The notes beneath the pieces are model-generated. The model had not been told where the DNA came from. It did not search any database and saw only the letters and a list, made by a program, of their open reading frames with translations. A program made the position numbers and the translations under genes. From contig JACQIB010000005.1 of assembly GCA_016198755.1 (NCBI GenBank), positions 32,001 through 96,000 on the forward strand: a DNA stretch of 64,000 nt, in the 5' to 3' direction. Origin of the DNA: Candidatus Aenigmatarchaeota archaeon (GTDB lineage Archaea; Aenigmatarchaeota; Aenigmatarchaeia; Aenigmatarchaeales; JACQIB01). Every line of letters starts with the position of its first letter. The first letter of the stretch is position 1. Below, in pieces: positions 1 through 64,000 of this stretch.

Positions 1-59
1 AAAAATCTGGGAAAAAAGAAAAGACGCCTTTAAACCTTTCTAAAACCCTTTAGTTTTAT

Positions 60-575
60 GTGCTGGGAAAGACACATGCCCTAGTGGCTGTGCTCCTGAC
101 AGCTGTTTTGGGTTTTGGGATTATAGAAGCTGGAATAGCAGCAATTTTCAGCCTTCTGCCTGATGCTGATTTGCCCTACTCCTATGCTGGAAAGGTTTTC
201 CCCTTCTCCTTGGCTGTTAACAGAAAATATGGGCACAGAACTGTTACACACAGCCTGCTTTCTCTGGGCTGTGTATCTGCAGTTGCGTTTTTTCTATATT
301 TTCTGGGTATAGTTGGGTTAAACTTTGCAAAAGCAGCTATACTCGGTTATAGTTCTCATTTAGTTTTGGATCTGCTAAACCCTACTGGTATCCCATTGTT
401 ATGGCCAAAGGATTTGTGGTTTATTCTGCTTGGGGGAAGGATTGTAGTTGGGGAATTGACAGAACAGGCTGTTTTCTGGATTTTGTTAGTGCTTTCTGCC
501 GGCTATTTTGGAATAGAATGTTTTGGATTTACAAACTTTGGTTTTGGGGGTGGGTTGATTGGTTTTTGTAGGTAG
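60..575 (+). CDS. Membrane-bound metal-dependent hydrolase (YdjM-like)
   Basis: Motifs GKTH, LLPDAD, GHRTVTHS, SHLVLDLLNPTGIPLLWP; hydrophobic; GTG start. Confidence 0.85.
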   Translation: MLGKTHALVAVLLTAVLGFGIIEAGIAAIFSLLPDADLPYSYAGKVFPFSLAVNRKYGHRTVTHSLLSLGCVSAVAFFLYFLGIVGLNFAKAAILGYSSHLVLDLLNPTGIPLLWPKDLWFILLGGRIVVGELTEQAVFWILLVLSAGYFGIECFGFTNFGFGGGLIGFCR

Positions 576-1329
576 GAGGGTGGAAATTGGGAGAATAAAG
601 GCTGCTCTGAAAGAAGGAAGGAATTGTATAGTTATTGGACGGTCTGGAGTTGGGAAAACTGCTTTAATTAGGTTTTTCTCTAAAGGTGGAGTGTACATGA
701 GGAGCCCGCGCTCTCCAAGGCTTTTGCTGCAGAGGCTCTGCTCTGTTTTGGATATGAAAAGCGGGAGGGGAAGCAGCGAGGAGCTGTTAGAAGCTGTTTT
801 AGAAGCAAAAACAAAGGGAACATTGAAAATTGTTTTGGATAACTTTTCCTCCTGCCCAAAGGCTATGGTTGATGTGCTCAGGGAACTTTCCCAGTTAAAC
901 TGGATCTGGATTTTAGCTGCTGCAGAAAGAAAGCCTAAGGGAAGGGTAAACTGGATTTTTAAAGAAAGGATTTTTATTAATCCACTCGGGAGAGAAGAGA
1001 GCAAAAAACTGGCTGAAAAGCTTTTGGGAAAGAAGGTTCCTGCTGAGCAACTGTACAACAGAACACATGGTTACCCTGCTGCTGTTCTGGATGCTGTGGA
1101 AGAAATGAGAAAGAAGGGGGTACAGAAGGGGTTAGATAGATTGAAACCACATCCTGTAACAAGGCAGGGGAGGATTGACTTACTTCCTCCGGAATATCTG
1201 ACTGTTATTGCTTATTTTCTTTTATTTGTCAGGTATGTGGCTTTAGGAGAAGGAAGCGATGCTTTATTTATTACTGCAGGAGCTTTAGGTTTTCTCACTC
1301 TTGCCTTTAGCAAACTTGGGAAGCGCTAA
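559..1329 (+). CDS. AAA-type ATPase with C-terminal membrane helices
   Basis: FVGR motif, Walker A GRSGVGKT, Walker B IVLDN, THGYP motif, two C-terminal hydrophobic segments. Confidence 0.7.
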   Translation: MVFVGRRVEIGRIKAALKEGRNCIVIGRSGVGKTALIRFFSKGGVYMRSPRSPRLLLQRLCSVLDMKSGRGSSEELLEAVLEAKTKGTLKIVLDNFSSCPKAMVDVLRELSQLNWIWILAAAERKPKGRVNWIFKERIFINPLGREESKKLAEKLLGKKVPAEQLYNRTHGYPAAVLDAVEEMRKKGVQKGLDRLKPHPVTRQGRIDLLPPEYLTVIAYFLLFVRYVALGEGSDALFITAGALGFLTLAFSKLGKR

Positions 1330-1353
1330 ACCAGTAAAAATGCAATATCACTG

Positions 1354-1635
1354 TTATATGCCGTAAGTTGGGTCATGTTTTCCATATGTAACAACATTTA
1401 TCCTATGGAATTCCTCATCAACAGAATAAATGAGTATAAAATGGGAATCTATATGTACGCTGTAATATCCCTTCCAGCGACCGACTAGCGGTTCCCCGTG
1501 AGCATATGGGTTCTGCCTGACTTTTTCCAGTTTTTTATCTATTATCCTTCGTTGATGGGGGTTTTTCCTGAAGCGCTTCTTCAAATCCTTTTCTATATCC
1601 TTCTCATAAAGAATAGAATAATCCTGGTTTTCCAA
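1354..1635 (-). CDS. RelE/YafQ-family mRNA interferase toxin
   Basis: 93 aa; basic; NPY..GEPLVGRWKGYYSVHI..FILIY..YGKHD pattern. Confidence 0.8.
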   Translation of the reverse strand: MENQDYSILYEKDIEKDLKKRFRKNPHQRRIIDKKLEKVRQNPYAHGEPLVGRWKGYYSVHIDSHFILIYSVDEEFHRINVVTYGKHDPTYGI

Positions 1636-1758
1636 CGTGTGCTCAGCCAGTTTATCACCAACTGTAATAACAATGGATTTTAAACTTGCTTAAAGGCGTC
1701 GCTTTTACAAAGGTTTTTTCCAAATAAATCCGCAGGAACGCCCAAATACAGAATTAAT

Positions 1759-1944
1759 CTAGCGGGTGCGGGATACCCTAGGTGAAGACCTAAGTATGTG
1801 ATCTATCATCTCTCTTGCTGTTCTAAATGGTCCTACATAGGTACCCTTCTGTTCGGCACGCTCTAAACGCTTTACAGTACCAGAATCAAAAGGCCCATGA
1901 CTATCTCCAACATAATCCCCTCCCCGATTCCCGTATCCTTCCAT
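1759..1944 (-). CDS. Small protein, possible antitoxin
   Basis: Upstream of RelE on the same strand; TVKRLERAEQKGTYVGPFRTAREMIDHI resembles RelB/DinJ C-termini; TATA-like element upstream. Confidence 0.4.
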   Translation of the reverse strand: MEGYGNRGGDYVGDSHGPFDSGTVKRLERAEQKGTYVGPFRTAREMIDHILRSSPRVSRTR

Positions 1945-2012
1945 GCCACTTATCTGCAGGGCATATAATATAAAGGTTTACTCTACTCCTACGGCAGCAG
2001 CAAGACAACTGC

Positions 2013-2597
2013 TTATTTTTTGGCAGAAAGCTGTTGTGCAGCCTCCCGAAGGCTTACAATAGAGAGCTTTAGCTTTTCAGCAATCTCCCTTTGTGTTAAA
2101 TCAGAGCAGAGATAGAGTGCTGCAGCAGCCAATATTTTTCCGCTCCTGTTTAATTTTGCCCTTTTCAACAGCTTTGCTGCTGCTGTTTCAGCCTCTTGGC
2201 TCAAACCTAAGATAGAGGCATAGCGGGGGAGAAAAAGCTTTGCCTGAGCTGGCAGGATTTTTATTTCAAGTGCTGGAGAGAGGCGCTTTTGTATATTATA
2301 TAGCTCCTGCGGATCGCACTCTATAACAGCAGCAACCTCCTCTGCTGTGCGCGGGCTTCTGCTGTGAGCTGCCAGATAAACAAGAGTTGCACATACTGTT
2401 TCTGTCCTGAGCCCGCGTGTTTTCCCTTTTTCAGATAATTTCCTATACATATCCAAAGACTCCATAGAAACTGTCCTTGGAAGAGCAAGAGCAGAACAAT
2501 ATTTGTTTATCAGAGAACGGGCAAAGAAAATGCTCCTCTCCCTTGTTGTATAGACAAACCGCTTGATAATTTTTTCCTTATCCCTCTTTTTGCCCAC
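2013..2597 (-). CDS. TFIIB/TFB-like cyclin-fold protein lacking the Zn ribbon
   Basis: ERS..FA..I...CSALALP, TRGLRTETVCATLVYLA, PRTAEEVA, FLPRYASILGL, LAAAALY, LTQREIAE. Confidence 0.8.
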   Translation of the reverse strand: MGKKRDKEKIIKRFVYTTRERSIFFARSLINKYCSALALPRTVSMESLDMYRKLSEKGKTRGLRTETVCATLVYLAAHSRSPRTAEEVAAVIECDPQELYNIQKRLSPALEIKILPAQAKLFLPRYASILGLSQEAETAAAKLLKRAKLNRSGKILAAAALYLCSDLTQREIAEKLKLSIVSLREAAQQLSAKK

Positions 2598-2707
2598 AAT
2601 ATATTAGTGAAATTTATACCATATAAAGGCATCTATTTTATCTTTGTTATAATGAAGAAAATATAACATTATATTGCTGAACTGCGCTATTGTTCTGGGG
2701 GTTTCTT

Positions 2708-3295
2708 GTGAAAATTGGTATAACAGGGACGCACGGGGTTGGAAAAACTTCTCTTGCACATTCTCTTTGTGGAGAATTGAAAGAAAGAGGAATACATGCG
2801 GTTGTAAGTTCTGAGCATGAAAGACAATCTCCTTTTCCAGCTGGCACCGAATCAAGAAATAGTGTGGAAGCTCAGTGCTGGATTTTGGGAAAGCAGTTTT
2901 TGGAGGAGATAGAACTCTCCTCAAGATATCCGGTTGTTATATGTGACAGGACAATGCTCTGCAACTATGCATACTTTTTATGGAACCTGGAAAAAGCCCC
3001 GCCTGAAGTGCAAAACAGCCCAATGGTTCAGGTTATTAAAAATATGGTTAGAGAGTGGCTGAAAACCTATACATACTTCTTTAGAATACCAATTTCAGAC
3101 CAAAAAACACTAATGGAGGATAAATTCCGCAGCACAACCACTGACTGGCAGAGGGAGATTGACAGAATTATAGACAAAGCTGTGGAAGAGTTTGGGATAA
3201 AACAAATTGTTGTTCCATTAGCCACAAACACAAAAAGAGTGGATCAGATTTTAAGGGTTGTTGGGAAGGATATTGGTATAGAAACCCAACCTTAA
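2708..3295 (+). CDS. NadR/AAA_28-like P-loop kinase
   Basis: KIGITGTHGVGKTS, VVICDRT; GTG start at 2708 inferred. Confidence 0.75.
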   Translation: MKIGITGTHGVGKTSLAHSLCGELKERGIHAVVSSEHERQSPFPAGTESRNSVEAQCWILGKQFLEEIELSSRYPVVICDRTMLCNYAYFLWNLEKAPPEVQNSPMVQVIKNMVREWLKTYTYFFRIPISDQKTLMEDKFRSTTTDWQREIDRIIDKAVEEFGIKQIVVPLATNTKRVDQILRVVGKDIGIETQP

Positions 3296-3331
3296 GGCAG
3301 TTATTTAAAGGTTTGGTTGATGAAACTTATA

Positions 3332-3901
3332 ATGCCACTGGGATCAGTTCCAATATCAATGGATAGAAATGCGCTGAGAGTTTTCCATCTTACAACTGGA
3401 ACCAGATACAAACATGCAGTGCAGGGGGTTGTCTATGGACTTTTCAATCTGCCTGATGATGAAGGAGTTCTTGGGGTTGTAAGACCTATGCCAATAAAAG
3501 CTGGAAATTTTGACCTGTGGGAAGGGACAACTATTCCAGAGCTCTCAATTGCACTGTCTGCAAATGCCAATGCAAACCCTGTTATTTTAAGGAATGGGGG
3601 AAGGATTGTTGCGTATGTTGCTGGGAGTGATCCATTCCATGAGAATAAAACTCCATCTATTATGTACGATGCCCCGCCACTTTCGCATATGCAGCCGGGT
3701 GGGATTGCTGTTTTCAGGAACATAAGGCATGGAGCAAGAGCCTTTTATGAGCAGACTCAAGGAGAGCCTAGAATGTTCCATGTGAGGACAGAGTTGCTTG
3801 AGAAACTGGATGAGATACCCCCAGTTAGAGATGATACTCTTCTGGAGAGGTTTGAAGCAAGGGTTTTCCAGCACGCACCCGTTCCCATGCCACGTGCGTA
3901 A
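3332..3901 (+). CDS. Hypothetical protein
   Basis: Fills the gap; TATTTAAA at 3302-3309 fits an ATG start at 3332. Confidence 0.55.
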   Translation: MPLGSVPISMDRNALRVFHLTTGTRYKHAVQGVVYGLFNLPDDEGVLGVVRPMPIKAGNFDLWEGTTIPELSIALSANANANPVILRNGGRIVAYVAGSDPFHENKTPSIMYDAPPLSHMQPGGIAVFRNIRHGARAFYEQTQGEPRMFHVRTELLEKLDEIPPVRDDTLLERFEARVFQHAPVPMPRA

Positions 3902-3942
3902 ACTGCAGAAGCTATAAATATACTCTGCTTCTTTTATTGTGC

Positions 3943-4018
3943 GGGCTCGTGGTATAGCTTGGTATTATTCCAGCCTTGGGAGCTGGCGACCTGTGTTCGA
4001 ATCACAGCGAGCCCACCA
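3943..4018 (+). tRNA. tRNA-Pro(TGG), CCA encoded
   Basis: Acceptor GGGCTCG/CGAGCCC, anticodon arm CCAGC-CTTGGGA-GCTGG, T arm CTGTG-TTCGAAT-CACAG, ends ACCA. Confidence 0.97.
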
Positions 4019-4046
4019 TTTGTTTTACTGTATTAATAATTGCAAC

Positions 4047-4553
4047 CTATACAAATGGATTTTCCTCTATACCAAGATAATAAGGCTGCCTTCCAATGAA
4101 ACCTGACAATTCTCCTTCTCTGGTCCCTATTGCTTTGGGTCTTTTAAGAATTTCTAGAACCTCATATGTATTACAGTATGAAAGGTCCATTAAAGTCATC
4201 CGAACAGTTGTATCACCGTCTCTGCTAAGCTCTGCTACAGGACAGACAGAAAGCGTTGTTTTTCCTGCTTCACTCTTCTGTATCATACACCTATACATTG
4301 TATCTGAATCAGGAGCTCCCTTATCATTTGTTCTTGTAATAGGAATTAAAATGAGGGTTGCAATCTCTGTGAACCCTGGCATAGGATATTCATTAACTGA
4401 CTGGATGGGTGGCACGCCTGACCATAAAATAGCTTCAGTTGGTTTGTAAATCGTATTTCTGGATTTGTATTCTCCAGTTCTTTTAATATCGCCTAAAATC
4501 CTCCGGAACAGCGGTGGATCTATTGTTCTCACATAAGCACGCGGCATTTCCAT
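4047..4553 (-). CDS. Hypothetical protein
   Basis: 168-aa ORF with TTTAAAAG about 25 nt upstream of the ATG. Confidence 0.55.
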   Translation of the reverse strand: MEMPRAYVRTIDPPLFRRILGDIKRTGEYKSRNTIYKPTEAILWSGVPPIQSVNEYPMPGFTEIATLILIPITRTNDKGAPDSDTMYRCMIQKSEAGKTTLSVCPVAELSRDGDTTVRMTLMDLSYCNTYEVLEILKRPKAIGTREGELSGFIGRQPYYLGIEENPFV

Positions 4554-4629
4554 AGGTTTTCTTGAAGAGAAAAGCTTTTAAACCGCACACTTCTCCTCTG
4601 TTTATAAAGATTTCTTTCCACTGCTAGTT

Positions 4630-5715
4630 ATGGTTGCAAAGAGGGGAGATATTGCGAAAGACTTGAAAGGGAAAAGCCCAGCCCAGAGAGATAGATATTT
4701 GTGCACAACCTTGGGGCTGACTCCGGGAGAATTGTCTGGCTTACACACTGGTCCTGTTTATTCAAGGTTGGAAAGGGGTGTTGAACTTATTTATCATGGA
4801 GGTCATGAGAATGGAAATAGAGAAAACCTATCCTTCATAACAACCTCTTTGCTAGCATATCTTGCAGGGGTTACCGTATCTGATGTATCAACCAGTCTTA
4901 TGGGAAGATATCGTGATAGGAGAAAGGAATTATATGATGCGCATAGGTTGAATCCACCGTATATAGAGCTTTTGAGGCATGATGTTAGCGGGGAGAAACT
5001 GCCATTTACAGAGGAAAGAAATGTTTGGAAAGGATTCAAGCCAAGTGTAGATGACTGGAGAAGGGACGTTACTCTTCCGCTTCCGCCTTTCGATAGAGAA
5101 ACCTCGCAGGTTCTGGGTGTTATGTGGGGGGATGGGTACATACAACGTGGCAGGAACTTTAGTCTTATTGGGGGTACTAGAGACTCGAAGTTTTATGATA
5201 TTATCGTCTCGCGTATGTCTAAGCTTTTTAATTTACCCTTGGAAGTCAGGATTCGTGAGTATGAAGATTCTATTAGTGGGAGAAGGGTAGATGTTTCCTC
5301 TCCTGTTGTAGATGTTTCCAGCAGAGCTGTTTGTACATGGCTTGCAAATGACTTGGAGTTCCCTCTTGGAAAAAAGGAAAACTGGGGAAAGAGGAATGTA
5401 CAGCTTCCTACTACTCATTGTGACAAAGAGGGGCTTTTGGAGGGTTTGAATGCATCAATGGGAACTCTTATGAATAATAAAAAAGAGGATAGGTATATAT
5501 TTTTGATTTATGACAAGGATAGGAAATTTGTAGAGGGGGTACATAGACTTGCAAAAGAAGCGGGTTACAACCCCACAGCAGTTTTTGCAATCGATAGCCA
5601 GCTATTCAAAAGGTCATGGAAGTTTGCCTACAGAGCAATGGACACAGGACGCTTAGTCTTCCTTAACCCAAGGCACAGACAAGCTATTCAGAGCCAGCCT
5701 GTACCTGCCCCTTAA
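4630..5715 (+). CDS. Free-standing LAGLIDADG endonuclease-like protein
   Basis: SQVLGVMWGDGYI (motif 1), SKLFNL, VSSRAVCTWL..LEFPLGKK, degenerate motif 2 LLEGLNASMG. Confidence 0.75.
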   Translation: MVAKRGDIAKDLKGKSPAQRDRYLCTTLGLTPGELSGLHTGPVYSRLERGVELIYHGGHENGNRENLSFITTSLLAYLAGVTVSDVSTSLMGRYRDRRKELYDAHRLNPPYIELLRHDVSGEKLPFTEERNVWKGFKPSVDDWRRDVTLPLPPFDRETSQVLGVMWGDGYIQRGRNFSLIGGTRDSKFYDIIVSRMSKLFNLPLEVRIREYEDSISGRRVDVSSPVVDVSSRAVCTWLANDLEFPLGKKENWGKRNVQLPTTHCDKEGLLEGLNASMGTLMNNKKEDRYIFLIYDKDRKFVEGVHRLAKEAGYNPTAVFAIDSQLFKRSWKFAYRAMDTGRLVFLNPRHRQAIQSQPVPAP

Positions 5716-7816
5716 CTGCGCGTGCAGTGGCAGCACCTAAAATCCTCTCTAAAACATCTTCTGGGGCTTTTTTTAGCTCTGCAATTCCCCTTAAGTTGGA
5801 AGCCCAGAGCCTGCGGGCACGAATCCTTCCAATTCCCTTCAACTTTACCAGTGGGAGAAGCTCTTCTTTAACTCCATACTTCATCCTGACCCTGAGCTTG
5901 CGGATTGATTTCTCTGCATCCCTGTTCTGGGAGAGCAGAGCCAGCTCTGAGAGAGAATAAAGAAGCCAGTCTGCAAGCTCCCTTTTACCATGGATTTCTC
6001 CGGGAGAAATTTTGTATTTCACATTCAGTTCCTCTTCTGTGCGCTCTGTGCACCAGTCCTCGAAAAAGAGTGCGGTTTTGAAAGTTTCAAGGAAGGAATC
6101 ATAGTCTGAAGACCAGTCTTCTGGAGGAACAATCAACAATTCATCGTTCCTTTTAACAACAAGCTCGTTTATGGCTTCGAGCTCTCTGCTATAAACAGAA
6201 AGGGCTGGGGAGAGCTCCTTTGCGCTGGAAATAAGCTGCAGCAGGCCAATAGAAGAGGGGAAGGTAGACAAATTGTCCAAAAAGTAATGGGCTGTTTCAG
6301 GATCTATGTATAGTTGGGAGACGCGCTTTCCTATTGTTGTAGGTTTTAGCTCCTGCCCGATCCTTATTATAAAGCCCCAGTCTGCCAATTCTCCCAAAAC
6401 AGAAGAAAGTTTTCCTTCAATATCACCTTCTTTTCCAAATTGGTGTGCATAAAAGGTTTTTGAAAAAACCTCTAAAAGATCAGTTTCTGATTTAACAGTC
6501 TCGGAAGCTATAAGGGATAAAGTGTGCATTCTGAGGACAGGCTCTGCTGCAAGCTTGCTGTATATTTCTTCGGCTTCTCCCATTACAAATTTTTCATAGA
6601 GCTCGCGCGCTTCGCGCTTATCTTTTGCAATAAGTATGGATTCTCCCCATTTATCAAAAGAAGGGCGGCCAGCCCTCCCAATCATTTGCTGGTATTCTAA
6701 AACTGGAATAAAAGTATATCCATAATGCTGGTAATACCTTTTACAGTCCCTTATAACAGCGCGGAAACAGGGTAAATCCAATCCAGCTGAAAGAGTTGGG
6801 GTGGAAGCTATTGATTTTATAATCCTGTCCCTGAAAGCCTGCTCTATTGCTTTTCTCTGTGTGTTTGTTAACCCTGCATGATGGAAGGCTGTACCTCCAC
6901 GTACGCATTCTGCAAGCCTGTGGCACTGCTTTGTTGGGGTCTCAAGAACTTTTTCAACTTCTGCAGCAAGCTTTTCCAGCTTGATTTTCTCCTCTGGGCT
7001 AAGTATTTTAGAGAGGTGGAGAGCAGAGCGCTCTGCTATTGATTCTGCACTCCTTCTTGTGCTTGCGAAAATCATGGATTGTTTTCCTTCCTTTGCTGTT
7101 TTCTCAGCTATAGAAACCTCAGGGTCCTTTTCCGTATCCAGCTCTAAAGGTTCTCTGTCTTGGAACTGGACTTTTTCCCCGTCATAAACTCCTTGGTATA
7201 GTTTAACAGGTCTCCATTCGCTTTTTACCAGTTCCCCATCTATCCAGCCTGACAAATCCTTTGAATTTTTTATTGTTGCTGACAGAAAAAGGAATACTGC
7301 ACGCGGGCAGAGTTTTCTAAGGTTTGTAATAACCATTTCAAGTGTTGGGCCGCGCGAAGGATCATTTAACAGATGTACTTCGTCTATAACAATTGCAGCT
7401 GTCTGTTCTATCCATTGTGCTTTGTGCCTTAATATAGAGTCTGTTTTTTCTGCTGTCAAAACTACAATATCATAGTCTCTCAACCAATTATCAGAACTGT
7501 CATAATCCCCAGTGCTTATACCAACCCTATAGTCTTGGAAACGTTGCTTAAAGCTCTCATACTTTTCATTTGCCAGAGCTCTCAAAGGAACAATATACAG
7601 GGCTTTCCCTTTCTTTTCTAGCAGGGTTTTGGAAATAAGCATTTCAGCCATAAGGGTTTTCCCTGAAGCTGTTGGAGCTGCTATAACAAAGCTCTTTTTC
7701 AGCTCTAACAATCCTTTATCAACAGCAGCCTCCTGAGGCGGGTTTAGTTTTTCTATTCCTCTTTCCTGCAAGTTTCTTAAAAAAGCTCCCGGAAGCTCTA
7801 GAGAAGATATTTGCAT
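5684..7816 (-). CDS. hel308: Ski2-like DNA helicase Hel308/Hjm
   Basis: LNPPQ, APTASGKT, DEVH, LSAT, AFHHAGL, TPTLSAGLDLP, QMIGRAGRP, C-terminal HhH LKGIGRIRAR; start moved to MQISSL. Confidence 0.95.
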   Translation of the reverse strand: MQISSLELPGAFLRNLQERGIEKLNPPQEAAVDKGLLELKKSFVIAAPTASGKTLMAEMLISKTLLEKKGKALYIVPLRALANEKYESFKQRFQDYRVGISTGDYDSSDNWLRDYDIVVLTAEKTDSILRHKAQWIEQTAAIVIDEVHLLNDPSRGPTLEMVITNLRKLCPRAVFLFLSATIKNSKDLSGWIDGELVKSEWRPVKLYQGVYDGEKVQFQDREPLELDTEKDPEVSIAEKTAKEGKQSMIFASTRRSAESIAERSALHLSKILSPEEKIKLEKLAAEVEKVLETPTKQCHRLAECVRGGTAFHHAGLTNTQRKAIEQAFRDRIIKSIASTPTLSAGLDLPCFRAVIRDCKRYYQHYGYTFIPVLEYQQMIGRAGRPSFDKWGESILIAKDKREARELYEKFVMGEAEEIYSKLAAEPVLRMHTLSLIASETVKSETDLLEVFSKTFYAHQFGKEGDIEGKLSSVLGELADWGFIIRIGQELKPTTIGKRVSQLYIDPETAHYFLDNLSTFPSSIGLLQLISSAKELSPALSVYSRELEAINELVVKRNDELLIVPPEDWSSDYDSFLETFKTALFFEDWCTERTEEELNVKYKISPGEIHGKRELADWLLYSLSELALLSQNRDAEKSIRKLRVRMKYGVKEELLPLVKLKGIGRIRARRLWASNLRGIAELKKAPEDVLERILGAATARAVKGQVQAGSE

Positions 7817-7868
7817 GGGCAAATTATGTGCACAGAACAGATAAATGCTAACGTTATATAGTATTTTC

Positions 7869-8432
7869 ATGGTTTCGGGAAAAATTGTGCATATAACATA
7901 TTTTGTGCATGGGACAACAGTGGATAATGAGAAAAATAAGTCTTCTGGCTGGTCTGATATCGGGCTTTCAGAGCTTGGGAAAGAACAGTCTATAAAGCTA
8001 AGAGCATTGATAAGGGGGAAAAAGTTTGATGTTGTATTTTGTTCTGACCTGAAAAGAGCTGTGGAGTCTGCTAAAATAGCTTTTGGTGGGCTGAAAATCG
8101 TTGTTGATAAGAGGCTGAGAGAGTGCAACTATGGGGATTTAACTGGAGCTAATTCTGAAACTGTAGATAAAATGTACTATTCCTGTATAGATAAAAAGTT
8201 TCCAAAAGGTGAGAGCATGAACGATGTTGAGAATAGGATGGGGGATTTTCTGGGAGAGTTGAAAAAACATTGGGCTGGGAAGAGAATTGCTATTGTTGCC
8301 CATAAATCACCACAGCTGGCTTTGGAGGTTTTATTAAAAGGGAGGAGCTGGGAACAGGCAATAGGAGAGGATTGGAGACTGAAAAAACCAAAGGAATGGA
8401 AACCTGGTTGGGATTACGCTCTTGTGTGGTAG
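7869..8432 (+). CDS. Histidine phosphatase family protein
   Basis: FVHGTT (RHG variant), CSDLKRA, LRECNYG, GES, IVAH. Confidence 0.85.
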   Translation: MVSGKIVHITYFVHGTTVDNEKNKSSGWSDIGLSELGKEQSIKLRALIRGKKFDVVFCSDLKRAVESAKIAFGGLKIVVDKRLRECNYGDLTGANSETVDKMYYSCIDKKFPKGESMNDVENRMGDFLGELKKHWAGKRIAIVAHKSPQLALEVLLKGRSWEQAIGEDWRLKKPKEWKPGWDYALVW

Positions 8433-8514
8433 GGTTGTATGACTACATGAGACTATAGATAACAGCAGAGAGAAAAAAGCATATACTTTAATATATGTTT
8501 TCCAAAACAGTGTT

Positions 8515-9093
8515 ATGGCACAGGGGAAGTTTCTTGTTTTGTACGGTATAAACCATAACCTTAAGGTTGCTGTAGGGAAGCAGATAGTGGAATTTTTAAA
8601 ACAGAAAGGAATAGAAGCTAATTTTATAAAGTATCCAATATACACTGTTGCTCCCTCAGGGTTTTTTATTGAGAAAGCTTTGAAAGGGCAGCAAACAATG
8701 AGCGAAGAAGAACTCCAACTATGGTTTGTTTTAAACAGGTACCAATACCAGCCTGTTGTTCTGAAAAATTTGAAAGAGGGGAAGTGGGTTGTAGCTGAGG
8801 ACTATATTTGGACTGGGGTTGCTTGGGGAGGAGCAAAGGGAGCTGACAGGAACTGGATTGCAAAAATAAATGAACCTTTGCTGAAAGAGGATATTTCAGT
8901 GCTTATAGATTCAAAGCAGTTTGCTGGAGCAGAAGTTACAACAGGGTATGCCAATTATGATATAACAGAAAAAGTTAGGTTAAGGCTGCAGGAGTTTGCA
9001 AAAGAACATGGCTGGCACACAGTAGACGGGAACAGACCAGCACAGGAGATTTTTTTGGATTTGATAAAAGTTATAGAAGAGAAAATGGGATAA
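8515..9093 (+). CDS. Thymidylate kinase-like protein with degenerate P-loop
   Basis: GKFLVLYGIN, KYP.Y, LQLWFVLNRYQ, VVAEDY..TGVAWG. Confidence 0.75.
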   Translation: MAQGKFLVLYGINHNLKVAVGKQIVEFLKQKGIEANFIKYPIYTVAPSGFFIEKALKGQQTMSEEELQLWFVLNRYQYQPVVLKNLKEGKWVVAEDYIWTGVAWGGAKGADRNWIAKINEPLLKEDISVLIDSKQFAGAEVTTGYANYDITEKVRLRLQEFAKEHGWHTVDGNRPAQEIFLDLIKVIEEKMG

Positions 9094-9142
9094 AAACGGG
9101 AGTACAGTAAAGCATTTATCTGAGCTTTTCAAACCATAGGGA

Positions 9143-9811
9143 ATGGGAGCAAGGTTTATTGTATTCGAGGGGTTAGACTCTGCAGGGAAAAAAACGCAGA
9201 TAAAATTGTTTCTTGAAAGGCTGAAAAAACCTGTTGAGCTGTTGGATTTTCCTGCTTACAGCACAAGGTTTGGGGCTGTTGTTGGAGCTTACCTGAGAGG
9301 GGAGTTTGGGAAGAAAGAAGAGGTTGGGGCAGAGCTTTCTGCACTTCTCTATAGTTTGGATAGATACCAGTTTAAGGAGCGCATGTGGGATGCGATTGCG
9401 CAGGGAAAGATTTTGGTTTCAAACAGGTTCACACATTCAAATTTGTTTCAGGCTGCTAAGCTGCCTGAGGGGGAGTGGATAAAGTTTTTAGAATGGATAG
9501 AAATGATAGACTCGCGCATGCCAAAGCCTGATGTTGTTGTTTTTCTGGATATGCCACCTGAGGTTGGGCAGAAACTTGGGCACAAAACTGAAGGAAAGGA
9601 AGGGGGGCTGGAAGGGAGGGACTATTTGAAAGGAAAACAGTTTGATATACATGAGGAGGACAGAGAGTTCCAAGCAAAGGTAAGGAGAGCCTATTTGAAA
9701 GCTGCTGAGAAAGAGGGCTGGATTGTTGTTTTCTGTGCTGAGAATGGGACCCCAAGGAAGCCTGAGGATATAGCTGCAGATATATGGAAAAGGCTGGAAC
9801 CATTGCTTTAG
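9143..9811 (+). CDS. tmk: Thymidylate kinase
   Basis: FIVFEGLDSAGKKTQ, FPAY, LYSLDR, SNRF, PKPDVVVFLD, DIHE. Confidence 0.9.
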   Translation: MGARFIVFEGLDSAGKKTQIKLFLERLKKPVELLDFPAYSTRFGAVVGAYLRGEFGKKEEVGAELSALLYSLDRYQFKERMWDAIAQGKILVSNRFTHSNLFQAAKLPEGEWIKFLEWIEMIDSRMPKPDVVVFLDMPPEVGQKLGHKTEGKEGGLEGRDYLKGKQFDIHEEDREFQAKVRRAYLKAAEKEGWIVVFCAENGTPRKPEDIAADIWKRLEPLL

Positions 9812-9848
9812 GTAGGCTTTAAAAGGTTTTCTCTTGTTAAAACTTTCC

Positions 9849-10277
9849 ATGGGAGAGATTGAAGTTAGCAGTATGATCGCTGATGTGGATCTAGAGCTGA
9901 ATGGGAAACCAACACCTCTATATTTGGCTGCATTTATAGAAGACCCGCAGAAAAAGGGACAATATAAGTTTAGGAGATTTGTTGGCCAGCCTTTTGAGGG
10001 TAGTGTAGACGTTAGGGATGGAAAACCAAATGTTAGAAGAAAGATGGAAATGAATTTTTTCTGGCCAACCTTCTTGGACCATTATTATGCTGAAGCAGAG
10101 CTGCCAGGAGCTGTTAAGGCTGCGATGGGGTATGAGGCAATGATGGACCCTGCTGCCAGCGCATGTGTAGGTATTGGAAAATGGAATGGTAGAACCAGTA
10201 TAGAATTTAATATTTTTTCACAGCTTGTTTGGATAAGATATCAAGAAGCTATAAACAAAGTAGATGTAAAAGGTTAG
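9849..10277 (+). CDS. Hypothetical protein
   Basis: TTTAAAAG box about 25 nt upstream of ATG 9849. Confidence 0.55.
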   Translation: MGEIEVSSMIADVDLELNGKPTPLYLAAFIEDPQKKGQYKFRRFVGQPFEGSVDVRDGKPNVRRKMEMNFFWPTFLDHYYAEAELPGAVKAAMGYEAMMDPAASACVGIGKWNGRTSIEFNIFSQLVWIRYQEAINKVDVKG

Positions 10278-10337
10278 AAAACCAGCCGTTGCATTTGTTT
10301 TTAACTTGAATTTAAGGTTTTCTATTAGATAGTAGGA

Positions 10338-10799
10338 ATGGTAAAACTAAATGTGGGGAATGGGAGACCGCTGATTGAACTCCATCTATTAGAGCCCCCG
10401 TTCTATAGGAACTTGTGTGCATTTGTCTGGAATCCGCACACTAACAACTATATTCCTTATCGTATAGTTCCGGAGAGGAAATGGGAAACAGGTAATATGG
10501 ATTATTTTTATTTGTCAGAGCTGGACATACCAGGCCTGCCTGTTGTAACAGGCAAAAACCTTAGAGAGGGATTTAGTATGTTAATCAGCGAGGAAAGAAA
10601 AGTAAGAGACTGTGGGGAAGCGCACGAATTTTCATGCATAGGAGCTGCTTTGTTTTCAGGGAATGGACATACAGACACTGATCAGATAGCTGTTATGGCT
10701 GGCAGAAAATACCTTCATTTAAGGGGTATGCTTTTGCTGGAGGAGTTTTCTGACGCTCCTGAATGGTTTGTAGATAATAGGCGGGAATTTGTTTTCTAA
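10338..10799 (+). CDS. Hypothetical protein
   Basis: 153-aa ORF with its own TATA-like element. Confidence 0.55.
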   Translation: MVKLNVGNGRPLIELHLLEPPFYRNLCAFVWNPHTNNYIPYRIVPERKWETGNMDYFYLSELDIPGLPVVTGKNLREGFSMLISEERKVRDCGEAHEFSCIGAALFSGNGHTDTDQIAVMAGRKYLHLRGMLLLEEFSDAPEWFVDNRREFVF

Positions 10800-10864
10800 A
10801 GAAAATTTGCTGCTAAAACTGCCAATAGCAAAGGTTGAAAAAGGTATACATTAGAATAGTGGGT

Positions 10865-11359
10865 ATGGCAGAGTACAAAACAAGCACTACGCTGGATGAG
10901 GCAGATATTGTTTTAAACAGTGCTGGGGTAAAGGAAATTTTAGACGTTGGAAAAAGAGGACAAATAGAGGTTTTTACTTCTGAGAAGGATTTGGGGGATT
11001 TGGTTGCGGATTATAGATGGGGATATGTTTTATGGAGGGATGATGATCCTATGGATAAATTAAAGGAAATTTTATATCCTGGGGAGCTGAGGGAGGCTTT
11101 GACAAAAACCCAGTTAAAGGATGTTATTTCACTTGCTGCACATATGCTTTATCGCAGGGATATTTTTGTTACAACAAACAGGCTTATACTGGAAAAGCGG
11201 AGGGAACTTTCTGAAAAACTGGGGGTAAGGATTATGGAACCGCTGGAGTTCCTTAAGTTTATGAATATTGAACAGGGTAAAACAGAAACAGAGTATTCCA
11301 CTGGGGAGAGTAAGGAAGAGGAATTTTTGAAGGCTATGGAAGGGGAGGGAAAGGCTTAA
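10865..11359 (+). CDS. PIN-domain-like hypothetical protein
   Basis: DVISLAAH..RDIFVTTN..LGVRIMEP.EF resembles PIN C-termini; ATG start at 10865 inferred. Confidence 0.5.
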   Translation: MAEYKTSTTLDEADIVLNSAGVKEILDVGKRGQIEVFTSEKDLGDLVADYRWGYVLWRDDDPMDKLKEILYPGELREALTKTQLKDVISLAAHMLYRRDIFVTTNRLILEKRRELSEKLGVRIMEPLEFLKFMNIEQGKTETEYSTGESKEEEFLKAMEGEGKA

Positions 11360-11383
11360 ATTGCACTGGGTTGAATTTTTCTT

Positions 11384-12040
11384 ATGGAAAGGAAACCTAT
11401 AATGGCTGCTGAGATTATAGAGCGGTACAGGAACGGGGAAAGGGATTTTTCAGGTGTTGTTCTAAAATCTGGAGACCTTTCAGGATCAAGTTTAAAGGGT
11501 ATAATACTGAAAGACTCAGATCTTTCAGACACTAATTTTTCAAATACAGACCTTACAGGAGCTGATTTTTCAGAATCTGTTTTGCAGAGGGCAATATTCC
11601 GCGGTGCAAACCTGCGCAGTACTGTTTTCTTCAAGGCTGATTTGGCTTGGGCAAACATGAGGGAAACTTTCATGGACAATACTGATTTCCGCTCTGCAAA
11701 CCTGCTTTGGGCGCACTTATGCAAGTCTGATATGGCATCTGCAAAAATAGACGGGGCAAACCTCTCCTGGTCATGTTTAGCTGACTCAAAACTTTCCCTT
11801 GAACAAATGGCTGAAATAGAAGGGGAAACAATGAAATCAATAAGAACCACAGATTATGGCTCTCATCAGTCTATAGATCAGAGGGAAGAGGAGGCTGGAG
11901 CACAGGCTCCTACAATATTGGGTATTTACAAGGGGACTGGAGGAGAAAAACATGTTACTCTGGGTATTTACAATTCCGGCGGGGAAGAGGGAACTCCTTT
12001 AGGACTGTATTTGACAAAGAAGCAGAGATGGGACGACTAG
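11384..12040 (+). CDS. Pentapeptide repeat protein
   Basis: Y.NGERDF start followed by many A(D/N)LxX units. Confidence 0.9.
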   Translation: MERKPIMAAEIIERYRNGERDFSGVVLKSGDLSGSSLKGIILKDSDLSDTNFSNTDLTGADFSESVLQRAIFRGANLRSTVFFKADLAWANMRETFMDNTDFRSANLLWAHLCKSDMASAKIDGANLSWSCLADSKLSLEQMAEIEGETMKSIRTTDYGSHQSIDQREEEAGAQAPTILGIYKGTGGEKHVTLGIYNSGGEEGTPLGLYLTKKQRWDD

Positions 12041-12110
12041 ATTATTGCCATAATTTTGTGTAAAAAGGCGAAAGAAAAGGTTTATAAGCTTTTGTTATTA
12101 AGAAAGGAGT

Positions 12111-13601
12111 ATGGTGGATTTTACTGAACAACGGGTGGAAAAGCTCGAAGGTTCTGTGCAGGGGATAGAAGAAAGGGTTGCAGAGCTGTTCCAGCGCGCG
12201 GGCGGGAAGGATTTGGAAAAGCTTGAGGGTTTTAAAACTCTGGAAAAGAGAATTTCTGAAATTGAGAAGCAGAAAAGGGAAATAACTGTTTTAAAGGGAA
12301 GAATAAAGGAATTGGAAGGTTCTGTGGAAATAGGGGAAGAAAAAAGGACTGATATTACAAAGAGATTGGAGGGTGTAGAGGCGTCAAGCACAGCTATTGT
12401 TTCTCTTGAAAAGAAGGATAGGAAATTAATGGGAAGTATTAAACAACTGGAAGCAAGATATGGAACGCTGGATAGTTTACAGGGGAAGATTATAGGGCTG
12501 GAGAAGGGGGATAGAGTTCTTGGAAGGAAATTGGAAGCAGTAAAAGTTGGGGAAAAGGATGTTGAAAGGCTTGATAGTAAAATAGAGAAATCCAATTCAG
12601 AAACACAAAGGTTCGGCTCCACGATTTTGGTTTTCATGGAGGATATTAACAGAGTTTTGAGCGAGTTTAAATCAGGTGTTTCACGCTGGGTTGGTACAGC
12701 TGATAAGAGAATGGATAAAATAGAATTCAAAATAGAGTCTATACCTGAGCTAAGGGAAGAGCTGATTTCTGCAGACAGGAGAATATCCTCGTCACTGAGA
12801 AAACAGAACAAAAGGCTGGAAGATATGGACAGGCAGGTTGTTTCATTTGTTGGGAGGCAGGACAGGAAGCTGGAGGATATACGCGTAAATCTTTTTTCAG
12901 AACTTGAGAAAGGGGAAGGAAAATCAAAGAACAATATAGAGTTAATAGAGAGGAGAATACATGAGAGGCTGGATAGGCTGGGAAACAGCATGCTTAAAGA
13001 CTTTGATAAGCTGGAAGTTGTAACTGATAAGAGATTTTCTGAACTATCCGGAGAGATAGATTCTCTGAGAGCTGGTGCAAAGAAAGCTTTTGTGCTAGAG
13101 AAAAGGTTTGAGGACTTTGACAGGTCTGTTGTAAGGTTTGGAAAACAGCAGGAATCAGCAAAATCCGGACTGGAACGCCTACAGGAGCAGTTAAAATCAA
13201 ATATTTCTGAATTGAAGAGTGAGTTAACTGTTTCAAAGGGACTTGAGGTTTCAGTTAAACAACTTTCCGAGAAAGTGCTTGATATTGAAAAGAAGAAAGA
13301 AGAGATGCTAAAACAGTTAAATGAGAAAACACTGAGCAGGGAAGAGCTGAAAGCTCTGGAAGAAAGCTTTAACAGGTCTGTTGGAAACCTGCAGTCTGAA
13401 CTCCAGAATTGGAGAGGGGAGATTCAGAGCCTGAAAGAAAGGGCTCAAAAGTTAGAAGAGCTGGAAGGCTGGAAGATGTCTACTGAAGGAAGGGTTTTGG
13501 CTATAGAGGAGACTGTTGGAAAGGTTGATAAAACAGACTTGGAAGACCTTGTTAGGAGAGCTGTAGAAGAACAGCTTGCACCTAAAGGGACTGCTGTCTA
13601 G
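12111..13601 (+). CDS. Long coiled-coil protein
   Basis: E/K/L-rich heptads throughout 496 aa; SD-like AAGGAG upstream. Confidence 0.7.
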   Translation: MVDFTEQRVEKLEGSVQGIEERVAELFQRAGGKDLEKLEGFKTLEKRISEIEKQKREITVLKGRIKELEGSVEIGEEKRTDITKRLEGVEASSTAIVSLEKKDRKLMGSIKQLEARYGTLDSLQGKIIGLEKGDRVLGRKLEAVKVGEKDVERLDSKIEKSNSETQRFGSTILVFMEDINRVLSEFKSGVSRWVGTADKRMDKIEFKIESIPELREELISADRRISSSLRKQNKRLEDMDRQVVSFVGRQDRKLEDIRVNLFSELEKGEGKSKNNIELIERRIHERLDRLGNSMLKDFDKLEVVTDKRFSELSGEIDSLRAGAKKAFVLEKRFEDFDRSVVRFGKQQESAKSGLERLQEQLKSNISELKSELTVSKGLEVSVKQLSEKVLDIEKKKEEMLKQLNEKTLSREELKALEESFNRSVGNLQSELQNWRGEIQSLKERAQKLEELEGWKMSTEGRVLAIEETVGKVDKTDLEDLVRRAVEEQLAPKGTAV

Positions 13602-13617
13602 TTGCCTATGTTTTTAT

Positions 13618-13657
13618 TGTTCGCTTTTTCGAACATATGTTCGATTTTTCGAACATA
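13618..13657. repeat. Tandem 20-bp palindromic repeat containing TCGAACATATGTTCGA
   Basis: TGTTCG(C/A)TTTTTCGAACATA x2; perfect 16-bp palindrome at 13629-13644. Confidence 0.9.
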
Positions 13658-13698
13658 TATCCTTGGAGATTTGCTGAGGGGAAATGTGGGGCTGAATA

Positions 13699-13992
13699 TC
13701 ACTTGCGCCCTAAAACAATTTCTATTGAGCTTACATTCAGCATCTGCCCATCTTTGCTTTCAAGTTCCTCTGTTCCTATTACTATATTCTTAACTGAAGC
13801 GTCCTTTACAAACTTGTTCCTTACAACCTCAGCCACATCCACTGCCTGGGAAATTGTTCTCCCTCTGGCCCTTATAGTAATCTCTGAATTTCCCTCACTT
13901 AACTGGGTTATGCAGGCAAGTACATATGCCATGGTTGGTTTTTTCCCTATATAGACTGTATTTGTTTTGTTCTTTTGTTTTGTTTGATCCAT
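13699..13992 (-). CDS. albA: DNA/RNA-binding protein Alba
   Basis: [38 protein letters not shown]. Confidence 0.97.
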
Positions 13993-14054
13993 AACTGTAC
14001 ACCTCTTGTTTTACTGTAAAACTGTTAAAAACGGGAAACTATTTAAAACAAAGC

Positions 14055-14423
14055 TTATGTGGTTGCTGTTACTCCTGCTTTCTGTTTTGGTGCAGGTAAG
14101 TTAGTGCAGCCGCATACAATAACCTTGCAGTATGCTTCTGCATCTTCATATTTGCTGGAATCTGGTTTCTCTTCACAATAAGTAGACAGTGATCTTTCAG
14201 AACCTGTAGGCCAGTCTATTGTAACACCAGAAGTTGAGCCCACACACCCGCCTGTTTTCAATGTTCCGCAGGCTTTGTTAACTGCAGAAAGCTCAGCCAA
14301 AAGACCGGTTGGACCTGAGGTTGTTACAACATAAAGCAGTATCAAACCTAAAAGTACAATAACAGCTATAGCCAGAATAACCAGAACATTAACAGGGAGT
14401 TCCACTCCTTTCAGGTTTCGCAT
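14055..14423 (-). CDS. Type IV pilin-like protein (class III signal peptide)
   Basis: MRNLKG|VELPVN then hydrophobic helix; 6 Cys. Confidence 0.8.
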   Translation of the reverse strand: MRNLKGVELPVNVLVILAIAVIVLLGLILLYVVTTSGPTGLLAELSAVNKACGTLKTGGCVGSTSGVTIDWPTGSERSLSTYCEEKPDSSKYEDAEAYCKVIVCGCTNLPAPKQKAGVTATT

Positions 14424-14463
14424 AGCTATTCTTTTGTCAGGGTTGGTTTATAAATCTGTACCT

Positions 14464-14772
14464 TTATGCCCCTGGGCACTTGCATATAGCTTTACAGTCC
14501 TGCCCTGCGTATTTATCTGCACAGAGAGCTCCAAGGTTGTCTCCAGATCCGCCTGTCTGCCCATCTTGATTTACATCATAATCCACGCTTATTTCTGTAA
14601 GGTCAGAAACCTTACCGCAGCCAATTGTCTGCAGTTTAAAGCAGCCAGAATTAATTGCTTGCTGCCAGCCAAGATCTTTCGGGAACATTATAACAAATAT
14701 AGCAATAACTGCAATTAGGACGATAATAGCTATTAACAATATAACGGTTGTGTTTACTGGGAGCTCAGGCAT
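14464..14772 (-). CDS. Pilin-like protein, paralog of 14055-14423
   Basis: MPELPVNTTVILLIA; C..L...GC and CK.I..C pattern shared. Confidence 0.75.
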   Translation of the reverse strand: MPELPVNTTVILLIAIIVLIAVIAIFVIMFPKDLGWQQAINSGCFKLQTIGCGKVSDLTEISVDYDVNQDGQTGGSGDNLGALCADKYAGQDCKAICKCPGA

Positions 14773-14802
14773 CCTTCTGTTTTGTCCTGCCTGAATATAA
14801 GG

Positions 14803-15828
14803 CTAACCCTTTGGGAAGGTAAAGTCAGATCTGGCTTCAAACTTTAGCTCCATGTTCACAGCAGCAACCCCCTTCCCTTCTGCTACTGTTCCCTTCTCTG
14901 TGGATAGGGCAGGAGCATAGCTTTTAGGGTCTTTTATTGAAACAGAAGTTTTAACATAAAGGTTTCTATTTGCCCCTACAACAGCATCCTCAACACTGCT
15001 CGTTATTGTATACTCATATCCGTACTTTTCTTTTAACTTTTGGGCAATTGCTTTGTTTACTTCTGAAAGCAATGGTATTGCTTTTTCCCTTGTTGGATCT
15101 GAAAGGCTGGAAATACCCGGCTTATTGGAAAAACCGCAGTACTGGGAGAAATTAAGCATATCCTGTATTTTTGCTGTTGCTTCGCTGGAAACAGCTATGT
15201 CTGTTCCATTTACCCTGCATTTATCAGAGACTTGCAAAATAGAGTTAGAGACAGAAGCTGTGCCTGTCCAGTATTCACCCTCAAACAGCCTTCTGCCTGC
15301 ATCAAAAACTTGGTAGAAATTGCTGTTTACTGTTATTATATAGGCGTTGTCAAGCTTGTTTGTTATTGTTTCTTTTGAATCTGAAGCTGTAACTGGAAGG
15401 GAAGCTGAGATAAGAAAGCAGGATTTGTCTGCACAGGGTTTGGGCTGGTTGAGTTCTAAAGTTCCAAATTTCAGCTTTTTATTTCCCATATCTACAGTCT
15501 CCCTTGGAAAGCTTTCTATTATACCCCTTCTGAGTTCATCTGTAGCCAAAGCTTCTGAGGGCTCAGCCAGAGTCCAAACCCTAGGGAAGCGCAGCCCGCT
15601 GTTCTGCAGATTCTCATAAGCCTGCCTCTCAGCTACATATTCTATTGAAGCTTCTGCAGCAGAGGAAGTTGCAGCTGCAAGGTCAGAAATCTTTATTATA
15701 TTTGCTGAATTGTCTATCACTGTTACAACAACTGATTTGGTTGTTAAAAGGTATAAAAGTGTTACAGCGGAAATAAGTATTATTGCCCCGAGAATCCCCC
15801 ATACCATTATTGTTCCTTTCATTCTCAT
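14803..15828 (-). CDS. Minor pilin-like protein
   Basis: MRMKG| plus TM helix; S/T-rich extracellular region. Confidence 0.7.
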   Translation of the reverse strand: MRMKGTIMVWGILGAIILISAVTLLYLLTTKSVVVTVIDNSANIIKISDLAAATSSAAEASIEYVAERQAYENLQNSGLRFPRVWTLAEPSEALATDELRRGIIESFPRETVDMGNKKLKFGTLELNQPKPCADKSCFLISASLPVTASDSKETITNKLDNAYIITVNSNFYQVFDAGRRLFEGEYWTGTASVSNSILQVSDKCRVNGTDIAVSSEATAKIQDMLNFSQYCGFSNKPGISSLSDPTREKAIPLLSEVNKAIAQKLKEKYGYEYTITSSVEDAVVGANRNLYVKTSVSIKDPKSYAPALSTEKGTVAEGKGVAAVNMELKFEARSDFTFPKG

Positions 15829-15832
15829 TTTT

Positions 15833-16312
15833 TCACCCCGTTAAAAGCTCCAGTTTTGTTACAGAGCCATCAGCCAGAACAACAGGAACTGAGGCACTGT
15901 TTATCCTGCGCGTTAAAAGATCAGAATCTCCTGCTATTATAACCTCAGGTTCTGTTGTACGCAGCAGGAAACTGGAAGAACCTGTAAGCTCCTTCAAATC
16001 CTCTTCCATTTCAGTTTTCGGGTTTAAAACTTTCCCTCTTACTAAAATATCCTTTCCTCTCCCTTGGCTTGCTGCAGCAACAACCAGCTCTTTCATTTGT
16101 ATCCCTTCGGGGGTTTTAACCTCTAAAAAGGAAAGTAAAGCTGCGTCTGTTTTAACAGGCTCCTGCAAAACATTTACAGTAACGCTTATCCTTACTAACT
16201 GAATATCTAAAAGCACAGCATAGAACACTGCTGTAACTATTGCTGTCCCAAATATTATCATTACCAAAAAGAGGAATGTTGCACTGAAAAGCCCAATTCC
16301 TTTCTGCTTCAT
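15833..16312 (-). CDS. Minor pilin-like protein
   Basis: MKQKG| plus TM helix. Confidence 0.7.
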   Translation of the reverse strand: MKQKGIGLFSATFLFLVMIIFGTAIVTAVFYAVLLDIQLVRISVTVNVLQEPVKTDAALLSFLEVKTPEGIQMKELVVAAASQGRGKDILVRGKVLNPKTEMEEDLKELTGSSSFLLRTTEPEVIIAGDSDLLTRRINSASVPVVLADGSVTKLELLTG

Positions 16313-16698
16313 AGTCCCACCTTCAGCACCGCTGGGTATACCCTACCCTCGCGGGTTTTTACTGCAACAGGAAGCTCAAACCCATATGGGTTACCGAGCT
16401 GCCAGGTTTTTGTTTTCCCTGTTACGGAAAACACTATATTCTGGCTTTTCAGGCAGCTCACGCTCTGGCTTGAAACAACAGAATCAAGCTTCTCCTCAGA
16501 GAAAACACCTATTTTTTCTGTTAAGCAGGAGGCTGAACTAAGCAGCTTTGCGAAATAGATTTCCTGTACATGTTCAGTGTTTGCGTATATATTAAAATTA
16601 TAGTGTACAACAACAAGGAATATTGCAAGTATAGTAATAATGCCAAAAATCATTGCAAGCATGTTTAGTATCCTTTCATCCAAATCTGTAATGTTCAT
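16309..16698 (-). CDS. Pilin-like single-TM protein
   Basis: Start MNITDL directly after the upstream stop; N-terminal TM; two Cys. Confidence 0.65.
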   Translation of the reverse strand: MNITDLDERILNMLAMIFGIITILAIFLVVVHYNFNIYANTEHVQEIYFAKLLSSASCLTEKIGVFSEEKLDSVVSSQSVSCLKSQNIVFSVTGKTKTWQLGNPYGFELPVAVKTREGRVYPAVLKVGL

Positions 16699-16699
16699 T

Positions 16700-17152
16700 C
16701 TAGTCAGCCTCCACTGAAACTTTACAGCCCTCACCTGATAGTTTTGTTATCCTTATCTCATGCCCAGGCCCTTTTGGTATTATAAGTTCTGATGGGGGAA
16801 CTGGGGTTAAAGAACATTCAGCTAGGGTAAGCTGCATTGGCTGCGCAGGCTTATAGTCTATTTTAACATCAAAAATTGGCACAACCTGCACGAATTCATT
16901 TCCTCCGGTTTTTGTAAACCTTAATTTAAGCGGATTTCCCTGCCCCTTGTATACAGCTGTAAATTCTCCTGGAGAAACTGAAGCTATGCTTATTGCTGTT
17001 GAAATAAAATTCTGGGCCTGTATAGGCTCTGCATATAACTGCAGAATTGCTGCGTTGGAAGCCACACCATCCGGACCAAATACTGTCCACAAGATAACTA
17101 CAACCAGAACAACTTCTGTAACAATATTGAAGTATACTCCTGAGCTTGCCAT
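16700..17152 (-). CDS. Pilin-like single-TM protein
   Basis: N-terminal hydrophobic helix; operonic. Confidence 0.65.
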   Translation of the reverse strand: MASSGVYFNIVTEVVLVVVILWTVFGPDGVASNAAILQLYAEPIQAQNFISTAISIASVSPGEFTAVYKGQGNPLKLRFTKTGGNEFVQVVPIFDVKIDYKPAQPMQLTLAECSLTPVPPSELIIPKGPGHEIRITKLSGEGCKVSVEAD

Positions 17153-17155
17153 ACA

Positions 17156-17506
17156 CTAAGATTCTGCACGTGAGAACAAAAGGCTTTTGGTTGCTCCCCC
17201 CAGCATGCTGAAAATAACCATTATAGCTGGCCCAAGCAAAAGAGAGAGGAAGTCTGAGGTTGGAAGGAAAATAAAAGGTAAAAATTCAGACAAAATAGGC
17301 AGGGAAAAATAAACAATAAGGAAGAGAATGCCTCCGAAAATAGAGGCTATAAAAGCGCTGAAAATATTTTTTGTAAAAGTTGGGCCGCGAGCTCCCAAAA
17401 ATCCAGTTGCTGCACCTGCAATAATAAAGTTCCATGGATAAATAAAAAACCCTAGCAAAAAGCCCAAACCAGCTCCTGCTATAGTTCCATAAAAGATATT
17501 TTTCAT
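17156..17506 (-). CDS. Small polytopic membrane protein
   Basis: Gly-rich hydrophobic helices (3-4 TM). Confidence 0.7.
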   Translation of the reverse strand: MKNIFYGTIAGAGLGFLLGFFIYPWNFIIAGAATGFLGARGPTFTKNIFSAFIASIFGGILFLIVYFSLPILSEFLPFIFLPTSDFLSLLLGPAIMVIFSMLGGATKSLLFSRAES

Positions 17507-20043
17507 TTTACTGCCTCTTTTTTAGTTGTAGTTGTTTCTGAGGGAATAAGTGCTTCCCTCATTTTCTCTGGTGTAAGGCTTGAGAAAGTTTTTGACATAT
17601 CCTTTGGCCAGCTTATTGTACCCTCCCAGAAGGCTTGGATTAAGGTTGCAGGATCAGCCTCTGAAAACCCCGACTTAACAAGCGCTTTTGTAGCAGTGCT
17701 TTCCCCTCCTGTCAAAACCGCCTCCACAACTGTTATTATGTCACTGGTCCCCCAGATTTTCAGATACTCGCGAGCATAATCAACATCCACATAACAATAG
17801 TTTGAAGCTTTATCCCCCAAATCTGTTTTGTCCATTGCAACAAAAACTGTTGGCTCACCCTCATAATCCTGAACTTTCCAGATTTTTGCAGTGCCCATAC
17901 AGGGTCCAACCAAATGGAAGCGGGGATTGGGGGGGATTGACATTAGCGCAGCCTGTATTCCTGCAAACCTTTCTAACCCAAGCGGTCTCCAGCTGCGCAC
18001 AAAAAACTTTTTAGAATCATTGTTAAGGTAAATAGGTTTCTCAAACCTCTGCCCATGTGCATACAAACATATAGAATTATCTGTGCAGGTCTCTTCTACA
18101 GTAGCCTGTGTTATTTCTCCTTTCCACCACCAGCCGCGCACATTTGCAAACGCAGTTACATCCAGAGTCACTACTTTATTTACCTCCAGCTTACCAAACT
18201 GCATTGGTATTGTTACTGGGAGCGCATTTGTGTTCTGCTCTGCAAAACCTATGAACCGCATTCTTTCTACTGGAGCTGTGCCAACAACGTTCCCTGCATC
18301 ATCTAAAATTTCCTGCTCCTTGAAAACATAATTATCCAAATAATCCCCATAGTAAGCTTTTGACCATTCATAATTGTCAGATTTCATTGTATTTTGCGCC
18401 AGCTTGGTTATCCTGTTTATCTCCTCCTCTGTAGGTGCTGATGTCTTATACACAATTTTTACCTTCTGCCCAAGCGTTTGTTTTGAAATACGCTGCTGCA
18501 CTTCAAAAACAAAATTCTCGTCCACCACTCTCGCAGGATCTTCCTCAAACATTTCCTTTATTATTTTGTATTGCAAAAGCTTTGAGTCACGCGGAATAAA
18601 CGCTGATTGAGCAGTGTTTTCTGAAAGCTGTCGCAAGTATTTCTGGAAAACTGTATTATCTACATAACTCTCAGACTTGAAACCAAGCTTTTTGGCAACA
18701 GTTGCCTTAAGCCTTGTGTAGGGGTGGATAGCCTCCAGTTTTGCCCAATTTTCCGCAGTCATCCTGTCTCCAAGCGCATCCACAAGTCCATTCCTTTCCA
18801 CATAATCCATATTATGCCTCTCCACAGCATACCCAAGACTGCTCAATGAAATTTTAAACTTTTCCCACTTCTGTATAAGTGGTTTGTATCCTTCCTTGAA
18901 AAATTGTGTCTGGGAAATTTCAAACTCACGTACAACACGCGCAGACGTCACATCCTTGTAATGGATAAGGTCTTTGTCTTTCCAATCTGTAGAAAACATT
19001 TTCCTGAGCCTTGCAGCCTCATTAGGCTCTGCAAAATCATTCAAATACGTTTCGAAAAGCTCTGTTGGAGTATATTGAAGGGTTCCGAAGCCTGCCGGAG
19101 GTATTGGATCCATTGTTTCGGCTATTTCAATTATTTTTCCCCCCTCTTCTTTGAAGTGTATATACCTTACTGTTCCATCATTGTCTATAATCTGTAGTGG
19201 TATTTTCTTTTTTGATATTGGAATTTTCCCGTCATTTGTAAGTACTGAAAAAACCTTAATTCTCGACCCCTCTGGTATTTCTCCTGCAAGCTCTGCAGAG
19301 CCCAAATCAGCAATATACACAGAATCATCGAAAAAGCCTATTTTTGAAAGGGATCCCACTTCTGTTTTGCCTATCCTTTTGTAAGCTGTGGTTACAAGCA
19401 TGTCTATTCCTCTCTCCTGCTTTTTTGCTATTATTGATGGATCCAGATTCAAATCCTTCGAAAGAGCTTCACCCCCGCCGCGTGCATTCTTTTCAACAAA
19501 TTCCACTCTTTCAGAATTTTTTATGGCTGCTCCAGCAGAGCGGAGGAATTGATTGGTTTTGTAACCAGCTTCCGCTGCTCCGCGTCCAATTATTTTCGAA
19601 CCCCCAACCAGAAGTGCTTTTCCAGAGCGGAAAGCTCCCCAGAAAACTAACTGCCCGCCTGCTCCACCGCTCCATGGATAGCTCTCTTCCCACATTGCAG
19701 CACCACCTGAGAAAAATCCCTCCGGAAAGCGCTCATAATAAACCTGATACTGCGGAACAGAACCCCCCCAGAAAGCTCTCCAATATCCTTCAAGTCCATC
19801 AGTGTGTTCTTGGCAGAGCTTTACATCAGCTGTATCATAGTAAATAGGATCTGTTGGCTGGGAATCTCCATTCCAGTAAGGGAAATCTGGAGAGGAAACT
19901 CTATCTACTCCTCTGGAAAGCCCAAGAGCTGTCTGGTTTGCCAATCCTGTACATTCCACAGAACCGAAAACATTCATTAAAACAATAAACAAAGCAAACA
20001 AAAACAATATTCCAACAACAACCTTCATTGCTTCCTCAGGCAC
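17503..20043 (-). CDS. Large single-TM protein with Cys-free central insert
   Basis: N-terminal TM, Cys-containing N and C regions, no Cys between C77 and C653. Confidence 0.8.
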   Translation of the reverse strand: MPEEAMKVVVGILFLFALFIVLMNVFGSVECTGLANQTALGLSRGVDRVSSPDFPYWNGDSQPTDPIYYDTADVKLCQEHTDGLEGYWRAFWGGSVPQYQVYYERFPEGFFSGGAAMWEESYPWSGGAGGQLVFWGAFRSGKALLVGGSKIIGRGAAEAGYKTNQFLRSAGAAIKNSERVEFVEKNARGGGEALSKDLNLDPSIIAKKQERGIDMLVTTAYKRIGKTEVGSLSKIGFFDDSVYIADLGSAELAGEIPEGSRIKVFSVLTNDGKIPISKKKIPLQIIDNDGTVRYIHFKEEGGKIIEIAETMDPIPPAGFGTLQYTPTELFETYLNDFAEPNEAARLRKMFSTDWKDKDLIHYKDVTSARVVREFEISQTQFFKEGYKPLIQKWEKFKISLSSLGYAVERHNMDYVERNGLVDALGDRMTAENWAKLEAIHPYTRLKATVAKKLGFKSESYVDNTVFQKYLRQLSENTAQSAFIPRDSKLLQYKIIKEMFEEDPARVVDENFVFEVQQRISKQTLGQKVKIVYKTSAPTEEEINRITKLAQNTMKSDNYEWSKAYYGDYLDNYVFKEQEILDDAGNVVGTAPVERMRFIGFAEQNTNALPVTIPMQFGKLEVNKVVTLDVTAFANVRGWWWKGEITQATVEETCTDNSICLYAHGQRFEKPIYLNNDSKKFFVRSWRPLGLERFAGIQAALMSIPPNPRFHLVGPCMGTAKIWKVQDYEGEPTVFVAMDKTDLGDKASNYCYVDVDYAREYLKIWGTSDIITVVEAVLTGGESTATKALVKSGFSEADPATLIQAFWEGTISWPKDMSKTFSSLTPEKMREALIPSETTTTKKEAVK

Positions 20044-20047
20044 TCTA

Positions 20048-20314
20048 TCACCCTGCGCAGCCGCAGGTTTTGTTTACCTGCTGCTCAGTATATCCAAGCC
20101 TGCTTTGCAAATCCCCAAAAGTATACTGCTCATTGCACTGTATGTTATAATTTTTACAGACAGGTGCAAACTTTGAACAGCAGGCTAAAAGGGCTCCATA
20201 GTCTCCGCCCTGTGATATAGGTAAGTATACAAAAAAATAAAGTATTGCAGACAGTGCAACTATTAACACAAGCACTATTATAAGCGCTGTTGTTGTGTTT
20301 ATTGGCATCTCCAT
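20048..20314 (-). CDS. Small Cys-rich pilin-like protein
   Basis: MEMPINTTTALIIVLV; ACC...C...C...CGC. Confidence 0.75.
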   Translation of the reverse strand: MEMPINTTTALIIVLVLIVALSAILYFFVYLPISQGGDYGALLACCSKFAPVCKNYNIQCNEQYTFGDLQSRLGYTEQQVNKTCGCAG

Positions 20315-20318
20315 GATA

Positions 20319-20684
20319 TCACTTCACAGCAATATTTGAGCTACATATCTGCCCGCAGTTTGCCTTGCACTCATTCCATGCTGCGGAATCTGTCTCCCCA
20401 AAGTCTGAGATAGATCTTCCTGTCCTGTCAGAGCAGAACTGGCGCAGCCCAGGCTTTGTTTTATCCCCAGGAACCTCTATAAACCTCTGATCTTCAAGTA
20501 TTCCTGCAGAAACTTTACATCCAACCTGAGCCCATTTCCCGCAATAATTCACTTTATTCACATCATCCCCGGGTTTTTGGCCAAGCTGCAGGGCTATTAC
20601 AGCAATTGCCCCTACTATAATAACTATCACAGCAAAAATAACAAAGTTCTTAAGTGTGCTTGGTGCTTCAGAATCCCCTTTCAT
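20319..20684 (-). CDS. Pilin-like protein (class III signal-like)
   Basis: MKG|DSEAP plus TM; 6 Cys. Confidence 0.75.
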   Translation of the reverse strand: MKGDSEAPSTLKNFVIFAVIVIIVGAIAVIALQLGQKPGDDVNKVNYCGKWAQVGCKVSAGILEDQRFIEVPGDKTKPGLRQFCSDRTGRSISDFGETDSAAWNECKANCGQICSSNIAVK

Positions 20685-20716
20685 GGATTTAGGTAGTATT
20701 TGATAGGAGATAAACC

Positions 20717-20845
20717 TTACGCTGGGTTTAAATTTCCTAAATAAGGCAGAACAAACAGGGTTATTACAGCCACAAGCACTATTACAGCAGCTGACATTAT
20801 CAGTATTTTTGCGAGCAGCATTATATCCCCCTTTCCTATTTTCAT
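20717..20845 (-). CDS. 42-aa mini-pilin (not in ORF track)
   Basis: MKIGKG|DIMLLAKILIMSAAVIVLVAVITLFVLPYLGNLNPA*; ATGA overlap with the upstream stop. Confidence 0.75.
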   Translation of the reverse strand: MKIGKGDIMLLAKILIMSAAVIVLVAVITLFVLPYLGNLNPA

Positions 20846-21156
20846 GTGCTCACCCTTTTTGCCGGCTTGCAGTATGTGCCTTCACATACATTTCCCGCCG
20901 GACAGTCCTTTCCTGAAGCACAGCCGCACTGTTTTTCAGAAATTCCTTCACTCGCTCTTACTATACAAATGAACCCTTCTGGGTTGTCCTTACAGTTATC
21001 ATTTGTTGAGCAAGCAGCTGTCAGAGTTGTACTTGTGTTTCCATCTACAGGCCTGTTGTACAGATTCTGGGAAAAAGCTAAAACAACCATAATAAACACT
21101 AATATTCCACCAACAAGGAGTGCAGCTTGGTCAAAATCTCCCTTCATTTTATTCAC
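20842..21156 (-). CDS. Cys-rich pilin-like protein
   Basis: MNKMKG|DFDQ plus TM; 8 Cys in two C-x4-C modules. Confidence 0.75.
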   Translation of the reverse strand: MNKMKGDFDQAALLVGGILVFIMVVLAFSQNLYNRPVDGNTSTTLTAACSTNDNCKDNPEGFICIVRASEGISEKQCGCASGKDCPAGNVCEGTYCKPAKRVST

Positions 21157-22976
21157 CCTGTTACTTTTACTGTGGCTGTGTTTATAATGTTGCCCTGTCC
21201 CGTAAGCCTTACAAATCTAAATGGATCTGCTATAAAGGTAGTATCTTTAGTGAAATTCTGCCCGCTTGTTCTGTACAGTTCTTTCCATGTTTTTCTATCA
21301 GTAGAAAACTCAACTTTAACTTCATCTCTGGAAGAGAAAGTTGCTTCTATACTGGCAGAGAGTTTTGTATATTCTTTTCTCAAATCAAACTCTATTTTAT
21401 CTTTCCCGCAATCATCTCCCAAAGGAACCCCATTACCGCAGCTGTCTGTTCCGACAATTTCCCCATCCCCCTCTGCAGGCAGTATTACTATAGACCTATC
21501 CAAAGCCCCAGCCCTTTTTGCAAATACACCAGCCTGTATAAGCTTTGGGTCATCTAGGCTGCAGCGCTGAAAATCTGATGTCTTCCGATAAAAACGTTTC
21601 CCATCAAAACAGAATGGCTTTCCATCCCCCTGTCTCTCCTCTTTGAACTCTCCTGCAATGTCCCAATTGAAAATATATATTGTATAGGTTTTCCCTGCAT
21701 CAAGAGTGGAGAGTGGAGATAACGCAGTTATGTGATTTATACCTCCCTTCCCAAGAAACTGCGCAGCTTGTGTCCCTCCACTCTTATAAAATAAGTTTAC
21801 ATTAAGCTTGTTCCCGTTCTCATCTTCCCTTAGCTGGACCTGTTGGTATTCAGTTATGTTAGAAGCTGCTTTTCCTATACACTCTTCCTTGTTATTGCAG
21901 GTTCCAATATCAAAATCAAATCCTGATTTATCCTGTATCAATCCTACAAAATCCTCTATAGAAATGCTGTTTGTTACAGAATAATCTGAAATCTCCGTTA
22001 GTCTGAGCTCAGGTATCAATGAGCCTGCTTCTTCTGTTCTCTTAAAGTTTTTCAGATAATAAGAAAGCTGGTCTGCAACAGCTCCGCTTGACAGTGAAGG
22101 CTCTGAAGAGTGCTTTGGTATGCGCAGAAAATCTATATTGTATTTACAGCCTGAACCGCATTTCTTTTCCTTTGGATTCTCATATGGAACCCATTTAACA
22201 AGGTAAAGCATGGTATTGGAACTTGGATAAAGGGAGGGGGGGCTCTTTCCTTTTTCAAGTTTGTCTGAAACAAGATAAGAACTGTTTGTTATATCAGTCT
22301 GCCAGACTGTTATTTTGTCTTCCCCGCCACAAAGAGAAGAACAGCTCTCACCCTGCAACGGGCTGGAAACAGAATCTGTTCCAAAGGTTTGTGAACCAAC
22401 AGAAACGCAGTTGCTGTTCCCAAACTTTAAGGTTTCCAAAGAATTGTGCACAAAGCGGGAAAGTGTTCCGCAGATTTTCTGACCTGAAAATTCTCTGAGG
22501 GAAAGTTGTTTTGTAAGGCATTGTTCATCTAACAGCGGGGAACACGGAGAGCATGATTGAACAGTTAACTTATCCCTTTCTTTCTGGGATAAATCATTAT
22601 AATAGACAGGCCTCTGCTTTTCAGAATTCCATGGAACATCAAATGTACCCCAGCCTACAATACTGTCTTTGCTGAAAGGAAGGGAAGCACCATGTGGATA
22701 GTTGCCGTTGGAAACAAAATCAGATGATATATCCTTTGCTATTTTACATGAAATCTGTGAACTTGTAAGCGGCTGTCCATCCTCTGTTAAATTTATCTGA
22801 GGCACAACACCAAGCATATCCAGAAATTCAAAACCATTTGGAGTTTCAACCCCTGGTTTTGTAGGGAAAGGATTAAAATCCAAGTTAATTAGCTTCAAGA
22901 AAGATCCAAAGAGTAAAAGAGCTATAACTGCTGCAACAACAATAACAAGCAGTGTTATAGTACTAATCCTGTCCAT
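21153..22976 (-). CDS. Large pilus-associated adhesin-like protein, paralog A, with C-terminal discoidin-like domain
   Basis: N-terminal TM; shared core motifs; C-terminal IEFDL..VEFSTDRKTWK..RFVRLT. Confidence 0.7.
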   Translation of the reverse strand: MDRISTITLLVIVVAAVIALLLFGSFLKLINLDFNPFPTKPGVETPNGFEFLDMLGVVPQINLTEDGQPLTSSQISCKIAKDISSDFVSNGNYPHGASLPFSKDSIVGWGTFDVPWNSEKQRPVYYNDLSQKERDKLTVQSCSPCSPLLDEQCLTKQLSLREFSGQKICGTLSRFVHNSLETLKFGNSNCVSVGSQTFGTDSVSSPLQGESCSSLCGGEDKITVWQTDITNSSYLVSDKLEKGKSPPSLYPSSNTMLYLVKWVPYENPKEKKCGSGCKYNIDFLRIPKHSSEPSLSSGAVADQLSYYLKNFKRTEEAGSLIPELRLTEISDYSVTNSISIEDFVGLIQDKSGFDFDIGTCNNKEECIGKAASNITEYQQVQLREDENGNKLNVNLFYKSGGTQAAQFLGKGGINHITALSPLSTLDAGKTYTIYIFNWDIAGEFKEERQGDGKPFCFDGKRFYRKTSDFQRCSLDDPKLIQAGVFAKRAGALDRSIVILPAEGDGEIVGTDSCGNGVPLGDDCGKDKIEFDLRKEYTKLSASIEATFSSRDEVKVEFSTDRKTWKELYRTSGQNFTKDTTFIADPFRFVRLTGQGNIINTATVKVTG

Positions 22977-24325
22977 TAACCCACCTCAAATAGAGAAACA
23001 GAAACATCCCGCAGCTTGTTTTCTTTTATTATTTTCCCTTTATCCTGCCAGTTCTCCCGTATACAGTCCCTCTTTGGCTTGCATTCGCTGTCACAAGAAT
23101 TTGTATCTTTTGTGCAGGCACCGCAGGTTGGATTTCCGCCGCAAGCGCCAGTACAGTCAGTTGTTTCCCTTTCAGCTGTTATACCCCACTTCCTTATTAT
23201 AACTCTATACTGTTTTCCAGCCTGCAAAGTCCCGCTGTCCGAAACAGTTGTGTACAAGTTAAGGTCGTTATAGTTTGGATCCTCATATGTACATACACCT
23301 GTGGTTTCCTTCTTGAAAAATCCTTCAGGCTTTACATTTATACAATCCTCCCCTGTACATGCTCTGTACTTTACGTCATATTTTGTTATTTCTTTTACTT
23401 TCTGTGCAAAAGCCAAGAAAGAAATATCTGCTGAGGGTGTAAAGTAAAAATCTTTCTTTTCCCTTATACCCTCTGTATAGGCGCCTGCAGTTTCAGATCT
23501 GGCTGCTGATTTGAGAACATTACCTACAGTCTCACCTAATTGATCTGCTTCAAAATTCCCAAGCTGTTCTGTTTTTGGGACGCGGGGAAAGTGGAGATTA
23601 TATGTTTTGCTTGCGCTATCCCAGTAAAGAACATAAGAATAGGGCCTTCCATCCTGCACAAGTGCAGATTCTGTATAGGAATCTGAGGTAACCTCACTCT
23701 CAGATGTAACATCAGCTTTCCAGTCCTTTATCATATCCCCCCCAGGGCAGGTCTCTGAGCAAGCCTGACCAGAGCTGAAAGAAGCACAGTGATCGTTTCC
23801 GAACTTTACAAGATCCCCGTTCTGGCTTGATATAAAGTTTCCGCAGAGTTTTATCTCAGAAACATTCAAAATTCCAAGATTCGCAGAAACACAGGCCTCA
23901 TCAAAAACCGAAGGACAGGGAGCACAGATAGAATTTCTCAAAGTATTTTTCTGTTTTTCTGTGAGTGTCCAGTCTGAACTAAGGTTGAAAATCCCGCCTG
24001 AAACAATGCAGGTTCCAAGGAAACAGAATTCCCTCTGCCCCTTTGTCCCGTATTTTGAAATATCCAATGCAAGGTCCTTTGCTATTGAACATCCAACCTC
24101 TGAGGAGGCAAATGTTGGGGAGGAAGAGCTGATAGGTCTGTAAACCTCAAAAATACCGGGAAAGTCTGCACGCGGGAAAACTGGTAAGGTTGTCCTTGTT
24201 GTAACTATTGTTGTTGGAACATTGGGGGGGTGTAGAGAAAAATATGGAACTGCTATTGCTATTGTTATGCCAAGTGCAACAATGCCCATAACTACTGCGA
24301 ACAGTTCCCATTTTGTTATTTCCAT
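22976..24325 (-). CDS. Large pilus-associated protein, paralog B
   Basis: N-terminal TM; core motifs CSIAKDL, CPSVFDEAC, KFGN..C. Confidence 0.7.
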   Translation of the reverse strand: MEITKWELFAVVMGIVALGITIAIAVPYFSLHPPNVPTTIVTTRTTLPVFPRADFPGIFEVYRPISSSSPTFASSEVGCSIAKDLALDISKYGTKGQREFCFLGTCIVSGGIFNLSSDWTLTEKQKNTLRNSICAPCPSVFDEACVSANLGILNVSEIKLCGNFISSQNGDLVKFGNDHCASFSSGQACSETCPGGDMIKDWKADVTSESEVTSDSYTESALVQDGRPYSYVLYWDSASKTYNLHFPRVPKTEQLGNFEADQLGETVGNVLKSAARSETAGAYTEGIREKKDFYFTPSADISFLAFAQKVKEITKYDVKYRACTGEDCINVKPEGFFKKETTGVCTYEDPNYNDLNLYTTVSDSGTLQAGKQYRVIIRKWGITAERETTDCTGACGGNPTCGACTKDTNSCDSECKPKRDCIRENWQDKGKIIKENKLRDVSVSLFEVG

Positions 24326-24445
24326 TTACCCCCACCCGAAAAGCTTTGGGATATTAGCTCCGCCAAAGACAAGGAATAATGCTGCCACAAGCACTATTAT
24401 AAAAAATACTATAATACTATAGCTCTCTGCCCAAACATTGCTCAT
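24326..24445 (-). CDS. 39-aa single-TM microprotein (not in ORF track)
   Basis: MSNVWAESYSIIVFFIIVLVAALFLVFGGANIPKLFGWG*; fills the gap between flanking genes. Confidence 0.7.
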   Translation of the reverse strand: MSNVWAESYSIIVFFIIVLVAALFLVFGGANIPKLFGWG

Positions 24446-24447
24446 AA

Positions 24448-26637
24448 TTAAACCTCTTTTATTGTCATTGTACCTGAACGCTCATTATTCTGCTCATTAA
24501 CTTCTGTGACAGAGTTTGCGCTGTCTGCGATAACTTTTATTTCCTTTACACCAGCAGTATCAGGAGTCCACTGGAAACGCACCCCAAGTTTCTCCCTGCC
24601 TGAACCAGACTGCTGCAGAATATCTATAGTCTGTGTGCTTATTGTTTTGCTGTTCACAACAAGAGCAACTAAAAAGTTTGATACTGGAATGGAACCTCTG
24701 TTCTCTATAACAGCATCTATCTGAATCTGAGATCTTACAACACCGTTTGCTGGTATTGCAAAATCTGAAACTAAAATATCTGTGCCCTCAACTGAAAATG
24801 TTGCAGAGCCTTTATTGTTCTCCTCATTTGTTTCTTCAACCTCCTCTTTTGTGTCTGCGAAAACAACAACCCTGTCTGCGCCAAGTCCTGGGCTAAGTGT
24901 AACAGTCTGCCTGATTGAACCTTTTGCTGGTATATTTGGAGCCGTTATCTTTTTCGAGTCTGCGCCAGAAGAAACAGTAACCTCAAAGGCTGAAGTTTCA
25001 ACATCCCCAATATTTGCAATATCGTATGTAATAGTAACAGAGGGGTTGGGATTTGTTGGTGTGGCTGTTAGTTTCTGTGGTTCGAGAGAAATGGATTTTA
25101 CAACAATATCAGGCCTTAATTGACCTAAATCAACCAGAACAAGAGAATAGTCTATATAGCCCCCGAACTGCTTCCAGCTGTCTAATCCCTGCCCACCGCA
25201 CCAACTGCCGCTTACTATACACATATCATCCTTTATGCAATAACCTTCATTTTTTTCAGATAGAACCGGTGTTCTTTCCCACTTGTTCAAAACAACATTA
25301 TATCTGTGGTCTGCCCTTAGTAAAGTATTAGGTTCTACAGAAGTCTTTATTTTAAATGTTCTTAAGTCTTTATTCAGGTTTTTACAATTTACTAGGTCTG
25401 AAGCTGTGTAATGAGCAAGTGCTGCATTAGTATAATATTCCTTATATTTTTTCTCTATTATAGAAGTCGCATAACACATATTCCCTTGGCATTGCTCTGT
25501 CGGAGCTATTATATAATCGCCAACACCGCTCGCTTTTCTATCTCCACCAAAATCTATGTCGGGGGCAATCCTTATTTTTCCTATACGACTTGTGAAATCT
25601 TGTGTGAAACTATTTATGTTATACTCTGTGGCTGGAACAAATGTTGTGTTGTAAATTGTCCTGAATTCTGGTTTTGCAAAACCTGCTGCTGTTGACCTTA
25701 CAGGAGTGGTTTTAAATGTATCTGCAAGACTGAGAGCCACACCCTGCGGAGCTGTTCTTCCCTTTTCATCTCCAAGAGATATTTTGGGTATCTCATAGTG
25801 ATAAGCTTTGTCGGATTTGTCCCAGTAAAGTGCCCATGAATACTGGGGAGTGCAGTCTCCTCCTTTGCACTCCGGTGGGAAAGCTGTATTTGAAAGCTTT
25901 GTATCATCCACCTCAAGCTCATCTCTTTTATTTCCAAATTTGCTTGCCTGCGCTTTCGCATTTTTAACAGAGTCTGCTGCACCACATACTCCACAATCAA
26001 AACTCCACTCTGAAGAGCTGGAACATACTTTATTTCCAAACGCAAAGGAAGCAGCTCCGGGCACTGAAAGGCTGCTGCATAATGGAACTTCAGAAGCATT
26101 TAGATGGGAGAGAGCTGCTGTTATGCAAGCCTCATCAAAATGGGAAGGACAGGGAGTAAAAGAACCTGTATCAGAGCAGTATTCTTTTAGTTTTTTCAGC
26201 TGCTCTGCTGTTAAATCCTCTGCTTTCCAGGGATTACCAGTTGCAGGATTTTTCTCTATTATAAAACGCTCTGTTGCTATAAGTGCGAGGTCTGTGCCCT
26301 GTATTTTTTTCTGCTCATCCACAACCCTTGGGTTTACACCATGTGCAAGCAAATCAGCCTGCATTGCCCTTGCTATTTTGCAGGCTATTCTGGTTGATGT
26401 TTCAGGCTGGGAATCCTGAGTAGGGTCTGATTTAGCTAAGGAACCAAAAGGTTCGCTTACGAAAACAGTAGCATCTCCGCCCCCGTTAGTACCGGGTTTA
26501 TGGCCGCTGACAATATCCTGAATCCACTTGTTTATGTTTTGCATATTTGGAATAACAACAACAAGAAGGGCAGCAGCAAGCAGAATGACTAGAATAGCTA
26601 TAATGGCTGCTGTTAAGGTATTAATTGCCCCTCTCAT
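24448..26637 (-). CDS. Large pilus-associated protein, paralog C, with two CARDB domains
   Basis: MRG|AINT plus TM; PDIVV..NIGD..EETNEENN and TDILV..NRGS..DSANSVTEVNEQNN. Confidence 0.8.
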   Translation of the reverse strand: MRGAINTLTAAIIAILVILLAAALLVVVIPNMQNINKWIQDIVSGHKPGTNGGGDATVFVSEPFGSLAKSDPTQDSQPETSTRIACKIARAMQADLLAHGVNPRVVDEQKKIQGTDLALIATERFIIEKNPATGNPWKAEDLTAEQLKKLKEYCSDTGSFTPCPSHFDEACITAALSHLNASEVPLCSSLSVPGAASFAFGNKVCSSSSEWSFDCGVCGAADSVKNAKAQASKFGNKRDELEVDDTKLSNTAFPPECKGGDCTPQYSWALYWDKSDKAYHYEIPKISLGDEKGRTAPQGVALSLADTFKTTPVRSTAAGFAKPEFRTIYNTTFVPATEYNINSFTQDFTSRIGKIRIAPDIDFGGDRKASGVGDYIIAPTEQCQGNMCYATSIIEKKYKEYYTNAALAHYTASDLVNCKNLNKDLRTFKIKTSVEPNTLLRADHRYNVVLNKWERTPVLSEKNEGYCIKDDMCIVSGSWCGGQGLDSWKQFGGYIDYSLVLVDLGQLRPDIVVKSISLEPQKLTATPTNPNPSVTITYDIANIGDVETSAFEVTVSSGADSKKITAPNIPAKGSIRQTVTLSPGLGADRVVVFADTKEEVEETNEENNKGSATFSVEGTDILVSDFAIPANGVVRSQIQIDAVIENRGSIPVSNFLVALVVNSKTISTQTIDILQQSGSGREKLGVRFQWTPDTAGVKEIKVIADSANSVTEVNEQNNERSGTMTIKEV

Positions 26638-26674
26638 GGATTAGAATTAGTATAACCTGATTTATAACCCTTTT

Positions 26675-26887
26675 CTATACAGGTATGGAAGCACAGGCTC
26701 CTGATCCAAACTGAAATTGTGGGCCAAGAGGCAGCCAGAATATAACAGGGCAGATTATGCTGCTTAGTATAGTTCTGTTGAAAATTATTAATATCACAGC
26801 TATTACAATAACTGTTATTGCAACATATATCAGTATATCCGGGGATTTCTGCACAGCCTCTGTTTTTGCCTCATCTTCTTGCACCAT
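26675..26887 (-). CDS. Small single-TM pilin-like protein
   Basis: MVQEDEAK.. plus TM and Cys pair. Confidence 0.6.
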   Translation of the reverse strand: MVQEDEAKTEAVQKSPDILIYVAITVIVIAVILIIFNRTILSSIICPVIFWLPLGPQFQFGSGACASIPV

Positions 26888-26895
26888 TGAAACAC

Positions 26896-27108
26896 CTAAA
26901 TTATAAGCCAGGCGCACTGGCTCTTTGCATCAGAAAAGGGTGGGGGCTTTAAAATACCTTTCTCATGGGCCTGTATACATAATCCTCTAAAGGGCGGGGT
27001 TCCGCCAGTGGAAGAGAGAAAAAAGCCTATGAAAAGAATGGAAGCTACAAGAGCTACCAAAATTAAAATAACCAGATTCGCACCAGACATCATTGGCCAT
27101 GTAACCAT
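26896..27108 (-). CDS. Small single-TM pilin-like protein
   Basis: TM and Cys pair; abuts the upstream stop. Confidence 0.65.
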   Translation of the reverse strand: MVTWPMMSGANLVILILVALVASILFIGFFLSSTGGTPPFRGLCIQAHEKGILKPPPFSDAKSQCAWLII

Positions 27109-27258
27109 TTATCTCAACCTGCTCCCCCATTTTAAAAACTCCCAGATTTTATTCATAGGAATGACCTGTGTTAGTATAATAATAGAAATAATAACAGCAA
27201 ATACAACCAAGAGTATTACGAAAGCAGGCCTTGTTGCAAATTCTGATCTTGTCTGCAT
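27109..27258 (-). CDS. 49-aa single-TM microprotein (not in ORF track)
   Basis: MQTRSEFATRPAFVILLVVFAVIISIIILTQVIPMNKIWEFLKWGSRLR*. Confidence 0.7.
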   Translation of the reverse strand: MQTRSEFATRPAFVILLVVFAVIISIIILTQVIPMNKIWEFLKWGSRLR

Positions 27259-27259
27259 T

Positions 27260-27430
27260 TTAAACACCCAGAACAGCCCTTATAGGGTATAGCAGCCCTG
27301 AGGGGTTTGTTATTGTTGTTTTTTGGGAAAGTACAAAAGCCAAAATAAGTGCAACAATTATACCTAAAGCTGCCATAAGGAATATAAAATTCCATGCACC
27401 CTCATGCAAAGTTTCTATATCAAAAGCCAT
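27260..27430 (-). CDS. 56-aa single-TM microprotein (not in ORF track)
   Basis: MAFDIETLHEGAWNFIFLMAALGIIVALILAFVLSQ..VLGV*; TAATG overlap with the platform gene stop. Confidence 0.7.
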   Translation of the reverse strand: MAFDIETLHEGAWNFIFLMAALGIIVALILAFVLSQKTTITNPSGLLYPIRAVLGV

Positions 27431-29733
27431 TATTTTCCACCTATTGGTACAAGCAGCGGTGCTATAGTGCTCCCAAATACAAGGGAACTTATGCCCCAGC
27501 TTACTATGTATACTATTATCCCGAATATTAATGTTGTGCCCATTGTCTCCCTTAACCCTATCTCATCCTCTCCGTTCTGTAACCTGTTAAGGAAATAAGC
27601 TAACAAAGCAACAGTTTCAATCATATACAGTCCAACAACCATCTGGAAAGCGCCTGCGGTTATTGGCACTGAACAGCCCCCAGACCCTTGGCACCATGGA
27701 AGAACTAATAATTGCTGGGGAGCTGAAACCGATGCTCCAGTGTTAAGTATGTCATTATACTGAACTCCAAACTGGGTTAAAATCTGTATTATAACCATTG
27801 CCATTGTAACAGTTATTCCTGACACTAGAGGAGCCAAAAACACTGAAAGAAACTTCATACTGGAAATTGTATCCCCTAAAATCTCCTCCAAATCCTCTTT
27901 TAGAGTGTGCAAACCTTTCAGGTAGCGGGAAATTGTAACCATTGCAACAGAAGCTGTTTGCATCCCTTTCTTTCCTGCTTCAGCTATAACTGAAAGCACA
28001 GATCTTATCAGTGCTGATGGATAGTACCAGACTGAACCAACATCCTTGTCAAACATTGCCCTTTCAAAAGTATATCCAAACTTTGTCATGTTTGCTGTGG
28101 TTGTTGTGAAAAGGTCTGCAACCTTCATTCCTTTTAAACCCTCCACTGACCTGCTCATTGCAGATTCTATTGGAACTCCTGTGCTTAACTGGTTTCCCAA
28201 CTGGAACAAAGCTACGGAGAACTCCTCTTCTATCCTCCTTATATCCTGCCTTACTTTTGTTTTTTGATAGCTGTCTAAAATTCCATAAACAGCAGCTGAC
28301 AATCCAAAGCTCAGTGGCAAAGCAAGAGACAGGCTTGTTTCAACTCCAGTTGTAAGCAAAGCATACAAACCTAAAAGAAAGAGGGGAAGGAAAACTGCAA
28401 GTGCTACCGGCCAGACAGGCGTTTCTTTTCCGGATAAAAAGAATTTTCCAAGCCGTGGAACCCCTTTAGCTAAAGAAATATCTGGCTGGGAAAAGGTTGA
28501 GGGCTGGGCTTCCAGTGTTTTGTTTATTATAATCCAGAGGAAAGCTGGGAGAGCTATATCGTACATTATAAACAGGTACTCGGGTTTTATTGATTTTGCC
28601 AAAAAAATTACAACTATTGGGAACAGAACCAGCCCCATTACCGGAAGCAGGATTCCCATAGCATGTATAAGCATTATTGGCATGCGCAGGTTTCCTATGA
28701 ACCTTTTTGCGCGCTCTCTTGTGCCATCCAGAATAACTGAGAGTGTTTCATCAAAAAGCTCATCTCTCCTTTCAGCCTGCACTGCACTTCCCCTCAAAAG
28801 GTTCAAAGCTTCTGAAAAGGGTGGGTTTCTTTCCTTCCATCTCTCCAAATACTGCCCAAGAGCAGCATCAGCATTTGAATAAGTGCCTAAATTTATTCCC
28901 CATAAAAGTTTTTTCAAATCCCAGCTTAACGGACCGCGCAGATTTTCTGAGGCAAACTTCAATGCCCCCTCTAAATTTGGGCTTCCTCTCATGTAAATAA
29001 TCATGTATAAAACACAGAGTATGCTGTCAGAACCCATTTTCATTGTTAAAACTCTTGAACGTGAAGCAGGGTAAGTTAAAACAAAATACCATGCAAAAAT
29101 TGAGGATAGGAAAAAAATAAAAAACCCAAGGAAATCGGGCTTCCCGTTTACACCCAAAAGAGCTCTTCCCTCCCAGCTATAGCTTATAGCCCTCTCATAT
29201 CTTTTGTCCTGCAAAGCCTGTTTTGCGCTCTGTAGTGTCTGTTTTGCAAAATCCAGCTTTTCCTTTGTTCCTGCTGTGCTTCTTGTACTCTTAACAAGTT
29301 CATCAAAATCACCAACCATGATTACAGCGTTCTCTTTTGTAGGAGCCGGCTGTATAATATAGCCTGAAGCAAGATAGGCGAAGGAAAAAATCATTAAAAT
29401 TAAAAGTGCTATAATGGACAGAGCATAAACTCCGCGCGCACTTGTAACCATGTACGCATCATCTATATCCTTCTGCAGGCTTTTTTCTGTTTTTTCACTG
29501 GGCTTTATTCCCAGTACTTCAGCTCTCAGCGCTATGCGCTCAAAATAGGTCTGAGGCTTCTGCCTTACTTCCTTTAAAAAATCTGTATAATCCCTCGGTC
29601 TTGCAATAACTCTCTCTTTTTTTGGAACAGAAAGCTGCTCTCTGTCCATAAGCTTTCTGAGCTTGTCCATTCTATCCTTTTCAGCCATCTCCTTTTCTAT
29701 TTTCTTTTTATCCTTTCCGTCGAAAAACCCCAT
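27430..29733 (-). CDS. Type IV pilus platform protein (fused TadB/TadC, T2SS-F family)
   Basis: Two T2SSF-like domains (YM.IYMR..PNLE.AL.FA; EFSVALFQLGNQL..G.P.E) each followed by TM helices. Confidence 0.85.
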   Translation of the reverse strand: MGFFDGKDKKKIEKEMAEKDRMDKLRKLMDREQLSVPKKERVIARPRDYTDFLKEVRQKPQTYFERIALRAEVLGIKPSEKTEKSLQKDIDDAYMVTSARGVYALSIIALLILMIFSFAYLASGYIIQPAPTKENAVIMVGDFDELVKSTRSTAGTKEKLDFAKQTLQSAKQALQDKRYERAISYSWEGRALLGVNGKPDFLGFFIFFLSSIFAWYFVLTYPASRSRVLTMKMGSDSILCVLYMIIYMRGSPNLEGALKFASENLRGPLSWDLKKLLWGINLGTYSNADAALGQYLERWKERNPPFSEALNLLRGSAVQAERRDELFDETLSVILDGTRERAKRFIGNLRMPIMLIHAMGILLPVMGLVLFPIVVIFLAKSIKPEYLFIMYDIALPAFLWIIINKTLEAQPSTFSQPDISLAKGVPRLGKFFLSGKETPVWPVALAVFLPLFLLGLYALLTTGVETSLSLALPLSFGLSAAVYGILDSYQKTKVRQDIRRIEEEFSVALFQLGNQLSTGVPIESAMSRSVEGLKGMKVADLFTTTTANMTKFGYTFERAMFDKDVGSVWYYPSALIRSVLSVIAEAGKKGMQTASVAMVTISRYLKGLHTLKEDLEEILGDTISSMKFLSVFLAPLVSGITVTMAMVIIQILTQFGVQYNDILNTGASVSAPQQLLVLPWCQGSGGCSVPITAGAFQMVVGLYMIETVALLAYFLNRLQNGEDEIGLRETMGTTLIFGIIVYIVSWGISSLVFGSTIAPLLVPIGGK

Positions 29734-29851
29734 TCTATCTCCCAGTTTAGAATAGACTTTCCCAATATAAAAAAGCCCTAATTCACTTTCTGCCGTTGAG
29801 GCAACATTATTTATTCATGCAAATCCATTATTTCCCAGGGAGCATGTTAAA

Positions 29852-31477
29852 ATGGGGCGCAAATCCAGCTTAACAACAGGTCAAAAGGCAAGCATAAGGC
29901 ATTATGCTGAACAGGGTGAAGGACCTTCTGGTATCTCCTATTATACAGGCATTTCTCCGAGTAAGGTAAGTTATTATCTGAAATCACTTGAAAGAGAACA
30001 GGCTGGGAAAGGCAATGGAAATAGACAATATAGAAATAGGAATGGACCTGCTCCGGTGGCTGAGACAGCTACAGAAGCTGGGAAACACGGACGCGGTCCA
30101 GGAAGAACAAGTAACTCTACAGTGTTTATGATAGAGCAGATGGCTGCGCATGGCTATAATACTGAACAGATTTTAAATACACTGGGAGTCTCTGCTCATG
30201 TAGCAGAAAAATATTCTGATTTTGATGTTAGAGCCTATTTGGAAGCGAAAACTCCAACAGAAGCTGATGTGGAAAAGAAGGTAGATAGAAGGATATTGAG
30301 ACAGGAAACAATAGAAAAAATAAAAGCCTTGGCAAGGGAGGGACGCACTATAGCCGGTATAGTGGAGGAAACTGGAGTGAGCAATAGATCTATATCCAAA
30401 TATGCTGGCGCTGAACTGAATGAACGGTTGGGGGGAGAGAAGAGACAGGGAACAAGGCTGACTGCTGAAGAGAGGGAAACAATAATAGCTGCTATAGGAA
30501 CAGGAAAATATTCTGGCCCATCTGAAGTTGGAAGTGAGTTTGATATTTCCTATCACACAGCAAATGCGCTCTGGAAATCAACGGGTAGAAAAGTAAGAGC
30601 TATTGGGGAAAAACCCGAAACAACCAGGGAGCGAGGCATTAGGCTGACAAAAGAGGAGGCAGCAACTATGGACATGGCTATATTGTCTGGAATATACACA
30701 CACCCAGCAGATGTTGCAAGGGAGTTCCATGTTTCTTACCAGACAGCGCGCATCCACTGGGAAACAGCTAGAGTAGCTGTTACAAAGCCAACTGTCTTGA
30801 TAGAGCCTCCTAAACCAACGCCACCCAAAGATTTGAAAATAGGGATTAGTGCTGCTAATGCTGAGCGGTTGGATACATTATGGGGACAGGGAATCAGGAC
30901 AGTAAACGGGCTGCATGAGCGCACAGGGTTTAGTAGGCATATGGTTGGCAGGTATATGGAGGGGAGGGGATTGATATCAGAGAGGAGCAGGAGAGAAGAA
31001 CAGATAACAAAAGATAACAGGCCTGCTATGCCACCAGTGATTCTGGAAGATCTTTCAGCTGCGATTATACTACATGCTGGGGAGAAGAAAATGGAAAAGG
31101 AAGCTGCAGAACAGACTGCGCAGCATGTTCTTAACTTTTTTGGCTACTCTAACAGGATTATAGATAATATACTGGAGCCTGAAGACAGGGACATTTTTTA
31201 TATGTTAGAGGATGCTGGGATAGCTACAACAGAAAGAGAGGAAACAACTTTATATGATGGGAGGGAATGGAGAATACACTATTGGGTGTTTAATCATGAT
31301 AGGATAAAACAGATTTTGGCTCCTCTAAAAACTGCAAAGAGAGAGAAAAGTCCTGAAGATGTGTATGAGGAGCTGGATGATGGGTTATGGCATGGTCATG
31401 GAGCAGAACCTGTTGAAGGGGTTCATGTTACTAACGGGTTGGTAGCAGCTCAGGCTGGAGCAAGAGGCTCTGGTTAA
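29852..31477 (+). CDS. Six-HTH repeat protein with C-terminal DUF6015-like domain
   Basis: Six LT..E...I.....G......(G/F).S...V..Y units; C-terminal HVLNFFGYSNRIIDNILEPEDRDIFYMLEDAG. Confidence 0.75.
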   Translation: MGRKSSLTTGQKASIRHYAEQGEGPSGISYYTGISPSKVSYYLKSLEREQAGKGNGNRQYRNRNGPAPVAETATEAGKHGRGPGRTSNSTVFMIEQMAAHGYNTEQILNTLGVSAHVAEKYSDFDVRAYLEAKTPTEADVEKKVDRRILRQETIEKIKALAREGRTIAGIVEETGVSNRSISKYAGAELNERLGGEKRQGTRLTAEERETIIAAIGTGKYSGPSEVGSEFDISYHTANALWKSTGRKVRAIGEKPETTRERGIRLTKEEAATMDMAILSGIYTHPADVAREFHVSYQTARIHWETARVAVTKPTVLIEPPKPTPPKDLKIGISAANAERLDTLWGQGIRTVNGLHERTGFSRHMVGRYMEGRGLISERSRREEQITKDNRPAMPPVILEDLSAAIILHAGEKKMEKEAAEQTAQHVLNFFGYSNRIIDNILEPEDRDIFYMLEDAGIATTEREETTLYDGREWRIHYWVFNHDRIKQILAPLKTAKREKSPEDVYEELDDGLWHGHGAEPVEGVHVTNGLVAAQAGARGSG

Positions 31478-33726
31478 GGAGCTTTCTTTGCCTGTTCTCT
31501 GAACCAGTTTTGCCATAAATTGAAAACCCTGTCAGCTTCTACAGAACCAACTTCCTGCCTTACTGTTTCTGAGAATCTGTGGAAAGCTTGGTTGCTTGCA
31601 ACCACTGTAGGGGCTTCCAAAAGGGCTGGCTTTCCTGTGGCTCCTGCCACGCGCACAATCTCACTCAAAACTTTTGCCCTTAACTGTATATTGTCCCAGA
31701 CAGAATCCCATCTGCCAGCCCATCCCGGCACTCTTTTTGCTATATCGTTCAGTATTTGGCTTTCTCCTGTTAACAGAGTATCTGTTGGTTTTAAAGAATC
31801 TGAGCGGGAGTTATATTCTAACAGATTTACAAATCCATGTTCTTCAGCAGGATCCTTTGTCCAGTGCTTTCTAACCTCAGTAACTTCTGTTACCCTTCTG
31901 AAACTTCTTAATCCATCAGCGCTGCGGATTTTGTTTGCAACAACAATTAAATCAGTGGCTTTAAAGCTTGTTGCAGGAACTCCTAAATCATTTACAACCC
32001 TGTCAAAAACCCCATAAGCGCTTTCCCCGTGTATAGTTCCGGCAACAACATTTGCTAAAGCTCCAATCCTCATTGCCTCGTACAGGGCTATTGCTTCTCT
32101 CGATCTTACCTCGCCAATAAACAGACAGGAATCTCCCATTCTAAGAGCTGTTCTGATAGCCTCCTCAGCAGAAAGCTCAAGCTCAACTTTTGTTATAACA
32201 CTTCTGGATTTCATTCTTTCAACATTATAGCTCAGCTTTCTCAGAGCCTCTATTGGAAGTTCATAAGTATCCTCAACTGTAATAATTCTGTAATAAGGGA
32301 TAACCTGCAACATTAAGGAACCGAGTAGAGAAGTTTTTCCAGAGCCTCTGGTTCCTGCAACTAACAGTGTTCTCCCGTATGTTGTGAAAAACCAGAGCAA
32401 ACCAGCTGTTAGTGGATCAAAGAAATGGTTTTGTATAAATAATGGAAATGTCCATGGTTCAAACCTGTGCCTTCTGAAAGCAAAAGCTAATCCTTCCGGT
32501 GAAACTCTTGGCCCAATAGCTGCTACTCTTGCAACACCTCCTGGAACAGATATTTCAGTGTCTAAAACAGGATTTGCCTCGTCTAATGGGCGGCCTGATA
32601 AAAGCTTAAATCTTGTTGACCATCTCTCCCCGTCCTCTTTTGTTGGAATAATATTTGTTTCACATTCATCAAATTCCTGATGTAGAATAAAAAGCGGTTG
32701 TTCACCCAATGGGCTGTTTATGTGTATATCCTGTATCTTTGAGTCTGCAAGCAAAAGCTCCAGTACCCCCAATCCTGTAGTATACCTAGTAAGTATTTGT
32801 GCTAACTCTTCAAGTTTTTCCTGTGAAAAGTTAAACCTGCGCAGGCTTGATATGTCCCTTAAAAGTTCTAGAGAAATAGAATGGAAAATATCCCTCATTT
32901 TCTCCTGATCTCTGACCTCAAACTCCTGCGGCTTTCTCTCCTCCAGAGCCTTCCTTGAATCATCCAGTACAGTATATTCTTCCTCACTCAAAACAAATTC
33001 GGGCGGAGTTATCTGGTAAATGGGCCTTACTTTTCCAGGAACCTTAAAAATCTCAACTCTTGTTCCCCCGACATTATACTTGTCTATTATTTCCCCGCCT
33101 GCCGGAGGTTTTAACACAAACTTTGTAAGCATAAAGTTAGGTCTTATTATTGGGTGGAACAGTTTTCTGTATACTGAACGATCCCCTATATGGTAGCCTG
33201 TTAAAAAGGGCTGGGCGTTTTTAATTAGGTCTGTTTTTCCCAAAATTGTTTTTATAGGCTCCAGAACAGCTGATAAATAATGTTCAAGCGCTTTTTTCTC
33301 CTTTTCATTTTCTGTTCTTTTCAAAATTATTTTTATATGCCTTATTTCCCTTTCGATATCTAAATATCCTCCTATAGGATCCCCCCTCAACTGGACTGAA
33401 ACAAGTGTATAAAGCCAGCTTTTCCATTTGTCGAAAAACTTGCCGGAAATGGATTTGTCCAGATTTTCATCTGATATAATTTTTTCCTCCATTACGATCC
33501 TGTTTATTGAAGCTGCAATCTGAACAAGCATTTTTGTCTGCTCTGGACCATACTCATTTTCCCTCGTTTCTGCCATTACAACGCTTGTTACTTTTCTCTC
33601 TGAAAGCAGCTTATCTACTACCCGTGCCATGCAAACATCAAAGTCTTCTATGCTGGAGCCAAACAATGCTCCGGAGCAGTTTATCTTCATCCTCCCATCC
33701 TTCAGTTCTGTTACCTCATAAACCAA
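31474..33726 (-). CDS. Type II/IV secretion ATPase (VirB11/TadA family)
   Basis: Walker A GTRGSGKT, ITVEDTYEL, ALRMGDSCLFIGEVRS, GTIHG; TTG start at 33726 after a GGGGGAG SD. Confidence 0.93.
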   Translation of the reverse strand: MVYEVTELKDGRMKINCSGALFGSSIEDFDVCMARVVDKLLSERKVTSVVMAETRENEYGPEQTKMLVQIAASINRIVMEEKIISDENLDKSISGKFFDKWKSWLYTLVSVQLRGDPIGGYLDIEREIRHIKIILKRTENEKEKKALEHYLSAVLEPIKTILGKTDLIKNAQPFLTGYHIGDRSVYRKLFHPIIRPNFMLTKFVLKPPAGGEIIDKYNVGGTRVEIFKVPGKVRPIYQITPPEFVLSEEEYTVLDDSRKALEERKPQEFEVRDQEKMRDIFHSISLELLRDISSLRRFNFSQEKLEELAQILTRYTTGLGVLELLLADSKIQDIHINSPLGEQPLFILHQEFDECETNIIPTKEDGERWSTRFKLLSGRPLDEANPVLDTEISVPGGVARVAAIGPRVSPEGLAFAFRRHRFEPWTFPLFIQNHFFDPLTAGLLWFFTTYGRTLLVAGTRGSGKTSLLGSLMLQVIPYYRIITVEDTYELPIEALRKLSYNVERMKSRSVITKVELELSAEEAIRTALRMGDSCLFIGEVRSREAIALYEAMRIGALANVVAGTIHGESAYGVFDRVVNDLGVPATSFKATDLIVVANKIRSADGLRSFRRVTEVTEVRKHWTKDPAEEHGFVNLLEYNSRSDSLKPTDTLLTGESQILNDIAKRVPGWAGRWDSVWDNIQLRAKVLSEIVRVAGATGKPALLEAPTVVASNQAFHRFSETVRQEVGSVEADRVFNLWQNWFREQAKKAP

Positions 33727-33800
33727 GCCAAACTCCCCCCTTCTTTTATATATATAGGACAATAAAACTATATTTATCTTTACAGATAAAGGTTTTCCAA

Positions 33801-34142
33801 ATGCCAGAAGTGAATCTTTCAACAGTGCTGAACGAGGCTTTTAGGAGGCTTAATGAAGCTTCCAGAAGATTGAGAGCTTCTGAAGAGAGGTATGATGTTC
33901 TTGAAACAAGGCTGGAAGGGCTGCAAAATACAATGCTTAAAATCAGCGATGAGCTTTCAGGGAAGATAGAGAAAAGTTCAGGGGAACAGAAGGATTTTGA
34001 AGCAAGGTTAGTTAGGATAGAAGCAGATCTTACAAAAATTGGGCAGGCTATGGAAAAGAGCGCAAAATCCTCTGATTTGGAGGAGTTAAAGAATCTTGTG
34101 GAGCTTTATTCCCCGTTTAAAGAAAAGAGAAAGAGTGATTGA
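33801..34142 (+). CDS. Small coiled-coil protein
   Basis: MPEVNL..RRLRASEERYD..LEELKNLVELYSP; start moved to ATG 33801. Confidence 0.7.
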   Translation: MPEVNLSTVLNEAFRRLNEASRRLRASEERYDVLETRLEGLQNTMLKISDELSGKIEKSSGEQKDFEARLVRIEADLTKIGQAMEKSAKSSDLEELKNLVELYSPFKEKRKSD

Positions 34143-34143
34143 A

Positions 34144-34791
34144 ATGGCAGAGAAAAGAGTTTTCATACCAATTGATCTGGCTAAAAAACTGGCTGGGGAA
34201 GGGAAAAATGAGGGGGATATTATTGAGGAATTAAAGAAAAGGGGATTTACACCCTTCCAGATTGACAATGCTCTGAAAGCAGCGCTGAAAGATGCTGTTG
34301 TTCCAAAAAGGCCTTATGTTTCAACCTTACCCCCGCCTCAGGAAAGTATTCCAATGGCTGAATCTGAAACACCTGTGAACGTTGCAGGCGTTGAAAAGCC
34401 TTCTGAAGGCTATCCTCCAGAGAAGATTTTAATTCCTGAAAAGCTCCAGCCATTAGCTCCACCTGGGGAAAGGCCTCCTGCAATGGACGAGACAAAGCCC
34501 AGCGCGGGCGAAGTAACAGTAGAGGAACTTGTAGAGTCTGTTGTTGAGGAGAGATGGCAGGGAATGGCTGAAAAAATCGGTGCTTTTTTGAACAAGGAAG
34601 AATCTATAGCTTCTGAGTTAAAGTCCCTTAGGGAAAAAATAGAGGATGTTTCATCAGCAGAAAAGGCAACAGATTCTACTCTTTCACAGCAGATAGACCA
34701 GTTTTCCTCAGACCATGGGAAACTAGAAACCCGCCTAAAAGCTCTTGAAAAGGCTTTTAAAGAATTTGCAGAATGGTCAAGGAAGAAATAA
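34144..34791 (+). CDS. Hypothetical protein (helical head, Pro-rich linker, coiled coil)
   Basis: DIIEELKKRGFTPFQIDNAL, VEELVESVVEERW, RLKALEKAFK. Confidence 0.7.
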   Translation: MAEKRVFIPIDLAKKLAGEGKNEGDIIEELKKRGFTPFQIDNALKAALKDAVVPKRPYVSTLPPPQESIPMAESETPVNVAGVEKPSEGYPPEKILIPEKLQPLAPPGERPPAMDETKPSAGEVTVEELVESVVEERWQGMAEKIGAFLNKEESIASELKSLREKIEDVSSAEKATDSTLSQQIDQFSSDHGKLETRLKALEKAFKEFAEWSRKK

Positions 34792-35313
34792 CTACTGACG
34801 CTGCTGTGGGGGCCCTTCCTGTTTCTCCTTTCCTTCCATTACCATCCATATTATAGCAACTATTATTACAATGAAGAAGAATAATGTTACATTTGCCTGC
34901 CCAGAAATATCTATTTGAGGGAATCCAATAAGCTGTAGCCCGCCTGCTCCAACGAAAACAAGCACTGCTATTATCACAAGAGCTGCAGCAAAATATACTT
35001 CGTACTTTTTAATCAGCGTCCCGCCCTTTCCAATTCCAGCTATTTCTAAAAATACCAACAAAATGAGTATTCCCAATACAACCATTACAAGAGCTGAAGA
35101 TAGTTTTGAAAGGAAGCTAATTATTTCTGTGGGAGCTGAAAAAATAACCAAAAACCCTACAACTATAGAGATTATTGCACGTGCAGCATTTGATTGCGGA
35201 AGCTTTACTTGATGTAAAACTCCGTAAACTATTGCAAAGCTCAAAAGCCAGAGCAGTATCTCTGGAAACCCTAAATTTTGTAATGTTGATAAAAATTCAG
35301 CCATTTTTTCCAC
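34792..35313 (-). CDS. Polytopic membrane protein, paralog 1
   Basis: LLWLLSFAIVYGVLH..KLPQSN; about 5 TM; probable ATG at 35304. Confidence 0.75.
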   Translation of the reverse strand: MEKMAEFLSTLQNLGFPEILLWLLSFAIVYGVLHQVKLPQSNAARAIISIVVGFLVIFSAPTEIISFLSKLSSALVMVVLGILILLVFLEIAGIGKGGTLIKKYEVYFAAALVIIAVLVFVGAGGLQLIGFPQIDISGQANVTLFFFIVIIVAIIWMVMEGKEKQEGPPQQRQ

Positions 35314-35316
35314 CTA

Positions 35317-35838
35317 TTATTTTTTATCCCCGCCTGGCATACCTTCTTTGTACATAAACCAGAAGGCAACCGCGATTATTATTGCGAAAATTACTATCGC
35401 AACAAGTGTATCAGATATTTCTGGAACAGAGATATTTATAACACTCAACCCGCCTGCTCCAATGAAAACAGAGAGAAGAATAAGCAAAATAATGCCTCCG
35501 AAGAACTTTGGATGTGCCATGAAAATATGGGTTCCGCCTGTTTTAACCTGTCCTATCTCAAGGAAGATTACAGCAACTAACAGTCCAACAGCAATCAATA
35601 CTCCAGCTACCACAAGGTTCTGGAGGAAAGCTACAGCTGGGGAAGCTGCTGATGCTAAAAGAACAAGGAAAGCAGCTGAAAGTGCAATTACCCCTTTTGC
35701 AGTGTTTGACTGGGGTATTTTTGCATGGTGTAACATCCCATAAACAACAGCTAAAGTAAGCAGCCAGAGTAAAACCAAAGGGGCTCCAGCATCCCTCAAA
35801 ATCACAATCATATCTTCAATTCCTGCCATTTTAACCAA
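35317..35838 (-). CDS. Polytopic membrane protein, paralog 2
   Basis: LLWLLTLAVVYGMLH..KIPQSN; probable ATG at 35829. Confidence 0.75.
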   Translation of the reverse strand: MVKMAGIEDMIVILRDAGAPLVLLWLLTLAVVYGMLHHAKIPQSNTAKGVIALSAAFLVLLASAASPAVAFLQNLVVAGVLIAVGLLVAVIFLEIGQVKTGGTHIFMAHPKFFGGIILLILLSVFIGAGGLSVINISVPEISDTLVAIVIFAIIIAVAFWFMYKEGMPGGDKK

Positions 35839-35867
35839 TCCTATTTTGCCTCCTATTTATTTAAAGC

Positions 35868-36353
35868 TCAGCCTGCCTGCTTGGGATCGTACTTATAGGC
35901 TATCCAAAAGATGAAAAATATTAAGACCAGCCCTATAATAAAGGCCAAGTTCTGCGAACCTATACTGGGTATGTTTGGAACAGCTGTTATTCCAACCATA
36001 AGGAAAGCAATGAAAGCCAACCCTACAACAATGAGGGTGAAAGGCTCAACCTTTTCTTTCCCAGTCTTATCCTTTCCTATCCCCAAAGCTTTTGCAAGGA
36101 AAATTATAAAGAAAAATACAACAAAAAACCATGCTAAACCCGGTAGGATTTGAAAGAAGGTTGTTGTAAAAGCACTGTTAGTAGCAGCAAAGAGAGCTAT
36201 TCCCAAAGCTACAACAGCATTAACAGGCTTGCTTTTTAAAACTCCAGCAGTCTGCAGAATCCCGAAAACAATTGCAAAAACAAGGACAAAAGGCAGGTAA
36301 AAGGTTTGGTCTAATAAATTAAATGGTAAGCTGAATTCTGCCATATAAACCAC
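35868..36353 (-). CDS. Polytopic membrane protein, paralog 3
   Basis: LPFVLVFAIVFGIL..VNAVVALGIAL; probable ATG at 36344. Confidence 0.75.
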   Translation of the reverse strand: MVYMAEFSLPFNLLDQTFYLPFVLVFAIVFGILQTAGVLKSKPVNAVVALGIALFAATNSAFTTTFFQILPGLAWFFVVFFFIIFLAKALGIGKDKTGKEKVEPFTLIVVGLAFIAFLMVGITAVPNIPSIGSQNLAFIIGLVLIFFIFWIAYKYDPKQAG

Positions 36354-36985
36354 TAAACAAATTCCTTTGACCTTTCTAGTTCGCGTATCTTAGCTTCTAA
36401 ATCAGCTTTCCTGAGCCTCCATGCATTTCTGGACTCTTCTAATGCCCTTCTCTCATCTCCGGCTTTAGTGGCCGAATAGGCTATATTCAACTCTCTCATC
36501 TTCTCATCACATACAATTATATCACTCTTCAGCCTGTCAATAACCTTTCCCTGCTCCCTTCTAGACCATATTTTTCCACCCGCTTTTTCCAGCAACATGC
36601 CTCTGGCCGCAGTTGTTGAAGGGTGTAATATCTTAGGTAGCATAAAAATAACCAAGCTGGTTCCAACAGTTACGAGCATCCAGAACTGGGCTGCCGAAGC
36701 TATAAATGCGTACCAACCATTCCAGATAACAAAAATGTAAAATGCAAAAGACATTAAGAGTCCCAGACCTTTATGACCGGTTCCTATTCTACTATATACT
36801 ATAAAGAGCCACAAAACTATGACTATATGTGGGAAGAAAAGCAAATTCAATAAATCTGATGTCATATCTCCGGTTGGCTGAATCTTTAGAATCCCGAAAA
36901 TTAACTCTGCAATATTGACTTGAGACAGGTCTGGAATGTTAATATTGGGGAGTGTTCCGGCCCCTATCTGAAAGAGTGGAAACAT
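36353..36985 (-). CDS. Membrane protein with C-terminal coiled coil
   Basis: LFFPHIVIVLWLF, 3 TM, charged helical tail. Confidence 0.7.
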   Translation of the reverse strand: MFPLFQIGAGTLPNINIPDLSQVNIAELIFGILKIQPTGDMTSDLLNLLFFPHIVIVLWLFIVYSRIGTGHKGLGLLMSFAFYIFVIWNGWYAFIASAAQFWMLVTVGTSLVIFMLPKILHPSTTAARGMLLEKAGGKIWSRREQGKVIDRLKSDIIVCDEKMRELNIAYSATKAGDERRALEESRNAWRLRKADLEAKIRELERSKEFV

Positions 36986-37015
36986 AAGAATTATTCATGA
37001 GCTATACTTATAAGC

Positions 37016-38458
37016 TTACTCTTTCTTTTCATCATCAACTGGTGTTGATGTAACCTCTATTGGCTTATCTTCTGCTTTATCTGGAAGAATATATGTGAAA
37101 GAATCTGCGGCACCCTTTCCACCCTGAACTTTTGTCTTGCCCCTGAAAAATTTCCCAATTGGAAGAGAACCAGGTTTTAGCAACTCGGCTCTTTTCTGTA
37201 TATAGGCAACAACAGTGGCATCTGTAAGCTCCCCGGCTTTTCTCGCCTCGTCCACATCCCTTCTTGCCTGATCAAGTGTTAATCTCAACCCTGCAACATC
37301 GCGACCAACTTCATCTAACATACCCTGCTTTACAGTAGCATCATTTTCTGCAGCCTCTGCCCTCTTTCTCAGCTCTTCAACCCCTATTAACAGGGTTTCC
37401 CTGTCTGAAGGTGCTGCCTGAGCTTGCTGTACTATTTTATCTGCCTCTGCTTTCACTCTTTCTGCTGCAGCTGCCCTTTCCTCTGCAGTTTTCATGGCAG
37501 CCTCTAAAACTTCCCTCCTCCGCTGCATATCACCCTCCTGATCAACAATTCTTGCTTCCCTCAGATTGAGCGCATCTGCTATTGCTTTGTATTTTACAGA
37601 ATTTTCATCTTCAACAGCCTTGAGACCAGCCTTTTCTTTCTCCAACGCCAGCCTTTGCTGTTCTATGTCTTTTTCTTTCCTGCTAACCATATCAAGTTCA
37701 GCTGCAAGAGCAGCAGTTCCAAGCTGCCTCTCCTTTTCTCTATCTTGATATGCTGTCTCTTCTGTCCTTAGCTTGTCATCCCTTTCTTTCAAACTATCTT
37801 CAAGCTCTCTGTATTGAACCCAGCGCTGCCCCAGTTCCTTTGAACTTGCATCTATATCTGTTCTCTTGGCTTCTAGAGCTCTTGAAGTAGACTCAAATGT
37901 TTCTTTTGCCTGCTTAAGTTCTTCTTTCTCCTTATCAATCCTAGCTCTTTCTTCATCTATTTGTGCCTTTTCCCCAGCCAGTTCATTGTCTTTCTCTTTC
38001 ATGCGCGCTGAGGTCTCTGTATTAAACCTTATGTGCTCCTGAAGTTCTGACATTTGTGAATCATACCTGACTTCCCTTCCTGTTAGATTTTCCTCCCTTG
38101 CTCTCAAATCCCTCTCAACACTTCTCAGATGATTCTGGGCTGCCTTTATCTCATCTTCTCTGGCTTTAACTCCATACCTGCTGTTCTTTAGAACATCTGC
38201 TTCCTCTCTGAGTGCAGCAGCATATTCCCTCAAAAACCAGGTTGTTGCATCCCTTTCTAAATTATTTCTTGTTTCTTGGGTACCTATGGGATCTGCAGTC
38301 CTGTAGTGAGAAATAATATCAGCAAACTGCCTATATGCCTTATCACTTAAGCCCTCTACTTCCGGAAGTCCAAATTTTGATGTTATATGAGTGTAAAGGC
38401 TTTGAGCTGCTTTTATGTCCTTTTCTGCTCCGGCTGCCCTTGGATCATCATTTATCAT
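37016..38458 (-). CDS. Orphan coiled-coil protein
   Basis: N-terminal module shared with the next ORF, then a long E/K/R/A coiled coil. Confidence 0.7.
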   Translation of the reverse strand: MINDDPRAAGAEKDIKAAQSLYTHITSKFGLPEVEGLSDKAYRQFADIISHYRTADPIGTQETRNNLERDATTWFLREYAAALREEADVLKNSRYGVKAREDEIKAAQNHLRSVERDLRAREENLTGREVRYDSQMSELQEHIRFNTETSARMKEKDNELAGEKAQIDEERARIDKEKEELKQAKETFESTSRALEAKRTDIDASSKELGQRWVQYRELEDSLKERDDKLRTEETAYQDREKERQLGTAALAAELDMVSRKEKDIEQQRLALEKEKAGLKAVEDENSVKYKAIADALNLREARIVDQEGDMQRRREVLEAAMKTAEERAAAAERVKAEADKIVQQAQAAPSDRETLLIGVEELRKRAEAAENDATVKQGMLDEVGRDVAGLRLTLDQARRDVDEARKAGELTDATVVAYIQKRAELLKPGSLPIGKFFRGKTKVQGGKGAADSFTYILPDKAEDKPIEVTSTPVDDEKKE

Positions 38459-38489
38459 ATTTTATCACTGAATATTAAAACTTAAATAC
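38456..38489 (-). promoter_or_regulatory. 34-bp promoter/start cassette, copy 1
   Basis: GTATTTAAGTTTTAATATTCAGTGATAAAATATG; 32/34 identical to 40078-40111. Confidence 0.8.
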
Positions 38490-40080
38490 TACCCCATCTT
38501 GCATATGGATCATCATCTGTTGGATTAATCTCTCCTGGTGTTCCACCGTTTCTTTTATGAGGCACTACAGCTGGTTCTACTTCCAACGCTGGCTCCTGTT
38601 CTAAAGGCGGAGCTGATGGTGGCTCAGCGAAAGATACTGGTGGATATGGAACCGATCTTGGTCTAAATGGAACTGGTCCTGGTCTCCATGCTGGAGGTGG
38701 CTGTATAGGCCGTGAACCCTCTTCTACTTGTCCAAATGAAGCAGGCAATGGCTCCTCTCTTCCAGCTCGTTCCCCTTCTCCATATGCCCATGGTGGAGGT
38801 GGTGGAACAGGAGATTGTACTGGTTCATCATACTGAGATGGTGAATATGGTGGTGGCTCTCGAGGAGGAGCGAGTAATGGAATTGACTGTACTGGAGATT
38901 TTGGAGTCTCCGGAGGCGGAGGAATTGGTGATTTGCGTCGTGATAAATAGTATCCTAAACCAGCTCTCATTCTCCCTGCCCCGACTCCCATTTTATATAG
39001 GCCATCACTTGCATACCTTCTAGCAGACCTTCTTGCTGATTTTGCAGGTTTATTTGCTTCTTTTACACTATTCGCTAAGCTCTTTATCCCATCTAAAGTG
39101 TCAATCTCTTTGTTAGCCCATTCTTTTATGCGTTCCAATCTATTATTGTCTCCATAAAAAATAACACGATATCCAGGAGGAGAATTTTTGGAGATATCCA
39201 TCGGAACTTTTCCTTTGAGACTCGAAATTGTTGTTACTGCCCTTTCATCAATTGCAGTGCTATTACGTATCAGGTGATTTACTGCAGCCTCTACTTGGGC
39301 TTTGCTGCCGTAAAATCTTCCTCTCATAACTCTGCCTGTTTTAAGAGGCTTTGTAAGATCTGTTTTTTTCATTAAATATTCAGCAGCTCCGGATTTTGGT
39401 ATTAGAATAGCTGACCCGTCACTTCCGTAGTATGCGTTTGCTTCCCTACCTGGTTGAAATTCATAAGTAACTTTTTCTTTCTTAGGCTTTTGTGTTTTTC
39501 CAGGTTTAATTACTATAACAACCTCATCATCCGCATTTCCGGATTGAGGAATACTGTTACCTGACTCCCGTATATTAAATACCCCACCAATTGGAGTATA
39601 AGGCGATTCCCCTCTGAACCAACTTCTTGGTTTTCCGGTAGTAACTGGTGCTTGTCCGAAAGAAGATGGAACTGTTATGGGCGGAACTCCAGTAACCGGT
39701 TCATCTGAACCAGATGCACCGCTGGGTGAAAGATACCCAGGTCCTTTAACATCCGGAGTAGAAGAAGGTGGTGACGCTGTAGAACTTCCCCCAGCCCTCG
39801 ATTTGGCTGGATTATAAAAAGTATCCATAAACCAGTTGTATGCTGCATCAGCCTCTTCCCTTGAAATTTCTTTGAATCTTCCAGGATCTCCCATTACACG
39901 TGTGTCGACCCTTCTTACAGTAGATGATAATACAGCTAAAACGTCTTTCTCAGGTATTCCGTATTCTTTAACATCGCTCTCAAGAACTCCTGCCCTCCTT
40001 AATATGGATTTGTATAGAGTTCTGGCTCCCTGCATATCTGGACTTTCTGGAGGCGGTGTTGGTTTTTTGAATATTCCCAT
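38482..40080 (-). CDS. Orphan Pro-rich modular protein
   Basis: 532 aa; poly-Pro tracts; modules shared with both neighbours. Confidence 0.7.
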   Translation of the reverse strand: MGIFKKPTPPPESPDMQGARTLYKSILRRAGVLESDVKEYGIPEKDVLAVLSSTVRRVDTRVMGDPGRFKEISREEADAAYNWFMDTFYNPAKSRAGGSSTASPPSSTPDVKGPGYLSPSGASGSDEPVTGVPPITVPSSFGQAPVTTGKPRSWFRGESPYTPIGGVFNIRESGNSIPQSGNADDEVVIVIKPGKTQKPKKEKVTYEFQPGREANAYYGSDGSAILIPKSGAAEYLMKKTDLTKPLKTGRVMRGRFYGSKAQVEAAVNHLIRNSTAIDERAVTTISSLKGKVPMDISKNSPPGYRVIFYGDNNRLERIKEWANKEIDTLDGIKSLANSVKEANKPAKSARRSARRYASDGLYKMGVGAGRMRAGLGYYLSRRKSPIPPPPETPKSPVQSIPLLAPPREPPPYSPSQYDEPVQSPVPPPPPWAYGEGERAGREEPLPASFGQVEEGSRPIQPPPAWRPGPVPFRPRSVPYPPVSFAEPPSAPPLEQEPALEVEPAVVPHKRNGGTPGEINPTDDDPYARWGSI

Positions 40081-40111
40081 ATTTTATCACTGAATAGTAA
40101 ACCTTAAATAC
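40078..40111 (-). promoter_or_regulatory. 34-bp promoter/start cassette, copy 2
   Basis: GTATTTAAGGTTTACTATTCAGTGATAAAATATG. Confidence 0.8.
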
Positions 40112-41299
40112 CTATGGTTTCCCTCCTTCGTCATTATAAATAGTTTCCCAGTCAATTTCTGGTTTGGCATTCTTTTGAGGTGCGGACTTTTTTCTCCTGC
40201 CAAACAAAGTCCACTTTCTTTTGGGAGGTCCTTCTACTACTGTTATGCCTGATTGAGGAACTGGAACTGATACGGGATTAGAAGGTATTGTAGGTCCTAC
40301 AAGAGCTGTTAAACAACTTTGATAAAATTGTTCTGTCGGTCCCCTCAATTCAACATTATCACCCATACCAGCTAGGTCTCCTTTTGCCTTCAAAAGAGCA
40401 TTCATAATATTTCTTTGTTTATCAGTTACCCACAAAACAGCAGACTCCCCATCCCCATCTAAAGGAACTACACCTTTTATTTTAGAAACCATAACTGAAC
40501 CGGGTTTGTCTAAACTATATCTACCTTTCCTGAGTGTATCCAAAACACCGTCTGCATCTGTTTGTGTCATATTAATTAATCTTAATTGTTTTCCGGTATT
40601 TTGCCTTCTTAGATATTCCACTGCACCAGGTGTTAAATAAAGTTTAACTTCACCACCATCAAACCTTCTTATTTTTATTCCCGGCAGGCCTTCAGGAACC
40701 TCTTCATTATAGCCTACTCCGCCTTCTCCTGCAGATTCAACTCTTATTTGAATTGTTTTTACATTACTTTCTGCTCCATGTGAAGATGTTTCTGAACCTC
40801 CTTTAGTATCCTCATGAAATTCAGATGGAAGATTGTCGATCATGACAGTGTTCCAGTAAGCAGCAAATGATTTTGCATCTTCTCCACTAACCTCGTAATT
40901 GCCATTTCCAACATCTTTTACTGTTAATTTGAATCTCTTACCTAAACCTTCGCTATCAAAAACCTCTTTTCTTATCTTATCTAGATAGAATACACTTGAA
41001 TCAGTACGTTGTTTACTGCCCGGGAGCTCTGCTACACTTTGTCCAGTATCTTCGTAAACAGGATCAAGATCAGAATTAGTTGCCTTTTTCCATGCATCTC
41101 TTATTCTTTCAGCATCTTGACCTTCTACTAAGTATCCAGTATTATCCTTTGTGGGGGTTATTGTAATATCTAGGATTCTATCCCAAGCTCTTCTTTTGAT
41201 TTCTGTAAGATATGTTGCGTTTATAACATACCCCTTTACATTCCTGTTTTCTGGACTCTGAGCTTTTGGTTCTTTAGAATCTTCTGCTGCACCTTCCAT
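40112..41299 (-). CDS. Orphan modular protein with internal duplication
   Basis: YL..I....(W/F)D...Y.V.G.DA.....W present twice; GAVEYL/KGVVPLD module. Confidence 0.7.
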   Translation of the reverse strand: MEGAAEDSKEPKAQSPENRNVKGYVINATYLTEIKRRAWDRILDITITPTKDNTGYLVEGQDAERIRDAWKKATNSDLDPVYEDTGQSVAELPGSKQRTDSSVFYLDKIRKEVFDSEGLGKRFKLTVKDVGNGNYEVSGEDAKSFAAYWNTVMIDNLPSEFHEDTKGGSETSSHGAESNVKTIQIRVESAGEGGVGYNEEVPEGLPGIKIRRFDGGEVKLYLTPGAVEYLRRQNTGKQLRLINMTQTDADGVLDTLRKGRYSLDKPGSVMVSKIKGVVPLDGDGESAVLWVTDKQRNIMNALLKAKGDLAGMGDNVELRGPTEQFYQSCLTALVGPTIPSNPVSVPVPQSGITVVEGPPKRKWTLFGRRKKSAPQKNAKPEIDWETIYNDEGGKP

Positions 41300-41302
41300 A
41301 TT

Positions 41303-41998
41303 TTATCCCCCAAATCTTTTTGCACGTGCATCAGTGTCACTCAGTATTCTTTCTATTCTCCTATCAAGAGCTACGTCTACACTTGCACCTGCATATGCAA
41401 CCATTCCCCTGTAAAGTGGACTCTGAGCTATCTTTAATCCTTCCATTACACCGGCGAATGTAGCGCCATCATATCCCCTATATTCTACTTGTGCATTTCC
41501 AACAATTACATTATGTGGTGTTCCAGGAGGAAATGCCTGATAAAAGCCTATACCTTCCTGTAATCCAGCAATACGCTTACCTGCATCCTCTTTTACTCTA
41601 ATTAGAGCTTGTTTCTTTACTTCTTTTAATGTATCTGGTTTTTCTATGTTTCTACTCGCTATAAGTGCCGCATCAGATGATGCAGTCAACTCAGACGCAG
41701 GCTTAATTCCCTGTGTAGTAGCTGTATAAATTGCATCTGCTTTCTGATAACCTCCACCGAAAGCTATGCCTCTAAAAAAGCGGTATACATCTCTCAAACC
41801 TATTACACCTAGCAATGGTCCAATTCCAAGATCCTCCCAATCCATCCTTTCTGCAATTGTTAATGTTGCATCGGGCTGCCTCTCCTTTCTTCCTCCGGCA
41901 GTTAACACTGTCTGCTCTGCTCCTAGAATTACATCTATAGGATCATTCTTATCGGGAGGAAGTGACTCCGGTACAAGAACTGTTGTTGTTGGTGCCAT
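41303..41998 (-). CDS. Hypothetical protein
   Basis: 231 aa; preceded by GTGATAAAATATG. Confidence 0.65.
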   Translation of the reverse strand: MAPTTTVLVPESLPPDKNDPIDVILGAEQTVLTAGGRKERQPDATLTIAERMDWEDLGIGPLLGVIGLRDVYRFFRGIAFGGGYQKADAIYTATTQGIKPASELTASSDAALIASRNIEKPDTLKEVKKQALIRVKEDAGKRIAGLQEGIGFYQAFPPGTPHNVIVGNAQVEYRGYDGATFAGVMEGLKIAQSPLYRGMVAYAGASVDVALDRRIERILSDTDARAKRFGG

Positions 41999-42094
41999 AT
42001 TTTATCACTCATTATTTGGCAGCAAAACAATAAATCCTGAGTGTGAAATTGTTTTACTACCTAATAGTAGTATGTATTAACTAGTATATAAAGC

Positions 42095-43297
42095 CTACTG
42101 TTCGGGTGTTCCACCATTTCCCTTTTGCAACTCTTCCATCATTCTGCGCCTTATTTTGCTTAGTTCCACATCATCTGAATCAGATGGCTCTACTGGAGGG
42201 CTGGATTTTACTTTCTCTGCTACTCTCGCGGTTTCTGAGTCCGGAGACCTTTCACCAAAACCTAAATCCGCCAATACTCTCTTTTTGTTTTCATCGTCTT
42301 GAGATGGCTCAACAGGAACACCACTTTTTATTTCTTCTAAAACTCTATCTGTTTCTGGATCCATAGCCCTTCCGCTTGGTACTCCAGTACCCTGGCCTGC
42401 TTCTGGTTTATCATTCCGCACAGGTGGAACATATCCTGGAACTGGTTTATCAGAAGGCGGCTCGTATGTTGTAGAGACATGAGCTCCTGCAGCATAATCA
42501 CCTAAACCTGGAGTTTTAGCAGGTTCATCACTCTCAAACTCTGCTCCACAACATCCGCACCTAGCATCAGCAGCGCCAACATCTGCACCACACGATGGGC
42601 ACTCGAAAGCTTCTAATTTTTCGTCTTCTCCTTTTGGAGAATCTTCTCCATCTCCGCGATCAAGTCTTGTGAGTCTTGGACTACCGAAACCTTTATCCTT
42701 GGAGATTTTTAACCTGTCTAAAGCAACCCCTACAAGCATCTGGGCTTTTCTTAGATTATTTTCATAATGCAGATCTCCACTGCCCTTCCTCTCTGCTGCC
42801 TGTAAATGAAGCATTGCTGCAGTCACATCAGCCCCTACCTTCTCTGCAGCTTCTATATACCCCCTAACTCTTTCCATCTTAGGATCTAAAATAAGAACGC
42901 GACTTGACCTGTATGGAGGTGCGGGTGGAACTGGCGCCCTTCTTGGCGGTGATGGAGCAGGTCGGGAAGATGAAGGATTAGGATTATGACCTGCCGGAGG
43001 AGTTGGAATTCTCCTTGGAGGTTCATAACCAGAAGATTCTACTGTAGCTGGAGGAAGCGTTATAGGAAGTGCAGTGGGTTTCCTGCTTATTGCTATAGTC
43101 AGCCTATCCTGAATATCTTCTATTCTTGAATCAACTCCAAATTTGCCTTTATAGGGAGTTAAAGCATTCAGAGCAAGTTGGTAAGCTTGTGCAGCTGAAC
43201 CATAATCATGTAACCTTGCTAATCTGTCTCCTGCTCTTACGTAAGCATCTGCTCCAGCAACTTCCTTTCTCTTTTTAGTAATAAGGAGTAATTTCAT
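42095..43297 (-). CDS. Mosaic protein: TPR/MIT-like head, Pro-rich linker, zinc ribbon
   Basis: DYGSAAQAYQLAL; FECPSCGADVGAADARCGCCGAEF. Confidence 0.7.
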   Translation of the reverse strand: MKLLLITKKRKEVAGADAYVRAGDRLARLHDYGSAAQAYQLALNALTPYKGKFGVDSRIEDIQDRLTIAISRKPTALPITLPPATVESSGYEPPRRIPTPPAGHNPNPSSSRPAPSPPRRAPVPPAPPYRSSRVLILDPKMERVRGYIEAAEKVGADVTAAMLHLQAAERKGSGDLHYENNLRKAQMLVGVALDRLKISKDKGFGSPRLTRLDRGDGEDSPKGEDEKLEAFECPSCGADVGAADARCGCCGAEFESDEPAKTPGLGDYAAGAHVSTTYEPPSDKPVPGYVPPVRNDKPEAGQGTGVPSGRAMDPETDRVLEEIKSGVPVEPSQDDENKKRVLADLGFGERSPDSETARVAEKVKSSPPVEPSDSDDVELSKIRRRMMEELQKGNGGTPEQ

Positions 43298-43330
43298 TCT
43301 TATTACTGTATGGTAGTTAATATTTAAAGC

Positions 43331-43582
43331 TTACTGTTCTGGGCGCTGGAAGACTCCAAGCTGTGTGCAAATCTCCAGTATAGCCCAAGCCCAGATTACT
43401 GCCTCAAAGGCTCTAACTAAGTCACCGGAGCCTAGAAAGTGCTTTGAGTCGGAAATATAGGCTTTCATGTTTTCCATCATTTCTTCTCCTTTTTCGTCTG
43501 AGAGTTGTATTTGGTCTATAAATGGCTCTATTTTATCCAGCCACTTTTCAACTTCTTTCTCTGTCAGTTTCAACTTGTCCAT
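43331..43582 (-). CDS. DUF357 domain protein
   Basis: AYISDSKHFL..GDLVRAFEAVIWAWAILE. Confidence 0.9.
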   Translation of the reverse strand: MDKLKLTEKEVEKWLDKIEPFIDQIQLSDEKGEEMMENMKAYISDSKHFLGSGDLVRAFEAVIWAWAILEICTQLGVFQRPEQ

Positions 43583-43633
43583 TCTATCTCCCCGGTCTGT
43601 TTCTTGCGCTGCAAAATTTGGAGCTGGCTGTAT

Positions 43634-44407
43634 TTATTGGCTGCGGGTGGCCTTGAGTTTTTCCAATATAGATTTTTTGACAGACTTGAACTCCGGCACC
43701 ATTGGTATAAGTGGGTCTAGTTCAGAGTTCCAGATAGCCTCTTTAAGGTTCAGGTGCTTTTCAAATTTACCTGGGCTCCAGCTTTCCCTATAATATTCCA
43801 GTTTTTTATCTGTCAATTCCTTATCAAAGGAAACTCCTTTCTCAAGCAGGAACCAAAGATCATAAACATCCCTGGCTTTTGTTCGGCTCATTATAGCCCT
43901 GACCTTTTCAGCCAGTATTTCCCTTTCGTCCATTACTAGGACATCAAACTCCGGTAGTTCCTCAATAAATCTCCCAACGGTTTTAATTAGTGGTTTCAAG
44001 GTTACATTTTCCCTAAAGCTAAAGTCTATGATAAAATTGCAAATGCTGTGCCTTACACCAAGATATAACGGTCCAGTTATTCTAAGAATAATTTTTAAAC
44101 CGTTTTCATACTCCTTTGTCTCAATTTCGTACTCTATACCAAATCTTTTCAGTCCAGACTCTAATTTTTTAGTGTCTACCTTGCCTACGCATGTAAAATC
44201 CAAATCTTCTGAAAACCTGTTCAGACCATAGCATTTTTTTAAGGCAGTGCCACCCTTAAAAATAAGGGTGTTTCCATACTCTTGGTAGAGAATAAACAAT
44301 ATTATATTCTGGATATAGTCCTTTTCTGCTTGGCCTAGATTTTTTAGACCTGCAACTTTTGCATAGTTTTTTAATTCTTCCTTTTGTATCATATCTTTAG
44401 CCTCCAT
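43634..44407 (-). CDS. AbiEii-family nucleotidyltransferase toxin
   Basis: EKDYIQ, FKGGTALKKCYGLNRFSEDLDF, EILAEKVRA, ARDVYDLW. Confidence 0.92.
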   Translation of the reverse strand: MEAKDMIQKEELKNYAKVAGLKNLGQAEKDYIQNIILFILYQEYGNTLIFKGGTALKKCYGLNRFSEDLDFTCVGKVDTKKLESGLKRFGIEYEIETKEYENGLKIILRITGPLYLGVRHSICNFIIDFSFRENVTLKPLIKTVGRFIEELPEFDVLVMDEREILAEKVRAIMSRTKARDVYDLWFLLEKGVSFDKELTDKKLEYYRESWSPGKFEKHLNLKEAIWNSELDPLIPMVPEFKSVKKSILEKLKATRSQ

Positions 44408-45075
44408 TTACTATATGTTTTTTCCCATTTCTTTGAGAATGGATTTAAAACGACATAGTTTTTGTCTAAGATAAAGTTGTGAGATATATCCACGCTCTTA
44501 ATAGTTTCCAGTAAATAACCGACTCGCTTAATAACATTGTTATTGCCTGTGATCTGGAGGTATTTAACAACTTTATCCTCATCTATTTTTGCGTTCTCAA
44601 ATATTTTTATTATTTCGTCAAAATTTCCACATTCCTTTGGTCTCAGAAAACAGTCTATTAAAAGCTTTTCATCCTCTGCAATAAAAATATCCCCCTCGTC
44701 CGTTCTTATTTTTTTATAGCCAAAAACTGGCTTAATGGAAACAAATTTTATATCGTACCCTTCAAACTTTATTGGGACGGCTCTTCTTGTGGTCGCGACC
44801 TGAACAGTGTTAAGAATCTGTTCTGTGTAACCAAGAAAGTAGGATGCTGACCAGAACGAGATATAGGAAGGATAAACTATGTTGCTAGCTATCAAGAAAA
44901 TGCTGTCCTTTGTGGTGTAAGCGTTTCTTTTTATCTTTTTTACTAACCCTCTTTGTTTTAACCTGTTCAAAATCAACTTTGCATATATTCCCTTACAATA
45001 CCCAATACGCTCTATATCTTGTATCTTAAAGACCGCTTTAGCTCTAAGCTTATCTAAAAGTTCTATCGCTTTCAT
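44389..45075 (-). CDS. AbiEi-family antitoxin / transcriptional regulator
   Basis: N-terminal wHTH, PSYISFWSA, EKLLID, KRVGYLLE. Confidence 0.88.
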   Translation of the reverse strand: MKAIELLDKLRAKAVFKIQDIERIGYCKGIYAKLILNRLKQRGLVKKIKRNAYTTKDSIFLIASNIVYPSYISFWSASYFLGYTEQILNTVQVATTRRAVPIKFEGYDIKFVSIKPVFGYKKIRTDEGDIFIAEDEKLLIDCFLRPKECGNFDEIIKIFENAKIDEDKVVKYLQITGNNNVIKRVGYLLETIKSVDISHNFILDKNYVVLNPFSKKWEKTYSKWRLKI

Positions 45076-45105
45076 ATTATATTGTTTCTTGTTTTATGTA
45101 TATAA

Positions 45106-45188
45106 AGTTATCATTTTTGATAACTATCACTATACTTTATAGGAAAATATCTTATTTCAATTCTATATAATGATCAAATTTGATAACT
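45106..45188. promoter_or_regulatory. Two inverted-repeat operators upstream of abiEi
   Basis: AGTTATCA-TTTT-TGATAACT (45106-45125) and AATGATCA-AATT-TGATAACT (45169-45188); TTTATATA box at 45099-45106. Confidence 0.7.
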
Positions 45189-45216
45189 ATCTGGCAATTT
45201 TTTAGGAACTGCAGAC

Positions 45217-45942
45217 CTATTTGCTGTAAGTTTCCAGAGCTTCCTTTTCCTTAAAGTGGAGCTTTCCTGGCAAAATTAGAACTGCAGGGTATGGGAACCT
45301 TTTCTCCAGCAGTTCTTTTACAGGCGCGTAAACTATAGTTTGCTCTGGGGTTCCTAAAGCTGCTGCAGCAACAAATTTTTCTGCTGGCTTTGTTATTTTG
45401 GCTTTTAACAAAAACTTTAAAGCATCCACAGGGCCCATGTATAGGTTTACTTCAGAGTCTAAGTCTAAAAGCAATAGTGTATGTAAACCGAGCTTTTTGT
45501 TGCCTTCTATTGTTTCTTTCACAGCAGTTAGTTGGCCTGTAAATGGAATAGTAGCTGTGCGTCCGAACTTGTAGAGTTGGAGACCTGTTTCAGCTATTAC
45601 AGAAAAAATGCTTACAGAATGGAAAACCTTACAGGGAACAGACTGCTTTTTGCACTCAAGCAAAAGCTCCATATGGGTTGTGGCTGATAGAGGGTCTCCG
45701 ATTATCAGAACAGCAATATTTTTCTCCTTTGCTCTTTCAACTAGCAAGACAGAATCATCCTCCAAACCCTTCCTTTTAAGCAAAACAGGTTTTTTCCCCA
45801 TTGCCTTTTCTATATCAGCTGCAGAACCTTTCCAGAGGGAAGTATATTGTTCTATATACAGCTCATCAGCTGCTTTTCCAGCTTCTATTCCACCAACTGT
45901 TAAGTCTGCTGGGGAAAGGCCTATTCCAATAAGGTAGAGCAT
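45217..45942 (-). CDS. dph5: Diphthine synthase
   Basis: MLYLIGIGL, EQYTS, GDPLSATTH, GLQLYKFGRT, GLHTLLLLD, PGKLHFKEKEAL. Confidence 0.96.
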   Translation of the reverse strand: MLYLIGIGLSPADLTVGGIEAGKAADELYIEQYTSLWKGSAADIEKAMGKKPVLLKRKGLEDDSVLLVERAKEKNIAVLIIGDPLSATTHMELLLECKKQSVPCKVFHSVSIFSVIAETGLQLYKFGRTATIPFTGQLTAVKETIEGNKKLGLHTLLLLDLDSEVNLYMGPVDALKFLLKAKITKPAEKFVAAAALGTPEQTIVYAPVKELLEKRFPYPAVLILPGKLHFKEKEALETYSK

Positions 45943-45971
45943 ATGGGAAATTAGTATGTAAAGTTTATAAC

Positions 45972-46544
45972 CTATAACAGGGCCAGCACCCTTTTCCTTA
46001 AAATTGCTGGGTATGATTTCAGATAGTCATTAAGCTTTTCCCTGTCTATGCGCTTTCTGAACTCCCTTATTGTTTCCTTATCCAGATATTGGTTGAAATA
46101 GACAAAATCTATAAGTGTTTTTTCTATGTCAGAAACTGGAAAATAAAAATCCCCCTGTTTTATCATTTCAAAGCCAAACAGGTATTTTGGTTTTATCCTA
46201 TGCAGGAAAACCTTGTTTTCAAAAACCATTACTTTTCTGTGTTTAACCTTCTGGGCGGTAACTATAATTGTTACTGTTTCCTGCTCCCATAGATTATGTA
46301 TGCTAAGTGCCTCATTCAAACCTAGATAAGCTGGTCTGTAGCAAAACACAGCAAGTGTTGGATCATCTTGGAGGGAATAAAACCCTTTTTTAATTCTATT
46401 TAACTCCCCCCTCTTTATCATGTTATTTACTAGCAGATAACTATAATTTTTGTTCCTTACATCTATGTTTATGTCCCCGAGTGTGGCTACTGGAGTTTTT
46501 TTCAGAAATTCCCTTATTTGCTTTATGTATTTTATTCTGCCCAT
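45972..46544 (-). CDS. AbiEi-like antitoxin
   Basis: RIKKGFY, PAYLGL..ALSIHNLWEQ, VSDIEKTLID. Confidence 0.85.
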   Translation of the reverse strand: MGRIKYIKQIREFLKKTPVATLGDINIDVRNKNYSYLLVNNMIKRGELNRIKKGFYSLQDDPTLAVFCYRPAYLGLNEALSIHNLWEQETVTIIVTAQKVKHRKVMVFENKVFLHRIKPKYLFGFEMIKQGDFYFPVSDIEKTLIDFVYFNQYLDKETIREFRKRIDREKLNDYLKSYPAILRKRVLALL

Positions 46545-47179
46545 CTTTTAATACCCTCCAACATCTCGGACATTCTGGGAGTGACGCCAGAGAAAACCAA
46601 CTGCTCCAAGTTTTCCGGGTCCACGGGCTCTTTGAACCCCTTTATAAATTCCTTAAGGGAAGATTTCAGATTTCCGCCATTTGTAATCCTTAAAAGGAAA
46701 TATATATCATAGAGATCCCTTATTTTTCTTCTCTCCTTATAGGTTGCCAGTTTTTCTTTTAACAGCTCTTCTGGGGAGAGCATATTTATGTTGAGAAACG
46801 TCCCGTCTGAGAGCTCAAAAGGTTTTGTTACAAAGGTCTTTTTATTCTGAAAAACTGCTTCAAACCTTAGTATAATGCTGGAATAGGAAAATTTTGAGTA
46901 TATTGAACGGTGCTTTTCTCTAAATTTTATAGTTCCAAACCCCTTGTTCTCAAGGCTTTTTTGGAATTTAATTAAATCCTCAGAATTGCTTAAATCCTCA
47001 GGAAGGTAAACGTCTATATCCTCTGAAAATCTATTGCTTCCATAACATCTCCATATTGCAGTGCCTCCGTGCAGGACAGCTTTTGGAATAATTCTAAAAA
47101 GCTCAGAAACCATGATATCCTGAGCTAGAGCCAGCTCTTTTTGTCCCCGTTTTCTCAGCCTGCTCATAAGCGGCAACAT
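46532..47179 (-). CDS. AbiEii-family nucleotidyltransferase toxin
   Basis: LHGGTAIWRCYGSNRFSEDIDVY, EELLKEK, RDLYDIY. Confidence 0.9.
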   Translation of the reverse strand: MLPLMSRLRKRGQKELALAQDIMVSELFRIIPKAVLHGGTAIWRCYGSNRFSEDIDVYLPEDLSNSEDLIKFQKSLENKGFGTIKFREKHRSIYSKFSYSSIILRFEAVFQNKKTFVTKPFELSDGTFLNINMLSPEELLKEKLATYKERRKIRDLYDIYFLLRITNGGNLKSSLKEFIKGFKEPVDPENLEQLVFSGVTPRMSEMLEGIKRWAE

Positions 47180-47311
47180 ATTATATATTGTGCCATCCTT
47201 ATATATAAATATATGTTTGGCTTAATGTACTTGGTTATACAGCTTCCTTCTTTTGATTAAGAAAAGCTTATACATACCCATAGCTTACACTGAATCGTAT
47301 TAGGTGGTTAG

Positions 47312-48040
47312 ATGAGGCTGGCTTTTGATGTTATTGGGGGGAAGGAGGGGGCTGTTGCTGTTATTGAGGGGACTGATAAAACTGCAGCAAAAGAGATAAT
47401 GGAAAGGCATAAAAACGTACAGGCTGTTTTCGGGAAAGTTGGGGAGAGAAGGGGAGAATACAGACTATATAAGCTTAAACTACTGGCTGGTAAACCCAGT
47501 GAAGTTGTACACAGGGAAAGCGGGCTTTTGTTTAAGCTGGATCCTAGGAAAGTTTACTTTTCCCCGCGCGAAAGTACTGAGAGGCAGCGCTGTGCTGAGC
47601 TTGTTGGAAAAAAAGAAAATATTCTTGTATTGTTTGCAGGTGCAGGACCGCTGGCTATTGCTATTGCGAAAAAGCAGCCCTATGCAAAGGTTGTGGCTGT
47701 GGAAAAGAATCCTGCTGCTGTTAAATACGCGCAGGAAAATGTGAAACTTAACAGAACAATGAATGTTTCTGTTTTGAAAGCTGATGCTGCAAAGTTTAAG
47801 AGTAAAGAGAAATTTGACAGAATTTTCATGCCTTTGCCTGAGGGAGCAACGGGGTTTTTGCCTGTTGTCAAAAAGTTAGTTAAGCCAAAAGGCATAGTGT
47901 ATCTGTATACACTCTCGCATGAGAAAACTCTGTTTAGGGATGTTAAGGGACTGGATAGCTGGAAAATTGTTGGACAACAGAGAGTTCTTCCTTACGCACC
48001 CAGAGTTTGGAAGGTTAGGATTGATTTGAGACCAATATAA
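47312..48040 (+). CDS. Trm5/Met10-family tRNA methyltransferase
   Basis: GEYR, VYFSPRESTER, LFAGAGP, VEKNP.A, FDRIFMPLP. Confidence 0.85.
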   Translation: MRLAFDVIGGKEGAVAVIEGTDKTAAKEIMERHKNVQAVFGKVGERRGEYRLYKLKLLAGKPSEVVHRESGLLFKLDPRKVYFSPRESTERQRCAELVGKKENILVLFAGAGPLAIAIAKKQPYAKVVAVEKNPAAVKYAQENVKLNRTMNVSVLKADAAKFKSKEKFDRIFMPLPEGATGFLPVVKKLVKPKGIVYLYTLSHEKTLFRDVKGLDSWKIVGQQRVLPYAPRVWKVRIDLRPI

Positions 48041-48168
48041 TATTTTGTATTGTTTATCTTATATAATAAATAAGATTTGTAATACGAAAGATTTATTTAT
48101 ATTTAGACGGCAATGTCTATAGACAAAAATGTCTAAAGTATAAAAACTAGCTCGAACATAGAAGATTT

Positions 48169-48894
48169 ATGAAAATAGAGGCTGTTAGCGAGAAGGGGTT
48201 TATTGACATGCCAAAACTCCTCTCCCCATTTGTAAGGAAAGAGATAAATGGGCAGTATGTATGTGTTCCAAAAATAACTGAGGAATTTAAGTGGGTTTTT
48301 ACAAAGGAGTGTATGGCTACTGAAAAGCTGGATGGAACAAATGTAAGTATTGTTGTAAGAGGGGGGAAGATTATTGCTGTCTATAACAGGCTTAATCCAA
48401 TTGACCTGTTTGCAAAGGGGAATAAGAGATTTGCTGAGGGTATTTTGGAGGCTGTTGAACGAGGGTATATTGACCTGAAAAAGCTGAATGGGCAATACTT
48501 TGGGGAACTGATAGGACCACAGGTAAATGGGAACCCCTATGGTTTGGAGAAACACTTATGGATGTCGTTTGAGCAAATAAAAGAGCATTTGGGATTTAAG
48601 TTCTGGGGGGAGTTTGTGGAAGAATTAAATGGGTTAACAGATGAGGAGGTGTATAAGAAGGTAAGTGAAGTGTTTAAAGGGTTGTGGAGCCTTTATAAAA
48701 GAAAGAGGGGGGTAAAGGGGGAGGTAAACGAGTATACAAAGTTCGGGGGGCTGGCTGCTGAGGGGATTGTTTTCTACAGGAGGGGGGCGGAGATAAAGCT
48801 TGCGAAGGTGGAGAACAGGATAACTACTTTAGAGCTCTGTAAATTGAGGAGGGATATGTTTGATTGGTTTAAGGGGGAGGGGCATGCACAGTAG
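48169..48894 (+). CDS. RNA ligase (RLIG1/C12orf29-like)
   Basis: Motif I ATEKLDGTN, GELIGPQVNGNPY, EGIVFY, CKLRRD. Confidence 0.78.
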   Translation: MKIEAVSEKGFIDMPKLLSPFVRKEINGQYVCVPKITEEFKWVFTKECMATEKLDGTNVSIVVRGGKIIAVYNRLNPIDLFAKGNKRFAEGILEAVERGYIDLKKLNGQYFGELIGPQVNGNPYGLEKHLWMSFEQIKEHLGFKFWGEFVEELNGLTDEEVYKKVSEVFKGLWSLYKRKRGVKGEVNEYTKFGGLAAEGIVFYRRGAEIKLAKVENRITTLELCKLRRDMFDWFKGEGHAQ

Positions 48895-48905
48895 CTCATC
48901 TATAT

Positions 48906-49733
48906 CTATGATAAGGCTATCTTGAAAGAATAGTGCCAAACATGCGGGGCATACGGTTTTATTCTGCGGTCTGTTATTTTTGCCCTGAACCCATGAGTTT
49001 GGCAGATTTTTTCTATTTTCTTTTTTGTCTTTTCCAAATCTTTCTCATGTATTTTTTTATGGAAGTGTATTATACAGCGCCTTTTGGCCATGTTGAGAGC
49101 TGCTGGCAAAAACTGCTCTGTATTATGCAAATAGCCCATTATAATCCTGTCTGCCTTTTTTTCCAGAACTTTCGAAAAGTGCCTGCAGTCGCCCTCAAAA
49201 ACTTCAATATTTTTTATTTTGTTAAGCAGAATATTCTTTCTTAGGTATTTTACAGAAAGTGGGTTTAGTTCTATTGAATAGACTTTTGAAACTGGAGTGG
49301 TTTTTGCTATTGGAAGGGACCAGTATCCAATTCCTGCAAACATATCCAGAACAGTTTCCTTCCTCTTTATTTCCCTGCAAATAATTTCCTTTTCCCCTTT
49401 GTTCCGTTCAGAGAACATTAACAACTCTGGGGGGAAGCTGTAAAGGACATTTAGTTCAGTGTGCACTATTTCTCTCTGCTTTTTCCCTGCCAGCAGCTCT
49501 GTTTTAGGCAGCCTGTAAACTCCATGTGAACCTTTTAACATATAAACAGCTTTCACATAAGGATATATCTTCAGTATAGCTTTTCCTACCAGTTTTCTTT
49601 TCTTTAACAATATAGAATTTAGGTGCAGGAAAATTACGTTTCCCATCATAAGATAACTGTGTGGTAGGAGAGCCGTTTCTTTTTCAGAAAGCTTTGGCTT
49701 TAGAGTTTCTGAAAGAAGAGTGTAGAAGCTCAT
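48906..49733 (-). CDS. Taw2/TYW2-like (Met10 family) SAM-dependent tRNA modification enzyme
   Basis: GVYRLP, MFS..N..E, DMFAGIGYW, IELNP, GDCR, ADRIIMGY, YAPHVWH. Confidence 0.85.
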   Translation of the reverse strand: MSFYTLLSETLKPKLSEKETALLPHSYLMMGNVIFLHLNSILLKKRKLVGKAILKIYPYVKAVYMLKGSHGVYRLPKTELLAGKKQREIVHTELNVLYSFPPELLMFSERNKGEKEIICREIKRKETVLDMFAGIGYWSLPIAKTTPVSKVYSIELNPLSVKYLRKNILLNKIKNIEVFEGDCRHFSKVLEKKADRIIMGYLHNTEQFLPAALNMAKRRCIIHFHKKIHEKDLEKTKKKIEKICQTHGFRAKITDRRIKPYAPHVWHYSFKIALS

Positions 49734-49775
49734 TTCAAATCATTTGGTTGCAGAGGCTTTAAACCTTTTGTTCAA

Positions 49776-50792
49776 TTATCTGCGAGGCCTGCGTCTGGAT
49801 CTCTCTGCAGTTTCCATGTCACGATGTACAGCTTCGGCTATTCTCTCATGCATGGGTCGTTGTGTCACAACAACTGGATCTCGTTCTCTAGCTGTTGCCA
49901 AAAATAATGATGACTCAGACAAAGGTTTTTTATTTCCAGTTGGATACGCAAGTTTGTTTTCTTCGTAAGCTACAGCACGCTGGAATGCTTTTCCATTGTT
50001 CCCTAAAGTAAACAGCCAAGCTTCCGTTGGAGTAAGCTCGTTTTCGCAATATCCATTCCATATTCCATAATCAAGTAATGGCAAAATTCTTCGTAAATGT
50101 TCCTCTGGACTGTTGCCTGGGGGATCTAACTTCATTTCAGTTTCCATTTCCTTTATTTTTCCTGTCCTAAACTCCAAAGCCTGATTTTTTCCTGTCATAC
50201 TGGAATAGAGTGATGTTTTCCAATGATAGCCTCCAAAAACACCTCTCACAGGCTTCAATATAGTCCATATTTCAGAGTTGTCATCTGATTCCAGCATTCT
50301 GCCGACAGTCAGATGATGTTCCCTATCTTTATTAGCTGAATTATATGCCTGAGCATAAGGAACTCTTTTTTGAGCGGGTTTAAGTGGGTTTGGCATAACG
50401 TTCATATATATAGTCATTGATGGCTCCCTGCTTTCAACGTCTCTGTCAGAAATGCTCTTCTCATATTCTCTCAAAAGATATATTCTAACCGGGCTTCGCC
50501 TGCACGGTTTCTTCCACTTTTCTACAACAGCGAGTGGATCGGGATCTGCTGTTTTATCAGGAACTAACATGGGCATTAGAAAGCGGTCTACACCAAGAGA
50601 AGCTGCTAATTGCACAGGAACGTCAGAAGAAACATGAATATAGATATTGGTATCCGAAGGGCTTAGTACCAGACCATATGGCGGACTTACACCTAAACTT
50701 ATTCTTCTGTTATCTTGGCTGTCATATATAACATGATTTCCATTAGAATCTTTTTCCCCGATTTTTCTTACAGTTAATTCTGGCATGTCCAT
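49776..50792 (-). CDS. Hypothetical protein
   Basis: 338-aa ORF filling the gap, TATA-like element upstream. Confidence 0.6.
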   Translation of the reverse strand: MDMPELTVRKIGEKDSNGNHVIYDSQDNRRISLGVSPPYGLVLSPSDTNIYIHVSSDVPVQLAASLGVDRFLMPMLVPDKTADPDPLAVVEKWKKPCRRSPVRIYLLREYEKSISDRDVESREPSMTIYMNVMPNPLKPAQKRVPYAQAYNSANKDREHHLTVGRMLESDDNSEIWTILKPVRGVFGGYHWKTSLYSSMTGKNQALEFRTGKIKEMETEMKLDPPGNSPEEHLRRILPLLDYGIWNGYCENELTPTEAWLFTLGNNGKAFQRAVAYEENKLAYPTGNKKPLSESSLFLATARERDPVVVTQRPMHERIAEAVHRDMETAERSRRRPRR

Positions 50793-50817
50793 ACTTTTCT
50801 TACATACAAGAAGTTAT

Positions 50818-51066
50818 TTAAGCATTGGTTTTTTTGGTGCTATATTTTTTCCAGCGCGCTATCATCCTTTTTCTTTTAATCCAGTCTTTCAAAATATAGA
50901 AGTGCTCCACATATTCTTCTATAAAACTAAACAAAATAGCCAGTATTGCTATTATTGCTAAAACTTCAAAGGAGAGTTTTCCACCAGAGACAAAAACAGC
51001 TATTATATCCTCTATCAAACCAACAAAAAAGAAGAGCACAAAAAGCTCTATTTTTTTCAATTCCAT
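50818..51066 (-). CDS. Small membrane protein
   Basis: Two TM, GLIEDIIAV, basic tail. Confidence 0.6.
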   Translation of the reverse strand: MELKKIELFVLFFFVGLIEDIIAVFVSGGKLSFEVLAIIAILAILFSFIEEYVEHFYILKDWIKRKRMIARWKKYSTKKTNA

Positions 51067-51096
51067 ATGTAAATTAGGATTTGCAGCTTTAAAAGT

Positions 51097-52875
51097 TTAC
51101 TGCTTACTTTCCACAGGAACCGGGCATGCATGGTCTGCGCATTCAACGCAAACAGCTTTGTTTTCAACCTGCAAAACTTCTGCATCCCTTGAGCCAGATC
51201 TGTAAACTGTTATTCCCTTGCATCCGGTTTTCCATGCCTGAATATAGGCTGCTGCAACATCTTCTTTCGTGGCTGTAAATGAAAAATTTATTGTCTTTGA
51301 GACTGAATTATCACACCAGCGCTGGAAAGCAGACTGCATTTTCACGTGCCACTCCACAGATATTTGAGCTGAGATAACAAAAGTCTTTTTCAGTTCATCC
51401 GGAAGGTTTGCAGGACAGGAACCTGTCTTGACCATTTCTTTTAACAGTTCAGGACTCCACAAACCAGCTGCTTTTAACTTTTCTTCGAAAACAGGGTTAA
51501 CCTCATACAAAGTTTCACCATCCAGAACATTTCTTTTGAAAGCTAATGCAAATGTAGGTTCTATTCCACTGCTACAACCTGCAATAATGCTTATTGTTCC
51601 TGTGGGAGCAATTGTAGTTACAGTGCTGTTTCTGATTGATGGTCCGCCTGAGTAAATACTTGCACGGAAAGCTGGGAATGAACCGCGCTCTTCTGCCAAA
51701 ACAATAGAAGCTTTCTTTGCTTCAGTTTGTACAAACTGCATTATTTGTTCCCCAGTTAAGACGGCTGCTTCAGAGTTATAGGGAATTCCCATTTTGAAAA
51801 GTAAATCAGCAAAGCCCATTACACCCAAACCAATTTTTCGCGTAGTTTTGGTCATATCCTCTACTGATGGAAGCGGGTGTTTGCTCACACTTATTATATT
51901 GTCTAAAAAGTGAACCGCAGACCAGATTGTTTTTCTCAGTTTATCCCAGTCTACTCCATTTGAGAAATGGTTCGATATATTTATTGAACCCAAATTGCAG
52001 GACTCATACGGTAAAAGCGGGAGTTCGCCACAAGGATTAGTTGCAATCATTTGACCTAAAGCAGGTGTTGGATTGTATTTGTTTACAATATCCAAAAATA
52101 TTGCTCCCGGCTCCCCGTTTTTCCAAGCACCCTCAATAATCTCGTTAAAAAGCTCGTGCGCAGGAATTGTTTTCACAATTTTTCCATCATGCGGATCTGT
52201 CAGATCCCAGCCTTTCCCGCTTTCAACAGCCTCCATAAAAGCATCTGTTATTCCAACGGAAATATTGAAATTTGTTATTTCATTTTCCTTTTCTTTGCAG
52301 TGGATAAACTCCAAAATATCCGGATGGTCGCAGTTCATTATTCCCATATTAGCTCCCCCTCGGGCTAAACCCTGCCTCACAGCTTTCAGAGCCGCAGAGT
52401 ATATTTTAAGGAAAATAACTGGACCCGCTGCAACATCAGCAGTGTTCCTGACTGTTGCGCCTTTGTGCCTTATTTTGGAAAAGTTAAATCCTGTCCCGCC
52501 TCCGGCCTTCTGTATTTTAACTGCATCTTTCAGCGTGGAAAAAATACTGTCCATATTATCCTCTAAGGGAAGAACAAAACAAGCTGAGAGCATTCCAATA
52601 TCTGTACCAGCGTTAAGGAGAGTGGGGGAATTGGGAATAAAGTCCAAAGAACTGATAAGGTTGTAAAATTCCTGCTCCATTTTATCAATTTTAGCATTCT
52701 CGTTGTTAAGCAGATCCCCGGCTGCAATTGCCTTTGCAACTCTCCTGAACAACTCTTCAGGATTCTCCTTTGTACCGTCAGCTTTTGTGCGCAGGTATCT
52801 TTTATTCAGAACAGCCAGAGCATTCTCAGTAAGGGAAGGCATTTGTAGGGATTCTCGTGGGGGTTTATTAAGCAT
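51097..52875 (-). CDS. nrdJ: Class II (B12-dependent) ribonucleotide reductase
   Basis: PNSPTLLNAG, LSACFV, GGGTG, RGGANMG, TNPCGE, ESCNLGS, TIAPTGT, CKGITVYR; start uncertain (52875 or downstream MPSLTEN). Confidence 0.93.
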   Translation of the reverse strand: MLNKPPRESLQMPSLTENALAVLNKRYLRTKADGTKENPEELFRRVAKAIAAGDLLNNENAKIDKMEQEFYNLISSLDFIPNSPTLLNAGTDIGMLSACFVLPLEDNMDSIFSTLKDAVKIQKAGGGTGFNFSKIRHKGATVRNTADVAAGPVIFLKIYSAALKAVRQGLARGGANMGIMNCDHPDILEFIHCKEKENEITNFNISVGITDAFMEAVESGKGWDLTDPHDGKIVKTIPAHELFNEIIEGAWKNGEPGAIFLDIVNKYNPTPALGQMIATNPCGELPLLPYESCNLGSINISNHFSNGVDWDKLRKTIWSAVHFLDNIISVSKHPLPSVEDMTKTTRKIGLGVMGFADLLFKMGIPYNSEAAVLTGEQIMQFVQTEAKKASIVLAEERGSFPAFRASIYSGGPSIRNSTVTTIAPTGTISIIAGCSSGIEPTFALAFKRNVLDGETLYEVNPVFEEKLKAAGLWSPELLKEMVKTGSCPANLPDELKKTFVISAQISVEWHVKMQSAFQRWCDNSVSKTINFSFTATKEDVAAAYIQAWKTGCKGITVYRSGSRDAEVLQVENKAVCVECADHACPVPVESKQ

Positions 52876-52936
52876 TTCTGTGCTGGGAAGCAACTATGCA
52901 GGTTTCTATTTATAGGAAAAAAACACAACTTCTTTC

Positions 52937-53548
52937 ATGGAAATAACATTCAAAGGAAGGGAAATAATTTTCAACAAGGAGATGAATTTCCTGGACAAGC
53001 TGGTGGTGGAATTCTGCGGGATTTTGGAAGCTGCCGGCATAGAGTATGTTATTGTTTCGGGCTATGTTTCTATTTTATTTGGAAGGACTAGGACAACAGA
53101 AGATGTTGATATGTTTATTGAAAAGGTTTCCAAGGAGAAACTTGCGGGGGTTTTGGATGTGCTGGAAAAAAAGGGTTTTTGGGTAATAAATTCGGGTTCT
53201 GTTGATGATGCATTTGAAATTTTGAGCGATAATATAGCCATACGGATTGCTAAAGCTGAAAAAACTCTGCCGAACTTCGAAGTAAAATTTGCAAAGAAAG
53301 ACACAGATTTCTATTCCATGAAAAAAAGGCTGGCTGTAAATCTGCCTGATGGGAAAATATATATTTCACCAATAGAAATGCATATAGCATACAAGCTCTA
53401 TTTGGGAAGTGAAAAGGATATGGAAGATGCTTATCATGTCTATAAATTATTGAAAAACAATATTGATATAGGAGAGCTTAAGAGGTTGATAAATATGTTG
53501 GGGGTTGAAAAACAGGCAAGGAGGGAGCTGGCTGGTTTGTATGTTTAA
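52937..53548 (+). CDS. Pol-beta-type nucleotidyltransferase (DUF6036-like)
   Basis: YVIVSGY..ILFGRTRTTEDVD, IAYKLYLGSEKDMEDA. Confidence 0.8.
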   Translation: MEITFKGREIIFNKEMNFLDKLVVEFCGILEAAGIEYVIVSGYVSILFGRTRTTEDVDMFIEKVSKEKLAGVLDVLEKKGFWVINSGSVDDAFEILSDNIAIRIAKAEKTLPNFEVKFAKKDTDFYSMKKRLAVNLPDGKIYISPIEMHIAYKLYLGSEKDMEDAYHVYKLLKNNIDIGELKRLINMLGVEKQARRELAGLYV

Positions 53549-53699
53549 TCTCGAAGAGCTTGAAAAAGACAGGAAAATTAACAGGCTGGAGAGAAGAAAA
53601 TTCATTGATCTCTGGATTGATTTTATGGAAAAAAACCCTAATTATATATGGAGCAGGCAGCATGCAGATTTTGTGGATATGGTCTACGGGAAGAAATGA
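53541..53699 (+). CDS. Small partner protein of the nucleotidyltransferase
   Basis: MFNLEELEKDRKINRLERRKFIDLW..WSRQH; overlaps the upstream stop. Confidence 0.65.
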   Translation: MFNLEELEKDRKINRLERRKFIDLWIDFMEKNPNYIWSRQHADFVDMVYGKK

Positions 53700-53784
53700 T
53701 ATGATTAGAGAAGAACTTGAAATTTTGGAGTAATGTGAATCGGGGATTTGGAAGGTTTAAATGCGCTTTCTCCAAGTATGTTGG

Positions 53785-54276
53785 ATGCCAATAACTCCTT
53801 TCCACTGGTCTGTTCTGGCTTTAGGTTTTCTAGTCTTCAACAGCCTGTATCTGCCTGCTTTAGCAATCTCCTCTGTTATAATGGATATAGAACCTGCTTA
53901 CTATATGTTTATTTCTCCAAGAGCAGATGGACTGCTGCATGGATTTTTTCACACCTATATTGGAGTTACAATAATTGGATTGCTTGTTGGGTTTGTTCTT
54001 GTAAGGTTTAGGAAAAATGTAGATAGAATAATGGGTTTTCTAAAAATTCCTCAGCAAAGCATAAGCAACAGGCTTGTTTATGTCTCCTCATTGCTGGCAG
54101 CTTTCTCACATGTTTTTCTGGATTCTTTCATGCACTCGGATATGAAGCCTTTCTATCCGCTGCAGCAGAATCCTTTTTTGGGTTTGGTGAGTACTTTTGA
54201 TATTTACCTTTTAACAGGAATTGTGCTGCTTTCTGTTCCTGTTCTTTATTTGATTAAGGTTGTGAGAAAGGCTTAG
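53785..54276 (+). CDS. Membrane metal-dependent hydrolase (DUF4184-like)
   Basis: MPITPFH, MDIEP, LHGFFHT, SHVFLDSFMHSDMKPFYP. Confidence 0.8.
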   Translation: MPITPFHWSVLALGFLVFNSLYLPALAISSVIMDIEPAYYMFISPRADGLLHGFFHTYIGVTIIGLLVGFVLVRFRKNVDRIMGFLKIPQQSISNRLVYVSSLLAAFSHVFLDSFMHSDMKPFYPLQQNPFLGLVSTFDIYLLTGIVLLSVPVLYLIKVVRKA

Positions 54277-54362
54277 TGAAAGCTATAATAAAGGCATTAG
54301 AATAATGCTTCTGACTCTGTGTAAAACTAAGCAAATCTACAAGCACTGACTAAGGAAGAGCT

Positions 54363-54647
54363 TTACTGCAAAATTTTCATTGCAGTTGTTAATGCTCCTA
54401 TCAGGGCAGATACCAAGCCTATGGCACCGAAAATTGCAGAGCCAACTGAAAGGCTTGCTGCATAACCTGCCACAGAACTGAATCCACCTAATGCCTCGAA
54501 TGCTGCAGCAAGCAGGAAGAAAACCCCACCTACAGCAATCCAGGCAAATCCTTTCTCAGCTCTTGCCCTAACCTTTGCAAATTCTGCCAGAGCTGGCGCC
54601 AAAATCAGCGAAATGCTGAATGCCACCAGCGAAAACTCTAGGGCCAT
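54363..54647 (-). CDS. Small membrane protein
   Basis: Three hydrophobic helices. Confidence 0.65.
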   Translation of the reverse strand: MALEFSLVAFSISLILAPALAEFAKVRARAEKGFAWIAVGGVFFLLAAAFEALGGFSSVAGYAASLSVGSAIFGAIGLVSALIGALTTAMKILQ

Positions 54648-54689
54648 GCTTTTCTATATGGGAGAACCAGTTAATAAGCGTTTCTTTGC

Positions 54690-55634
54690 CTAAAATCTCC
54701 TTATCTCCAGAGCTGCCTCATCAACTTTCCTTATGTATTTTTCTCTGTTTCCTGTAAAATCGACAAGCGTATATCTACTGACCTCATTGAATGGTTCTAT
54801 AACCTGCTCAGCCATGAGCTGTTTTATATTGCCTTCTTCCATGCTTGTACTTGGGTCTGCCAAGCAATCTCTGACTAATTTTAAGCGTTCTCTGGTTACC
54901 TGCGCACTCCCCATCAGAGTTGCAATATAGTTCCAGTCTATATGATTTGATCTGTATGCAATGAGGTTTGCAACATCAGAAACGTCCTTTATCCATGTTT
55001 TAGGCGCTCCATTTTCATCCTTTATCCTCTGCATATTCGTGAGCTTAAATGCTATAAAGTCATTTACCCCCTGAAACCTGACATGCTGCCCGCCGATATT
55101 GGCTGTGCTGGCATGGCTTTCTAGTCCAGCTAATGCAACAGCTGGATCAGGAAATATCCCTCTGTTAAAATAACCTTTTGTATAAAAACCCGGATCTATA
55201 ACATCCACAGCAAGCTCTGCTGGCAACTCTGTATTGCCATCTATAGGCTGCTTAAGCTGCACTGTTCCAACACGAATCTTCCTCTGACGTGGCCTGTCTT
55301 TGCCTGCTGCATCCTTTGTATATTTAGAACTCCGCTGTTCATAGGTTGGACCTAGCCTTGAAACAACTCCTTCGTCCGTAAGTGTTGAATAAAAATCTAC
55401 ATCCCCAACATATCTCAGTCTTTTCCTGTGAGTTAGCCATTCGGGAGTGGGGTTTATAACCCTGCCAGCAGAAACAGCACTGCCGGAGAGCGCATCAAGC
55501 ATATTCAGCTCATAAGCACAGCCCCCAGTTACTATTCCTCCTCCCAGTATTCTTGAAACATCAGACTCAACTCCCAGCCTTACTTCAAAAGGTATAAACT
55601 GTTCGCTCAGGGATTTCGGTTCCATTTCTGACAT
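54690..55634 (-). CDS. Divergent nucleotidyltransferase-fold protein
   Basis: VTGGCAY, GDVDFY, VDVI, FIAFKL, KDVSDVANL, IDWNY. Confidence 0.65.
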   Translation of the reverse strand: MSEMEPKSLSEQFIPFEVRLGVESDVSRILGGGIVTGGCAYELNMLDALSGSAVSAGRVINPTPEWLTHRKRLRYVGDVDFYSTLTDEGVVSRLGPTYEQRSSKYTKDAAGKDRPRQRKIRVGTVQLKQPIDGNTELPAELAVDVIDPGFYTKGYFNRGIFPDPAVALAGLESHASTANIGGQHVRFQGVNDFIAFKLTNMQRIKDENGAPKTWIKDVSDVANLIAYRSNHIDWNYIATLMGSAQVTRERLKLVRDCLADPSTSMEEGNIKQLMAEQVIEPFNEVSRYTLVDFTGNREKYIRKVDEAALEIRRF

Positions 55635-55782
55635 AATAATTATTGGGGAGAAAAGCTTAAATCAGACCCTGATAGTAACAGAGGTTTTATGCACCTCTAA
55701 TAAACCAACACTGCAATGCGACTTCAATCATTAATGTGCTGCAAATTACGCCGTAAAGGTATAAAAAGATGTTCTTTGTATG

Positions 55783-56364
55783 CTATTTTATTTTACTCTC
55801 TACAGACCTTAGTGCATCAGAAAACTCTCTCTGAGCCTGCTCTACCGATCCCGTGTTCTGGATAACATGCAATTGCAATCCTGCGGCATTTGAATAATAC
55901 TCTGCTGCACGCCTTTCCATATGCAGTTCGTACTCTACTACAGCTAGGTCTTTAGATCTCCTTTCTCCAGCATCACTGTGGTCTGCCACCCTCCTTGCAA
56001 GCACTTGTTCTGGTGCTGCCTCAACCAAAAGATAACCTGTGATATGGTTCTTGGCTAACCAGTCGGGTATTCCCATCTCCCAACTACGTGGCATAGTACC
56101 GTCCATTATTAGAATTGTGTAATGGGAATCTACAATCACCTTTCGATTTGCCCTAGCAATTGCCTTAAAGGTTTCATCCCCAACCCTTGCCCGCTCGTCA
56201 TAAGGCAATCTATTGAGCATATCATTAGTAATACCATACTGGTTTGCATACCTAACCATCTCCTTGCTGACCGATACAACATCCCGCCCCAGCAAGTCCG
56301 CACCTTTTATTATGGTGCTTTTTCCAACAGCGTGCACTCCTCCAATCCAGACAGCATCAACCAT
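55783..56364 (-). CDS. Archaeal adenylate kinase-like P-loop protein
   Basis: GGVHAVGKST, IVDSHY, G.P, LLVEA.PE.V..RR..D, ER..A..Y. Confidence 0.75.
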   Translation of the reverse strand: MVDAVWIGGVHAVGKSTIIKGADLLGRDVVSVSKEMVRYANQYGITNDMLNRLPYDERARVGDETFKAIARANRKVIVDSHYTILIMDGTMPRSWEMGIPDWLAKNHITGYLLVEAAPEQVLARRVADHSDAGERRSKDLAVVEYELHMERRAAEYYSNAAGLQLHVIQNTGSVEQAQREFSDALRSVESKIK

Positions 56365-56401
56365 TTTATCTATATAATAATAAAAAACAAATCTATTTAA
56401 A

Positions 56402-56971
56402 TCATCCTCTGAAAGTCTGGGATTGGAAACTGTAGAGTTTTATTGGATTTGTTTTCCAGCCGTCTGGAGGCAGGTTTACTTTCTTTGCTAAATTTTCTAA
56501 AAATTCTTCAGTTGTCCACTTGTTTTGGATAGGAGTGGATGGAAGGAAAATTCCTCCTAAAGATTTATGCTGCATTATTAGCCCATCTGTGGCAATCCTG
56601 ATTTGTTTAATATAATCATGCGGATCTTTTGCAAGCAAAAGGTCAGGTTCTGTCAAAATAGAAAGTTCTATTGTTAGCATTGGAAGGTCCTGCAACTCAA
56701 GCTGCGGGTAAGTTTTGTCCTGAGAAGCTGAAATAACAGCATCTGTTGAGGTTTTTATCAAAGAATCTGTTGGGAACGGTATTCCCTTAGAACCTCTTAA
56801 CTGTTTTTCCAGCCCAATTTTTTTGTAAAGCTTTACATAAACCCCGTGCTTTTCCTTTAGCTCTGGGGATAGAACACGCGGGAAGTCTATTACCCTTCTG
56901 TGCCTTAAGTAAAGCTCAAGAGCCTGCCTGCAAAACCCAGTCAAAAACCTGCCTGTTTCTTCTGAAACCAT
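56402..56971 (-). CDS. AMMECR1 domain protein
   Basis: GVYVKL, LRGSKG.PFP, IELSILTEP, DGLI, GIFLP, FQSQ.F. Confidence 0.85.
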   Translation of the reverse strand: MVSEETGRFLTGFCRQALELYLRHRRVIDFPRVLSPELKEKHGVYVKLYKKIGLEKQLRGSKGIPFPTDSLIKTSTDAVISASQDKTYPQLELQDLPMLTIELSILTEPDLLLAKDPHDYIKQIRIATDGLIMQHKSLGGIFLPSTPIQNKWTTEEFLENLAKKVNLPPDGWKTNPIKLYSFQSQTFRG

Positions 56972-57015
56972 GTTAATCTATTGTTTTACAAGAATAAAAG
57001 GGTTTGAAAATTAGG

Positions 57016-57768
57016 CTAGGTGCGTGTCAAAGCCAATCTGGAATGTGTTGGCCTGTAATGTGTAAGAATAGATAAAGCATCATCATAAACAATAACAGGC
57101 TCACCGCTCTCTAAACTAATTCTTGGGGAAGCCCAGCCATCATCGCCGAAAGTTAAGCTTCTTATTGATGGAAATATCTCAAGTTCCTCCTCTATGTTTT
57201 CTGCTGTTACATCGCCCTTTAAAACTATTATTCCCTCCCTTGTTTTCACACTAGCAACGCCTCTTATTCCCATAGTTCTTGTTATGTCAACAACAGTTGG
57301 CACAACCTCACCGGTTTTTGAAACAGTTATTGTTGGCTTTTTAGCTACTATTCCTGAACTGTGCACGAGAGGGCCATATAAATGCTCAGGAGCTTCCCCG
57401 TAGTTTCTTCCGGACTTACTTTCTTTCAACAGTACCTTTCCAAATTCATCAGAATCCTGCAAACCAACCAAGCTAGCTTCCCATGTTTGCCCCCTGTATC
57501 TTGGTATTTGTAAGTGGGAAATAAGATAAACTGCCTGAGCCCATTCTACTCTGACTGTTCTATCAGGGCCAGCAAACATTTCTTTCAGGTAGGCTGGCGT
57601 TGATTCCTTTAACATTAAGGGAGATCCTAAGCACCTCCCATTAGGCAGTCTGGTATAGTTGCCAGTTGTTACAGAACCAGAATATCCCCAACCATAGCCG
57701 CGCTCCATTGGTGGAAGAGATATTTGTCCAGTAAACCTGTTTAGAAGTGCAACATTTGTTTTGGGCAT
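57016..57768 (-). CDS. Hypothetical protein
   Basis: Start moved to MPKTNV; CTTAAAT box about 25 nt upstream. Confidence 0.55.
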   Translation of the reverse strand: MPKTNVALLNRFTGQISLPPMERGYGWGYSGSVTTGNYTRLPNGRCLGSPLMLKESTPAYLKEMFAGPDRTVRVEWAQAVYLISHLQIPRYRGQTWEASLVGLQDSDEFGKVLLKESKSGRNYGEAPEHLYGPLVHSSGIVAKKPTITVSKTGEVVPTVVDITRTMGIRGVASVKTREGIIVLKGDVTAENIEEELEIFPSIRSLTFGDDGWASPRISLESGEPVIVYDDALSILTHYRPTHSRLALTRT

Positions 57769-57891
57769 TAGAGATAAAGTGCAGAAAAGAGATTTAAGCT
57801 TGCAGAGACCGCTGCAAGCGCCGAATGGAAAAGAAGAAGAAAAAACACGAAAAAATTCGGTTTTTTGGGTCTCGGAAAGCACTTGGCTCCC

Positions 57892-58272
57892 TTACCCAAT
57901 CTTCACTGAGCCTGCTCTCCATATTGACTCAATAGCCACTATAACTGCAGCTGGTGCTGCAAGTGCTGCAAGATTGCCCACGATATCACCCAAGTAACCC
58001 CCAACTGATGGGAAGTCCTTTAGGGAGAACTTGGCTGCTCCTGCAAGCAACAGAGCTATTGTTGCCAATAGGAAGGTCTCGGATTCATCCTTGGATACTG
58101 AACCCCAGCCGAGAGCTGCTAATAGCCCTACAACTGTTCCCAGTACTACCAAGGCGCTTCCTGCCCAGGGAAGGGTTGCGGAACCGACTACTCCTGCTAC
58201 TACTGAGATTATTACTCCCAGTATGAACAGATAGCCGCTTACCTTTACCCAGTCACCTGTTTTTCCTGCCAT
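57892..58272 (-). CDS. Four-TM membrane protein
   Basis: FILGVIISVV, LVVLGTVVGLL, E..FLLATIAL, APAAVIVAI; GGTGA SD. Confidence 0.75.
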   Translation of the reverse strand: MAGKTGDWVKVSGYLFILGVIISVVAGVVGSATLPWAGSALVVLGTVVGLLAALGWGSVSKDESETFLLATIALLLAGAAKFSLKDFPSVGGYLGDIVGNLAALAAPAAVIVAIESIWRAGSVKIG

Positions 58273-58409
58273 TGGTTTTCACCTTTACTTCTATTGGAAA
58301 GGGGTATACTTAAAGCTAACCCTAGCAAAAGCCGTATTATATTAGGTTTATATACCCCCTTAAAATACGGTAAATGCCGTATTTTCTAAGAATTTCCTTT
58401 ATAAAGTGG

Positions 58410-58808
58410 CTATCGAGCCGGATTTGAACTTGGAAAGAATACCTTTCTATATTGCTCTATCTCCTCTGGTGTCGCAGGAGTAGGATCTGTGCACAATTCT
58501 TGCAGCTCATGATGCCTTAATAGCCGTTCGTCTCCGTCAATAAAACATCCTAAAGTAGTTCCTTTTTCCAGAGTAGCTGGAATATGAACAACAAGTTTTT
58601 CCTCTCCTGAAAATTGGGAGAATCCTCGTGGCCTGACACCCATCTCAAGCAATTCTAAAACATTTACAAAGGGATTTGGATTGGCAAAGAGTTTTGGATC
58701 GGTATCTGGATGAGCTGATGCTGCTTCCCATGTTACATAGCTCACTGCATATGCTGCTGCATGACCCTGTTCAGTGGGTATATGTACCCTGGCTGGATAC
58801 TGCAGCAT
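58410..58808 (-). CDS. Hypothetical protein, possibly frameshifted at the 5' end
   Basis: NPF..VLEL.EMG.RPRGF..GEEK.VV..LGC; promoter-proximal ATG at 58857 is out of frame. Confidence 0.45.
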   Translation of the reverse strand: MLQYPARVHIPTEQGHAAAYAVSYVTWEAASAHPDTDPKLFANPNPFVNVLELLEMGVRPRGFSQFSGEEKLVVHIPATLEKGTTLGCFIDGDERLLRHHELQELCTDPTPATPEEIEQYRKVFFPSSNPAR

Positions 58809-58900
58809 TTACTTTAGATGATACCGCATCCGACAGTGGTGCATCTGATATTACCATATTGAAAATGAGGAAACAAATCTATTTAAAGTGAACTTTTGTG

Positions 58901-59434
58901 CTATAGAACCCTTCTTACAGCAGCATTAAAGTCAAACCTTAATTCTTTTGCTATGTCAGCGGCTCTCTGTTTTAGAGAATTTGAGTTAATTTCACCCATG
59001 GATGGAGGACGTTCTCCATATCCTAAAAAGAAAAACATCTTTTTCTGGGTGGGAAATACTAAAATATCCTCTTCTGGTATGCCTGCGCCATGTTGAGAAT
59101 ACTGCAACTTTGCCATGAACAACTCAGCATTTATCCCTGTGGGGAACTCTGTGCTGGGAAAGGCCCTGCCTGCATTAGGCACAACAATATGTGTTAGTCC
59201 ATTTACCTCCCTTGCCCAAGCCATGCCAGCAGCAGCCCTCCTTGTTATCTCATCTTGCAAAGCAACATAATTTCCAACAGTGCCTGAAATAACATAATCT
59301 GTAGAGAGCCTGCGTGGCCATATTCTATATCCATTATAATGTTTTACATGCTCCAGCGGGAGAAATCCGCGCAGACAAATCGAAGAACCTTCACTATCAA
59401 AACCGGCGTTATTCTCTGTAATATATGTTGGCAT
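58901..59434 (-). CDS. Hypothetical protein (paralog of 59475-60089)
   Basis: FLPL..KHYNGYRIWP..LS.D.V. Confidence 0.6.
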   Translation of the reverse strand: MPTYITENNAGFDSEGSSICLRGFLPLEHVKHYNGYRIWPRRLSTDYVISGTVGNYVALQDEITRRAAAGMAWAREVNGLTHIVVPNAGRAFPSTEFPTGINAELFMAKLQYSQHGAGIPEEDILVFPTQKKMFFFLGYGERPPSMGEINSNSLKQRAADIAKELRFDFNAAVRRVL

Positions 59435-59474
59435 ATAGAAAAGGGAGAAAGAAAGCTATTTAAATAGATATTTT

Positions 59475-60089
59475 TTAATCTTCTGTTTCCCAGAACTCCT
59501 GCCTTCCAGCTACCGGAAACCAATGATCTGGAACAGAACTAACAACTTTGCTCTCTAAAGTTTGGCGCTGTTTGCCTGTAGAAGGGGGTTTTCCCCTGTA
59601 TTGCAACCTATAGTACATCATACCCGCCAGAAACCTAAACATAACAGACTCGGTTCCTATCCATGGATGCCTGTCTTCGGGGAGAATATACCACAGAGTT
59701 GCTCCAACAAGCTTAGCTCTCTCCGTTACTAAAGGCTCTTCGCGGAATGATCTACAGCCAGGAAATATTGCCTCAGTATTCCCATGATTCTTTGCCATTG
59801 TTATTGGATCAGCAGAGGTGCCCAAAGAGTTTCTTAGACTTTCCATTACAACAGTATCTTCACCTTTAAAAACATACGACATATTTACTCGGGCTGGATA
59901 AACAGTATCTGCGCTCAAGCCAGCAGGCCATATCAATCTATCCCCAGCATATTTTCTCAGTGGGACAAATCTTTCCACCACTGGATTGGAAACAGGATTA
60001 TATCCTGGATTAAGAGTTCTATAAAAAGTTCTTTCTTCATCCTCAGCAACGCGAGTCGGCTCTAAACCCAGCAAAGACATTACTCCCAT
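59475..60089 (-). CDS. Hypothetical protein (paralog of 58901-59434)
   Basis: FVPLRKYAGDRLIWP..LS.D.V. Confidence 0.6.
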   Translation of the reverse strand: MGVMSLLGLEPTRVAEDEERTFYRTLNPGYNPVSNPVVERFVPLRKYAGDRLIWPAGLSADTVYPARVNMSYVFKGEDTVVMESLRNSLGTSADPITMAKNHGNTEAIFPGCRSFREEPLVTERAKLVGATLWYILPEDRHPWIGTESVMFRFLAGMMYYRLQYRGKPPSTGKQRQTLESKVVSSVPDHWFPVAGRQEFWETED

Positions 60090-60143
60090 TCAAAGGACTG
60101 TACAAAACAAACCTTTTAAACCTTTGCTTTTGGAAGAGAAAAG

Positions 60144-60234
60144 TGGTAGCGGAGGCTTGATTTGAACAAGCGACCTTCGGGTGTTTCAAGTTTTTTATGA
60201 GCCCGACGAGCACTCCAGGCTGCTCCACTCCGCT
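60144..60234 (-). tRNA. Initiator tRNA-Met(CAT) with a 13-nt intron at 37/38 (60183-60195), CCA encoded
   Basis: A1:U72 acceptor AGCGGAG/CTCCGCT, anticodon stem TCGGG/CCCGA, CTCATA^AAAAACTTGAAAC^A, T loop TTCAAAT. Confidence 0.93.
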
Positions 60235-60349
60235 GTTCCTCTCTTTAGCCCCATTCTATTTAAGCCTTTCCGCGCGATTGTTCGGAAAAATACTGTGAAA
60301 AACATACCTTTCTAAATAGGTTTTTTCCCAAGTCAGATTTGGTGAGAAA

Positions 60350-60496
60350 ATGGGATGTAATTCAAGGCAGCTGAAAAGCAGGATTGAAAGGAATTTGAGG
60401 GAAAGGTGGAACAACAGACCACGCTACCCAACAAACCAGCCTGCAAGTTATGGACTACGGTCTGGGGATTCTCTGTATAAAGAAAAAGGGTTATAA
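60350..60496 (+). CDS. Possible 48-aa basic microprotein
   Basis: GGTGAG SD then MGCNSRQLKSRIERNLRERWNNRPRY..KEKGL*. Confidence 0.35.
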   Translation: MGCNSRQLKSRIERNLRERWNNRPRYPTNQPASYGLRSGDSLYKEKGL

Positions 60497-60507
60497 TAGA
60501 CAGGAAT

Positions 60508-60837
60508 TTAAGAAACCTTTTCAGGTATTCCCTCTGATAGGTCAAAAACCTTCCAGTCTTTATAATTAAGTTTAACTGCGAGCAAAGCTTTTGCACCGCA
60601 GCTTTCAGCTGCTTTTTTAAGCTGGTTTAGCTGTTCCAGATGTTCGCGGCTATAGAAAGTTTTCTTTCTACTTTTTACCTCAATCAAATGTGTTACACCG
60701 CTGCGCACAGCAATTAAATCGCATATTGCTGTATCCCCAACTCCTGATCCAGCCACCCTGTGAACTAAAAACCCCTTTGAGCTTAAATGTTCCAGAAACT
60801 CCCTCTCCCTGCGCGAGCCTTTGCTATTCTGTGCCAT
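60508..60837 (-). CDS. hjc: Archaeal Holliday junction resolvase
   Basis: KGSRRERE, GF.V.RVAGSG, DLIA, IEVKS, EQL..L. Confidence 0.92.
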   Translation of the reverse strand: MAQNSKGSRREREFLEHLSSKGFLVHRVAGSGVGDTAICDLIAVRSGVTHLIEVKSRKKTFYSREHLEQLNQLKKAAESCGAKALLAVKLNYKDWKVFDLSEGIPEKVS

Positions 60838-60839
60838 AA

Positions 60840-60938
60840 TCAAACCTCTCTGGTTTGAGTACGCAAACATATAACGTGTTTGCTGTAATCAAAACCTCTG
60901 TGTTTTGGGTATGTTAAACCCATGGGGGTTTCCCATGG
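60840..60938. repeat. Cluster of four short palindromes between divergent hjc and rfcL
   Basis: TCAAACC-N5-GGTTTGA; GCAAACA-N7-TGTTTGC; CAAAAC-N6-GTTTTG; AAACCC-N4-GGGTTT overlapping CCATGGG-N5-CCCATGG. Confidence 0.7.
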
Positions 60939-60970
60939 TAAATAAATAGATTGCAACCTATAAAAGTCCC

Positions 60971-61894
60971 ATGCCTGGATTCAAGGATTTCAGTGGAAGG
61001 AAAGAAACAATTTCTTCAATGCTTCGTTTTGTTCAGGGCTGGAGAAAAGGAAAGGGATTCCTGATTTATGGGCCTTCTGGAACAGGTAAAAGCTCACTTG
61101 TAAGAACTTTAGCATATGAAACCGGAAGGGAATTAATAGAATGCACTGCAGCTGACTCCAGAGCTGCAGAAATGCTTGAAAAAACCATTGGATCTGCTTC
61201 AAAACAGAAGAGTTTGGTTGGAAAGGATAAAATAATTTTAGTAGACGAAGTGGATGCTCTTGCAGCGGGAGAGGGTGGAGCTATAATAGCAAAAATAATA
61301 AAAACCAGCTCTTATCCTGTTTTTCTTACAGCAAACAAACCCTTCCTTCCAAAGCTCTCACAGATAAGGGAGTGCTGTAATCTGCTGGAAGTCAGAGGAC
61401 TTTCAAAAGCTGAGATTGAGAAGGAACTGATAGGAAAGGGTATTGATAAGGGAAGGGCAGGGGAAATTGCTGCTGCAGCAGCTGGAGATTATAGGGCTGC
61501 ACTATTGGGTATAGAAGGTACTGATGGAAAGGATTTGGAAAAAACTGTTTTTGAGCTTCTTGGAGCTGTTTTCTACTCTAATCCAAAGGATGCTAAAGCA
61601 GCGCTGGAAAACCCTGCAGTAGATGGGGGGGAACTTATCAGGTGGATAGAAGAGAACTTGCCCAGTGTTTATTCCGGAAAAGAGCTGGAAAAGGCTTTTG
61701 ATTTGCTTAGCAAAGCTGATCTGGCAAAAGGAAAAAGAGCTAAAATTTACCTTAGTCTTTTGTCTTCTTTAAAGGGAAAAAAGAGCTTTTTCAAGTATCC
61801 TAAATGGATACAAAAACCTGATGTGGAAAACCTGCCTCACTGTTCTGCTAGAAAATCTGCTGTAGAAAAGAGCTTCATTAAAGGAAAACTTTAA
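60971..61894 (+). CDS. rfcL: Replication factor C large subunit (short)
   Basis: GPSGTGKS, IE..A.D.R, ILVDEVD, LTAN, GDYRAA, WIEENLP, HCS.RK. Confidence 0.85.
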   Translation: MPGFKDFSGRKETISSMLRFVQGWRKGKGFLIYGPSGTGKSSLVRTLAYETGRELIECTAADSRAAEMLEKTIGSASKQKSLVGKDKIILVDEVDALAAGEGGAIIAKIIKTSSYPVFLTANKPFLPKLSQIRECCNLLEVRGLSKAEIEKELIGKGIDKGRAGEIAAAAAGDYRAALLGIEGTDGKDLEKTVFELLGAVFYSNPKDAKAALENPAVDGGELIRWIEENLPSVYSGKELEKAFDLLSKADLAKGKRAKIYLSLLSSLKGKKSFFKYPKWIQKPDVENLPHCSARKSAVEKSFIKGKL

Positions 61895-62298
61895 ATTTCC
61901 CTTACAGCAGAGCGCGCACCGCATGCCTGGCATTTTAACTGCAAAATCCTGTTCTGCATTATAAGGTCTGTGTCAGGCCTTTTGCATTCTTTGCAAATAA
62001 CAAATTCTGTTTTATAACTTTCAATTTTCTGCTGCAAAATCCTTGCTGACAGTTTTGTCTGGAATGTACAGCGATCCTCGTCTATCGATCCTGGGGAAGC
62101 AAGCTCTTTGCTCAGAAACTTTAACAAATGCTTTGGCTCGCGTCTGAGAGATTTTGCTATCGGGGAAAAATTCTTTACTATTGTTGAGGTTCCTTGGAAC
62201 AACAATTCAGGTTCAGGAACTTCGAGCCTTTCTGTTCCTTTCTCAGTTTTAGGCAGCTTTTCAAAAGCCGAATGCAGCATTTCCTCATAGGTTTTCAT
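61891..62298 (-). CDS. eif2b: Translation initiation factor aIF-2 subunit beta
   Basis: YEEML..A...LP, T.V.NF..IA..L.R...H..KFL.KEL, CKECKRPDT, CQACGA. Confidence 0.95.
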   Translation of the reverse strand: MKTYEEMLHSAFEKLPKTEKGTERLEVPEPELLFQGTSTIVKNFSPIAKSLRREPKHLLKFLSKELASPGSIDEDRCTFQTKLSARILQQKIESYKTEFVICKECKRPDTDLIMQNRILQLKCQACGARSAVREI

Positions 62299-62371
62299 AC
62301 TGCCTCTTTCTCTCTTAGGGCTTAAATAGGTTTTGCTAGGGTTATGTTTATTCAAGACCGTAGTCAGGAAC

Positions 62372-62893
62372 TTAAATGGAGTGGTGAAGATCAGGATTAA
62401 AGCCCCTTGACTGGCTCTTTAGAATTCTCATCCCAGTCTCTTTTGCAGCAGATTCAAAGGCATCCCTTTCTAGAAATCTATGGGGAGATTGGAAAACCCC
62501 GTAACCGCGTCCCCTGAGATAAACATCAAGCCAACAGCGGGGAGTGTTTTTTGTGTAAAGCAGGTGAGCTGAGTGCATTCCCATGTTTACACCATCGCTT
62601 AACTCTAAACCCTCCTCCAGCCTTCCAATTCCATATGCAACAATTACCAGTTCATTCCCATCTTCCATTGGAGCTACTGTCCTTGCATATGTTTTCTCCC
62701 TGATGGTTTCACAGAAGCCAGTATCCCAGAAATCAGCAGGCAGAGTTGAAATGCTCCTTGGTTTTGGAAAGCCAAAAGAATAGGCTACATTAGCATAACA
62801 TGGATAAACCCCGTTAACAGGCATATAAGCCATTACTTTAGCAGGAGTTGACACTGTACCAAAACCAGGATCACTTGTTAATAAGCCTCTCAT
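62372..62893 (-). CDS. Hypothetical protein
   Basis: 173-aa ORF with TTTTATAAAG about 25 nt upstream. Confidence 0.55.
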   Translation of the reverse strand: MRGLLTSDPGFGTVSTPAKVMAYMPVNGVYPCYANVAYSFGFPKPRSISTLPADFWDTGFCETIREKTYARTVAPMEDGNELVIVAYGIGRLEEGLELSDGVNMGMHSAHLLYTKNTPRCWLDVYLRGRGYGVFQSPHRFLERDAFESAAKETGMRILKSQSRGFNPDLHHSI

Positions 62894-62925
62894 AAGCTAT
62901 TTGGTGAAAGAAAGCTTTATAAAAG

Positions 62926-63684
62926 CTATATTTTCTTCAGGAAACCTGCGCGGGGCTCAAAGCAGATGCCATCCTCTAAAAGAGCTGATATTGCAGAATC
63001 TACAGCAGGCTCTGGAAAGGCAAGAGACTTTGCCACAGCTGAATATTCAGCCCCGCTTCCCTTATCTAGGCTTTCTATAGCAACCAGAACTTTGTCCTTT
63101 ACTTCAGTTTCCTTCAGAACATTTTCCTCTGTTTTTTGCTCTATAAGCTCCTGAGCTTCATGTATAGCTTCCACATCATCAGCCTGTACTCCCTGTGCTC
63201 CGGCTAAAACTTTCAATTCAGCCAAATCTGCAGCTTGTTTCTGCAGCTGGTGCACAATGGAAATTTTCTTGCGCTGATCCTGCAAAAGTTTTTTAAGCTC
63301 CAAAACCCTTAAAGTTTCAAAATTTGAGGTAACACCGCGTATTATTTCAGGTGCAAGATACACTTCCCCGTTATATTCCCTAACCTTCCCTGTAACATCC
63401 ACTAAATCTCCGGATTTAAACCCTTCAAGCATTTTTATATTAACAAAAACCTTGCACCTTAATGTATCAGAGCCATCATCCAATGTTATAGAACCATAGT
63501 TGCCGTCTTCTGAAACAAATTTATCCACAATCAAACCAAGAGTCCTGATTCTGCTCATTCTCCTTCCTAGGGATGTTATTATATAGCTGCTTTCAAACCC
63601 TGATTTTTTAACAAACTTTCCTTTTACAATCTCCTCAATCCCTGCTTTCTTTGCTGTAAGTCTTTTCTTCTCCATCTGCACCAA
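62926..63684 (-). CDS. RPA32-like OB-fold protein with C-terminal winged helix
   Basis: KRLTAKK, ITLDDGSDT, V.V.GKVREY, LLEDGICFEPRAG. Confidence 0.85.
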   Translation of the reverse strand: MVQMEKKRLTAKKAGIEEIVKGKFVKKSGFESSYIITSLGRRMSRIRTLGLIVDKFVSEDGNYGSITLDDGSDTLRCKVFVNIKMLEGFKSGDLVDVTGKVREYNGEVYLAPEIIRGVTSNFETLRVLELKKLLQDQRKKISIVHQLQKQAADLAELKVLAGAQGVQADDVEAIHEAQELIEQKTEENVLKETEVKDKVLVAIESLDKGSGAEYSAVAKSLAFPEPAVDSAISALLEDGICFEPRAGFLKKI

Positions 63685-63716
63685 CCCTCATTTTTCTGTT
63701 AAAAGTATTTATAGGG

Positions 63717-64000
63717 CTAAATTTTCTGCACAAAACCTGTGCGCGGCTCGAAAATCATACCCTCCCTCTTAAGCCTCTGTAAAAGTTCCTCGAAATCCTT
63801 CTCGTTTATACCTTCATCCTCTGCTGCAGCAAGCAGCTCTTCTTTTGGAATCTGCTTTCCTAAACTCTTTTCAAGCTTTCCAATCAAATCCAGTATCATT
63901 GTTATCTTTGTCCTTTGGGAAGCCGGTGTTCCTCCTTCCAGCTTATCCACATCAAGCTTTCCTGTCTCATAATCATATCCAAGCTGTTTTATTGATTCCT
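63717..64000 (-). CDS. mcm: MCM helicase, C-terminal end (partial)
   Basis: LGYDYETGKLDVDKLEGGTPASQR..LKREGMIFEPRTGFVQKI. Confidence 0.88.
   Translation of the reverse strand, partial: ESIKQLGYDYETGKLDVDKLEGGTPASQRTKITMILDLIGKLEKSLGKQIPKEELLAAAEDEGINEKDFEELLQRLKREGMIFEPRTGFVQKI

Follow-up and report, generated by a model that had tools for sequence, protein, structure and literature searches.

A probable type IV filament locus rich in single-helix proteins in a Candidatus Aenigmatarchaeota archaeon

Gene content of the locus and its core machinery

The DNA analyzed comes from a groundwater Candidatus Aenigmatarchaeota (DPANN) archaeon with a 0.89-Mb genome that is 89% complete. The window is the whole analyzed stretch of 64,000 nt (GCA_016198755.1 JACQIB010000005.1:32001-96000), and the locus studied occupies positions 14055-36985 within it; the sequence was present in only four DNA runs, all from one study. 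On the minus strand, an ATPase gene is followed by a platform gene and then by a tightly packed run of 19 genes down to 14055, whereas a coiled-coil gene and four polytopic membrane genes lie 5' of the ATPase. The features are as follows (a slash in a leader marks the predicted cleavage site).

34792..36985, minus strand: three paralogous 5-TM proteins (173, 173, and 161 aa) plus a membrane protein of 210 aa whose tail forms a coiled coil; conserved ATPase neighbors
34096..34791, plus strand, divergent from the ATPase: coiled-coil cytoplasmic protein, 231 aa; conserved ATPase neighbor
31474..33822, minus strand: FlaI/TadA/VirB11-family secretion ATPase (PF00437, 63.9 bits; cut-off 24.9)
29852..31477, plus strand, convergent with the ATPase: HTH plus DUF6015 gene between ATPase and platform (PF19479, 94.4 bits, and HTH_5)
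27430..29733, minus strand: polytopic platform of the TadC/ArlJ type, 767 aa, two T2SSF stretches in one chain (PF00482, 35.9 bits against 25.2)
26675..27430, minus strand: three tiny single-helix ORFs (56, 70, and 80 aa) directly after the platform
21153..26637, minus strand: large Cys-rich surface proteins, three paralogs of 729, 449, and 607 aa, each with an N-terminal helix
24326-24445, minus strand: putative 39-aa ORF among the large Cys-rich paralogs
20048..21156, minus strand: four small ORFs (104, 42, 121, and 88 aa), three with an MKG-type leader; the 42-aa ORF is putative
17503..20043, minus strand: membrane-anchored protein, 846 aa, with a predicted fold that has no PDB match
17156..17506, minus strand: 116-aa protein with three membrane helices and no counterpart among the relatives examined
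14803..17152, minus strand: conserved four-gene set (150, 141, 159, and 341 aa), in identical order in relatives G031 and G015
14055..14772, minus strand: two small Cys-rich pilin genes, candidate major pilins, one of 122 aa (leader MRNLKG/VELPVN) and one of 102 aa (leaderless, start MPELPVN)

The ATPase ORF encodes 782 aa, with the true start probably near residue 33 (∼750 aa), and combines a clade-specific N-terminal domain of ∼290 aa with an intact Walker A motif (GTRGSGKT at residue 490). FlaI (NF058587) was its top-scoring NCBIfam model at 130 bits (cut-off 550), followed by TadA (TIGR03819) at 115 against 373; its best PDB matches were 2oap (110 bits), CpaF (75), and FlaI (63). The platform contains about 9-11 hydrophobic segments. 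An earlier note on this DNA, made from the sequence alone, had named an ATPase and a fused platform here, and the profile matches bear this out. The HTH plus DUF6015 gene that separates the two has no counterpart in relatives' loci, where the platform abuts the ATPase, and DUF6015 matches lie elsewhere in the genome in 9 of 40 relatives; it is probably lineage-specific and not part of the machine.

The window proteins scanned gave no match to archaellin (PF01917) or prepilin peptidase (PF01478) and no ArlH-like match, as the earlier note observed, and no ArlCDE- or ArlX-like match. The sole prepilin peptidase of the genome, an A24 enzyme of 254 aa and ∼6 helices, is encoded outside the window and gave the one genome match to PF01478 (C5:178825-179118; 29.6 bits against 26.5). 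A Walker A ATPase, a T2SSF platform, an A24 peptidase, and ORFs with class III signals (cleavage predicted from the motif) are thus all found in this genome; with these type IV filament (T4F) core parts present and archaellin not found, the locus is well described as a Tad/archaeal-pilus-like machine and not an archaellum, as had been proposed.

The coiled-coil and polytopic membrane genes upstream, likewise noted before, travel with the ATPase in relatives, with BLAST matches to the coiled-coil protein in 7 of 8 relatives' loci. No Pfam family matched this protein above its cut-off, and neither the 5-TM paralogs nor the 210-aa protein matched any Pfam or NCBIfam family. A five-gene orphan array (37016-43297) adjoins the locus, and its suggested link to the machine found no support, as none of its genes has a counterpart in relatives' loci.

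Pilins, surface proteins, and other single-helix families

On the minus strand, the interval from the platform to 14055 contains 18 ORFs of at least 30 aa that have just one hydrophobic helix, located N-terminally (56, 70, 80, 729, 39, 449, 607, 104, 42, 121, 88, 846, 150, 141, 159, 341, 102, and 122 aa; the 39-aa and 42-aa ORFs included in this count are putative) and one 3-TM ORF (116 aa), close to the 19 single-TM ORFs and one 3-4-TM protein previously counted. Intergenic gaps across the 20 genes from 29733 to 14055 range from -35 to +40 nt, with a single exception of 151 nt. Genome-wide, a single N-terminal helix occurs in 118 of 1012 ORFs of at least 50 aa; 14 of these lie within C3:40-60 kb, and the binomial probability of at least 14 of 15 single-helix ORFs in that interval is 1e-12. 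A K/R-G prepilin-type leader is present in seven of the 18 (122, 341, 159, 121, 104, 42 [putative], and 729 aa), matching the earlier count, and the class III-type motif is absent from the remaining 11. Because only seven carry this motif, the description of all 18 as pilin-like is too generous. The accessory proteins of the locus matched no Pfam or NCBIfam family.

In the small Cys-rich pilin family, K5, G6, L9, P10, and six cysteines are conserved (consensus KG/[IV]ELP[IV]N); K5 and G6 occur in at least 90% of 79 aligned sequences, and the K/R-G motif in 75 of them. The 88-aa ORF is a leaderless member, and leaderless copies make up two of the three small-pilin copies at the locus; an in-frame stop precedes the leaderless start of the 102-aa copy. 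None of the 155 clusters of this family carries a Pfam domain. An AF2 model (pLDDT 81.4) consists of a helix at residues 11-35 and a small, mostly helical head, and it returned no Foldseek hit, a best VIA Z score of 3.7, and no PDB match; any pilin fold beyond the N-terminal helix is therefore putative. Both the six-cysteine family, which lacks a Pfam or PDB match, and its two leaderless copies are new here. Among the other short ORFs, the 104-aa ORF has BLAST kin in four relatives' loci, and at the position of the three tiny ORFs relatives contain two to three ORFs of 59-79 aa, with one BLAST link to G031. Within the conserved four-gene set, the KG leader is kept in the 159 and 341 families, making them candidate minor pilins, and is absent from the 150 and 141 families, which are candidate bitopic assembly proteins.

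The three large Cys-rich paralogs share 24-25% mutual identity over 278-378 aa, and the one of 729 aa combines an MRG leader with two CARDB domains (93 bits); these proteins appear adhesin-like. Their HMM matched proteins of 612 aa in L033 (1e-47) and 525 aa in G015 (9e-14), and the K/R-G leader is conserved in the first large protein of relatives' loci. Large locus proteins of G039 matched PKD (83.5 bits) and LVIVD (212 bits), and 15 of 24 large locus proteins of relatives had no Pfam match at E≤1e-3.

The 846-aa protein belongs to a family, new here, in which alignments show conserved Cys-bearing N-terminal (∼1-135) and C-terminal (∼650-830) parts around a variable middle. The family has 145 representatives among 1.84 billion proteins and was found in 56 of the 301 genomes of the phylum. 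Of the 22 other genomes of the order that contain both genes, 14 have it 5.5-15 kb downstream of the ATPase on the same strand. Its AF2 model (pLDDT 80.8) had no PDB match, with a best Foldseek E value of 0.08 and a best VIA Z score of 4.4.

Conservation among relatives and proposed function

ATPase orthologs are present in 39 of 40 relatives (53-68% identity), and the N-terminal domain was detected in 286 of the 301 phylum genomes sampled and, among the high-quality ones, in 97 of 98; the platform is 49-52% identical to its counterparts in relatives. The platform, the coiled-coil gene, and the 5-TM paralogs usually adjoin the ATPase. Among ten other families of the class sampled, ATPase and platform are adjacent in eight, plus one fragment, a coiled-coil HMM match lies upstream of the ATPase in eight, and the 5-TM family lies there in seven. 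The pilin run after the ATPase and platform is absent in six of these ten families, as well as in G002 and L038, which indicates that the core and the pilin operon are separable. In at least one order of Aenigmatarchaeota, the genes form an ordered operon of 15-23 kb, and most relatives of the order have a downstream pilin-like operon, in which such ORFs number 9 to 16 or more per locus. The present locus is therefore typical of its kin, and its earlier description as unusually elaborate holds against characterized archaeal pili but not against its own relatives. With the methods used, we found no gene-for-gene match to a pilus clade common in free-living archaea, the outcome that the earlier note had named as fatal to its proposal, since the ATPase clade is, by named sources, almost restricted to Aenigmatarchaeota.

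We consider it probable (roughly 60%) that the locus encodes a chromosomal, adhesive T4F system. In this model, the hexameric-type secretion ATPase, with its phylum-specific N-terminal domain, would power the two-domain TadC/ArlJ-type platform, while removal of the K/R-G leaders would fall to the peptidase, whose gene lies elsewhere in the genome. The small disulfide-rich pilins would then leave the membrane and polymerize as a surface filament, in which the KG-bearing 159-aa and 341-aa families may serve as minor pilins and the large Cys-rich, CARDB-bearing class III protein as a displayed adhesin. The non-cleavable bitopic proteins (the 846, 150, and 141 families and the tiny ORFs), together with the 5-TM paralogs and the coiled-coil protein, could form a membrane and cytoplasmic assembly scaffold. 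The system would most likely serve adhesion, either to surfaces or to a host cell, and a role in host contact is plausible.

The same parts could alternatively build a short pseudopilus or bindosome-like display that anchors large class III-signal proteins (the 729-aa and 341/867/970-aa types) at the envelope, with no long pilus. K/R-G leaders are indeed kept in several large proteins across relatives, these proteins contain extracellular CARDB, PKD, and LVIVD domains, and a 2026 survey argues, in the portions drawn on here, that class III-signal binding proteins functionalize T4F machines (PMC13705601). We nevertheless regard such a display as unlikely: the small pilins are multicopy at the operon end and duplicated in G015 and G031, a pattern that fits a polymerizing major subunit; no substrate-binding-protein or ABC transporter genes were recognized in the locus with Pfam and NCBIfam; and the NCBIfam BasE model (NF053672) scored 57.9 bits against a cut-off of 1000. 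It is also conceivable that the ATPase, the platform, and a few pilins cooperate, while the remaining single-helix ORFs include many fast-evolving membrane or surface proteins that are unrelated and happen to share the operon. The 11 ORFs missing the class III motif, the few or absent counterparts of the three large paralogs, the 116-aa gene, and the small ORFs in relatives, and the separability of core and pilin run would all suit that reading; we judge it decidedly improbable, however, given the tight packing with overlapping stops and starts, and given that several genera keep the 846, 150, 141, and 159 families in constant order 3' of the ATPase gene.

An apparatus for host contact and translocation, in which the filament or its base is a conduit between symbiont and host, would suit the reduced genome, which is typical of host-dependent DPANN, and the near-universal presence of the ATPase in the phylum, which suggests a lifestyle-critical role. 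To our knowledge, however, T4F machines are not known as cell-to-cell conduits, and no effector-like, channel, pore-forming, or nuclease genes were recognized in the locus, so that the delivery function raised in the earlier note found no support and appears very improbable. We assign a slighter chance still to a pilus for DNA uptake or cell aggregation, analogous to competence pili or the Ups pilus: in bacteria and Sulfolobales, T4F machines do function in taking up or exchanging DNA, as stated in the parts of the survey used (PMC13705601), but no DNA-binding, ComEA/ComEC-like, or Ced-like genes were recognized in the locus or the window.

Beyond the adhesive filament favored above, the phylum-wide module might, tentatively and with the odds against it, represent a distinct, as yet unnamed T4F subsystem in Aenigmatarchaeota that may have relatives in other DPANN. 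Such a subsystem would comprise the ATPase with an N-terminal domain peculiar to it, one platform, the divergent coiled-coil protein, and two to four 5-TM paralogs. It would be set apart from described systems by a new membrane and cytoplasmic scaffold and by a new class of pilins, whose helical heads have six cysteines and whose leaderless copies would bypass the prepilin peptidase; its fast-evolving large proteins would be host-specific adhesins deciding which hosts can be attached. The presence of the ATPase in 286 genomes of a phylum with genomes below 1 Mb suggests that it is likely central to lifestyle, and the locus, with a motor conserved across the phylum and many surface proteins matching no described family, encodes a probably important form of a known type of machine. 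No Aenigmatarchaeota culture was found in the literature searched. Three candidates for new profiles, namely the small Cys-rich pilin, the 846-aa protein, and the 5-TM and coiled-coil neighbors, would make attachment in this phylum testable.

Comparison with known systems

The locus shares a homologous ATPase and platform with the archaellum, an assignment that we rejected because PF01917 had no matches in the 89%-complete genome (the control was positive in four archaeal genomes) and the FlaI equivalog cut-off of 550 was unreached. It resembles bacterial Tad/Flp systems in its TadA-like ATPase, T2SSF platform, and small pilins; however, it has no separate TadB and TadC, its 29 locus proteins gave no Flp, secretin (CpaC), TadZ, or TadG match in Pfam or NCBIfam, and its pilin head is Cys-rich, whereas bacterial Flp is headless. 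Closer in layout are the Aap, Ups, and bindosome machines of Sulfolobales (subsystem 4I / Saci_aap), which likewise have an ATPase, a single platform, class III pilins, a peptidase encoded elsewhere, and no retraction ATPase. These contain two pilins and few accessories, in contrast to the seven leader-bearing ORFs and ∼11 bitopic proteins here, and identity with the bindosome (Bas) itself was rejected on the BasE score and the lack of a substrate-binding-protein family match in the locus.

The component-rich cluster, with several pilins and adhesin-like proteins, also recalls system 1, the Epd pilus of Methanococcus. According to the sections of the 2026 survey consulted (PMC13705601), the platform of system 1 is encoded by two genes (arCOG01811 and arCOG01812), and a 9-TM enzyme, EppA, is its dedicated peptidase; by the platform criterion, the single 767-aa platform with two T2SSF stretches speaks against an Epd-like assignment here, and the sole peptidase has 254 aa and ∼6 helices. 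The same sections list T4F components in Aenigmatarchaeota genomes, place many of these genomes in system 1 via pilin arCOGs (which include arCOG06620 and arCOG03821), and, in the assembly of relative locus L035, record arCOG03821 and arCOG06117 within a few genes of the pair arCOG01814/arCOG01818. They also describe ordered loci as rare in DPANN, filament production as uncertain, and the survey's own models as possibly missing pilins.

A previous claim that the system is undescribed is only partly sustained. The accessory proteins match no Pfam or NCBIfam family, as stated above, but DPANN pilus islands of the same kind were already presented by Makarova, Wolf, and Koonin (2019, PMC6393860), in whose "dark-matter islands" numerous unannotated proteins that carry N-terminal signals or TM segments, predicted to be diverse pilins, are encoded after the ATPase and TadC genes. 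In the portions used here, that paper illustrates a single example in a figure and does not analyze the proteins family by family; to these islands, the present work adds the phylum-wide ATPase N-terminal domain, the coiled-coil and 5-TM neighbors, the small Cys-rich pilins, and the 846-aa family.

The core genes and their distribution

The core of the locus is securely that of a type IV filament (T4F) system. Its genes and their immediate neighbours, for which sizes in aa serve as names, are laid out as follows.

Genes of the locus and its neighbourhood (window coordinates)
14055-14772, minus strand, small pilins of 122 and 102 aa, the latter leaderless (14464-14772, minus strand, MPELPVN)
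14803-17152, minus strand, genes of 150, 141, 159, and 341 aa
17503-20043, minus strand, 846-aa gene
20048-20314, minus strand, leaderless small pilin of 88 aa (MEMPINT)
27430-29733, minus strand, polytopic platform protein of 767 aa with two T2SSF stretches
29852-31477, plus strand, 541-aa gene encoding multiple HTH motifs, with DUF6015 at the C-terminus, between ATPase and platform
31474-33822, minus strand, ATPase ORF of 782 aa
34096-34791, plus strand, coiled-coil gene
34792-36985, minus strand, 5-TM paralogues and a 210-aa membrane gene
37016-43297, minus strand, five partly coiled-coil genes of 480, 532, 395, 231, and 400 aa

The ATPase matches the T2SSE domain at 63.9 bits (cut-off 24.9) and has GTRGSGKT as its Walker A box. 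Its top NCBIfam models are FlaI, at 130 bits (cut-off 550), and TadA, at 115 bits (cut-off 373), and its closest solved structures are Archaeoglobus GspE (2oap, 110 bits), CpaF (75), and FlaI (63). Both T2SSF stretches of the platform lie in a single 767-aa chain, which bears out the fused platform described in an earlier note on this DNA; that note also reported no prepilin peptidase in the window, and the sole A24 peptidase of the genome is indeed on another contig. No archaellin was found in the genome, which comprises 0.89 Mb in six contigs and is 89% complete; the window covers positions 32001-96000 of its contig C3. On its contig C2, the same genome holds a second T4F set (C2:188292-192655 and C2:95238-99112; 665-aa ATPase, 597-aa platform) with pilin-like genes of its own, namely (i) one adjoining KG-leader protein and (ii) five small proteins with leaders, clustered at another site. 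Its third T2SSE match, an ATPase with a PIN domain, has no pilus genes around it. The genes flanking the locus are of the usual archaeal housekeeping kind (TFIIB, Hjc, ribonucleotide reductase, and an eIF2-beta-type domain). Among 12 proteins of the locus and flanks scanned against PHROGs, only that of the DUF6015 gene had matches, weak ones to HTH entries, and the flanks are thus not evidently viral. A search of sequencing runs listed no RNA run with the stretch and four DNA runs, all from one groundwater study that is possibly its source. Many predicted secreted proteins encoded on many contigs of this genome share an N-terminal ...A(A/G)GCTGQ after the signal helix, a motif that resembles an archaeal lipobox.

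The DUF6015 gene is convergent with the ATPase gene, whose stop it overlaps by 4 nt. No copy lies between ATPase and platform in the relatives' loci, where the two abut, and the DUF6015 part is found elsewhere in the genome in 9 of 40 relatives. The gene is a lineage-specific insertion, and transcription of the platform operon should be uncoupled from that of the ATPase.

An ATPase orthologue (53-68% identity) is present in 39 of 40 relatives, and the N-terminal 288 aa recur in 286 of the 301 phylum genomes sampled (97 of 98 high-quality genomes; 146 of 151 genera), in most cases as one copy per genome. The protein collection contains 131 clusters with this N-domain, nearly all of ~745 aa, and their named sources are Aenigmatarchaeota, except for one Heimdallarchaeaceae and one Nanohaloarchaea record; the ATPase clade marks the phylum. 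Many orthologues (in genomes G005, G008, G023, G027, G032, G071, and others of the sampled relatives, as well as proteins P0269 and P0291) have a ~500-aa insert within frames of 1250-2000 aa, and the precomputed domains of the insert, PF14528 and PF14890, are those of an intein with a LAGLIDADG endonuclease. One insert-bearing ATPase is 93% identical to that of the window in the N-domain; the window's copy has no insert.

Synteny among relatives

Within the order, abutting ATPase and platform genes are followed by 9 to at least 16 single-helix ORFs in six relatives' genomes (G031, G026, G015, G039, G010, and G009) and at two further ATPase loci (L033 and L035). The locus is a real and well-conserved T4F locus that is typical for its order; the earlier note's view of it as unusually elaborate holds against characterised archaeal pili but not against these relatives. 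Two relatives depart from this layout: G002 has the ATPase and platform with no single-helix run after them, and L038 has neither a platform adjoining the ATPase nor a run. In the 22 other order genomes having both the ATPase and an 846-family gene, the latter lies 5.5-15 kb downstream of the ATPase on the same strand in 14 and on a different contig in 8.

Across ten other families of the class, the ATPase is followed by a full platform in 8 and by a platform fragment in 1; a coiled-coil gene lies upstream in 8, the 5-TM family lies upstream in 7, and a run of at least seven single-helix ORFs follows in 4. This synteny defines a phylum-wide core of ATPase, platform, coiled-coil gene, and 5-TM paralogues, to which the pilin operon is joined in some lineages while lying elsewhere in others. 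ESM Atlas matches of one 5-TM protein and the coiled-coil protein, which serve as leads, are 'hypothetical protein' clusters only, from Methanobacteriota, Aenigmatarchaeota, and Nanobdellota.

In G002, a genome of the window's own family, a 620-kb contig (C4) carries the ATPase and platform followed by housekeeping genes, and the 846-family gene is on contig C10. The window's 846-aa protein is itself far nearer to family f3 (profile E=0) than to its own family, f1 (E 1e-8 to 1e-14). The G002 layout and this similarity to f3 hint that the pilin module diverges rapidly or is exchanged.

None of the five genes at 37016-43297 matches Pfam, NCBIfam, or PHROGs, and the relatives' loci lack counterparts of them. 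The distance from the 210-aa membrane gene to a DUF357 gene is 6.3 kb here, versus ~1.4-1.8 kb in G031 and G026 and ~1 kb in G015 and G039, and the five genes look like a genome-specific insertion. Accordingly, this array of orphans, which had been put forward as part of the system, is not counted as such. Beyond it in the window, at 43634-45075 and 45972-47179, lie two AbiEii-type nucleotidyltransferase genes (115 and 71.8 bits), each adjoined by an upstream partner; the two gene pairs are likely type IV toxin-antitoxin pairs.

The gene run downstream of the platform

From the platform to 14055, the minus strand holds 19 more ORFs of at least 30 aa, 18 with one N-terminal hydrophobic helix and 1 with three. 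The run reported in the earlier note is thus real, although its composition is 18 single-helix ORFs and one three-helix ORF rather than 19 single-TM ORFs plus a multi-TM one. Intergenic gaps are -35 to +40 nt, with a single exception of 151 nt, so that the run resembles one operon. Across the genome, a single N-terminal helix is found in 118 of 1012 ORFs of at least 50 aa, and 14 of these fall in the 20-kb stretch of the run (14 of 15 ORFs there; binomial P ~1e-12). A K/R-G (class III, prepilin-type) leader is present in seven run ORFs (122, 341, 159, 121, 104, 42, and 729 aa), the same count as previously noted, and the remaining eleven single-helix ORFs have none. Apart from sub-threshold noise, the only Pfam or NCBIfam matches of the run proteins are two CARDB domains of the 729-aa protein (93 bits).

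The small pilins of the locus (122, 102, and 88 aa) belong to a Cys-rich family whose consensus is MKG|[IV]ELP[IV]N, a hydrophobic helix, and a head with six conserved cysteines. In 79 aligned members, Leu9, Pro10, Cys52, and Cys104 are invariant, and Lys5 and Gly6 are at least 90% conserved. The family is matched by 155 clusters at E<=1e-3, none of which has a Pfam domain and whose functional names are all 'hypothetical' or mislabels; the few that have a named source come from Aenigmatarchaeota, 'Nanoarchaeota archaeon', and one Heimdallarchaeaceae bin. An AF2 model (pLDDT 81.4) places helices at residues 11-35 and 41-57 and has a small, mostly helical head, and the model has no PDB match (no Foldseek hit; VIA best Z 3.7). 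The 102-aa and 88-aa copies, both with an in-frame stop just upstream, begin where the mature N-terminus would lie and have neither the charged leader nor the Gly. The 102-aa copy is the only leaderless sequence among the 79 aligned members; another leaderless small pilin is a 63-aa ORF at the ATPase locus L042 (genome G109), from a different family of the same class. An Alba-like gene (..VFVGKKPxMSYVLA..) sits amid the small pilin genes at the operon end in L019 (G031), L029 (G015), and L035 and is absent from the corresponding place in the window.

Among the other families, the order of the 150-, 141-, 159-, and 341-aa genes is shared with G031 and G015; the KG leader is kept in the 159 and 341 families and absent from the 150 and 141 families. 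The 846-aa family has conserved N- and C-terminal parts, both Cys-bearing, around a variable middle. It occurs in 23 of 33 sampled order genomes (own genome excluded) and in 32 of the 267 class genomes sampled outside the order, and exhaustive HMMER searching of 1.84 billion proteins recovered 145 representatives, versus only 4 proteins by word-index search. The AF2 model of the 846-aa protein (pLDDT 80.8) gave no usable PDB match (Foldseek best E 0.08; VIA-align wide best Z 4.4, to a saposin-like structure over 79 residues). The large paralogues of 729, 449, and 607 aa share 24-25% identity in a Cys-rich region and have only two counterparts in the relatives' loci. Some large proteins at those loci carry PKD (83.5 bits), LVIVD (212 bits), or weak CARDB, Big, or dockerin domains, and 15 of 24 are without a match at E<=1e-3. 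Several protein families of the locus have no match in Pfam, NCBIfam, or the PDB.

Proposed function and relation to known systems

We infer that the locus builds an adhesive filament (probability roughly 0.6), because its class III leaders are conserved, small pilins occur in several copies at the operon end, and large proteins carry adhesin-type domains. Set beside this, a role in display or as a pseudopilus seems unlikely, and a looser grouping of membrane proteins unrelated to one another is more doubtful still. Translocation, which the earlier note had raised together with host attachment, we consider improbable, and a DNA-related role is the least probable of these. An adhesive filament is accordingly the function that we favor.

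In the literature on pili of Aenigmatarchaeota, Aenigmarchaeota, and DPANN archaea, we found no description of the locus; the DPANN loci in S10 Fig and supplement file 7 of Sivabalasarma and Albers (2026, PMC13705601) may bear on it. Makarova et al. (2019, PMC6393860) had noted DPANN islands in which FlaI and TadC are accompanied by numerous unannotated proteins with signal peptides, which they predicted to be pilins, and one paragraph of Li et al. (2021, PMC8407114) mentions that Aenigmarchaeota MAGs contain genes for FlaG/I/J and type IV pili. Sivabalasarma and Albers (2026, PMC13705601) report that DPANN seldom have T4F loci in ordered form, that the ATPase gene mostly lies near the platform gene, and that pilins may escape their models. 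Our subsystem comparison, which used the S1 criteria of that study (PMC13705601), covers system 1, the archaellum, and the bindosome. As listed there, system 1 has two platform genes and EppA, and the locus is not system 1; nor is it an archaellum by the S1 entry (PMC13705601), or a bindosome by NCBIfam score. For the assembly of L035, the S4 table (PMC13705601) gives adjoining arCOG01814 and arCOG01818 genes with pilin arCOGs a few genes off, and this entry is probably the same locus type as the one described here.

Follow-up and report, generated by a model that had tools for sequence, protein, structure and literature searches.

Within the window analysed here, a 64,000-nucleotide stretch of archaeal DNA, a gene for a protein with several HTH units runs antisense between the ATPase and platform genes of a type IV pilus. 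Its C-terminal part resembles DUF6015 proteins of Thermoplasmatota, and an earlier note had read it as a recently captured host domain. The locus raises the questions of whether this gene is a recent arrival or an old resident, and what a protein of this design would do. The window is part of a cellular DPANN genome with Aenigmatarchaeota kin (890,842 bp, 89% complete; G000), which carries cellular genes such as Hel308, TYW2/Trm5, RNR and tRNAs, and it is neither a virus nor Thermoplasmatota. By its small size the archaeon is of the symbiotic type, and for G037, a genome from its order, NCBI gives one protein the name Aenigmatarchaeota. We find that the gene is an old resident and not a recent capture from a host. 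The best explanation overall, in which we place roughly even confidence, is a resident DPANN gene for a modular DNA-binding regulator that combines a basic HTH array with a TFE-like protein-contact module.

Architecture of the 541-aa protein

The gene, defined from the open reading frame list, Pfam matches and homologues, contains the following features:

29852..31477, + strand: gene for the six-HTH and DUF6015 protein (541 aa; stop codon included)
29864..30001, + strand: HTH unit 1 (aa 5-50; helices 9-20, 25-32 and 36-53)
30107..30235, + strand: HTH unit 2 (aa 86-128; helices 88-99, 104-111 and 115-120; pLDDT ~55)
30287..30421, + strand: HTH unit 3 (aa 146-190; helices to 162, 167-174 and 178-192)
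30449..30595, + strand: HTH unit 4 (aa 200-248; helices 205-216, 223-230 and 234-243), a paralogue of unit 5 in the unit alignment
30635..30781, + strand: HTH unit 5 (aa 262-310; helices 267-279, 285-292 and 296-310), counterpart of unit 2 in the relative P0122
30836..30979, + strand: HTH unit 6 (aa 329-376; helices 334-345, 351-358 and 362-372), counterpart of unit 3 in P0122
31046..31414, + strand: DUF6015 domain (aa 399-521; PF19479), an acidic winged helix, then a helix and the tail motif VYxE..W
31124..31285, + strand: near-invariant core HVLNFFGY...GREWRIHYW (aa 425-478; alignment of 25 sequences)
31397..31474, + strand: C-terminal tail (aa 516-541), common to P0122 and P0001 in alignments

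The six HTH units are related to one another in sequence comparison and are predicted to be tri-helical. In a leave-one-out test, an HMM built from five units scored the sixth, with 200 shuffles of residues 1-390 as control. Units 1-6 obtained 8.3, 3.7, 24.6, 29.1, 16.9 and 7.3 bits, scores reached by 0, 1, 0, 0, 0 and 0 of the 200 shuffles, respectively. AlphaFold2 placed a triplet of helix, short helix, turn and helix at each unit position (pLDDT ~63-82, unit 2 ~55), within a full-length model that is poor overall (pLDDT 54.7). Unit 2 is the weakest, given its 3.7 bits, the one shuffle scoring as high and its low pLDDT.

Together, the leave-one-out test and the predicted triplets bear out the number of units given in the earlier note. 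Its description of them as resolvase-like is a sub-threshold label: HTH_7 stays below its cut-off on unit 3 (aa 147-183; 18.1 vs 23.8 bits), as does HTH_23 (22.9 vs 24.6 bits). The sole Pfam HTH match above its cut-off is HTH_5 on unit 1 (aa 26-48; 25.4 bits vs 22), and units 2, 4, 5 and 6 have no Pfam match. Unit 1 is kept in P0122 and P0001, and in the alignment a protein from the same-family genome G002 carries a related unit N-terminally.

The C-terminal domain matches PF19479 over aa 399-521 with an E-value of 1.1e-26 (94.4 bits; gathering cut-off 27). Aligning this protein with 24 stand-alone members gave 50 invariant columns, and the core NFFG..R.IDN.LE.EDRD.FY.LED.G..T.REET.LYDG.EWRIHYW is present in the 541-aa protein; the peptide originally quoted for this segment corresponds to residues 425-478. 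The domain was modelled as H-H-strand-H-hairpin-H with a pLDDT of 70.7. Charge is split along the chain: residues 1-390 make up a basic part (net +12, pI 9.6) and the DUF6015 part is acidic (net -12, pI 4.7). Among 119 stand-alone proteins, the pI has a median of 4.41 and does not exceed 5.48. Residues 391-541 contain no cysteine and therefore no zinc ribbon after the winged helix. The stand-alone Thermoplasmatota proteins share the core, fold and acidity, whereas in the 541-aa protein the domain comes last, after six HTH units, and has an additional tail. The 24 aligned stand-alone proteins stop before this tail, one of them with a short, unlike extension. We found no mention of DUF6015 in the literature searched, and no function is described for the family.

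Relatives, relocation and origin

A search with the C-terminal segment returned 3161 proteins at E<=1e-3. As had been proposed, the segment resembles small stand-alone DUF6015 proteins; among the matches listed, most carried no name and every named one was from Thermoplasmatota. The top match was P0001 (239 aa, 69% identity), and the listed matches below it reached 53-62% over ~80% of the query. Apart from P0001, the listed stand-alone proteins are 126-161 aa long. Fused forms of DUF6015, 300-864 aa long, numbered 25, and in the other fused forms, too, DNA-binding modules precede DUF6015.

The same combination of HTH units and DUF6015 occurs in the archaeon's own family and own order, with P0001, P0122 and a protein of G002 as the closest relatives. 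The unit HMM matched three times in P0122 and once each in P0001 and G002 (0 of 160 shuffles). In our careful tree, the window protein grouped with P0001 (support 97/87), and this pair joined P0122 and the G002 protein, from the same family, at 90/68. A quick first tree of 147 rows was set aside for its poor resolution. The gene family is thus inherited within this archaeon's family. The earlier note had named vertically inherited homologues as speaking against its own reading, and at family level at least such homologues exist. Close relatives of the HTH array were not found in JGI metagenomes.

The position of the gene appears to be newer than the gene itself. In G002 and G006, another same-family genome, the DUF6015 gene adjoins an orthologue of G000 C6:77911-79227, and the matching slot in G000 holds only ORFs of 78 and 193 aa. 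With the gene sited elsewhere in these two genomes and the corresponding slot lacking it here, it is likely that in this genome the gene moved from its ancestral site into the operon of the type IV pilus. The gene is single-copy, and its GC3 of 0.348 lies at the 50th percentile of its genome.

How DUF6015 reached this phylum is a separate matter, and one that is compatible with the regulator reading. We found the domain in 298 of the 301 Thermoplasmatota genomes sampled but in 18 of 301 from the window's phylum, where it is confined to five family codes (f1 3/6, f3 2/15, f5 1/2, f9 6/9 and f18 5/8); this contrast makes an old transfer plausible. A single old transfer out of Thermoplasmatota, or several of them, with later fusion to HTH arrays, would account for the distribution, and we give this scenario an even chance. 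Own-phylum rows are scattered among Thermoplasmatota rows in both trees, with G041 among Thermoplasmata rows (in a part of the tree that lacks resolution) and the f18 clade beside G460 (94/83). Moreover, the fused genes occupy different genomic slots in different families, and the parts of the Aenigmarchaeota study available to us report numerous transfers from Euryarchaeota to Aenigmarchaeota (PMC8407114). Against this, the tree backbone is poorly supported (27/83) and the direction of transfer is unrooted. Gene loss in reduced genomes could produce the same patchiness, and AU tests did not reject a single clade of own-order copies (p 0.162) or of own-phylum copies (p 0.163).

TFE likeness and a proposed mechanism

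DUF6015 is an uncharacterised, extremely conserved winged helix whose nearest known fold is the winged helix of TFE-alpha/TFIIE-alpha, a likeness already pointed out in the earlier note. Among 48,161 chains searched with VIA-align, P. furiosus TFE-alpha took ranks 1 and 2 (Z 7.4, rmsd 5.9, 96 aligned residues, 20% identity; and Z 7.2), although the tool rates Z 7.4 as "middling" and values below 8 may reflect merely a common arrangement. Fur came next (Z 6.2), while TFIIE-alpha chains scored up to Z 6.1 and 1q1h scored Z 5.9. The extended winged helix of TFE-alpha/TFIIE-alpha (PDB 6pln, 6xjf and 1q1h; chain W of the Pol II pre-initiation complex) is the best structural match, with helix 3 and the wing in register (DUF6015 ...FYML..G..W.IHYW vs TFE ...LYxL..GW..FYW). 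Unlike these factors, DUF6015 has no zinc ribbon and no cysteines, carries an acidic surface and scores under the family cut-offs. A Foldseek search of the PDB gave no match at E<=1e-3 (best E 3.3e-3).

At the profile level, Pfam TFIIE_alpha was the only second family to recur: 15 of the 25 members matched it at E<=1, the lowest E-value being 5.5e-4. PF02002 scored 15-16.3 bits on DUF6015, below its cut-off of 22.9, and NCBIfam TIGR00373 did not match the 541-aa protein. Comparing 147 DUF6015 rows with eight TFE rows in hhalign yielded a probability of 67.9% (P 4.9e-5, 79 columns; reversed controls 0.1-0.5%). When the TFE side was limited to its six Thermoplasmatota rows, the probability dropped to 5.7%, and shallow alignments had given a non-significant 0.33%. 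The profile similarity between DUF6015 and TFE is fragile, and homology does not have established status.

Complex prediction for the DUF6015 domain and Rpo1N of the same genome (residues 1-330) lends weak support, with a score of 0.34 against 0.00 for the best of three controls. Of 157 solved complexes, 116 reach the mark that this score passes, as do 2 of 215 mismatched pairs; scores at the mark of up to 0.60 comprise only 18 of the 157 and both of the mismatches. Runs shared at least 61% of contacts, and the partner had a pLDDT of at least 70. A passing score may also reflect likeness to solved TFE/TFIIE-polymerase complexes.

On the regulator reading, the six units would have arisen through internal duplication, the closest relatives having one (P0001) and three (P0122). 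The HTH array would bind DNA, probably at several adjacent sites. The DUF6015 module would touch a conserved component of the transcription apparatus, for which the RNA polymerase clamp is the likeliest candidate, and we infer that this contact alters initiation at the promoters bound by the array. If so, the protein illustrates how a reduced DPANN genome may build a regulator, by duplicating HTH units (one, three, then six) before a borrowed or ancient effector domain.

A bolder extension would make DUF6015 the missing TFE counterpart of Thermoplasmata: an acidic extended winged helix that lacks the zinc ribbon and binds the clamp of RNA polymerase. In some DPANN it would be welded to sequence-reading HTH arrays, and these single-chain activators would deliver part of the initiation apparatus to particular promoters, in this genome next to the platform operon of the pilus. 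Thermoplasmata are said in a review to lack both TFE-alpha and TFE-beta (PMC7289017), and an action of DUF6015 on RNA polymerase would close what looks like a gap in the basal transcription set of archaea. DUF6015 co-occurs with canonical TFE in some Thermoplasmatota, and we regard the proposal as speculative and rather unlikely in this full form. TIGR00373 gave no match in G000 or six family relatives and, among 42 genomes from the order, only weak matches in 8. PF02002 was discarded as a TFE detector in these genomes because it is unspecific and also matches bacterial controls; its match in G002 is a protein with a winged helix and a nucleotidyltransferase.

The HTH array could instead serve an architectural or nucleoid-type role, with six units coating or bridging repeated DNA in the manner of Cbp1 rather than regulating specific genes. 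Cbp1 of Sulfolobales is likewise a single archaeal polypeptide of tandem tri-helical HTH units (PMC3597662, in the part accessible to us), and its three imperfect repeats bind CRISPR repeats according to the sections seen of two studies (PMC3597662, PMC10883916). Tandem HTH arrays with no other domain do exist (P0146 and P0147). The NCBIfam match to Cbp1 (NF040595) is weak, at 14.7 bits against a cut-off of 140, however, and the surroundings of the gene yielded no repeated DNA target. In contrast to the three units of Cbp1, there are six here plus a C-terminal winged-helix module, with no CRISPR link seen. The acidity and extreme conservation of that module argue for a specific protein partner, and we consider a purely architectural role unlikely.

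Alternatively, DUF6015 could act with XPD in DNA repair or helicase control and not in transcription initiation, the fused DPANN forms targeting this activity to DNA. In 24 of the 39 Thermoplasmatota loci whose flanks are complete, the immediate downstream neighbour, in the same orientation, encodes an XPD/Rad3-type helicase (DEAD_2, HBB, Helicase_C_2). The remaining 15 have other neighbours (FtsY, DUF123, SepF), no DEAD_2 match occurs in this 89%-complete genome, and gene order alone is no proof of binding, which leaves such a partnership distinctly improbable in our view.

The pilus locus

The regulator gene is flanked by the following features:

27430..29733, - strand: type IV pilus platform gene (T2SSF/TadC-like; PF00482, E 8.7e-9), divergent from the regulator gene
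29734..29851, no strand: divergent intergenic region of 118 bp, a predicted promoter region read from the sequence
31474..33822, - strand: type IV pilus ATPase gene (T2SSE/FlaI-like; PF00437, E 1.3e-17; FlaI and TadA models below their cut-offs)

The ATPase and regulator genes are convergent, and their stop codons overlap at 31474-31477. Six same-family genomes were compared, one of which (G004) was left out of the count, its contig ending within the ATPase gene. The ATPase and platform genes adjoin in the same direction in four of the five assessable genomes (G001, G003, G005 and G006), which agrees with the earlier description of a gene placed antisense between two normally adjacent ones. 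In the fifth, G002, a different antisense gene separates them. The regulator gene is absent from this position in all five. Orthologues of the ATPase are 58-72% identical, and those of the platform protein, encoded next to the ATPase gene, 47-53% over the main aligned segment. The region 29300-32000 was covered with 0 differences by one Logan contig from each of four runs; these separately assembled contigs span both junctions, all four runs coming from one study that is possibly the source of this DNA. No RNA run is among those listed for the stretch.

Could the insert be the remnant of a transposable element, with transposase-type HTHs and no host function? Weak HTH-level matches to transposases, IS21 at 21.3 bits and IS630 at 15 bits, and the foreign antisense gene at the same spot in G002 would fit such an origin. 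These matches are far below their cut-offs of 160 and 100, however, and there is no catalytic (DDE) domain. A search around the insert for terminal repeats, inverted or direct, and for a target-site duplication gave only short matches at chance level. Considering also the single copy, the intact frame of 541 aa, the conserved domain and relatives and the typical GC3, we hold a transposon origin to be very improbable.

The recent-capture reading, in which a virus or mobile element took the gene from a Thermoplasmatota host and mimics a host regulator, can appeal to the named stand-alone matches, the near-universal presence of DUF6015 in Thermoplasmatota and the interrupted operon, but is already largely refuted and scarcely credible given the cellular DPANN genome, same-design relatives in the family and order, median GC3, missing flanking repeats, AU tests that do not reject a single clade, the lack of DUF6015 relatives in IMG/VR (peptide patterns EETTLYD and GREWRIH) and an identity to Thermoplasmatota copies of at most 62%, below the 70% bar for "recent HGT" given in the accessible part of the Aenigmarchaeota work (PMC8407114).

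For the resident regulator, insertion into the operon would have separated the ATPase from the platform gene and given the regulator and platform genes a common 118-bp divergent promoter region. Within this region, we read one A/T-rich TATA-like box per gene (~29764-29775 on the - strand and ~29806-29815 on the + strand), and GGGAG lies 5 nt and 9 nt ahead of the ATG of the platform and regulator genes, respectively. The word TTTCCCA occurs twice in the region and was rejected as a candidate binding word, since the window as a whole has an excess of it (41 vs 18.25 expected), mostly inside genes, and it is thus not specific.

None of the ten loci fetched for DUF6015 genes of relatives has a pilus gene within ~9 kb, so that the link between regulator and pilus is positional and unique to this genome. 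With its CpaF/FlaI-like ATPase, TadC-like platform and coiled-coil protein, the surrounding locus is of the conserved pilus-like kind that Hamm et al. (2024; PMC11291902) describe for cluster-2 DPANN. The regulator gene does not belong to this conserved set, and the main text of that paper does not contain the word "transcription". As the regulator and platform genes diverge from one predicted promoter region, and as the regulator gene converges on that of the ATPase, the regulator may control the platform operon as well as itself, and the locus offers an example of a host-contact pilus operon that has been split and has gained a putative new promoter.

Architecture of the regulator protein

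The regulator gene (window 29852..31477, plus strand) is an intact open reading frame of 541 aa in the ORF list. Pfam places DUF6015 (PF19479) at residues 399-521 (E = 1.1e-26; 94.4 bits against a cut-off of 27), and the peptide quoted in the earlier note corresponds to residues 425-478. Pfam matches to HTH families were weak (HTH_5 at residues 26-48; HTH_23 and HTH_7 at 147-183). In a leave-one-out test, each proposed HTH unit was scored by an HMM built from the remaining five, with 200 shuffles of residues 1-390 as background.

HTH units of the regulator with leave-one-out scores and the number of shuffles scoring as high
Unit 1: residues 5-50; 8.3 bits; 0/200 shuffles
Unit 2: residues 86-128; 3.7 bits; 1/200 shuffles; pLDDT ~55
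Unit 3: residues 146-190; 24.6 bits; 0/200 shuffles
Unit 4: residues 200-248; 29.1 bits; 0/200 shuffles
Unit 5: residues 262-310; 16.9 bits; 0/200 shuffles
Unit 6: residues 329-376; 7.3 bits; 0/200 shuffles

The full-length AlphaFold2 model, calculated from a three-row alignment, is of poor quality as a whole (mean pLDDT 54.7). Even so, it contains six triplets (long helix, 8-residue helix, 3-residue turn, helix) at exactly the positions of the six units, with a pLDDT of ~63-82 for all except unit 2 (~55). Taken together, scores and modelled triplets uphold the six HTH units read from the sequence earlier, unit 2 being the weakest and least certain. The HTH array carries a net charge of +12 (pI 9.6) and the DUF6015 part one of -12 (pI 4.7).

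Among proteins of 297-947 aa, we found 25 fused DUF6015 forms. The window protein shares its N-terminal HTH unit (61-67% identity over 51 residues) and its C-terminal tail with two database proteins, P0122 (381 aa) and P0001 (239 aa), while the 24 stand-alone DUF6015 proteins aligned with the window domain stop short of this tail, one of them with a short, unlike extension. Units 2 and 3 of P0122 are counterparts of window units 5 and 6. An HMM of the window units gave three matches in P0122, one in P0001 and one at the N-terminus of the protein of G002, a genome of the same family (E = 1.1e-4), and matched 0/160 shuffled proteins. An exhaustive phmmer search with residues 1-390 against 1.84 billion representatives returned four proteins only at E ≤ 0.001 (P0122, P0001, P0146 and P0147). 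These few matches and the unit counts indicate that the array is almost private to a small clade, in which it grew from one to three to six units. The metagenomic proteins P0146 and P0147 consist almost wholly of HTH units of the window's type, five or six in tandem, and lack DUF6015. In other fused forms, the N-termini are unrelated and show HTH-type matches. In the metagenomic P0126 (849 aa), a C-terminal DUF6015 accompanies an nSTAND3 NTPase and a nuclease-like HSDR_N domain, an arrangement characteristic of STAND proteins of the defence type.

Inheritance and relocation into the pilus locus

A search with the last 151 residues of the regulator against targets of 83-265 aa yielded 3161 proteins at E ≤ 1e-3. 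P0001 was the best match (69% identity), and the remaining matches listed showed 53-62% identity over ~80% of the query. The earlier note had predicted Thermoplasmatota top hits at high identity; every named match among those listed is indeed from Thermoplasmatota, the majority being nameless, while identity is moderate despite a near-invariant core (50 invariant columns across 25 sequences). The DUF6015 family model matched 298/301 sampled genomes of Thermoplasmata's phylum (that of the Methanomassiliicoccales-type genome G310), often with 2-4 copies, 18/301 of the window's phylum, 9/42 of its order and 0/14 control genomes. Within the window's phylum, DUF6015 is confined to five family codes (f1, 3/6 genomes; f3, 2/15; f5, 1/2; f9, 6/9; f18, 5/8). 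At 24 of the 39 Thermoplasmatota loci whose flanks are complete (L021:6424-8295 and 23 others among L014-L093), the gene that comes after DUF6015 on its strand encodes an XPD/Rad3-type helicase (DEAD_2, HBB, Helicase_C_2), and the remaining loci have FtsY, DUF123 or SepF nearby; DEAD_2 had no match in the window's genome, G000 (89% complete). No paper in the collection searched mentions DUF6015, and supplements of the cited papers may give proteins of this type under other names.

A recent capture of the domain from a Thermoplasmatota host, as previously proposed, is unsupported. In a careful tree (65 rows, 142 columns), the window sequence groups with P0001 (support 97/87), and both join P0122 and G002 of the same family at 90/68, so that homologs are inherited in this lineage at least at the family level. 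The backbone is weak (27/83), and the remaining own-phylum rows fall at various points among those of Thermoplasmatota. With groups set by kinship codes after a quick tree had been inspected, AU tests rejected neither one clade of the window and six own-order rows against 37 Thermoplasmatota rows (p = 0.162) nor a single clade of all 16 own-phylum rows (p = 0.163). The GC3 of the regulator gene (0.348) lies at the 50th percentile of 545 long G000 ORFs and that of its DUF6015 part at the 28th, so a recent arrival is not indicated by composition; only total GC is high, at the 96th percentile, which amino-acid make-up may explain. The family's contrasting frequency in Thermoplasmatota and Aenigmatarchaeota makes an old transfer between the two phyla plausible, its direction being unrooted in the tree.

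The order of genes suggests relocation within the genome. In both G002 and G006, also of the same family, an HTH and DUF6015 gene adjoins the orthologue of G000 C6:77911-79227, where G000 has only a 78-aa and a 193-aa ORF; in other families, such genes occupy other genomic slots. We conclude that the regulator gene belongs to a lineage inherited at the family level and was relocated into the pilus operon in G000, where the order is:

27430..29733, minus strand: platform gene, T2SSF/TadC-like
29852..31477, plus strand: regulator gene
31474..33822, minus strand: ATPase gene, T2SSE/FlaI-like

ATPase orthologues (58-72% identity) occur in 6/6 other genomes of the family. In G003, G001 and G005, the platform gene comes immediately after the ATPase gene on its strand; in G006, it lies ~260-320 bp downstream. 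With G004 left out because its contig ends inside the ATPase gene, the two genes are adjacent in 4/5 assessable kin, confirming that the regulator splits normally adjacent genes. In G002, the junction holds a different antisense gene (L105:9383-10459; 358 aa, Thr/Ser-rich, signal-peptide-like start, no Pfam family), and the junction may thus be a recurrent landing site. The G005 ATPase orthologue (L108:4767-6293) contains an in-frame intein of 509 aa (Intein_splicing, E = 1.5e-22) that includes a LAGLIDADG homing endonuclease.

Positions 29300-32000 are covered without differences in four public runs, by one contig in each, all from one groundwater study that is possibly the source of the window DNA. 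Both junctions lie within these contigs, so an error in one assembly does not account for them. Neither terminal nor target-site repeats were found around the insert.

The stop codons of the regulator and ATPase genes overlap (31474-31477). In the 118-bp gap between the regulator and platform genes, one A/T-rich TATA-like box and one GGGAG per direction can be read as putative signals, and the position of the regulator gene creates a putative divergent promoter region shared with the platform gene. The ATPase and platform genes of kin apparently form one transcription unit, adjacent or overlapping, and the convergent overlapping end must uncouple them here. From its position, the regulator could possibly regulate the pilus operon. 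No pilus genes were found within about 9 kb of relatives' DUF6015 genes at the 10 loci analysed.

Likeness of DUF6015 to TFE

The DUF6015 model (pLDDT 70.7; 25-row alignment) comprises two helices, a short strand, a helix, a long beta-hairpin and a helix. Foldseek found no PDB match at E ≤ 1e-3; its best rows were ArsR/SmtB-type regulators (3.3e-3), and TFIIE and P. furiosus TFE-alpha (9.6e-3). VIA-align, run on 48,161 representative chains, gave its top two ranks to P. furiosus TFE-alpha (Z 7.4, rmsd 5.9, 96 aligned, 20% identity; Z 7.2), making it the nearest structural likeness of the winged helix at a Z under 8, which the tool cautions may be a common arrangement. Below it came Fur (Z 6.2), the TFIIE-alpha chains from pre-initiation complexes (Z 6.1) and 1q1h, the TFE winged helix of S. 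solfataricus (Z 5.9).

TFIIE_alpha was the sole other recurring Pfam family, matching 15/25 DUF6015 members at E ≤ 1 (best 5.5e-4) and never above cut-off. The profile's best PDB sequence match, non-significant at E = 0.76, was T. kodakarensis TFE, with helix 3 and the wing aligned. Profile-profile similarity to TFE varies with the alignments used: shallow alignments gave a probability of 0.33%, 147 DUF6015 rows against eight TFE rows 67.9% (P = 4.9e-5; 79 columns across the winged helix), and the six Thermoplasmatota TFE rows alone 5.7%, with reversed controls at 0.1-0.5%. Unlike TFE, the DUF6015 domain lacks cysteine and hence a zinc ribbon. Stand-alone DUF6015 proteins are acidic (median pI 4.41, maximum 5.48; n = 119), and the acidity of the recognition helix favours a protein partner over canonical DNA reading.

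The predicted complex of DUF6015 with the Rpo1N clamp of G000 (residues 1-330) scored 0.34 (three runs: 0.35, 0.23, 0.34), and the best of three controls 0.00. The runs share at least 61% of contacts, with a partner pLDDT of at least 70. For comparison, 116/157 solved complexes and 2/215 mismatched pairs reached the mark, 18/157 solved complexes and both mismatches doing so at 0.60 or under. The prediction tentatively suggests a clamp contact; the pass may reflect only likeness to solved TFE/TFIIE-polymerase complexes.

The architecture, the opposite charges of the two parts, the relatives and the gene-order evidence for relocation are observed here. Our best-supported reading is a modular regulator, for which we infer DNA binding, partner and targets: the basic six-HTH array would anchor it to DNA, and the acidic TFE-like winged helix would contact a conserved protein, most likely RNA polymerase. 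Its putative function would place it among transcription factors that combine several HTH units with an effector domain of winged-helix type, a kind already known.

The main value of these results is a hypothesis linking DUF6015 to the missing TFE of Thermoplasmata, which a review describes as lacking both TFE-alpha and TFE-beta (PMC7289017). The TFE model TIGR00373 matched 23/101 genomes of the Thermoplasmatota phylum (~19 strongly, in genomes of 1.7 to 4.5 Mb) and, at E ≤ 0.001, 0/4 Methanomassiliicoccales-type genomes; DUF6015 coexists with TFE in some Thermoplasmatota genomes.

Cellular origin of the window and further features

The window is part of a genome of 890,842 bp in six contigs. 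An archaeal Hel308-type helicase, TYW2/Trm5 enzymes, ribonucleotide reductase and tRNAs are encoded, which rules out a virus. Nor is the genome that of a Thermoplasmatota archaeon: a protein of the order-mate G037 is identical to P0127, named Candidatus Aenigmatarchaeota at NCBI, and the pilus locus is of the DPANN type, matching the kind described for cluster-2 DPANN including Aenigmarchaeota (PMC11291902). The window is thus a cellular DPANN genome.

An AbiEii-type nucleotidyltransferase toxin domain lies at 43634-45075 (minus strand; E = 6.9e-33), and an overlapping upstream ORF of 228 aa might encode its antitoxin partner. ARAGORN predicts a 91-nt tRNA-Asp at 60144-60234 (minus strand; anticodon at position 28), which the Rfam tRNA model did not report at gathering score; the call may be mistaken, or the tRNA may harbour an intron. 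TTTCCCA is present 41 times in the window (18.25 expected; 0/100 shuffles reach 41), mostly within genes, and may reflect a codon-pair effect.

Follow-up and report, generated by a model that had tools for sequence, protein, structure and literature searches.

In Mycoplasma pneumoniae, the cytoskeleton of the attachment organelle includes HMW1-3 and P65: cytoplasmic, signal-less proteins that combine coiled coils with acidic or Pro-rich low-complexity sequence and are encoded near adhesion genes. Type VII (ESX) secretion substrates, for example the PE/PPE and LXG proteins, are variable, signal-less, helical or Pro-rich, encoded beside membrane components and an ATPase, and marked by a short C-terminal motif. 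HmpF (NCBIfam NF038350) is a cytoplasmic coiled-coil regulator of cyanobacterial type IV pili that works on the pilus motor. In archaea, uncharacterised cytoplasmic coiled-coil and zinc-ribbon proteins are linked to type IV pilus loci, among them coiled-coil arCOG07564 and double-zinc-ribbon arCOG06883, and are regarded as auxiliary components with a structural or regulatory role (Makarova, Koonin and Albers 2016, PMC4858521); the same paper names Helicobacter pylori HP0958, a coiled-coil hairpin with a zinc ribbon that is needed for flagellum formation.

The locus considered here lies in a 64,000-nucleotide window (the whole stretch of DNA analysed) from a tiny uncultured archaeon with a genome of 0.89 Mb: five minus-strand ORFs of 480, 532, 395, 231 and 400 aa (A480, B532, C395, D231 and E400) at positions 37016-43297, spaced by 3-96 bp and with four membrane-protein genes directly downstream, the co-oriented arrangement that a first-pass annotation had described. 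The array fills a hypervariable slot that heads a gene cluster conserved across an archaeal class. Its proteins resemble HMW1-3 and P65 in the traits listed above and in the setting of a reduced genome (M. pneumoniae being host-attached); the mycoplasma proteins are bacterial and share no homology with the array; a cytoskeletal role here would be an analogy only. Like ESX substrates, they are variable, signal-less, helical or Pro-rich proteins whose genes adjoin those of conserved membrane proteins and an ATPase, and two of the five bear a short motif near the C-terminus, but the ATPase belongs to the PilB/FlaI family and not to FtsK/EccC. A480 does match HmpF weakly (E 1.9e-4, 20 bits), at a tenth of the family's 200-bit cut-off and as a generic coiled coil would. 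By description, the array is also like the arCOG07564 and arCOG06883 proteins, signal-less coiled-coil or zinc-ribbon proteins beside PilB/PilC-type genes; it differs in that its five members occupy a slot whose content is replaced from one genus to another, and its immediate conserved neighbour is a polytopic membrane cluster that has no counterpart in that paper's passages on pilus-linked proteins (PMC4858521). In architecture, E400 recalls HP0958, which is cytoplasmic and associated with a filament machine, through its helical part and zinc-ribbon-like site, but carries in addition a long disordered tail.

The five ORFs are real genes: they are long frames, their GC content is periodic by codon position, a Shine-Dalgarno-like leader of the GTGAT type is present, and the region 34500-44500 is free of differences across four assemblies (all from one study). 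Their products are cytoplasmic by hydropathy, as had been proposed along with the lack of a clear signal peptide: by this crude Kyte-Doolittle test, the only check made for signal or transmembrane segments, hydrophobic N-termini and TM-like segments are absent from all five (no 19-residue window with a mean of at least 1.6). Their composition is charged and, in part, Pro-rich (14% and 11% Pro), in keeping with the low complexity noted earlier, and the description of them as orphans also stands: databases of 5.8 and 1.8 billion proteins yield next to no relatives, C395 alone having one partial relative, and searches of Pfam, NCBIfam, PHROGs and PADLOC gave no family match apart from weak coiled-coil matches of A480.

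On both sides, the slot is bounded by conserved genes. Upstream lies a DUF357 gene (43331..43582, minus strand; Pfam PF04010, E 9e-14), of the widespread archaeal family arCOG01224 (PMC6393860), which adjoins the slot in 12/19 order-level and 5/12 class-level loci. Downstream (34792..36985, minus strand) are the polytopic membrane proteins M210 (36353-36985) and the three paralogues M161 (35868-36353), M173a (35317-35838) and M173b (34792-35313). Among 201 genomes of the phylum, 152 have a match to an M173 profile; the membrane cluster has no known family, and its AF2 model (pLDDT 84) gave no convincing PDB fold match. Two conserved coiled-coil genes, cc211p and cc231p (33507..34791, plus strand; cc211p probably starts inside its annotated frame), separate this cluster from a 782-aa FlaI/PilB-like secretion ATPase of a type IV pilus-like locus (31474..33822, minus strand; PF00437, E 1.3e-17; NCBIfam FlaI, E 9.8e-38, under its cut-off).

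Across the archaeal order and class, the order DUF357, slot, M210, M161, M173 paralogues is conserved, and in most genomes the membrane cluster is followed by the two coiled-coil genes, the ATPase and a PilC-like platform protein. Slot length ranges from 0.6 to 7.4 kb: 6345 bp here, 6265 and 7444 bp in two same-family genomes (G005 and G002), 634-1846 bp in the 10 loci from other families, and 1338-3343 bp in 5/12 class-level loci (order-level lengths come from the 12/19 loci with both flanks on the fetched piece). Slots within the same family contain 3-6 ORFs with charged, partly helical products. As the first-pass annotation had predicted, content varies while the flanks stay fixed in the 12 order-level and 5 class-level loci. 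Its claim of fast evolution likewise bears out: slot proteins from one genus share 22-30% (G002/G006) or 24% (G001/G005) identity, versus 59-83% for M161/M173 and 37-57% for M210. Paralogy within the slot recurs in G002 (E 1e-10) and G015. Sequence and profile methods linked none of the five array proteins to any relative's slot protein, so common descent of the slot genes is assumed from position and weak motifs only.

Linkage to the pilus locus runs via the membrane cluster. M173a has a match in 37 relatives, and in 22 of them no more than about 4 kb separates the ATPase orthologue from the M173 cluster (a count that takes in G025 through a second paralogue); in the other 15 it is on another contig or far away, some of these cases being contig breaks. 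M173, cc231p, cc211p and the ATPase occur in that order in 7/12 distant loci, with PilC after the ATPase in five of these. Linkage to PilB/PilC-type genes is conserved through the cluster in these loci; it is absent in families f2 and f4, and in G002, which has the largest slot, 51 kb separates slot and ATPase. The G002 arrangement indicates that the constant partner of the slot is the membrane-gene cluster, not the pilus genes.

Within the array, E400 (42095..43297, minus strand) is Pro/Ala/Gly-rich, with a helical, perhaps TPR-like, N-terminal part, a zinc-ribbon-like site visible as a CxxC-x10-CxCC pattern (residues ~228-251, 42545-42616), and a disordered tail ending in NGGTP (42104-42118). 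A search of 5.8e9 proteins, with 8000 candidates scored, returned E400 alone, and its scores against Pfam DZR (PF12773) and TPR_2 (PF07719) are 10.9 and 10.8 bits (E ~0.5; gathering cut-off 27); its atlas neighbours are archaeal clusters with Zn_Ribbon_1/TPR_2 (scores 0.86-0.87), to be taken as a lead only. D231 (41303..41998, minus strand) is Ala/Gly-rich, belongs to no family, and has its stop 3 nt before the C395 start. By position it corresponds to the relatives' first slot gene (~150-335 aa), but no match was found in 40 relatives, only D231 itself appeared among 781 candidates, and an HMM built from 13 first-slot proteins did not place it in the top 15 of 1749 ORFs. For C395 (40112..41299, minus strand), HMMER against 1.84e9 proteins matched only its own fragment and one relative, P0004, which is 61% identical over residues 280-359 and keeps the basic patch W-x-L-F-G-R-R-K-K near the C395 C-terminus. 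B532 (38482..40080, minus strand) has 14% Pro and a pI of 9.4, with a Gly-rich K-M-G-V-G-A-G patch, a Pro-rich tail and a C-terminal RNGGTPGE; it too was found only as itself, among 7999 scored candidates. A480 (37016..38458, minus strand) is Glu/Ala/Arg/Lys-rich and Pro/Gly-poor, helical or coiled-coil-like over residues ~75-425, and carries a K-F-F-R-G-K patch near its C-terminus; a crude heptad count was not above shuffles. Its weak matches are to coiled-coil parts of SMC, ASRP, HmpF and TPR_MLP1_2, and all of them fall far short of the family cut-offs (about 20-21 bits against cut-offs of 200-567 bits for the first three, 16.5 against 36 for the last).

The observations of the first-pass annotation on shared modules held in part. 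B532 residues 207-295 (39196-39462) and C395 residues 203-281 (40457-40693) do share a module (BLASTP E 8e-4, 25% identity over 89 aa; Smith-Waterman score 67, reached by 0/500 shuffles). The reported internal duplication of C395, two strand/helix copies at residues 30-85 (41045-41212) and 105-165 (40805-40987), is weakly confirmed: its score was reached by 1/500 shuffles, but BLASTP on 80-aa pieces gave no match, and the similar strand/helix pattern that AF2 gives both copies comes from a model too poor to use (pLDDT 39). An N-terminal module common to A480 and B532 is not significant at the protein level (BLASTP E 3.5; score reached by 25/500 shuffles); what the two genes share instead is a near-identical 34-nt leader ending in ATG (38456..38489 and 40078..40111, minus strand), with a TATA-like box and a GTGAT Shine-Dalgarno-like element, identical at 32/34 positions, whose final 17-mer occurs in the genome only at these two sites. 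NGGTP near two C-termini is no chance recurrence: a genome-wide set of 1749 ORFs (80 aa or longer) holds exactly two matches, in B532 (38536-38550) and E400, 22 and 7 residues from the C-terminus. The variant NG[GE][TE] occurs in 4 of 37 slot proteins, always near the C-terminus: in these two and in positional counterparts from another genus, G002_556 and G006_523; PGE follows in all carriers except E400. Basic aromatic motifs recur beyond expectation (3 array matches versus 0.24 expected, from 44 matches in 367,972 aa), with a pattern that was written after the motifs had been seen; one of them is the patch conserved in P0004, the sole relative found.

Taken with neighbourhood and composition, these features lead us, tentatively and at somewhat under even odds, to a reading of the array as fast-evolving cytoplasmic scaffold or adaptor proteins of the membrane/pilus machine. 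In this reading, slot proteins combine stretches of helix or coiled coil with small strand/helix modules, linkers rich in Pro and a handful of short linear motifs (the C-terminal RNGG(T/E)...PGE and the basic aromatic patches), and would arise and change by in-place duplication and module exchange, of which the B532/C395 module, the C395 repeat and the paired leaders are signs. They may sit peripherally where the membrane complex and pilus machine face the cytoplasm, with helical parts that oligomerise, linkers that space, and short motifs and basic patches that dock to a conserved partner or the membrane. If constraint fell only on motifs and bulk properties, the rest of the sequence would drift beyond recognition between genera. 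Binding to membrane or pilus proteins, and with it any role in attachment, is what we infer as most likely; with slot content varying by genus between membrane and pilus genes that remain constant, slot proteins may tune the cell's attachment machinery.

The first-pass annotation had offered secreted effectors alongside scaffolds, and of this pair scaffolds fit the context better. It is unlikely, in our estimate, that the array encodes translocated substrates, exported or passed to a host by cell contact via the conserved membrane proteins and the adjoining ATPase, and equally doubtful that the RNGG(T/E)...PGE motif or basic tails are a recognition signal and the rapid change a host arms race. 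The idea draws on signal-less, fast-evolving, low-complexity proteins adjoining conserved membrane proteins and a secretion-family ATPase, on the small genome, and on a C-terminal motif common to two array members and their counterparts in another genus; type VII substrates and type IV effectors do use C-terminal signals. We know of no route for cytoplasmic proteins through a PilB/PilC machine, and no export signal of a known kind was recognised in the array proteins. A VirB4-type ATPase (VirB4/CagE, PF03135) has no match in the genome (G000, 89% complete), in which the T2SSE family is represented by five matches, three above cut-off. The motif is in only 2/5 proteins, and coiled coils combined with linkers are a layout seen more typically in scaffolds. 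Raised non-synonymous SNP densities have been reported for pilus and surface genes of Nanoarchaeota (PMC6142677), which would suit an effector role.

Just as improbable is that the interval between M210 and DUF357/diphthine synthase is an insertion hot spot for unrelated, possibly foreign or selfish genes with no functional tie. Two AbiEi/AbiEii toxin-antitoxin pairs do lie immediately upstream of the array (the adjacent pair is a strong PADLOC match), and G004 has a RelE-like pair, named by eye only, at the same place; slot content differs between genera with undetectable homology. GC3 of B532, C395 and E400 is extreme, in the lowest 0-2% of 414 long ORFs, but slot genes of G002, G005 and G006 are also low in GC3 relative to their own flanks, which speaks for a shared evolutionary regime and against separate imports. 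Among PHROGs, four of the five proteins are without match and E400 has one weak match (E 0.0022), while C395 and D231, two of the five, found nothing by tblastn in 50,697 phage records, nor did a C395 alignment in IMG/VR. PADLOC gave no defence-model match for the array beyond coiled-coil-type JetC matches of A480 (E 0.002), and in the ORF lists inspected neither an integrase nor a tRNA target nor a flanking repeat was seen. The genes run in the same direction as M210 and are packed closely with it, and their paralogy and shared leaders argue for growth in place.

Less probable again are nucleic-acid-binding or regulatory proteins, such as a zinc-ribbon factor (E400) or basic-tailed controllers of the adjacent operon. 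The CxxC...CxCC site of E400, the pI of B532, basic patches in three proteins and a resemblance, by eye only, of the B532/C395 module to small strand-helix DNA-binding domains would suit such a role, but no HTH, AbrB or other DNA-binding family matches even at E 0.01, regulators do not resemble a set of five proteins that are large, Pro-rich and for the most part acidic, and the locus already has a dedicated HTH protein (29852-31477). That the ORFs are non-functional or decaying in a fast-mutating intergenic region, as absent homologues, low GC3 and the lack of a recorded RNA run might suggest, is highly improbable given five stop-free frames of 231-532 codons in 41% GC DNA, strong codon-position periodicity, conserved leaders, the preserved C-terminal part of C395, and the 6.3 kb that so small a genome spends here.

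Five array genes occupy the minus strand in the order E400 (42095-43297), D231 (41303-41998), C395 (40112-41299), B532 (38482-40080) and A480 (37016-38458), each named here for the length of its product in residues, with 3-96 bp between neighboring ORFs. A DUF357 gene lies 33 bp upstream of the array, and genes for four polytopic membrane proteins (M210 and the mutually paralogous M161, M173a and M173b) start 30 bp downstream, bearing out the claim of the first-pass annotation that the array stands directly upstream of membrane genes. We refer to the variable interval between the DUF357 gene and M210 as the slot. All five frames look coding: GC content at codon positions 1, 2 and 3 is 0.52-0.60, 0.39-0.53 and 0.22-0.34, respectively, and a GATAAAATATG start context with a Shine-Dalgarno-like GTGAT or GGGAT precedes four of the five (the 11-mer GATAAAATATG has five copies in the genome, four of them in the array). 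The genome itself comprises 0.89 Mb on 6 contigs and is 89% complete; contigs from four runs of one groundwater study, possibly the genome's own source, each cover 34500-44500 with 0 differences.

The proteins are orphans or nearly so, as had been proposed: no Pfam, NCBIfam, PHROGs or PADLOC family matched them except for coiled-coil noise and one weak PHROG match to E400. Searches of 5.8 billion proteins with B532, E400 and D231 returned only the query itself among the candidates scored, which for B532 and E400 were the 8000 that had the most words in common with the query. A HMMER search of 1.84 billion representatives with C395 recovered its own fragment and P0004, a 215-aa protein with 61% identity across residues 280-359; C395 and D231 had no match in 40 relatives. 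Scans of metagenomes with P0004 and with the C395/P0004 alignment, together with one IMG/VR scan, confirmed no close relative's DNA. Structural routes were uninformative: an AF2 model of C395 from a 2-row alignment (mean pLDDT 39) was inadequate for a fold search, C395 and E400 also have poor models in the Atlas (pLDDT 0.45 and 0.53) with all structure neighbors at TM <0.31, and a coiled coil in A480, judged by a crude heptad count, could not be separated from shuffles of the same protein.

Comparison with relatives places this array in a wider pattern. At the order level we fetched 19 loci (1221 ORFs), among which the five array proteins had no match at E <=1 while the flanking genes matched strongly; DUF357 and M210 were both present on the fetched piece in 12 of the 19. 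Between these flanks, ten loci from other families carry 634-1846 bp and one to three ORFs. Within the window's own family, the slot reaches 6265 bp and 4 ORFs in G005 and 7444 bp and 6 ORFs in G002, and it holds at least 5 ORFs in G006 and three in G004. At the class level, 5 of 12 loci have the same flanks, 1338-3343 bp apart. The predicted combination of variable content and fixed flanks was thus found in 12 order-level and 5 class-level loci. BLASTP, jackhmmer and profile searches unite the slot proteins in small groups only, never with the window's five, and even within a genus the slot proteins are 22-30% identical, compared with 37-57% for M210 and 59-83% for M161 and M173. We also considered two possible lines of descent. 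A common family for the first slot gene (an ORF of about 150-335 aa in relatives, the positional counterpart of D231) was rejected, as alignment motifs were weak and HMM and jackhmmer searches joined small groups only, without recovering D231. Orthology of B532 to the slot proteins G002_556 and G006_523 was likewise set aside: profiles miss B532, and full-length Smith-Waterman scores were reached by 30/300 and 1/300 shuffles, the better score arising from Pro-rich tails; in favor of it stand a collinear Gly-rich patch, the Pro tail and the NGG motif only.

The module said to be common to B532 and C395 is real (BLASTP E 8e-4; Smith-Waterman score reached by 0 of 500 shuffles). The internal duplication of C395 is more weakly supported, with 1 of 500 shuffles reaching its score but no BLASTP match between 80-aa pieces; the two copies show a similar order of strands and helices in the low-confidence AF2 model. 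The N-terminal module proposed for A480 and B532 did not hold up as protein (E 3.5; 25 of 500 shuffles), but the 34 nt ending in the start codon are identical at 32 positions. The last 17 nt of these leaders have no further copy in the genome; the two genes therefore share a promoter and leader that was either duplicated or strongly constrained. Paralogy inside the slot also occurs in G002 and G015. Among short motifs, NGGTP has 2 copies in the 1749 ORFs of the genome, both in the array and both near a C-terminus, as first noticed. Its broader form NG[GE][TE], sought in 37 slot proteins of 16 genomes, is confined to B532, E400 and one protein each in G002 and G006, near the C-terminus in every carrier and followed by PGE in B532, G002_556 and G006_523. 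Basic aromatic patches recur three times where 0.24 are expected, for a pattern defined post hoc, after the patches had been viewed; that of C395 is retained in P0004, its sole relative found.

Taken together, these comparisons show that across the class the slot keeps a fixed position and holds a hypervariable set of cytoplasmic proteins. This set grows through local duplication, and its proteins conserve only short motifs and bulk properties.

The membrane genes next to the slot are far more constant, with the M173 family found in 38 of 41 order-level and 152 of 201 phylum-level genomes. Linkage of the slot to a pilus locus, also part of the earlier claim, holds in part. Among 37 relatives having the M173 cluster, 22 carry the orthologue of the FlaI/PilB-like ATPase no more than ~4 kb from it; for the remaining 15, the orthologue sits on a different contig, was not found (G036) or is 51 kb distant (G002). 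The slot's steady partner is therefore the membrane cluster, and pilus genes are often, but not always, close by. In 7 of 12 distant loci, M173 is followed by two coiled-coil genes (cc231p and cc211p) and the ATPase, with PilC after the ATPase in five of these seven. We note a conserved, class-wide super-locus of M210, M161, several M173 paralogues, opposite-strand cc231p and cc211p, then ATPase and PilC (window 27430-36985; loci L043, L048-L050, L052-L054), in which the membrane cluster and the pair of coiled-coil genes, themselves undescribed, may be missing parts of the archaeal pilus machine. The AF2 model of M173a is confident and helical (pLDDT 84); Foldseek against the PDB gave nothing at E <=0.001, VIA-align wide gave generic helical hairpins (best Z 7.1), and cc231p and M173 profiles against PDB sequences gave only coiled-coil noise or matches at E 0.07 and worse.

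Our preferred reading, which we place slightly below an even chance, is that the slot proteins would serve the membrane/pilus machine as peripheral scaffolds or adaptors, and we infer that they bind to it. Such a role agrees with the co-orientation with M210, with an architecture of helical parts, linkers and motifs, and with the description in PMC4858521 of uncharacterised cytoplasmic coiled-coil and Zn-ribbon proteins accompanying archaeal type IV pilus loci. Of the two roles first suggested, scaffolds or effectors, the second appears unlikely: the logic resembles that of signal-less substrates bearing C-terminal tags, but neither an export route nor a signal is known, and VirB4 was not found in the 89% complete genome. 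We consider it just as improbable that the slot genes are unrelated island cargo. Toxin-antitoxin neighbors would suit that explanation, as would the odd GC3 (0.22-0.26 in B532, C395 and E400, the lowest 0-2% of 414 ORFs >=250 aa, median 0.344); against it, GC3 is lower in slot genes than in the membrane genes that flank them in G002, G005 and G006 as well as here (L025, L026 and L028 among the loci), leaders are shared within the array, and searches of viral records with C395 and D231 gave no match. A slightly more doubtful proposal makes the slot proteins cargo of a hitherto undescribed contact-dependent archaeal export route, built from the class-wide M210, M161 and M173 and powered by the FlaI-like ATPase, with the C-terminal RNGG(T/E)...PGE as address tag. 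Signal-less, fast-evolving proteins would then pass to the host, which, if true, would give DPANN archaea their first proposed effector-delivery system. A role as regulators is more improbable still, and that the ORFs are junk is scarcely credible.

Cytoplasmic proteins with accessory roles and host-interface loci that evolve fast are known kinds, while the slot, its flanks, the C-terminal motif and the membrane cluster are without earlier description in the literature searched; full-text searches found nothing in print on the slot/membrane gene cluster, although supplementary tables of PMC4858521 may list related neighborhoods. The array devotes 6.3 kb (0.7% of 0.89 Mb) to five proteins changing too fast for searches, at a fixed place adjoining a conserved set of membrane and pilus genes that three quarters of the phylum's sampled genomes carry. 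Tiny host-dependent archaea keep few genes, and hot spots like the slot are the usual site of host-specific adaptation. The DUF357 and M210 flanks provide a simple handle for extracting the variable cassette from related metagenomes, and the common C-terminal motif a concrete bait for a partner protein.

Several further features deserve mention. Each of E400, B532, A480, M210 and M173a has a TATA-like box (TTTAAATA, ATTTAAG or CTTATAAG) ~25-32 nt ahead of its start, in the interval directly after the preceding stop codon (36986-37015, 38459-38481, 40081-40111, 43298-43330 and 35839-35867); boxes before individual genes suggest that these are transcribed separately with short leaders, not as one long operon. 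The GTGATAAAATATG leader has just one further copy, in front of a 199-aa ORF without known family (G000:C2:180154-180763); a second PilC/PilB-like pair (C2:188292-192075) is 8 kb away. Between ATPase and PilC, genes that are directly adjacent in distant relatives, lies a gene (29852-31477, plus strand) for a 541-aa protein that combines several HTH motifs with a C-terminal DUF6015, a term in no paper found by full-text search. In G005 (C1:22287-26096), G008 (C35:18850-24120), G023, G024, G027 and G032, the ATPase orthologue match is split into 2-3 pieces within one long frame (1248-1783 aa), which looks like one or two inteins near query residues 520-575. Two AbiEi/AbiEii toxin-antitoxin pairs (43634-45075 and 45972-47179) flank a diphthine synthase gene (45217-45942), and the equivalent position in G004 holds a pair identified by eye as RelE-like; the neighborhood thus gathers toxin-antitoxin modules. 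Finally, the tRNA-Asp call (60144-60234, minus strand) spans 91 nt, which exceeds the length of a standard tRNA, and the gene may contain an intron.
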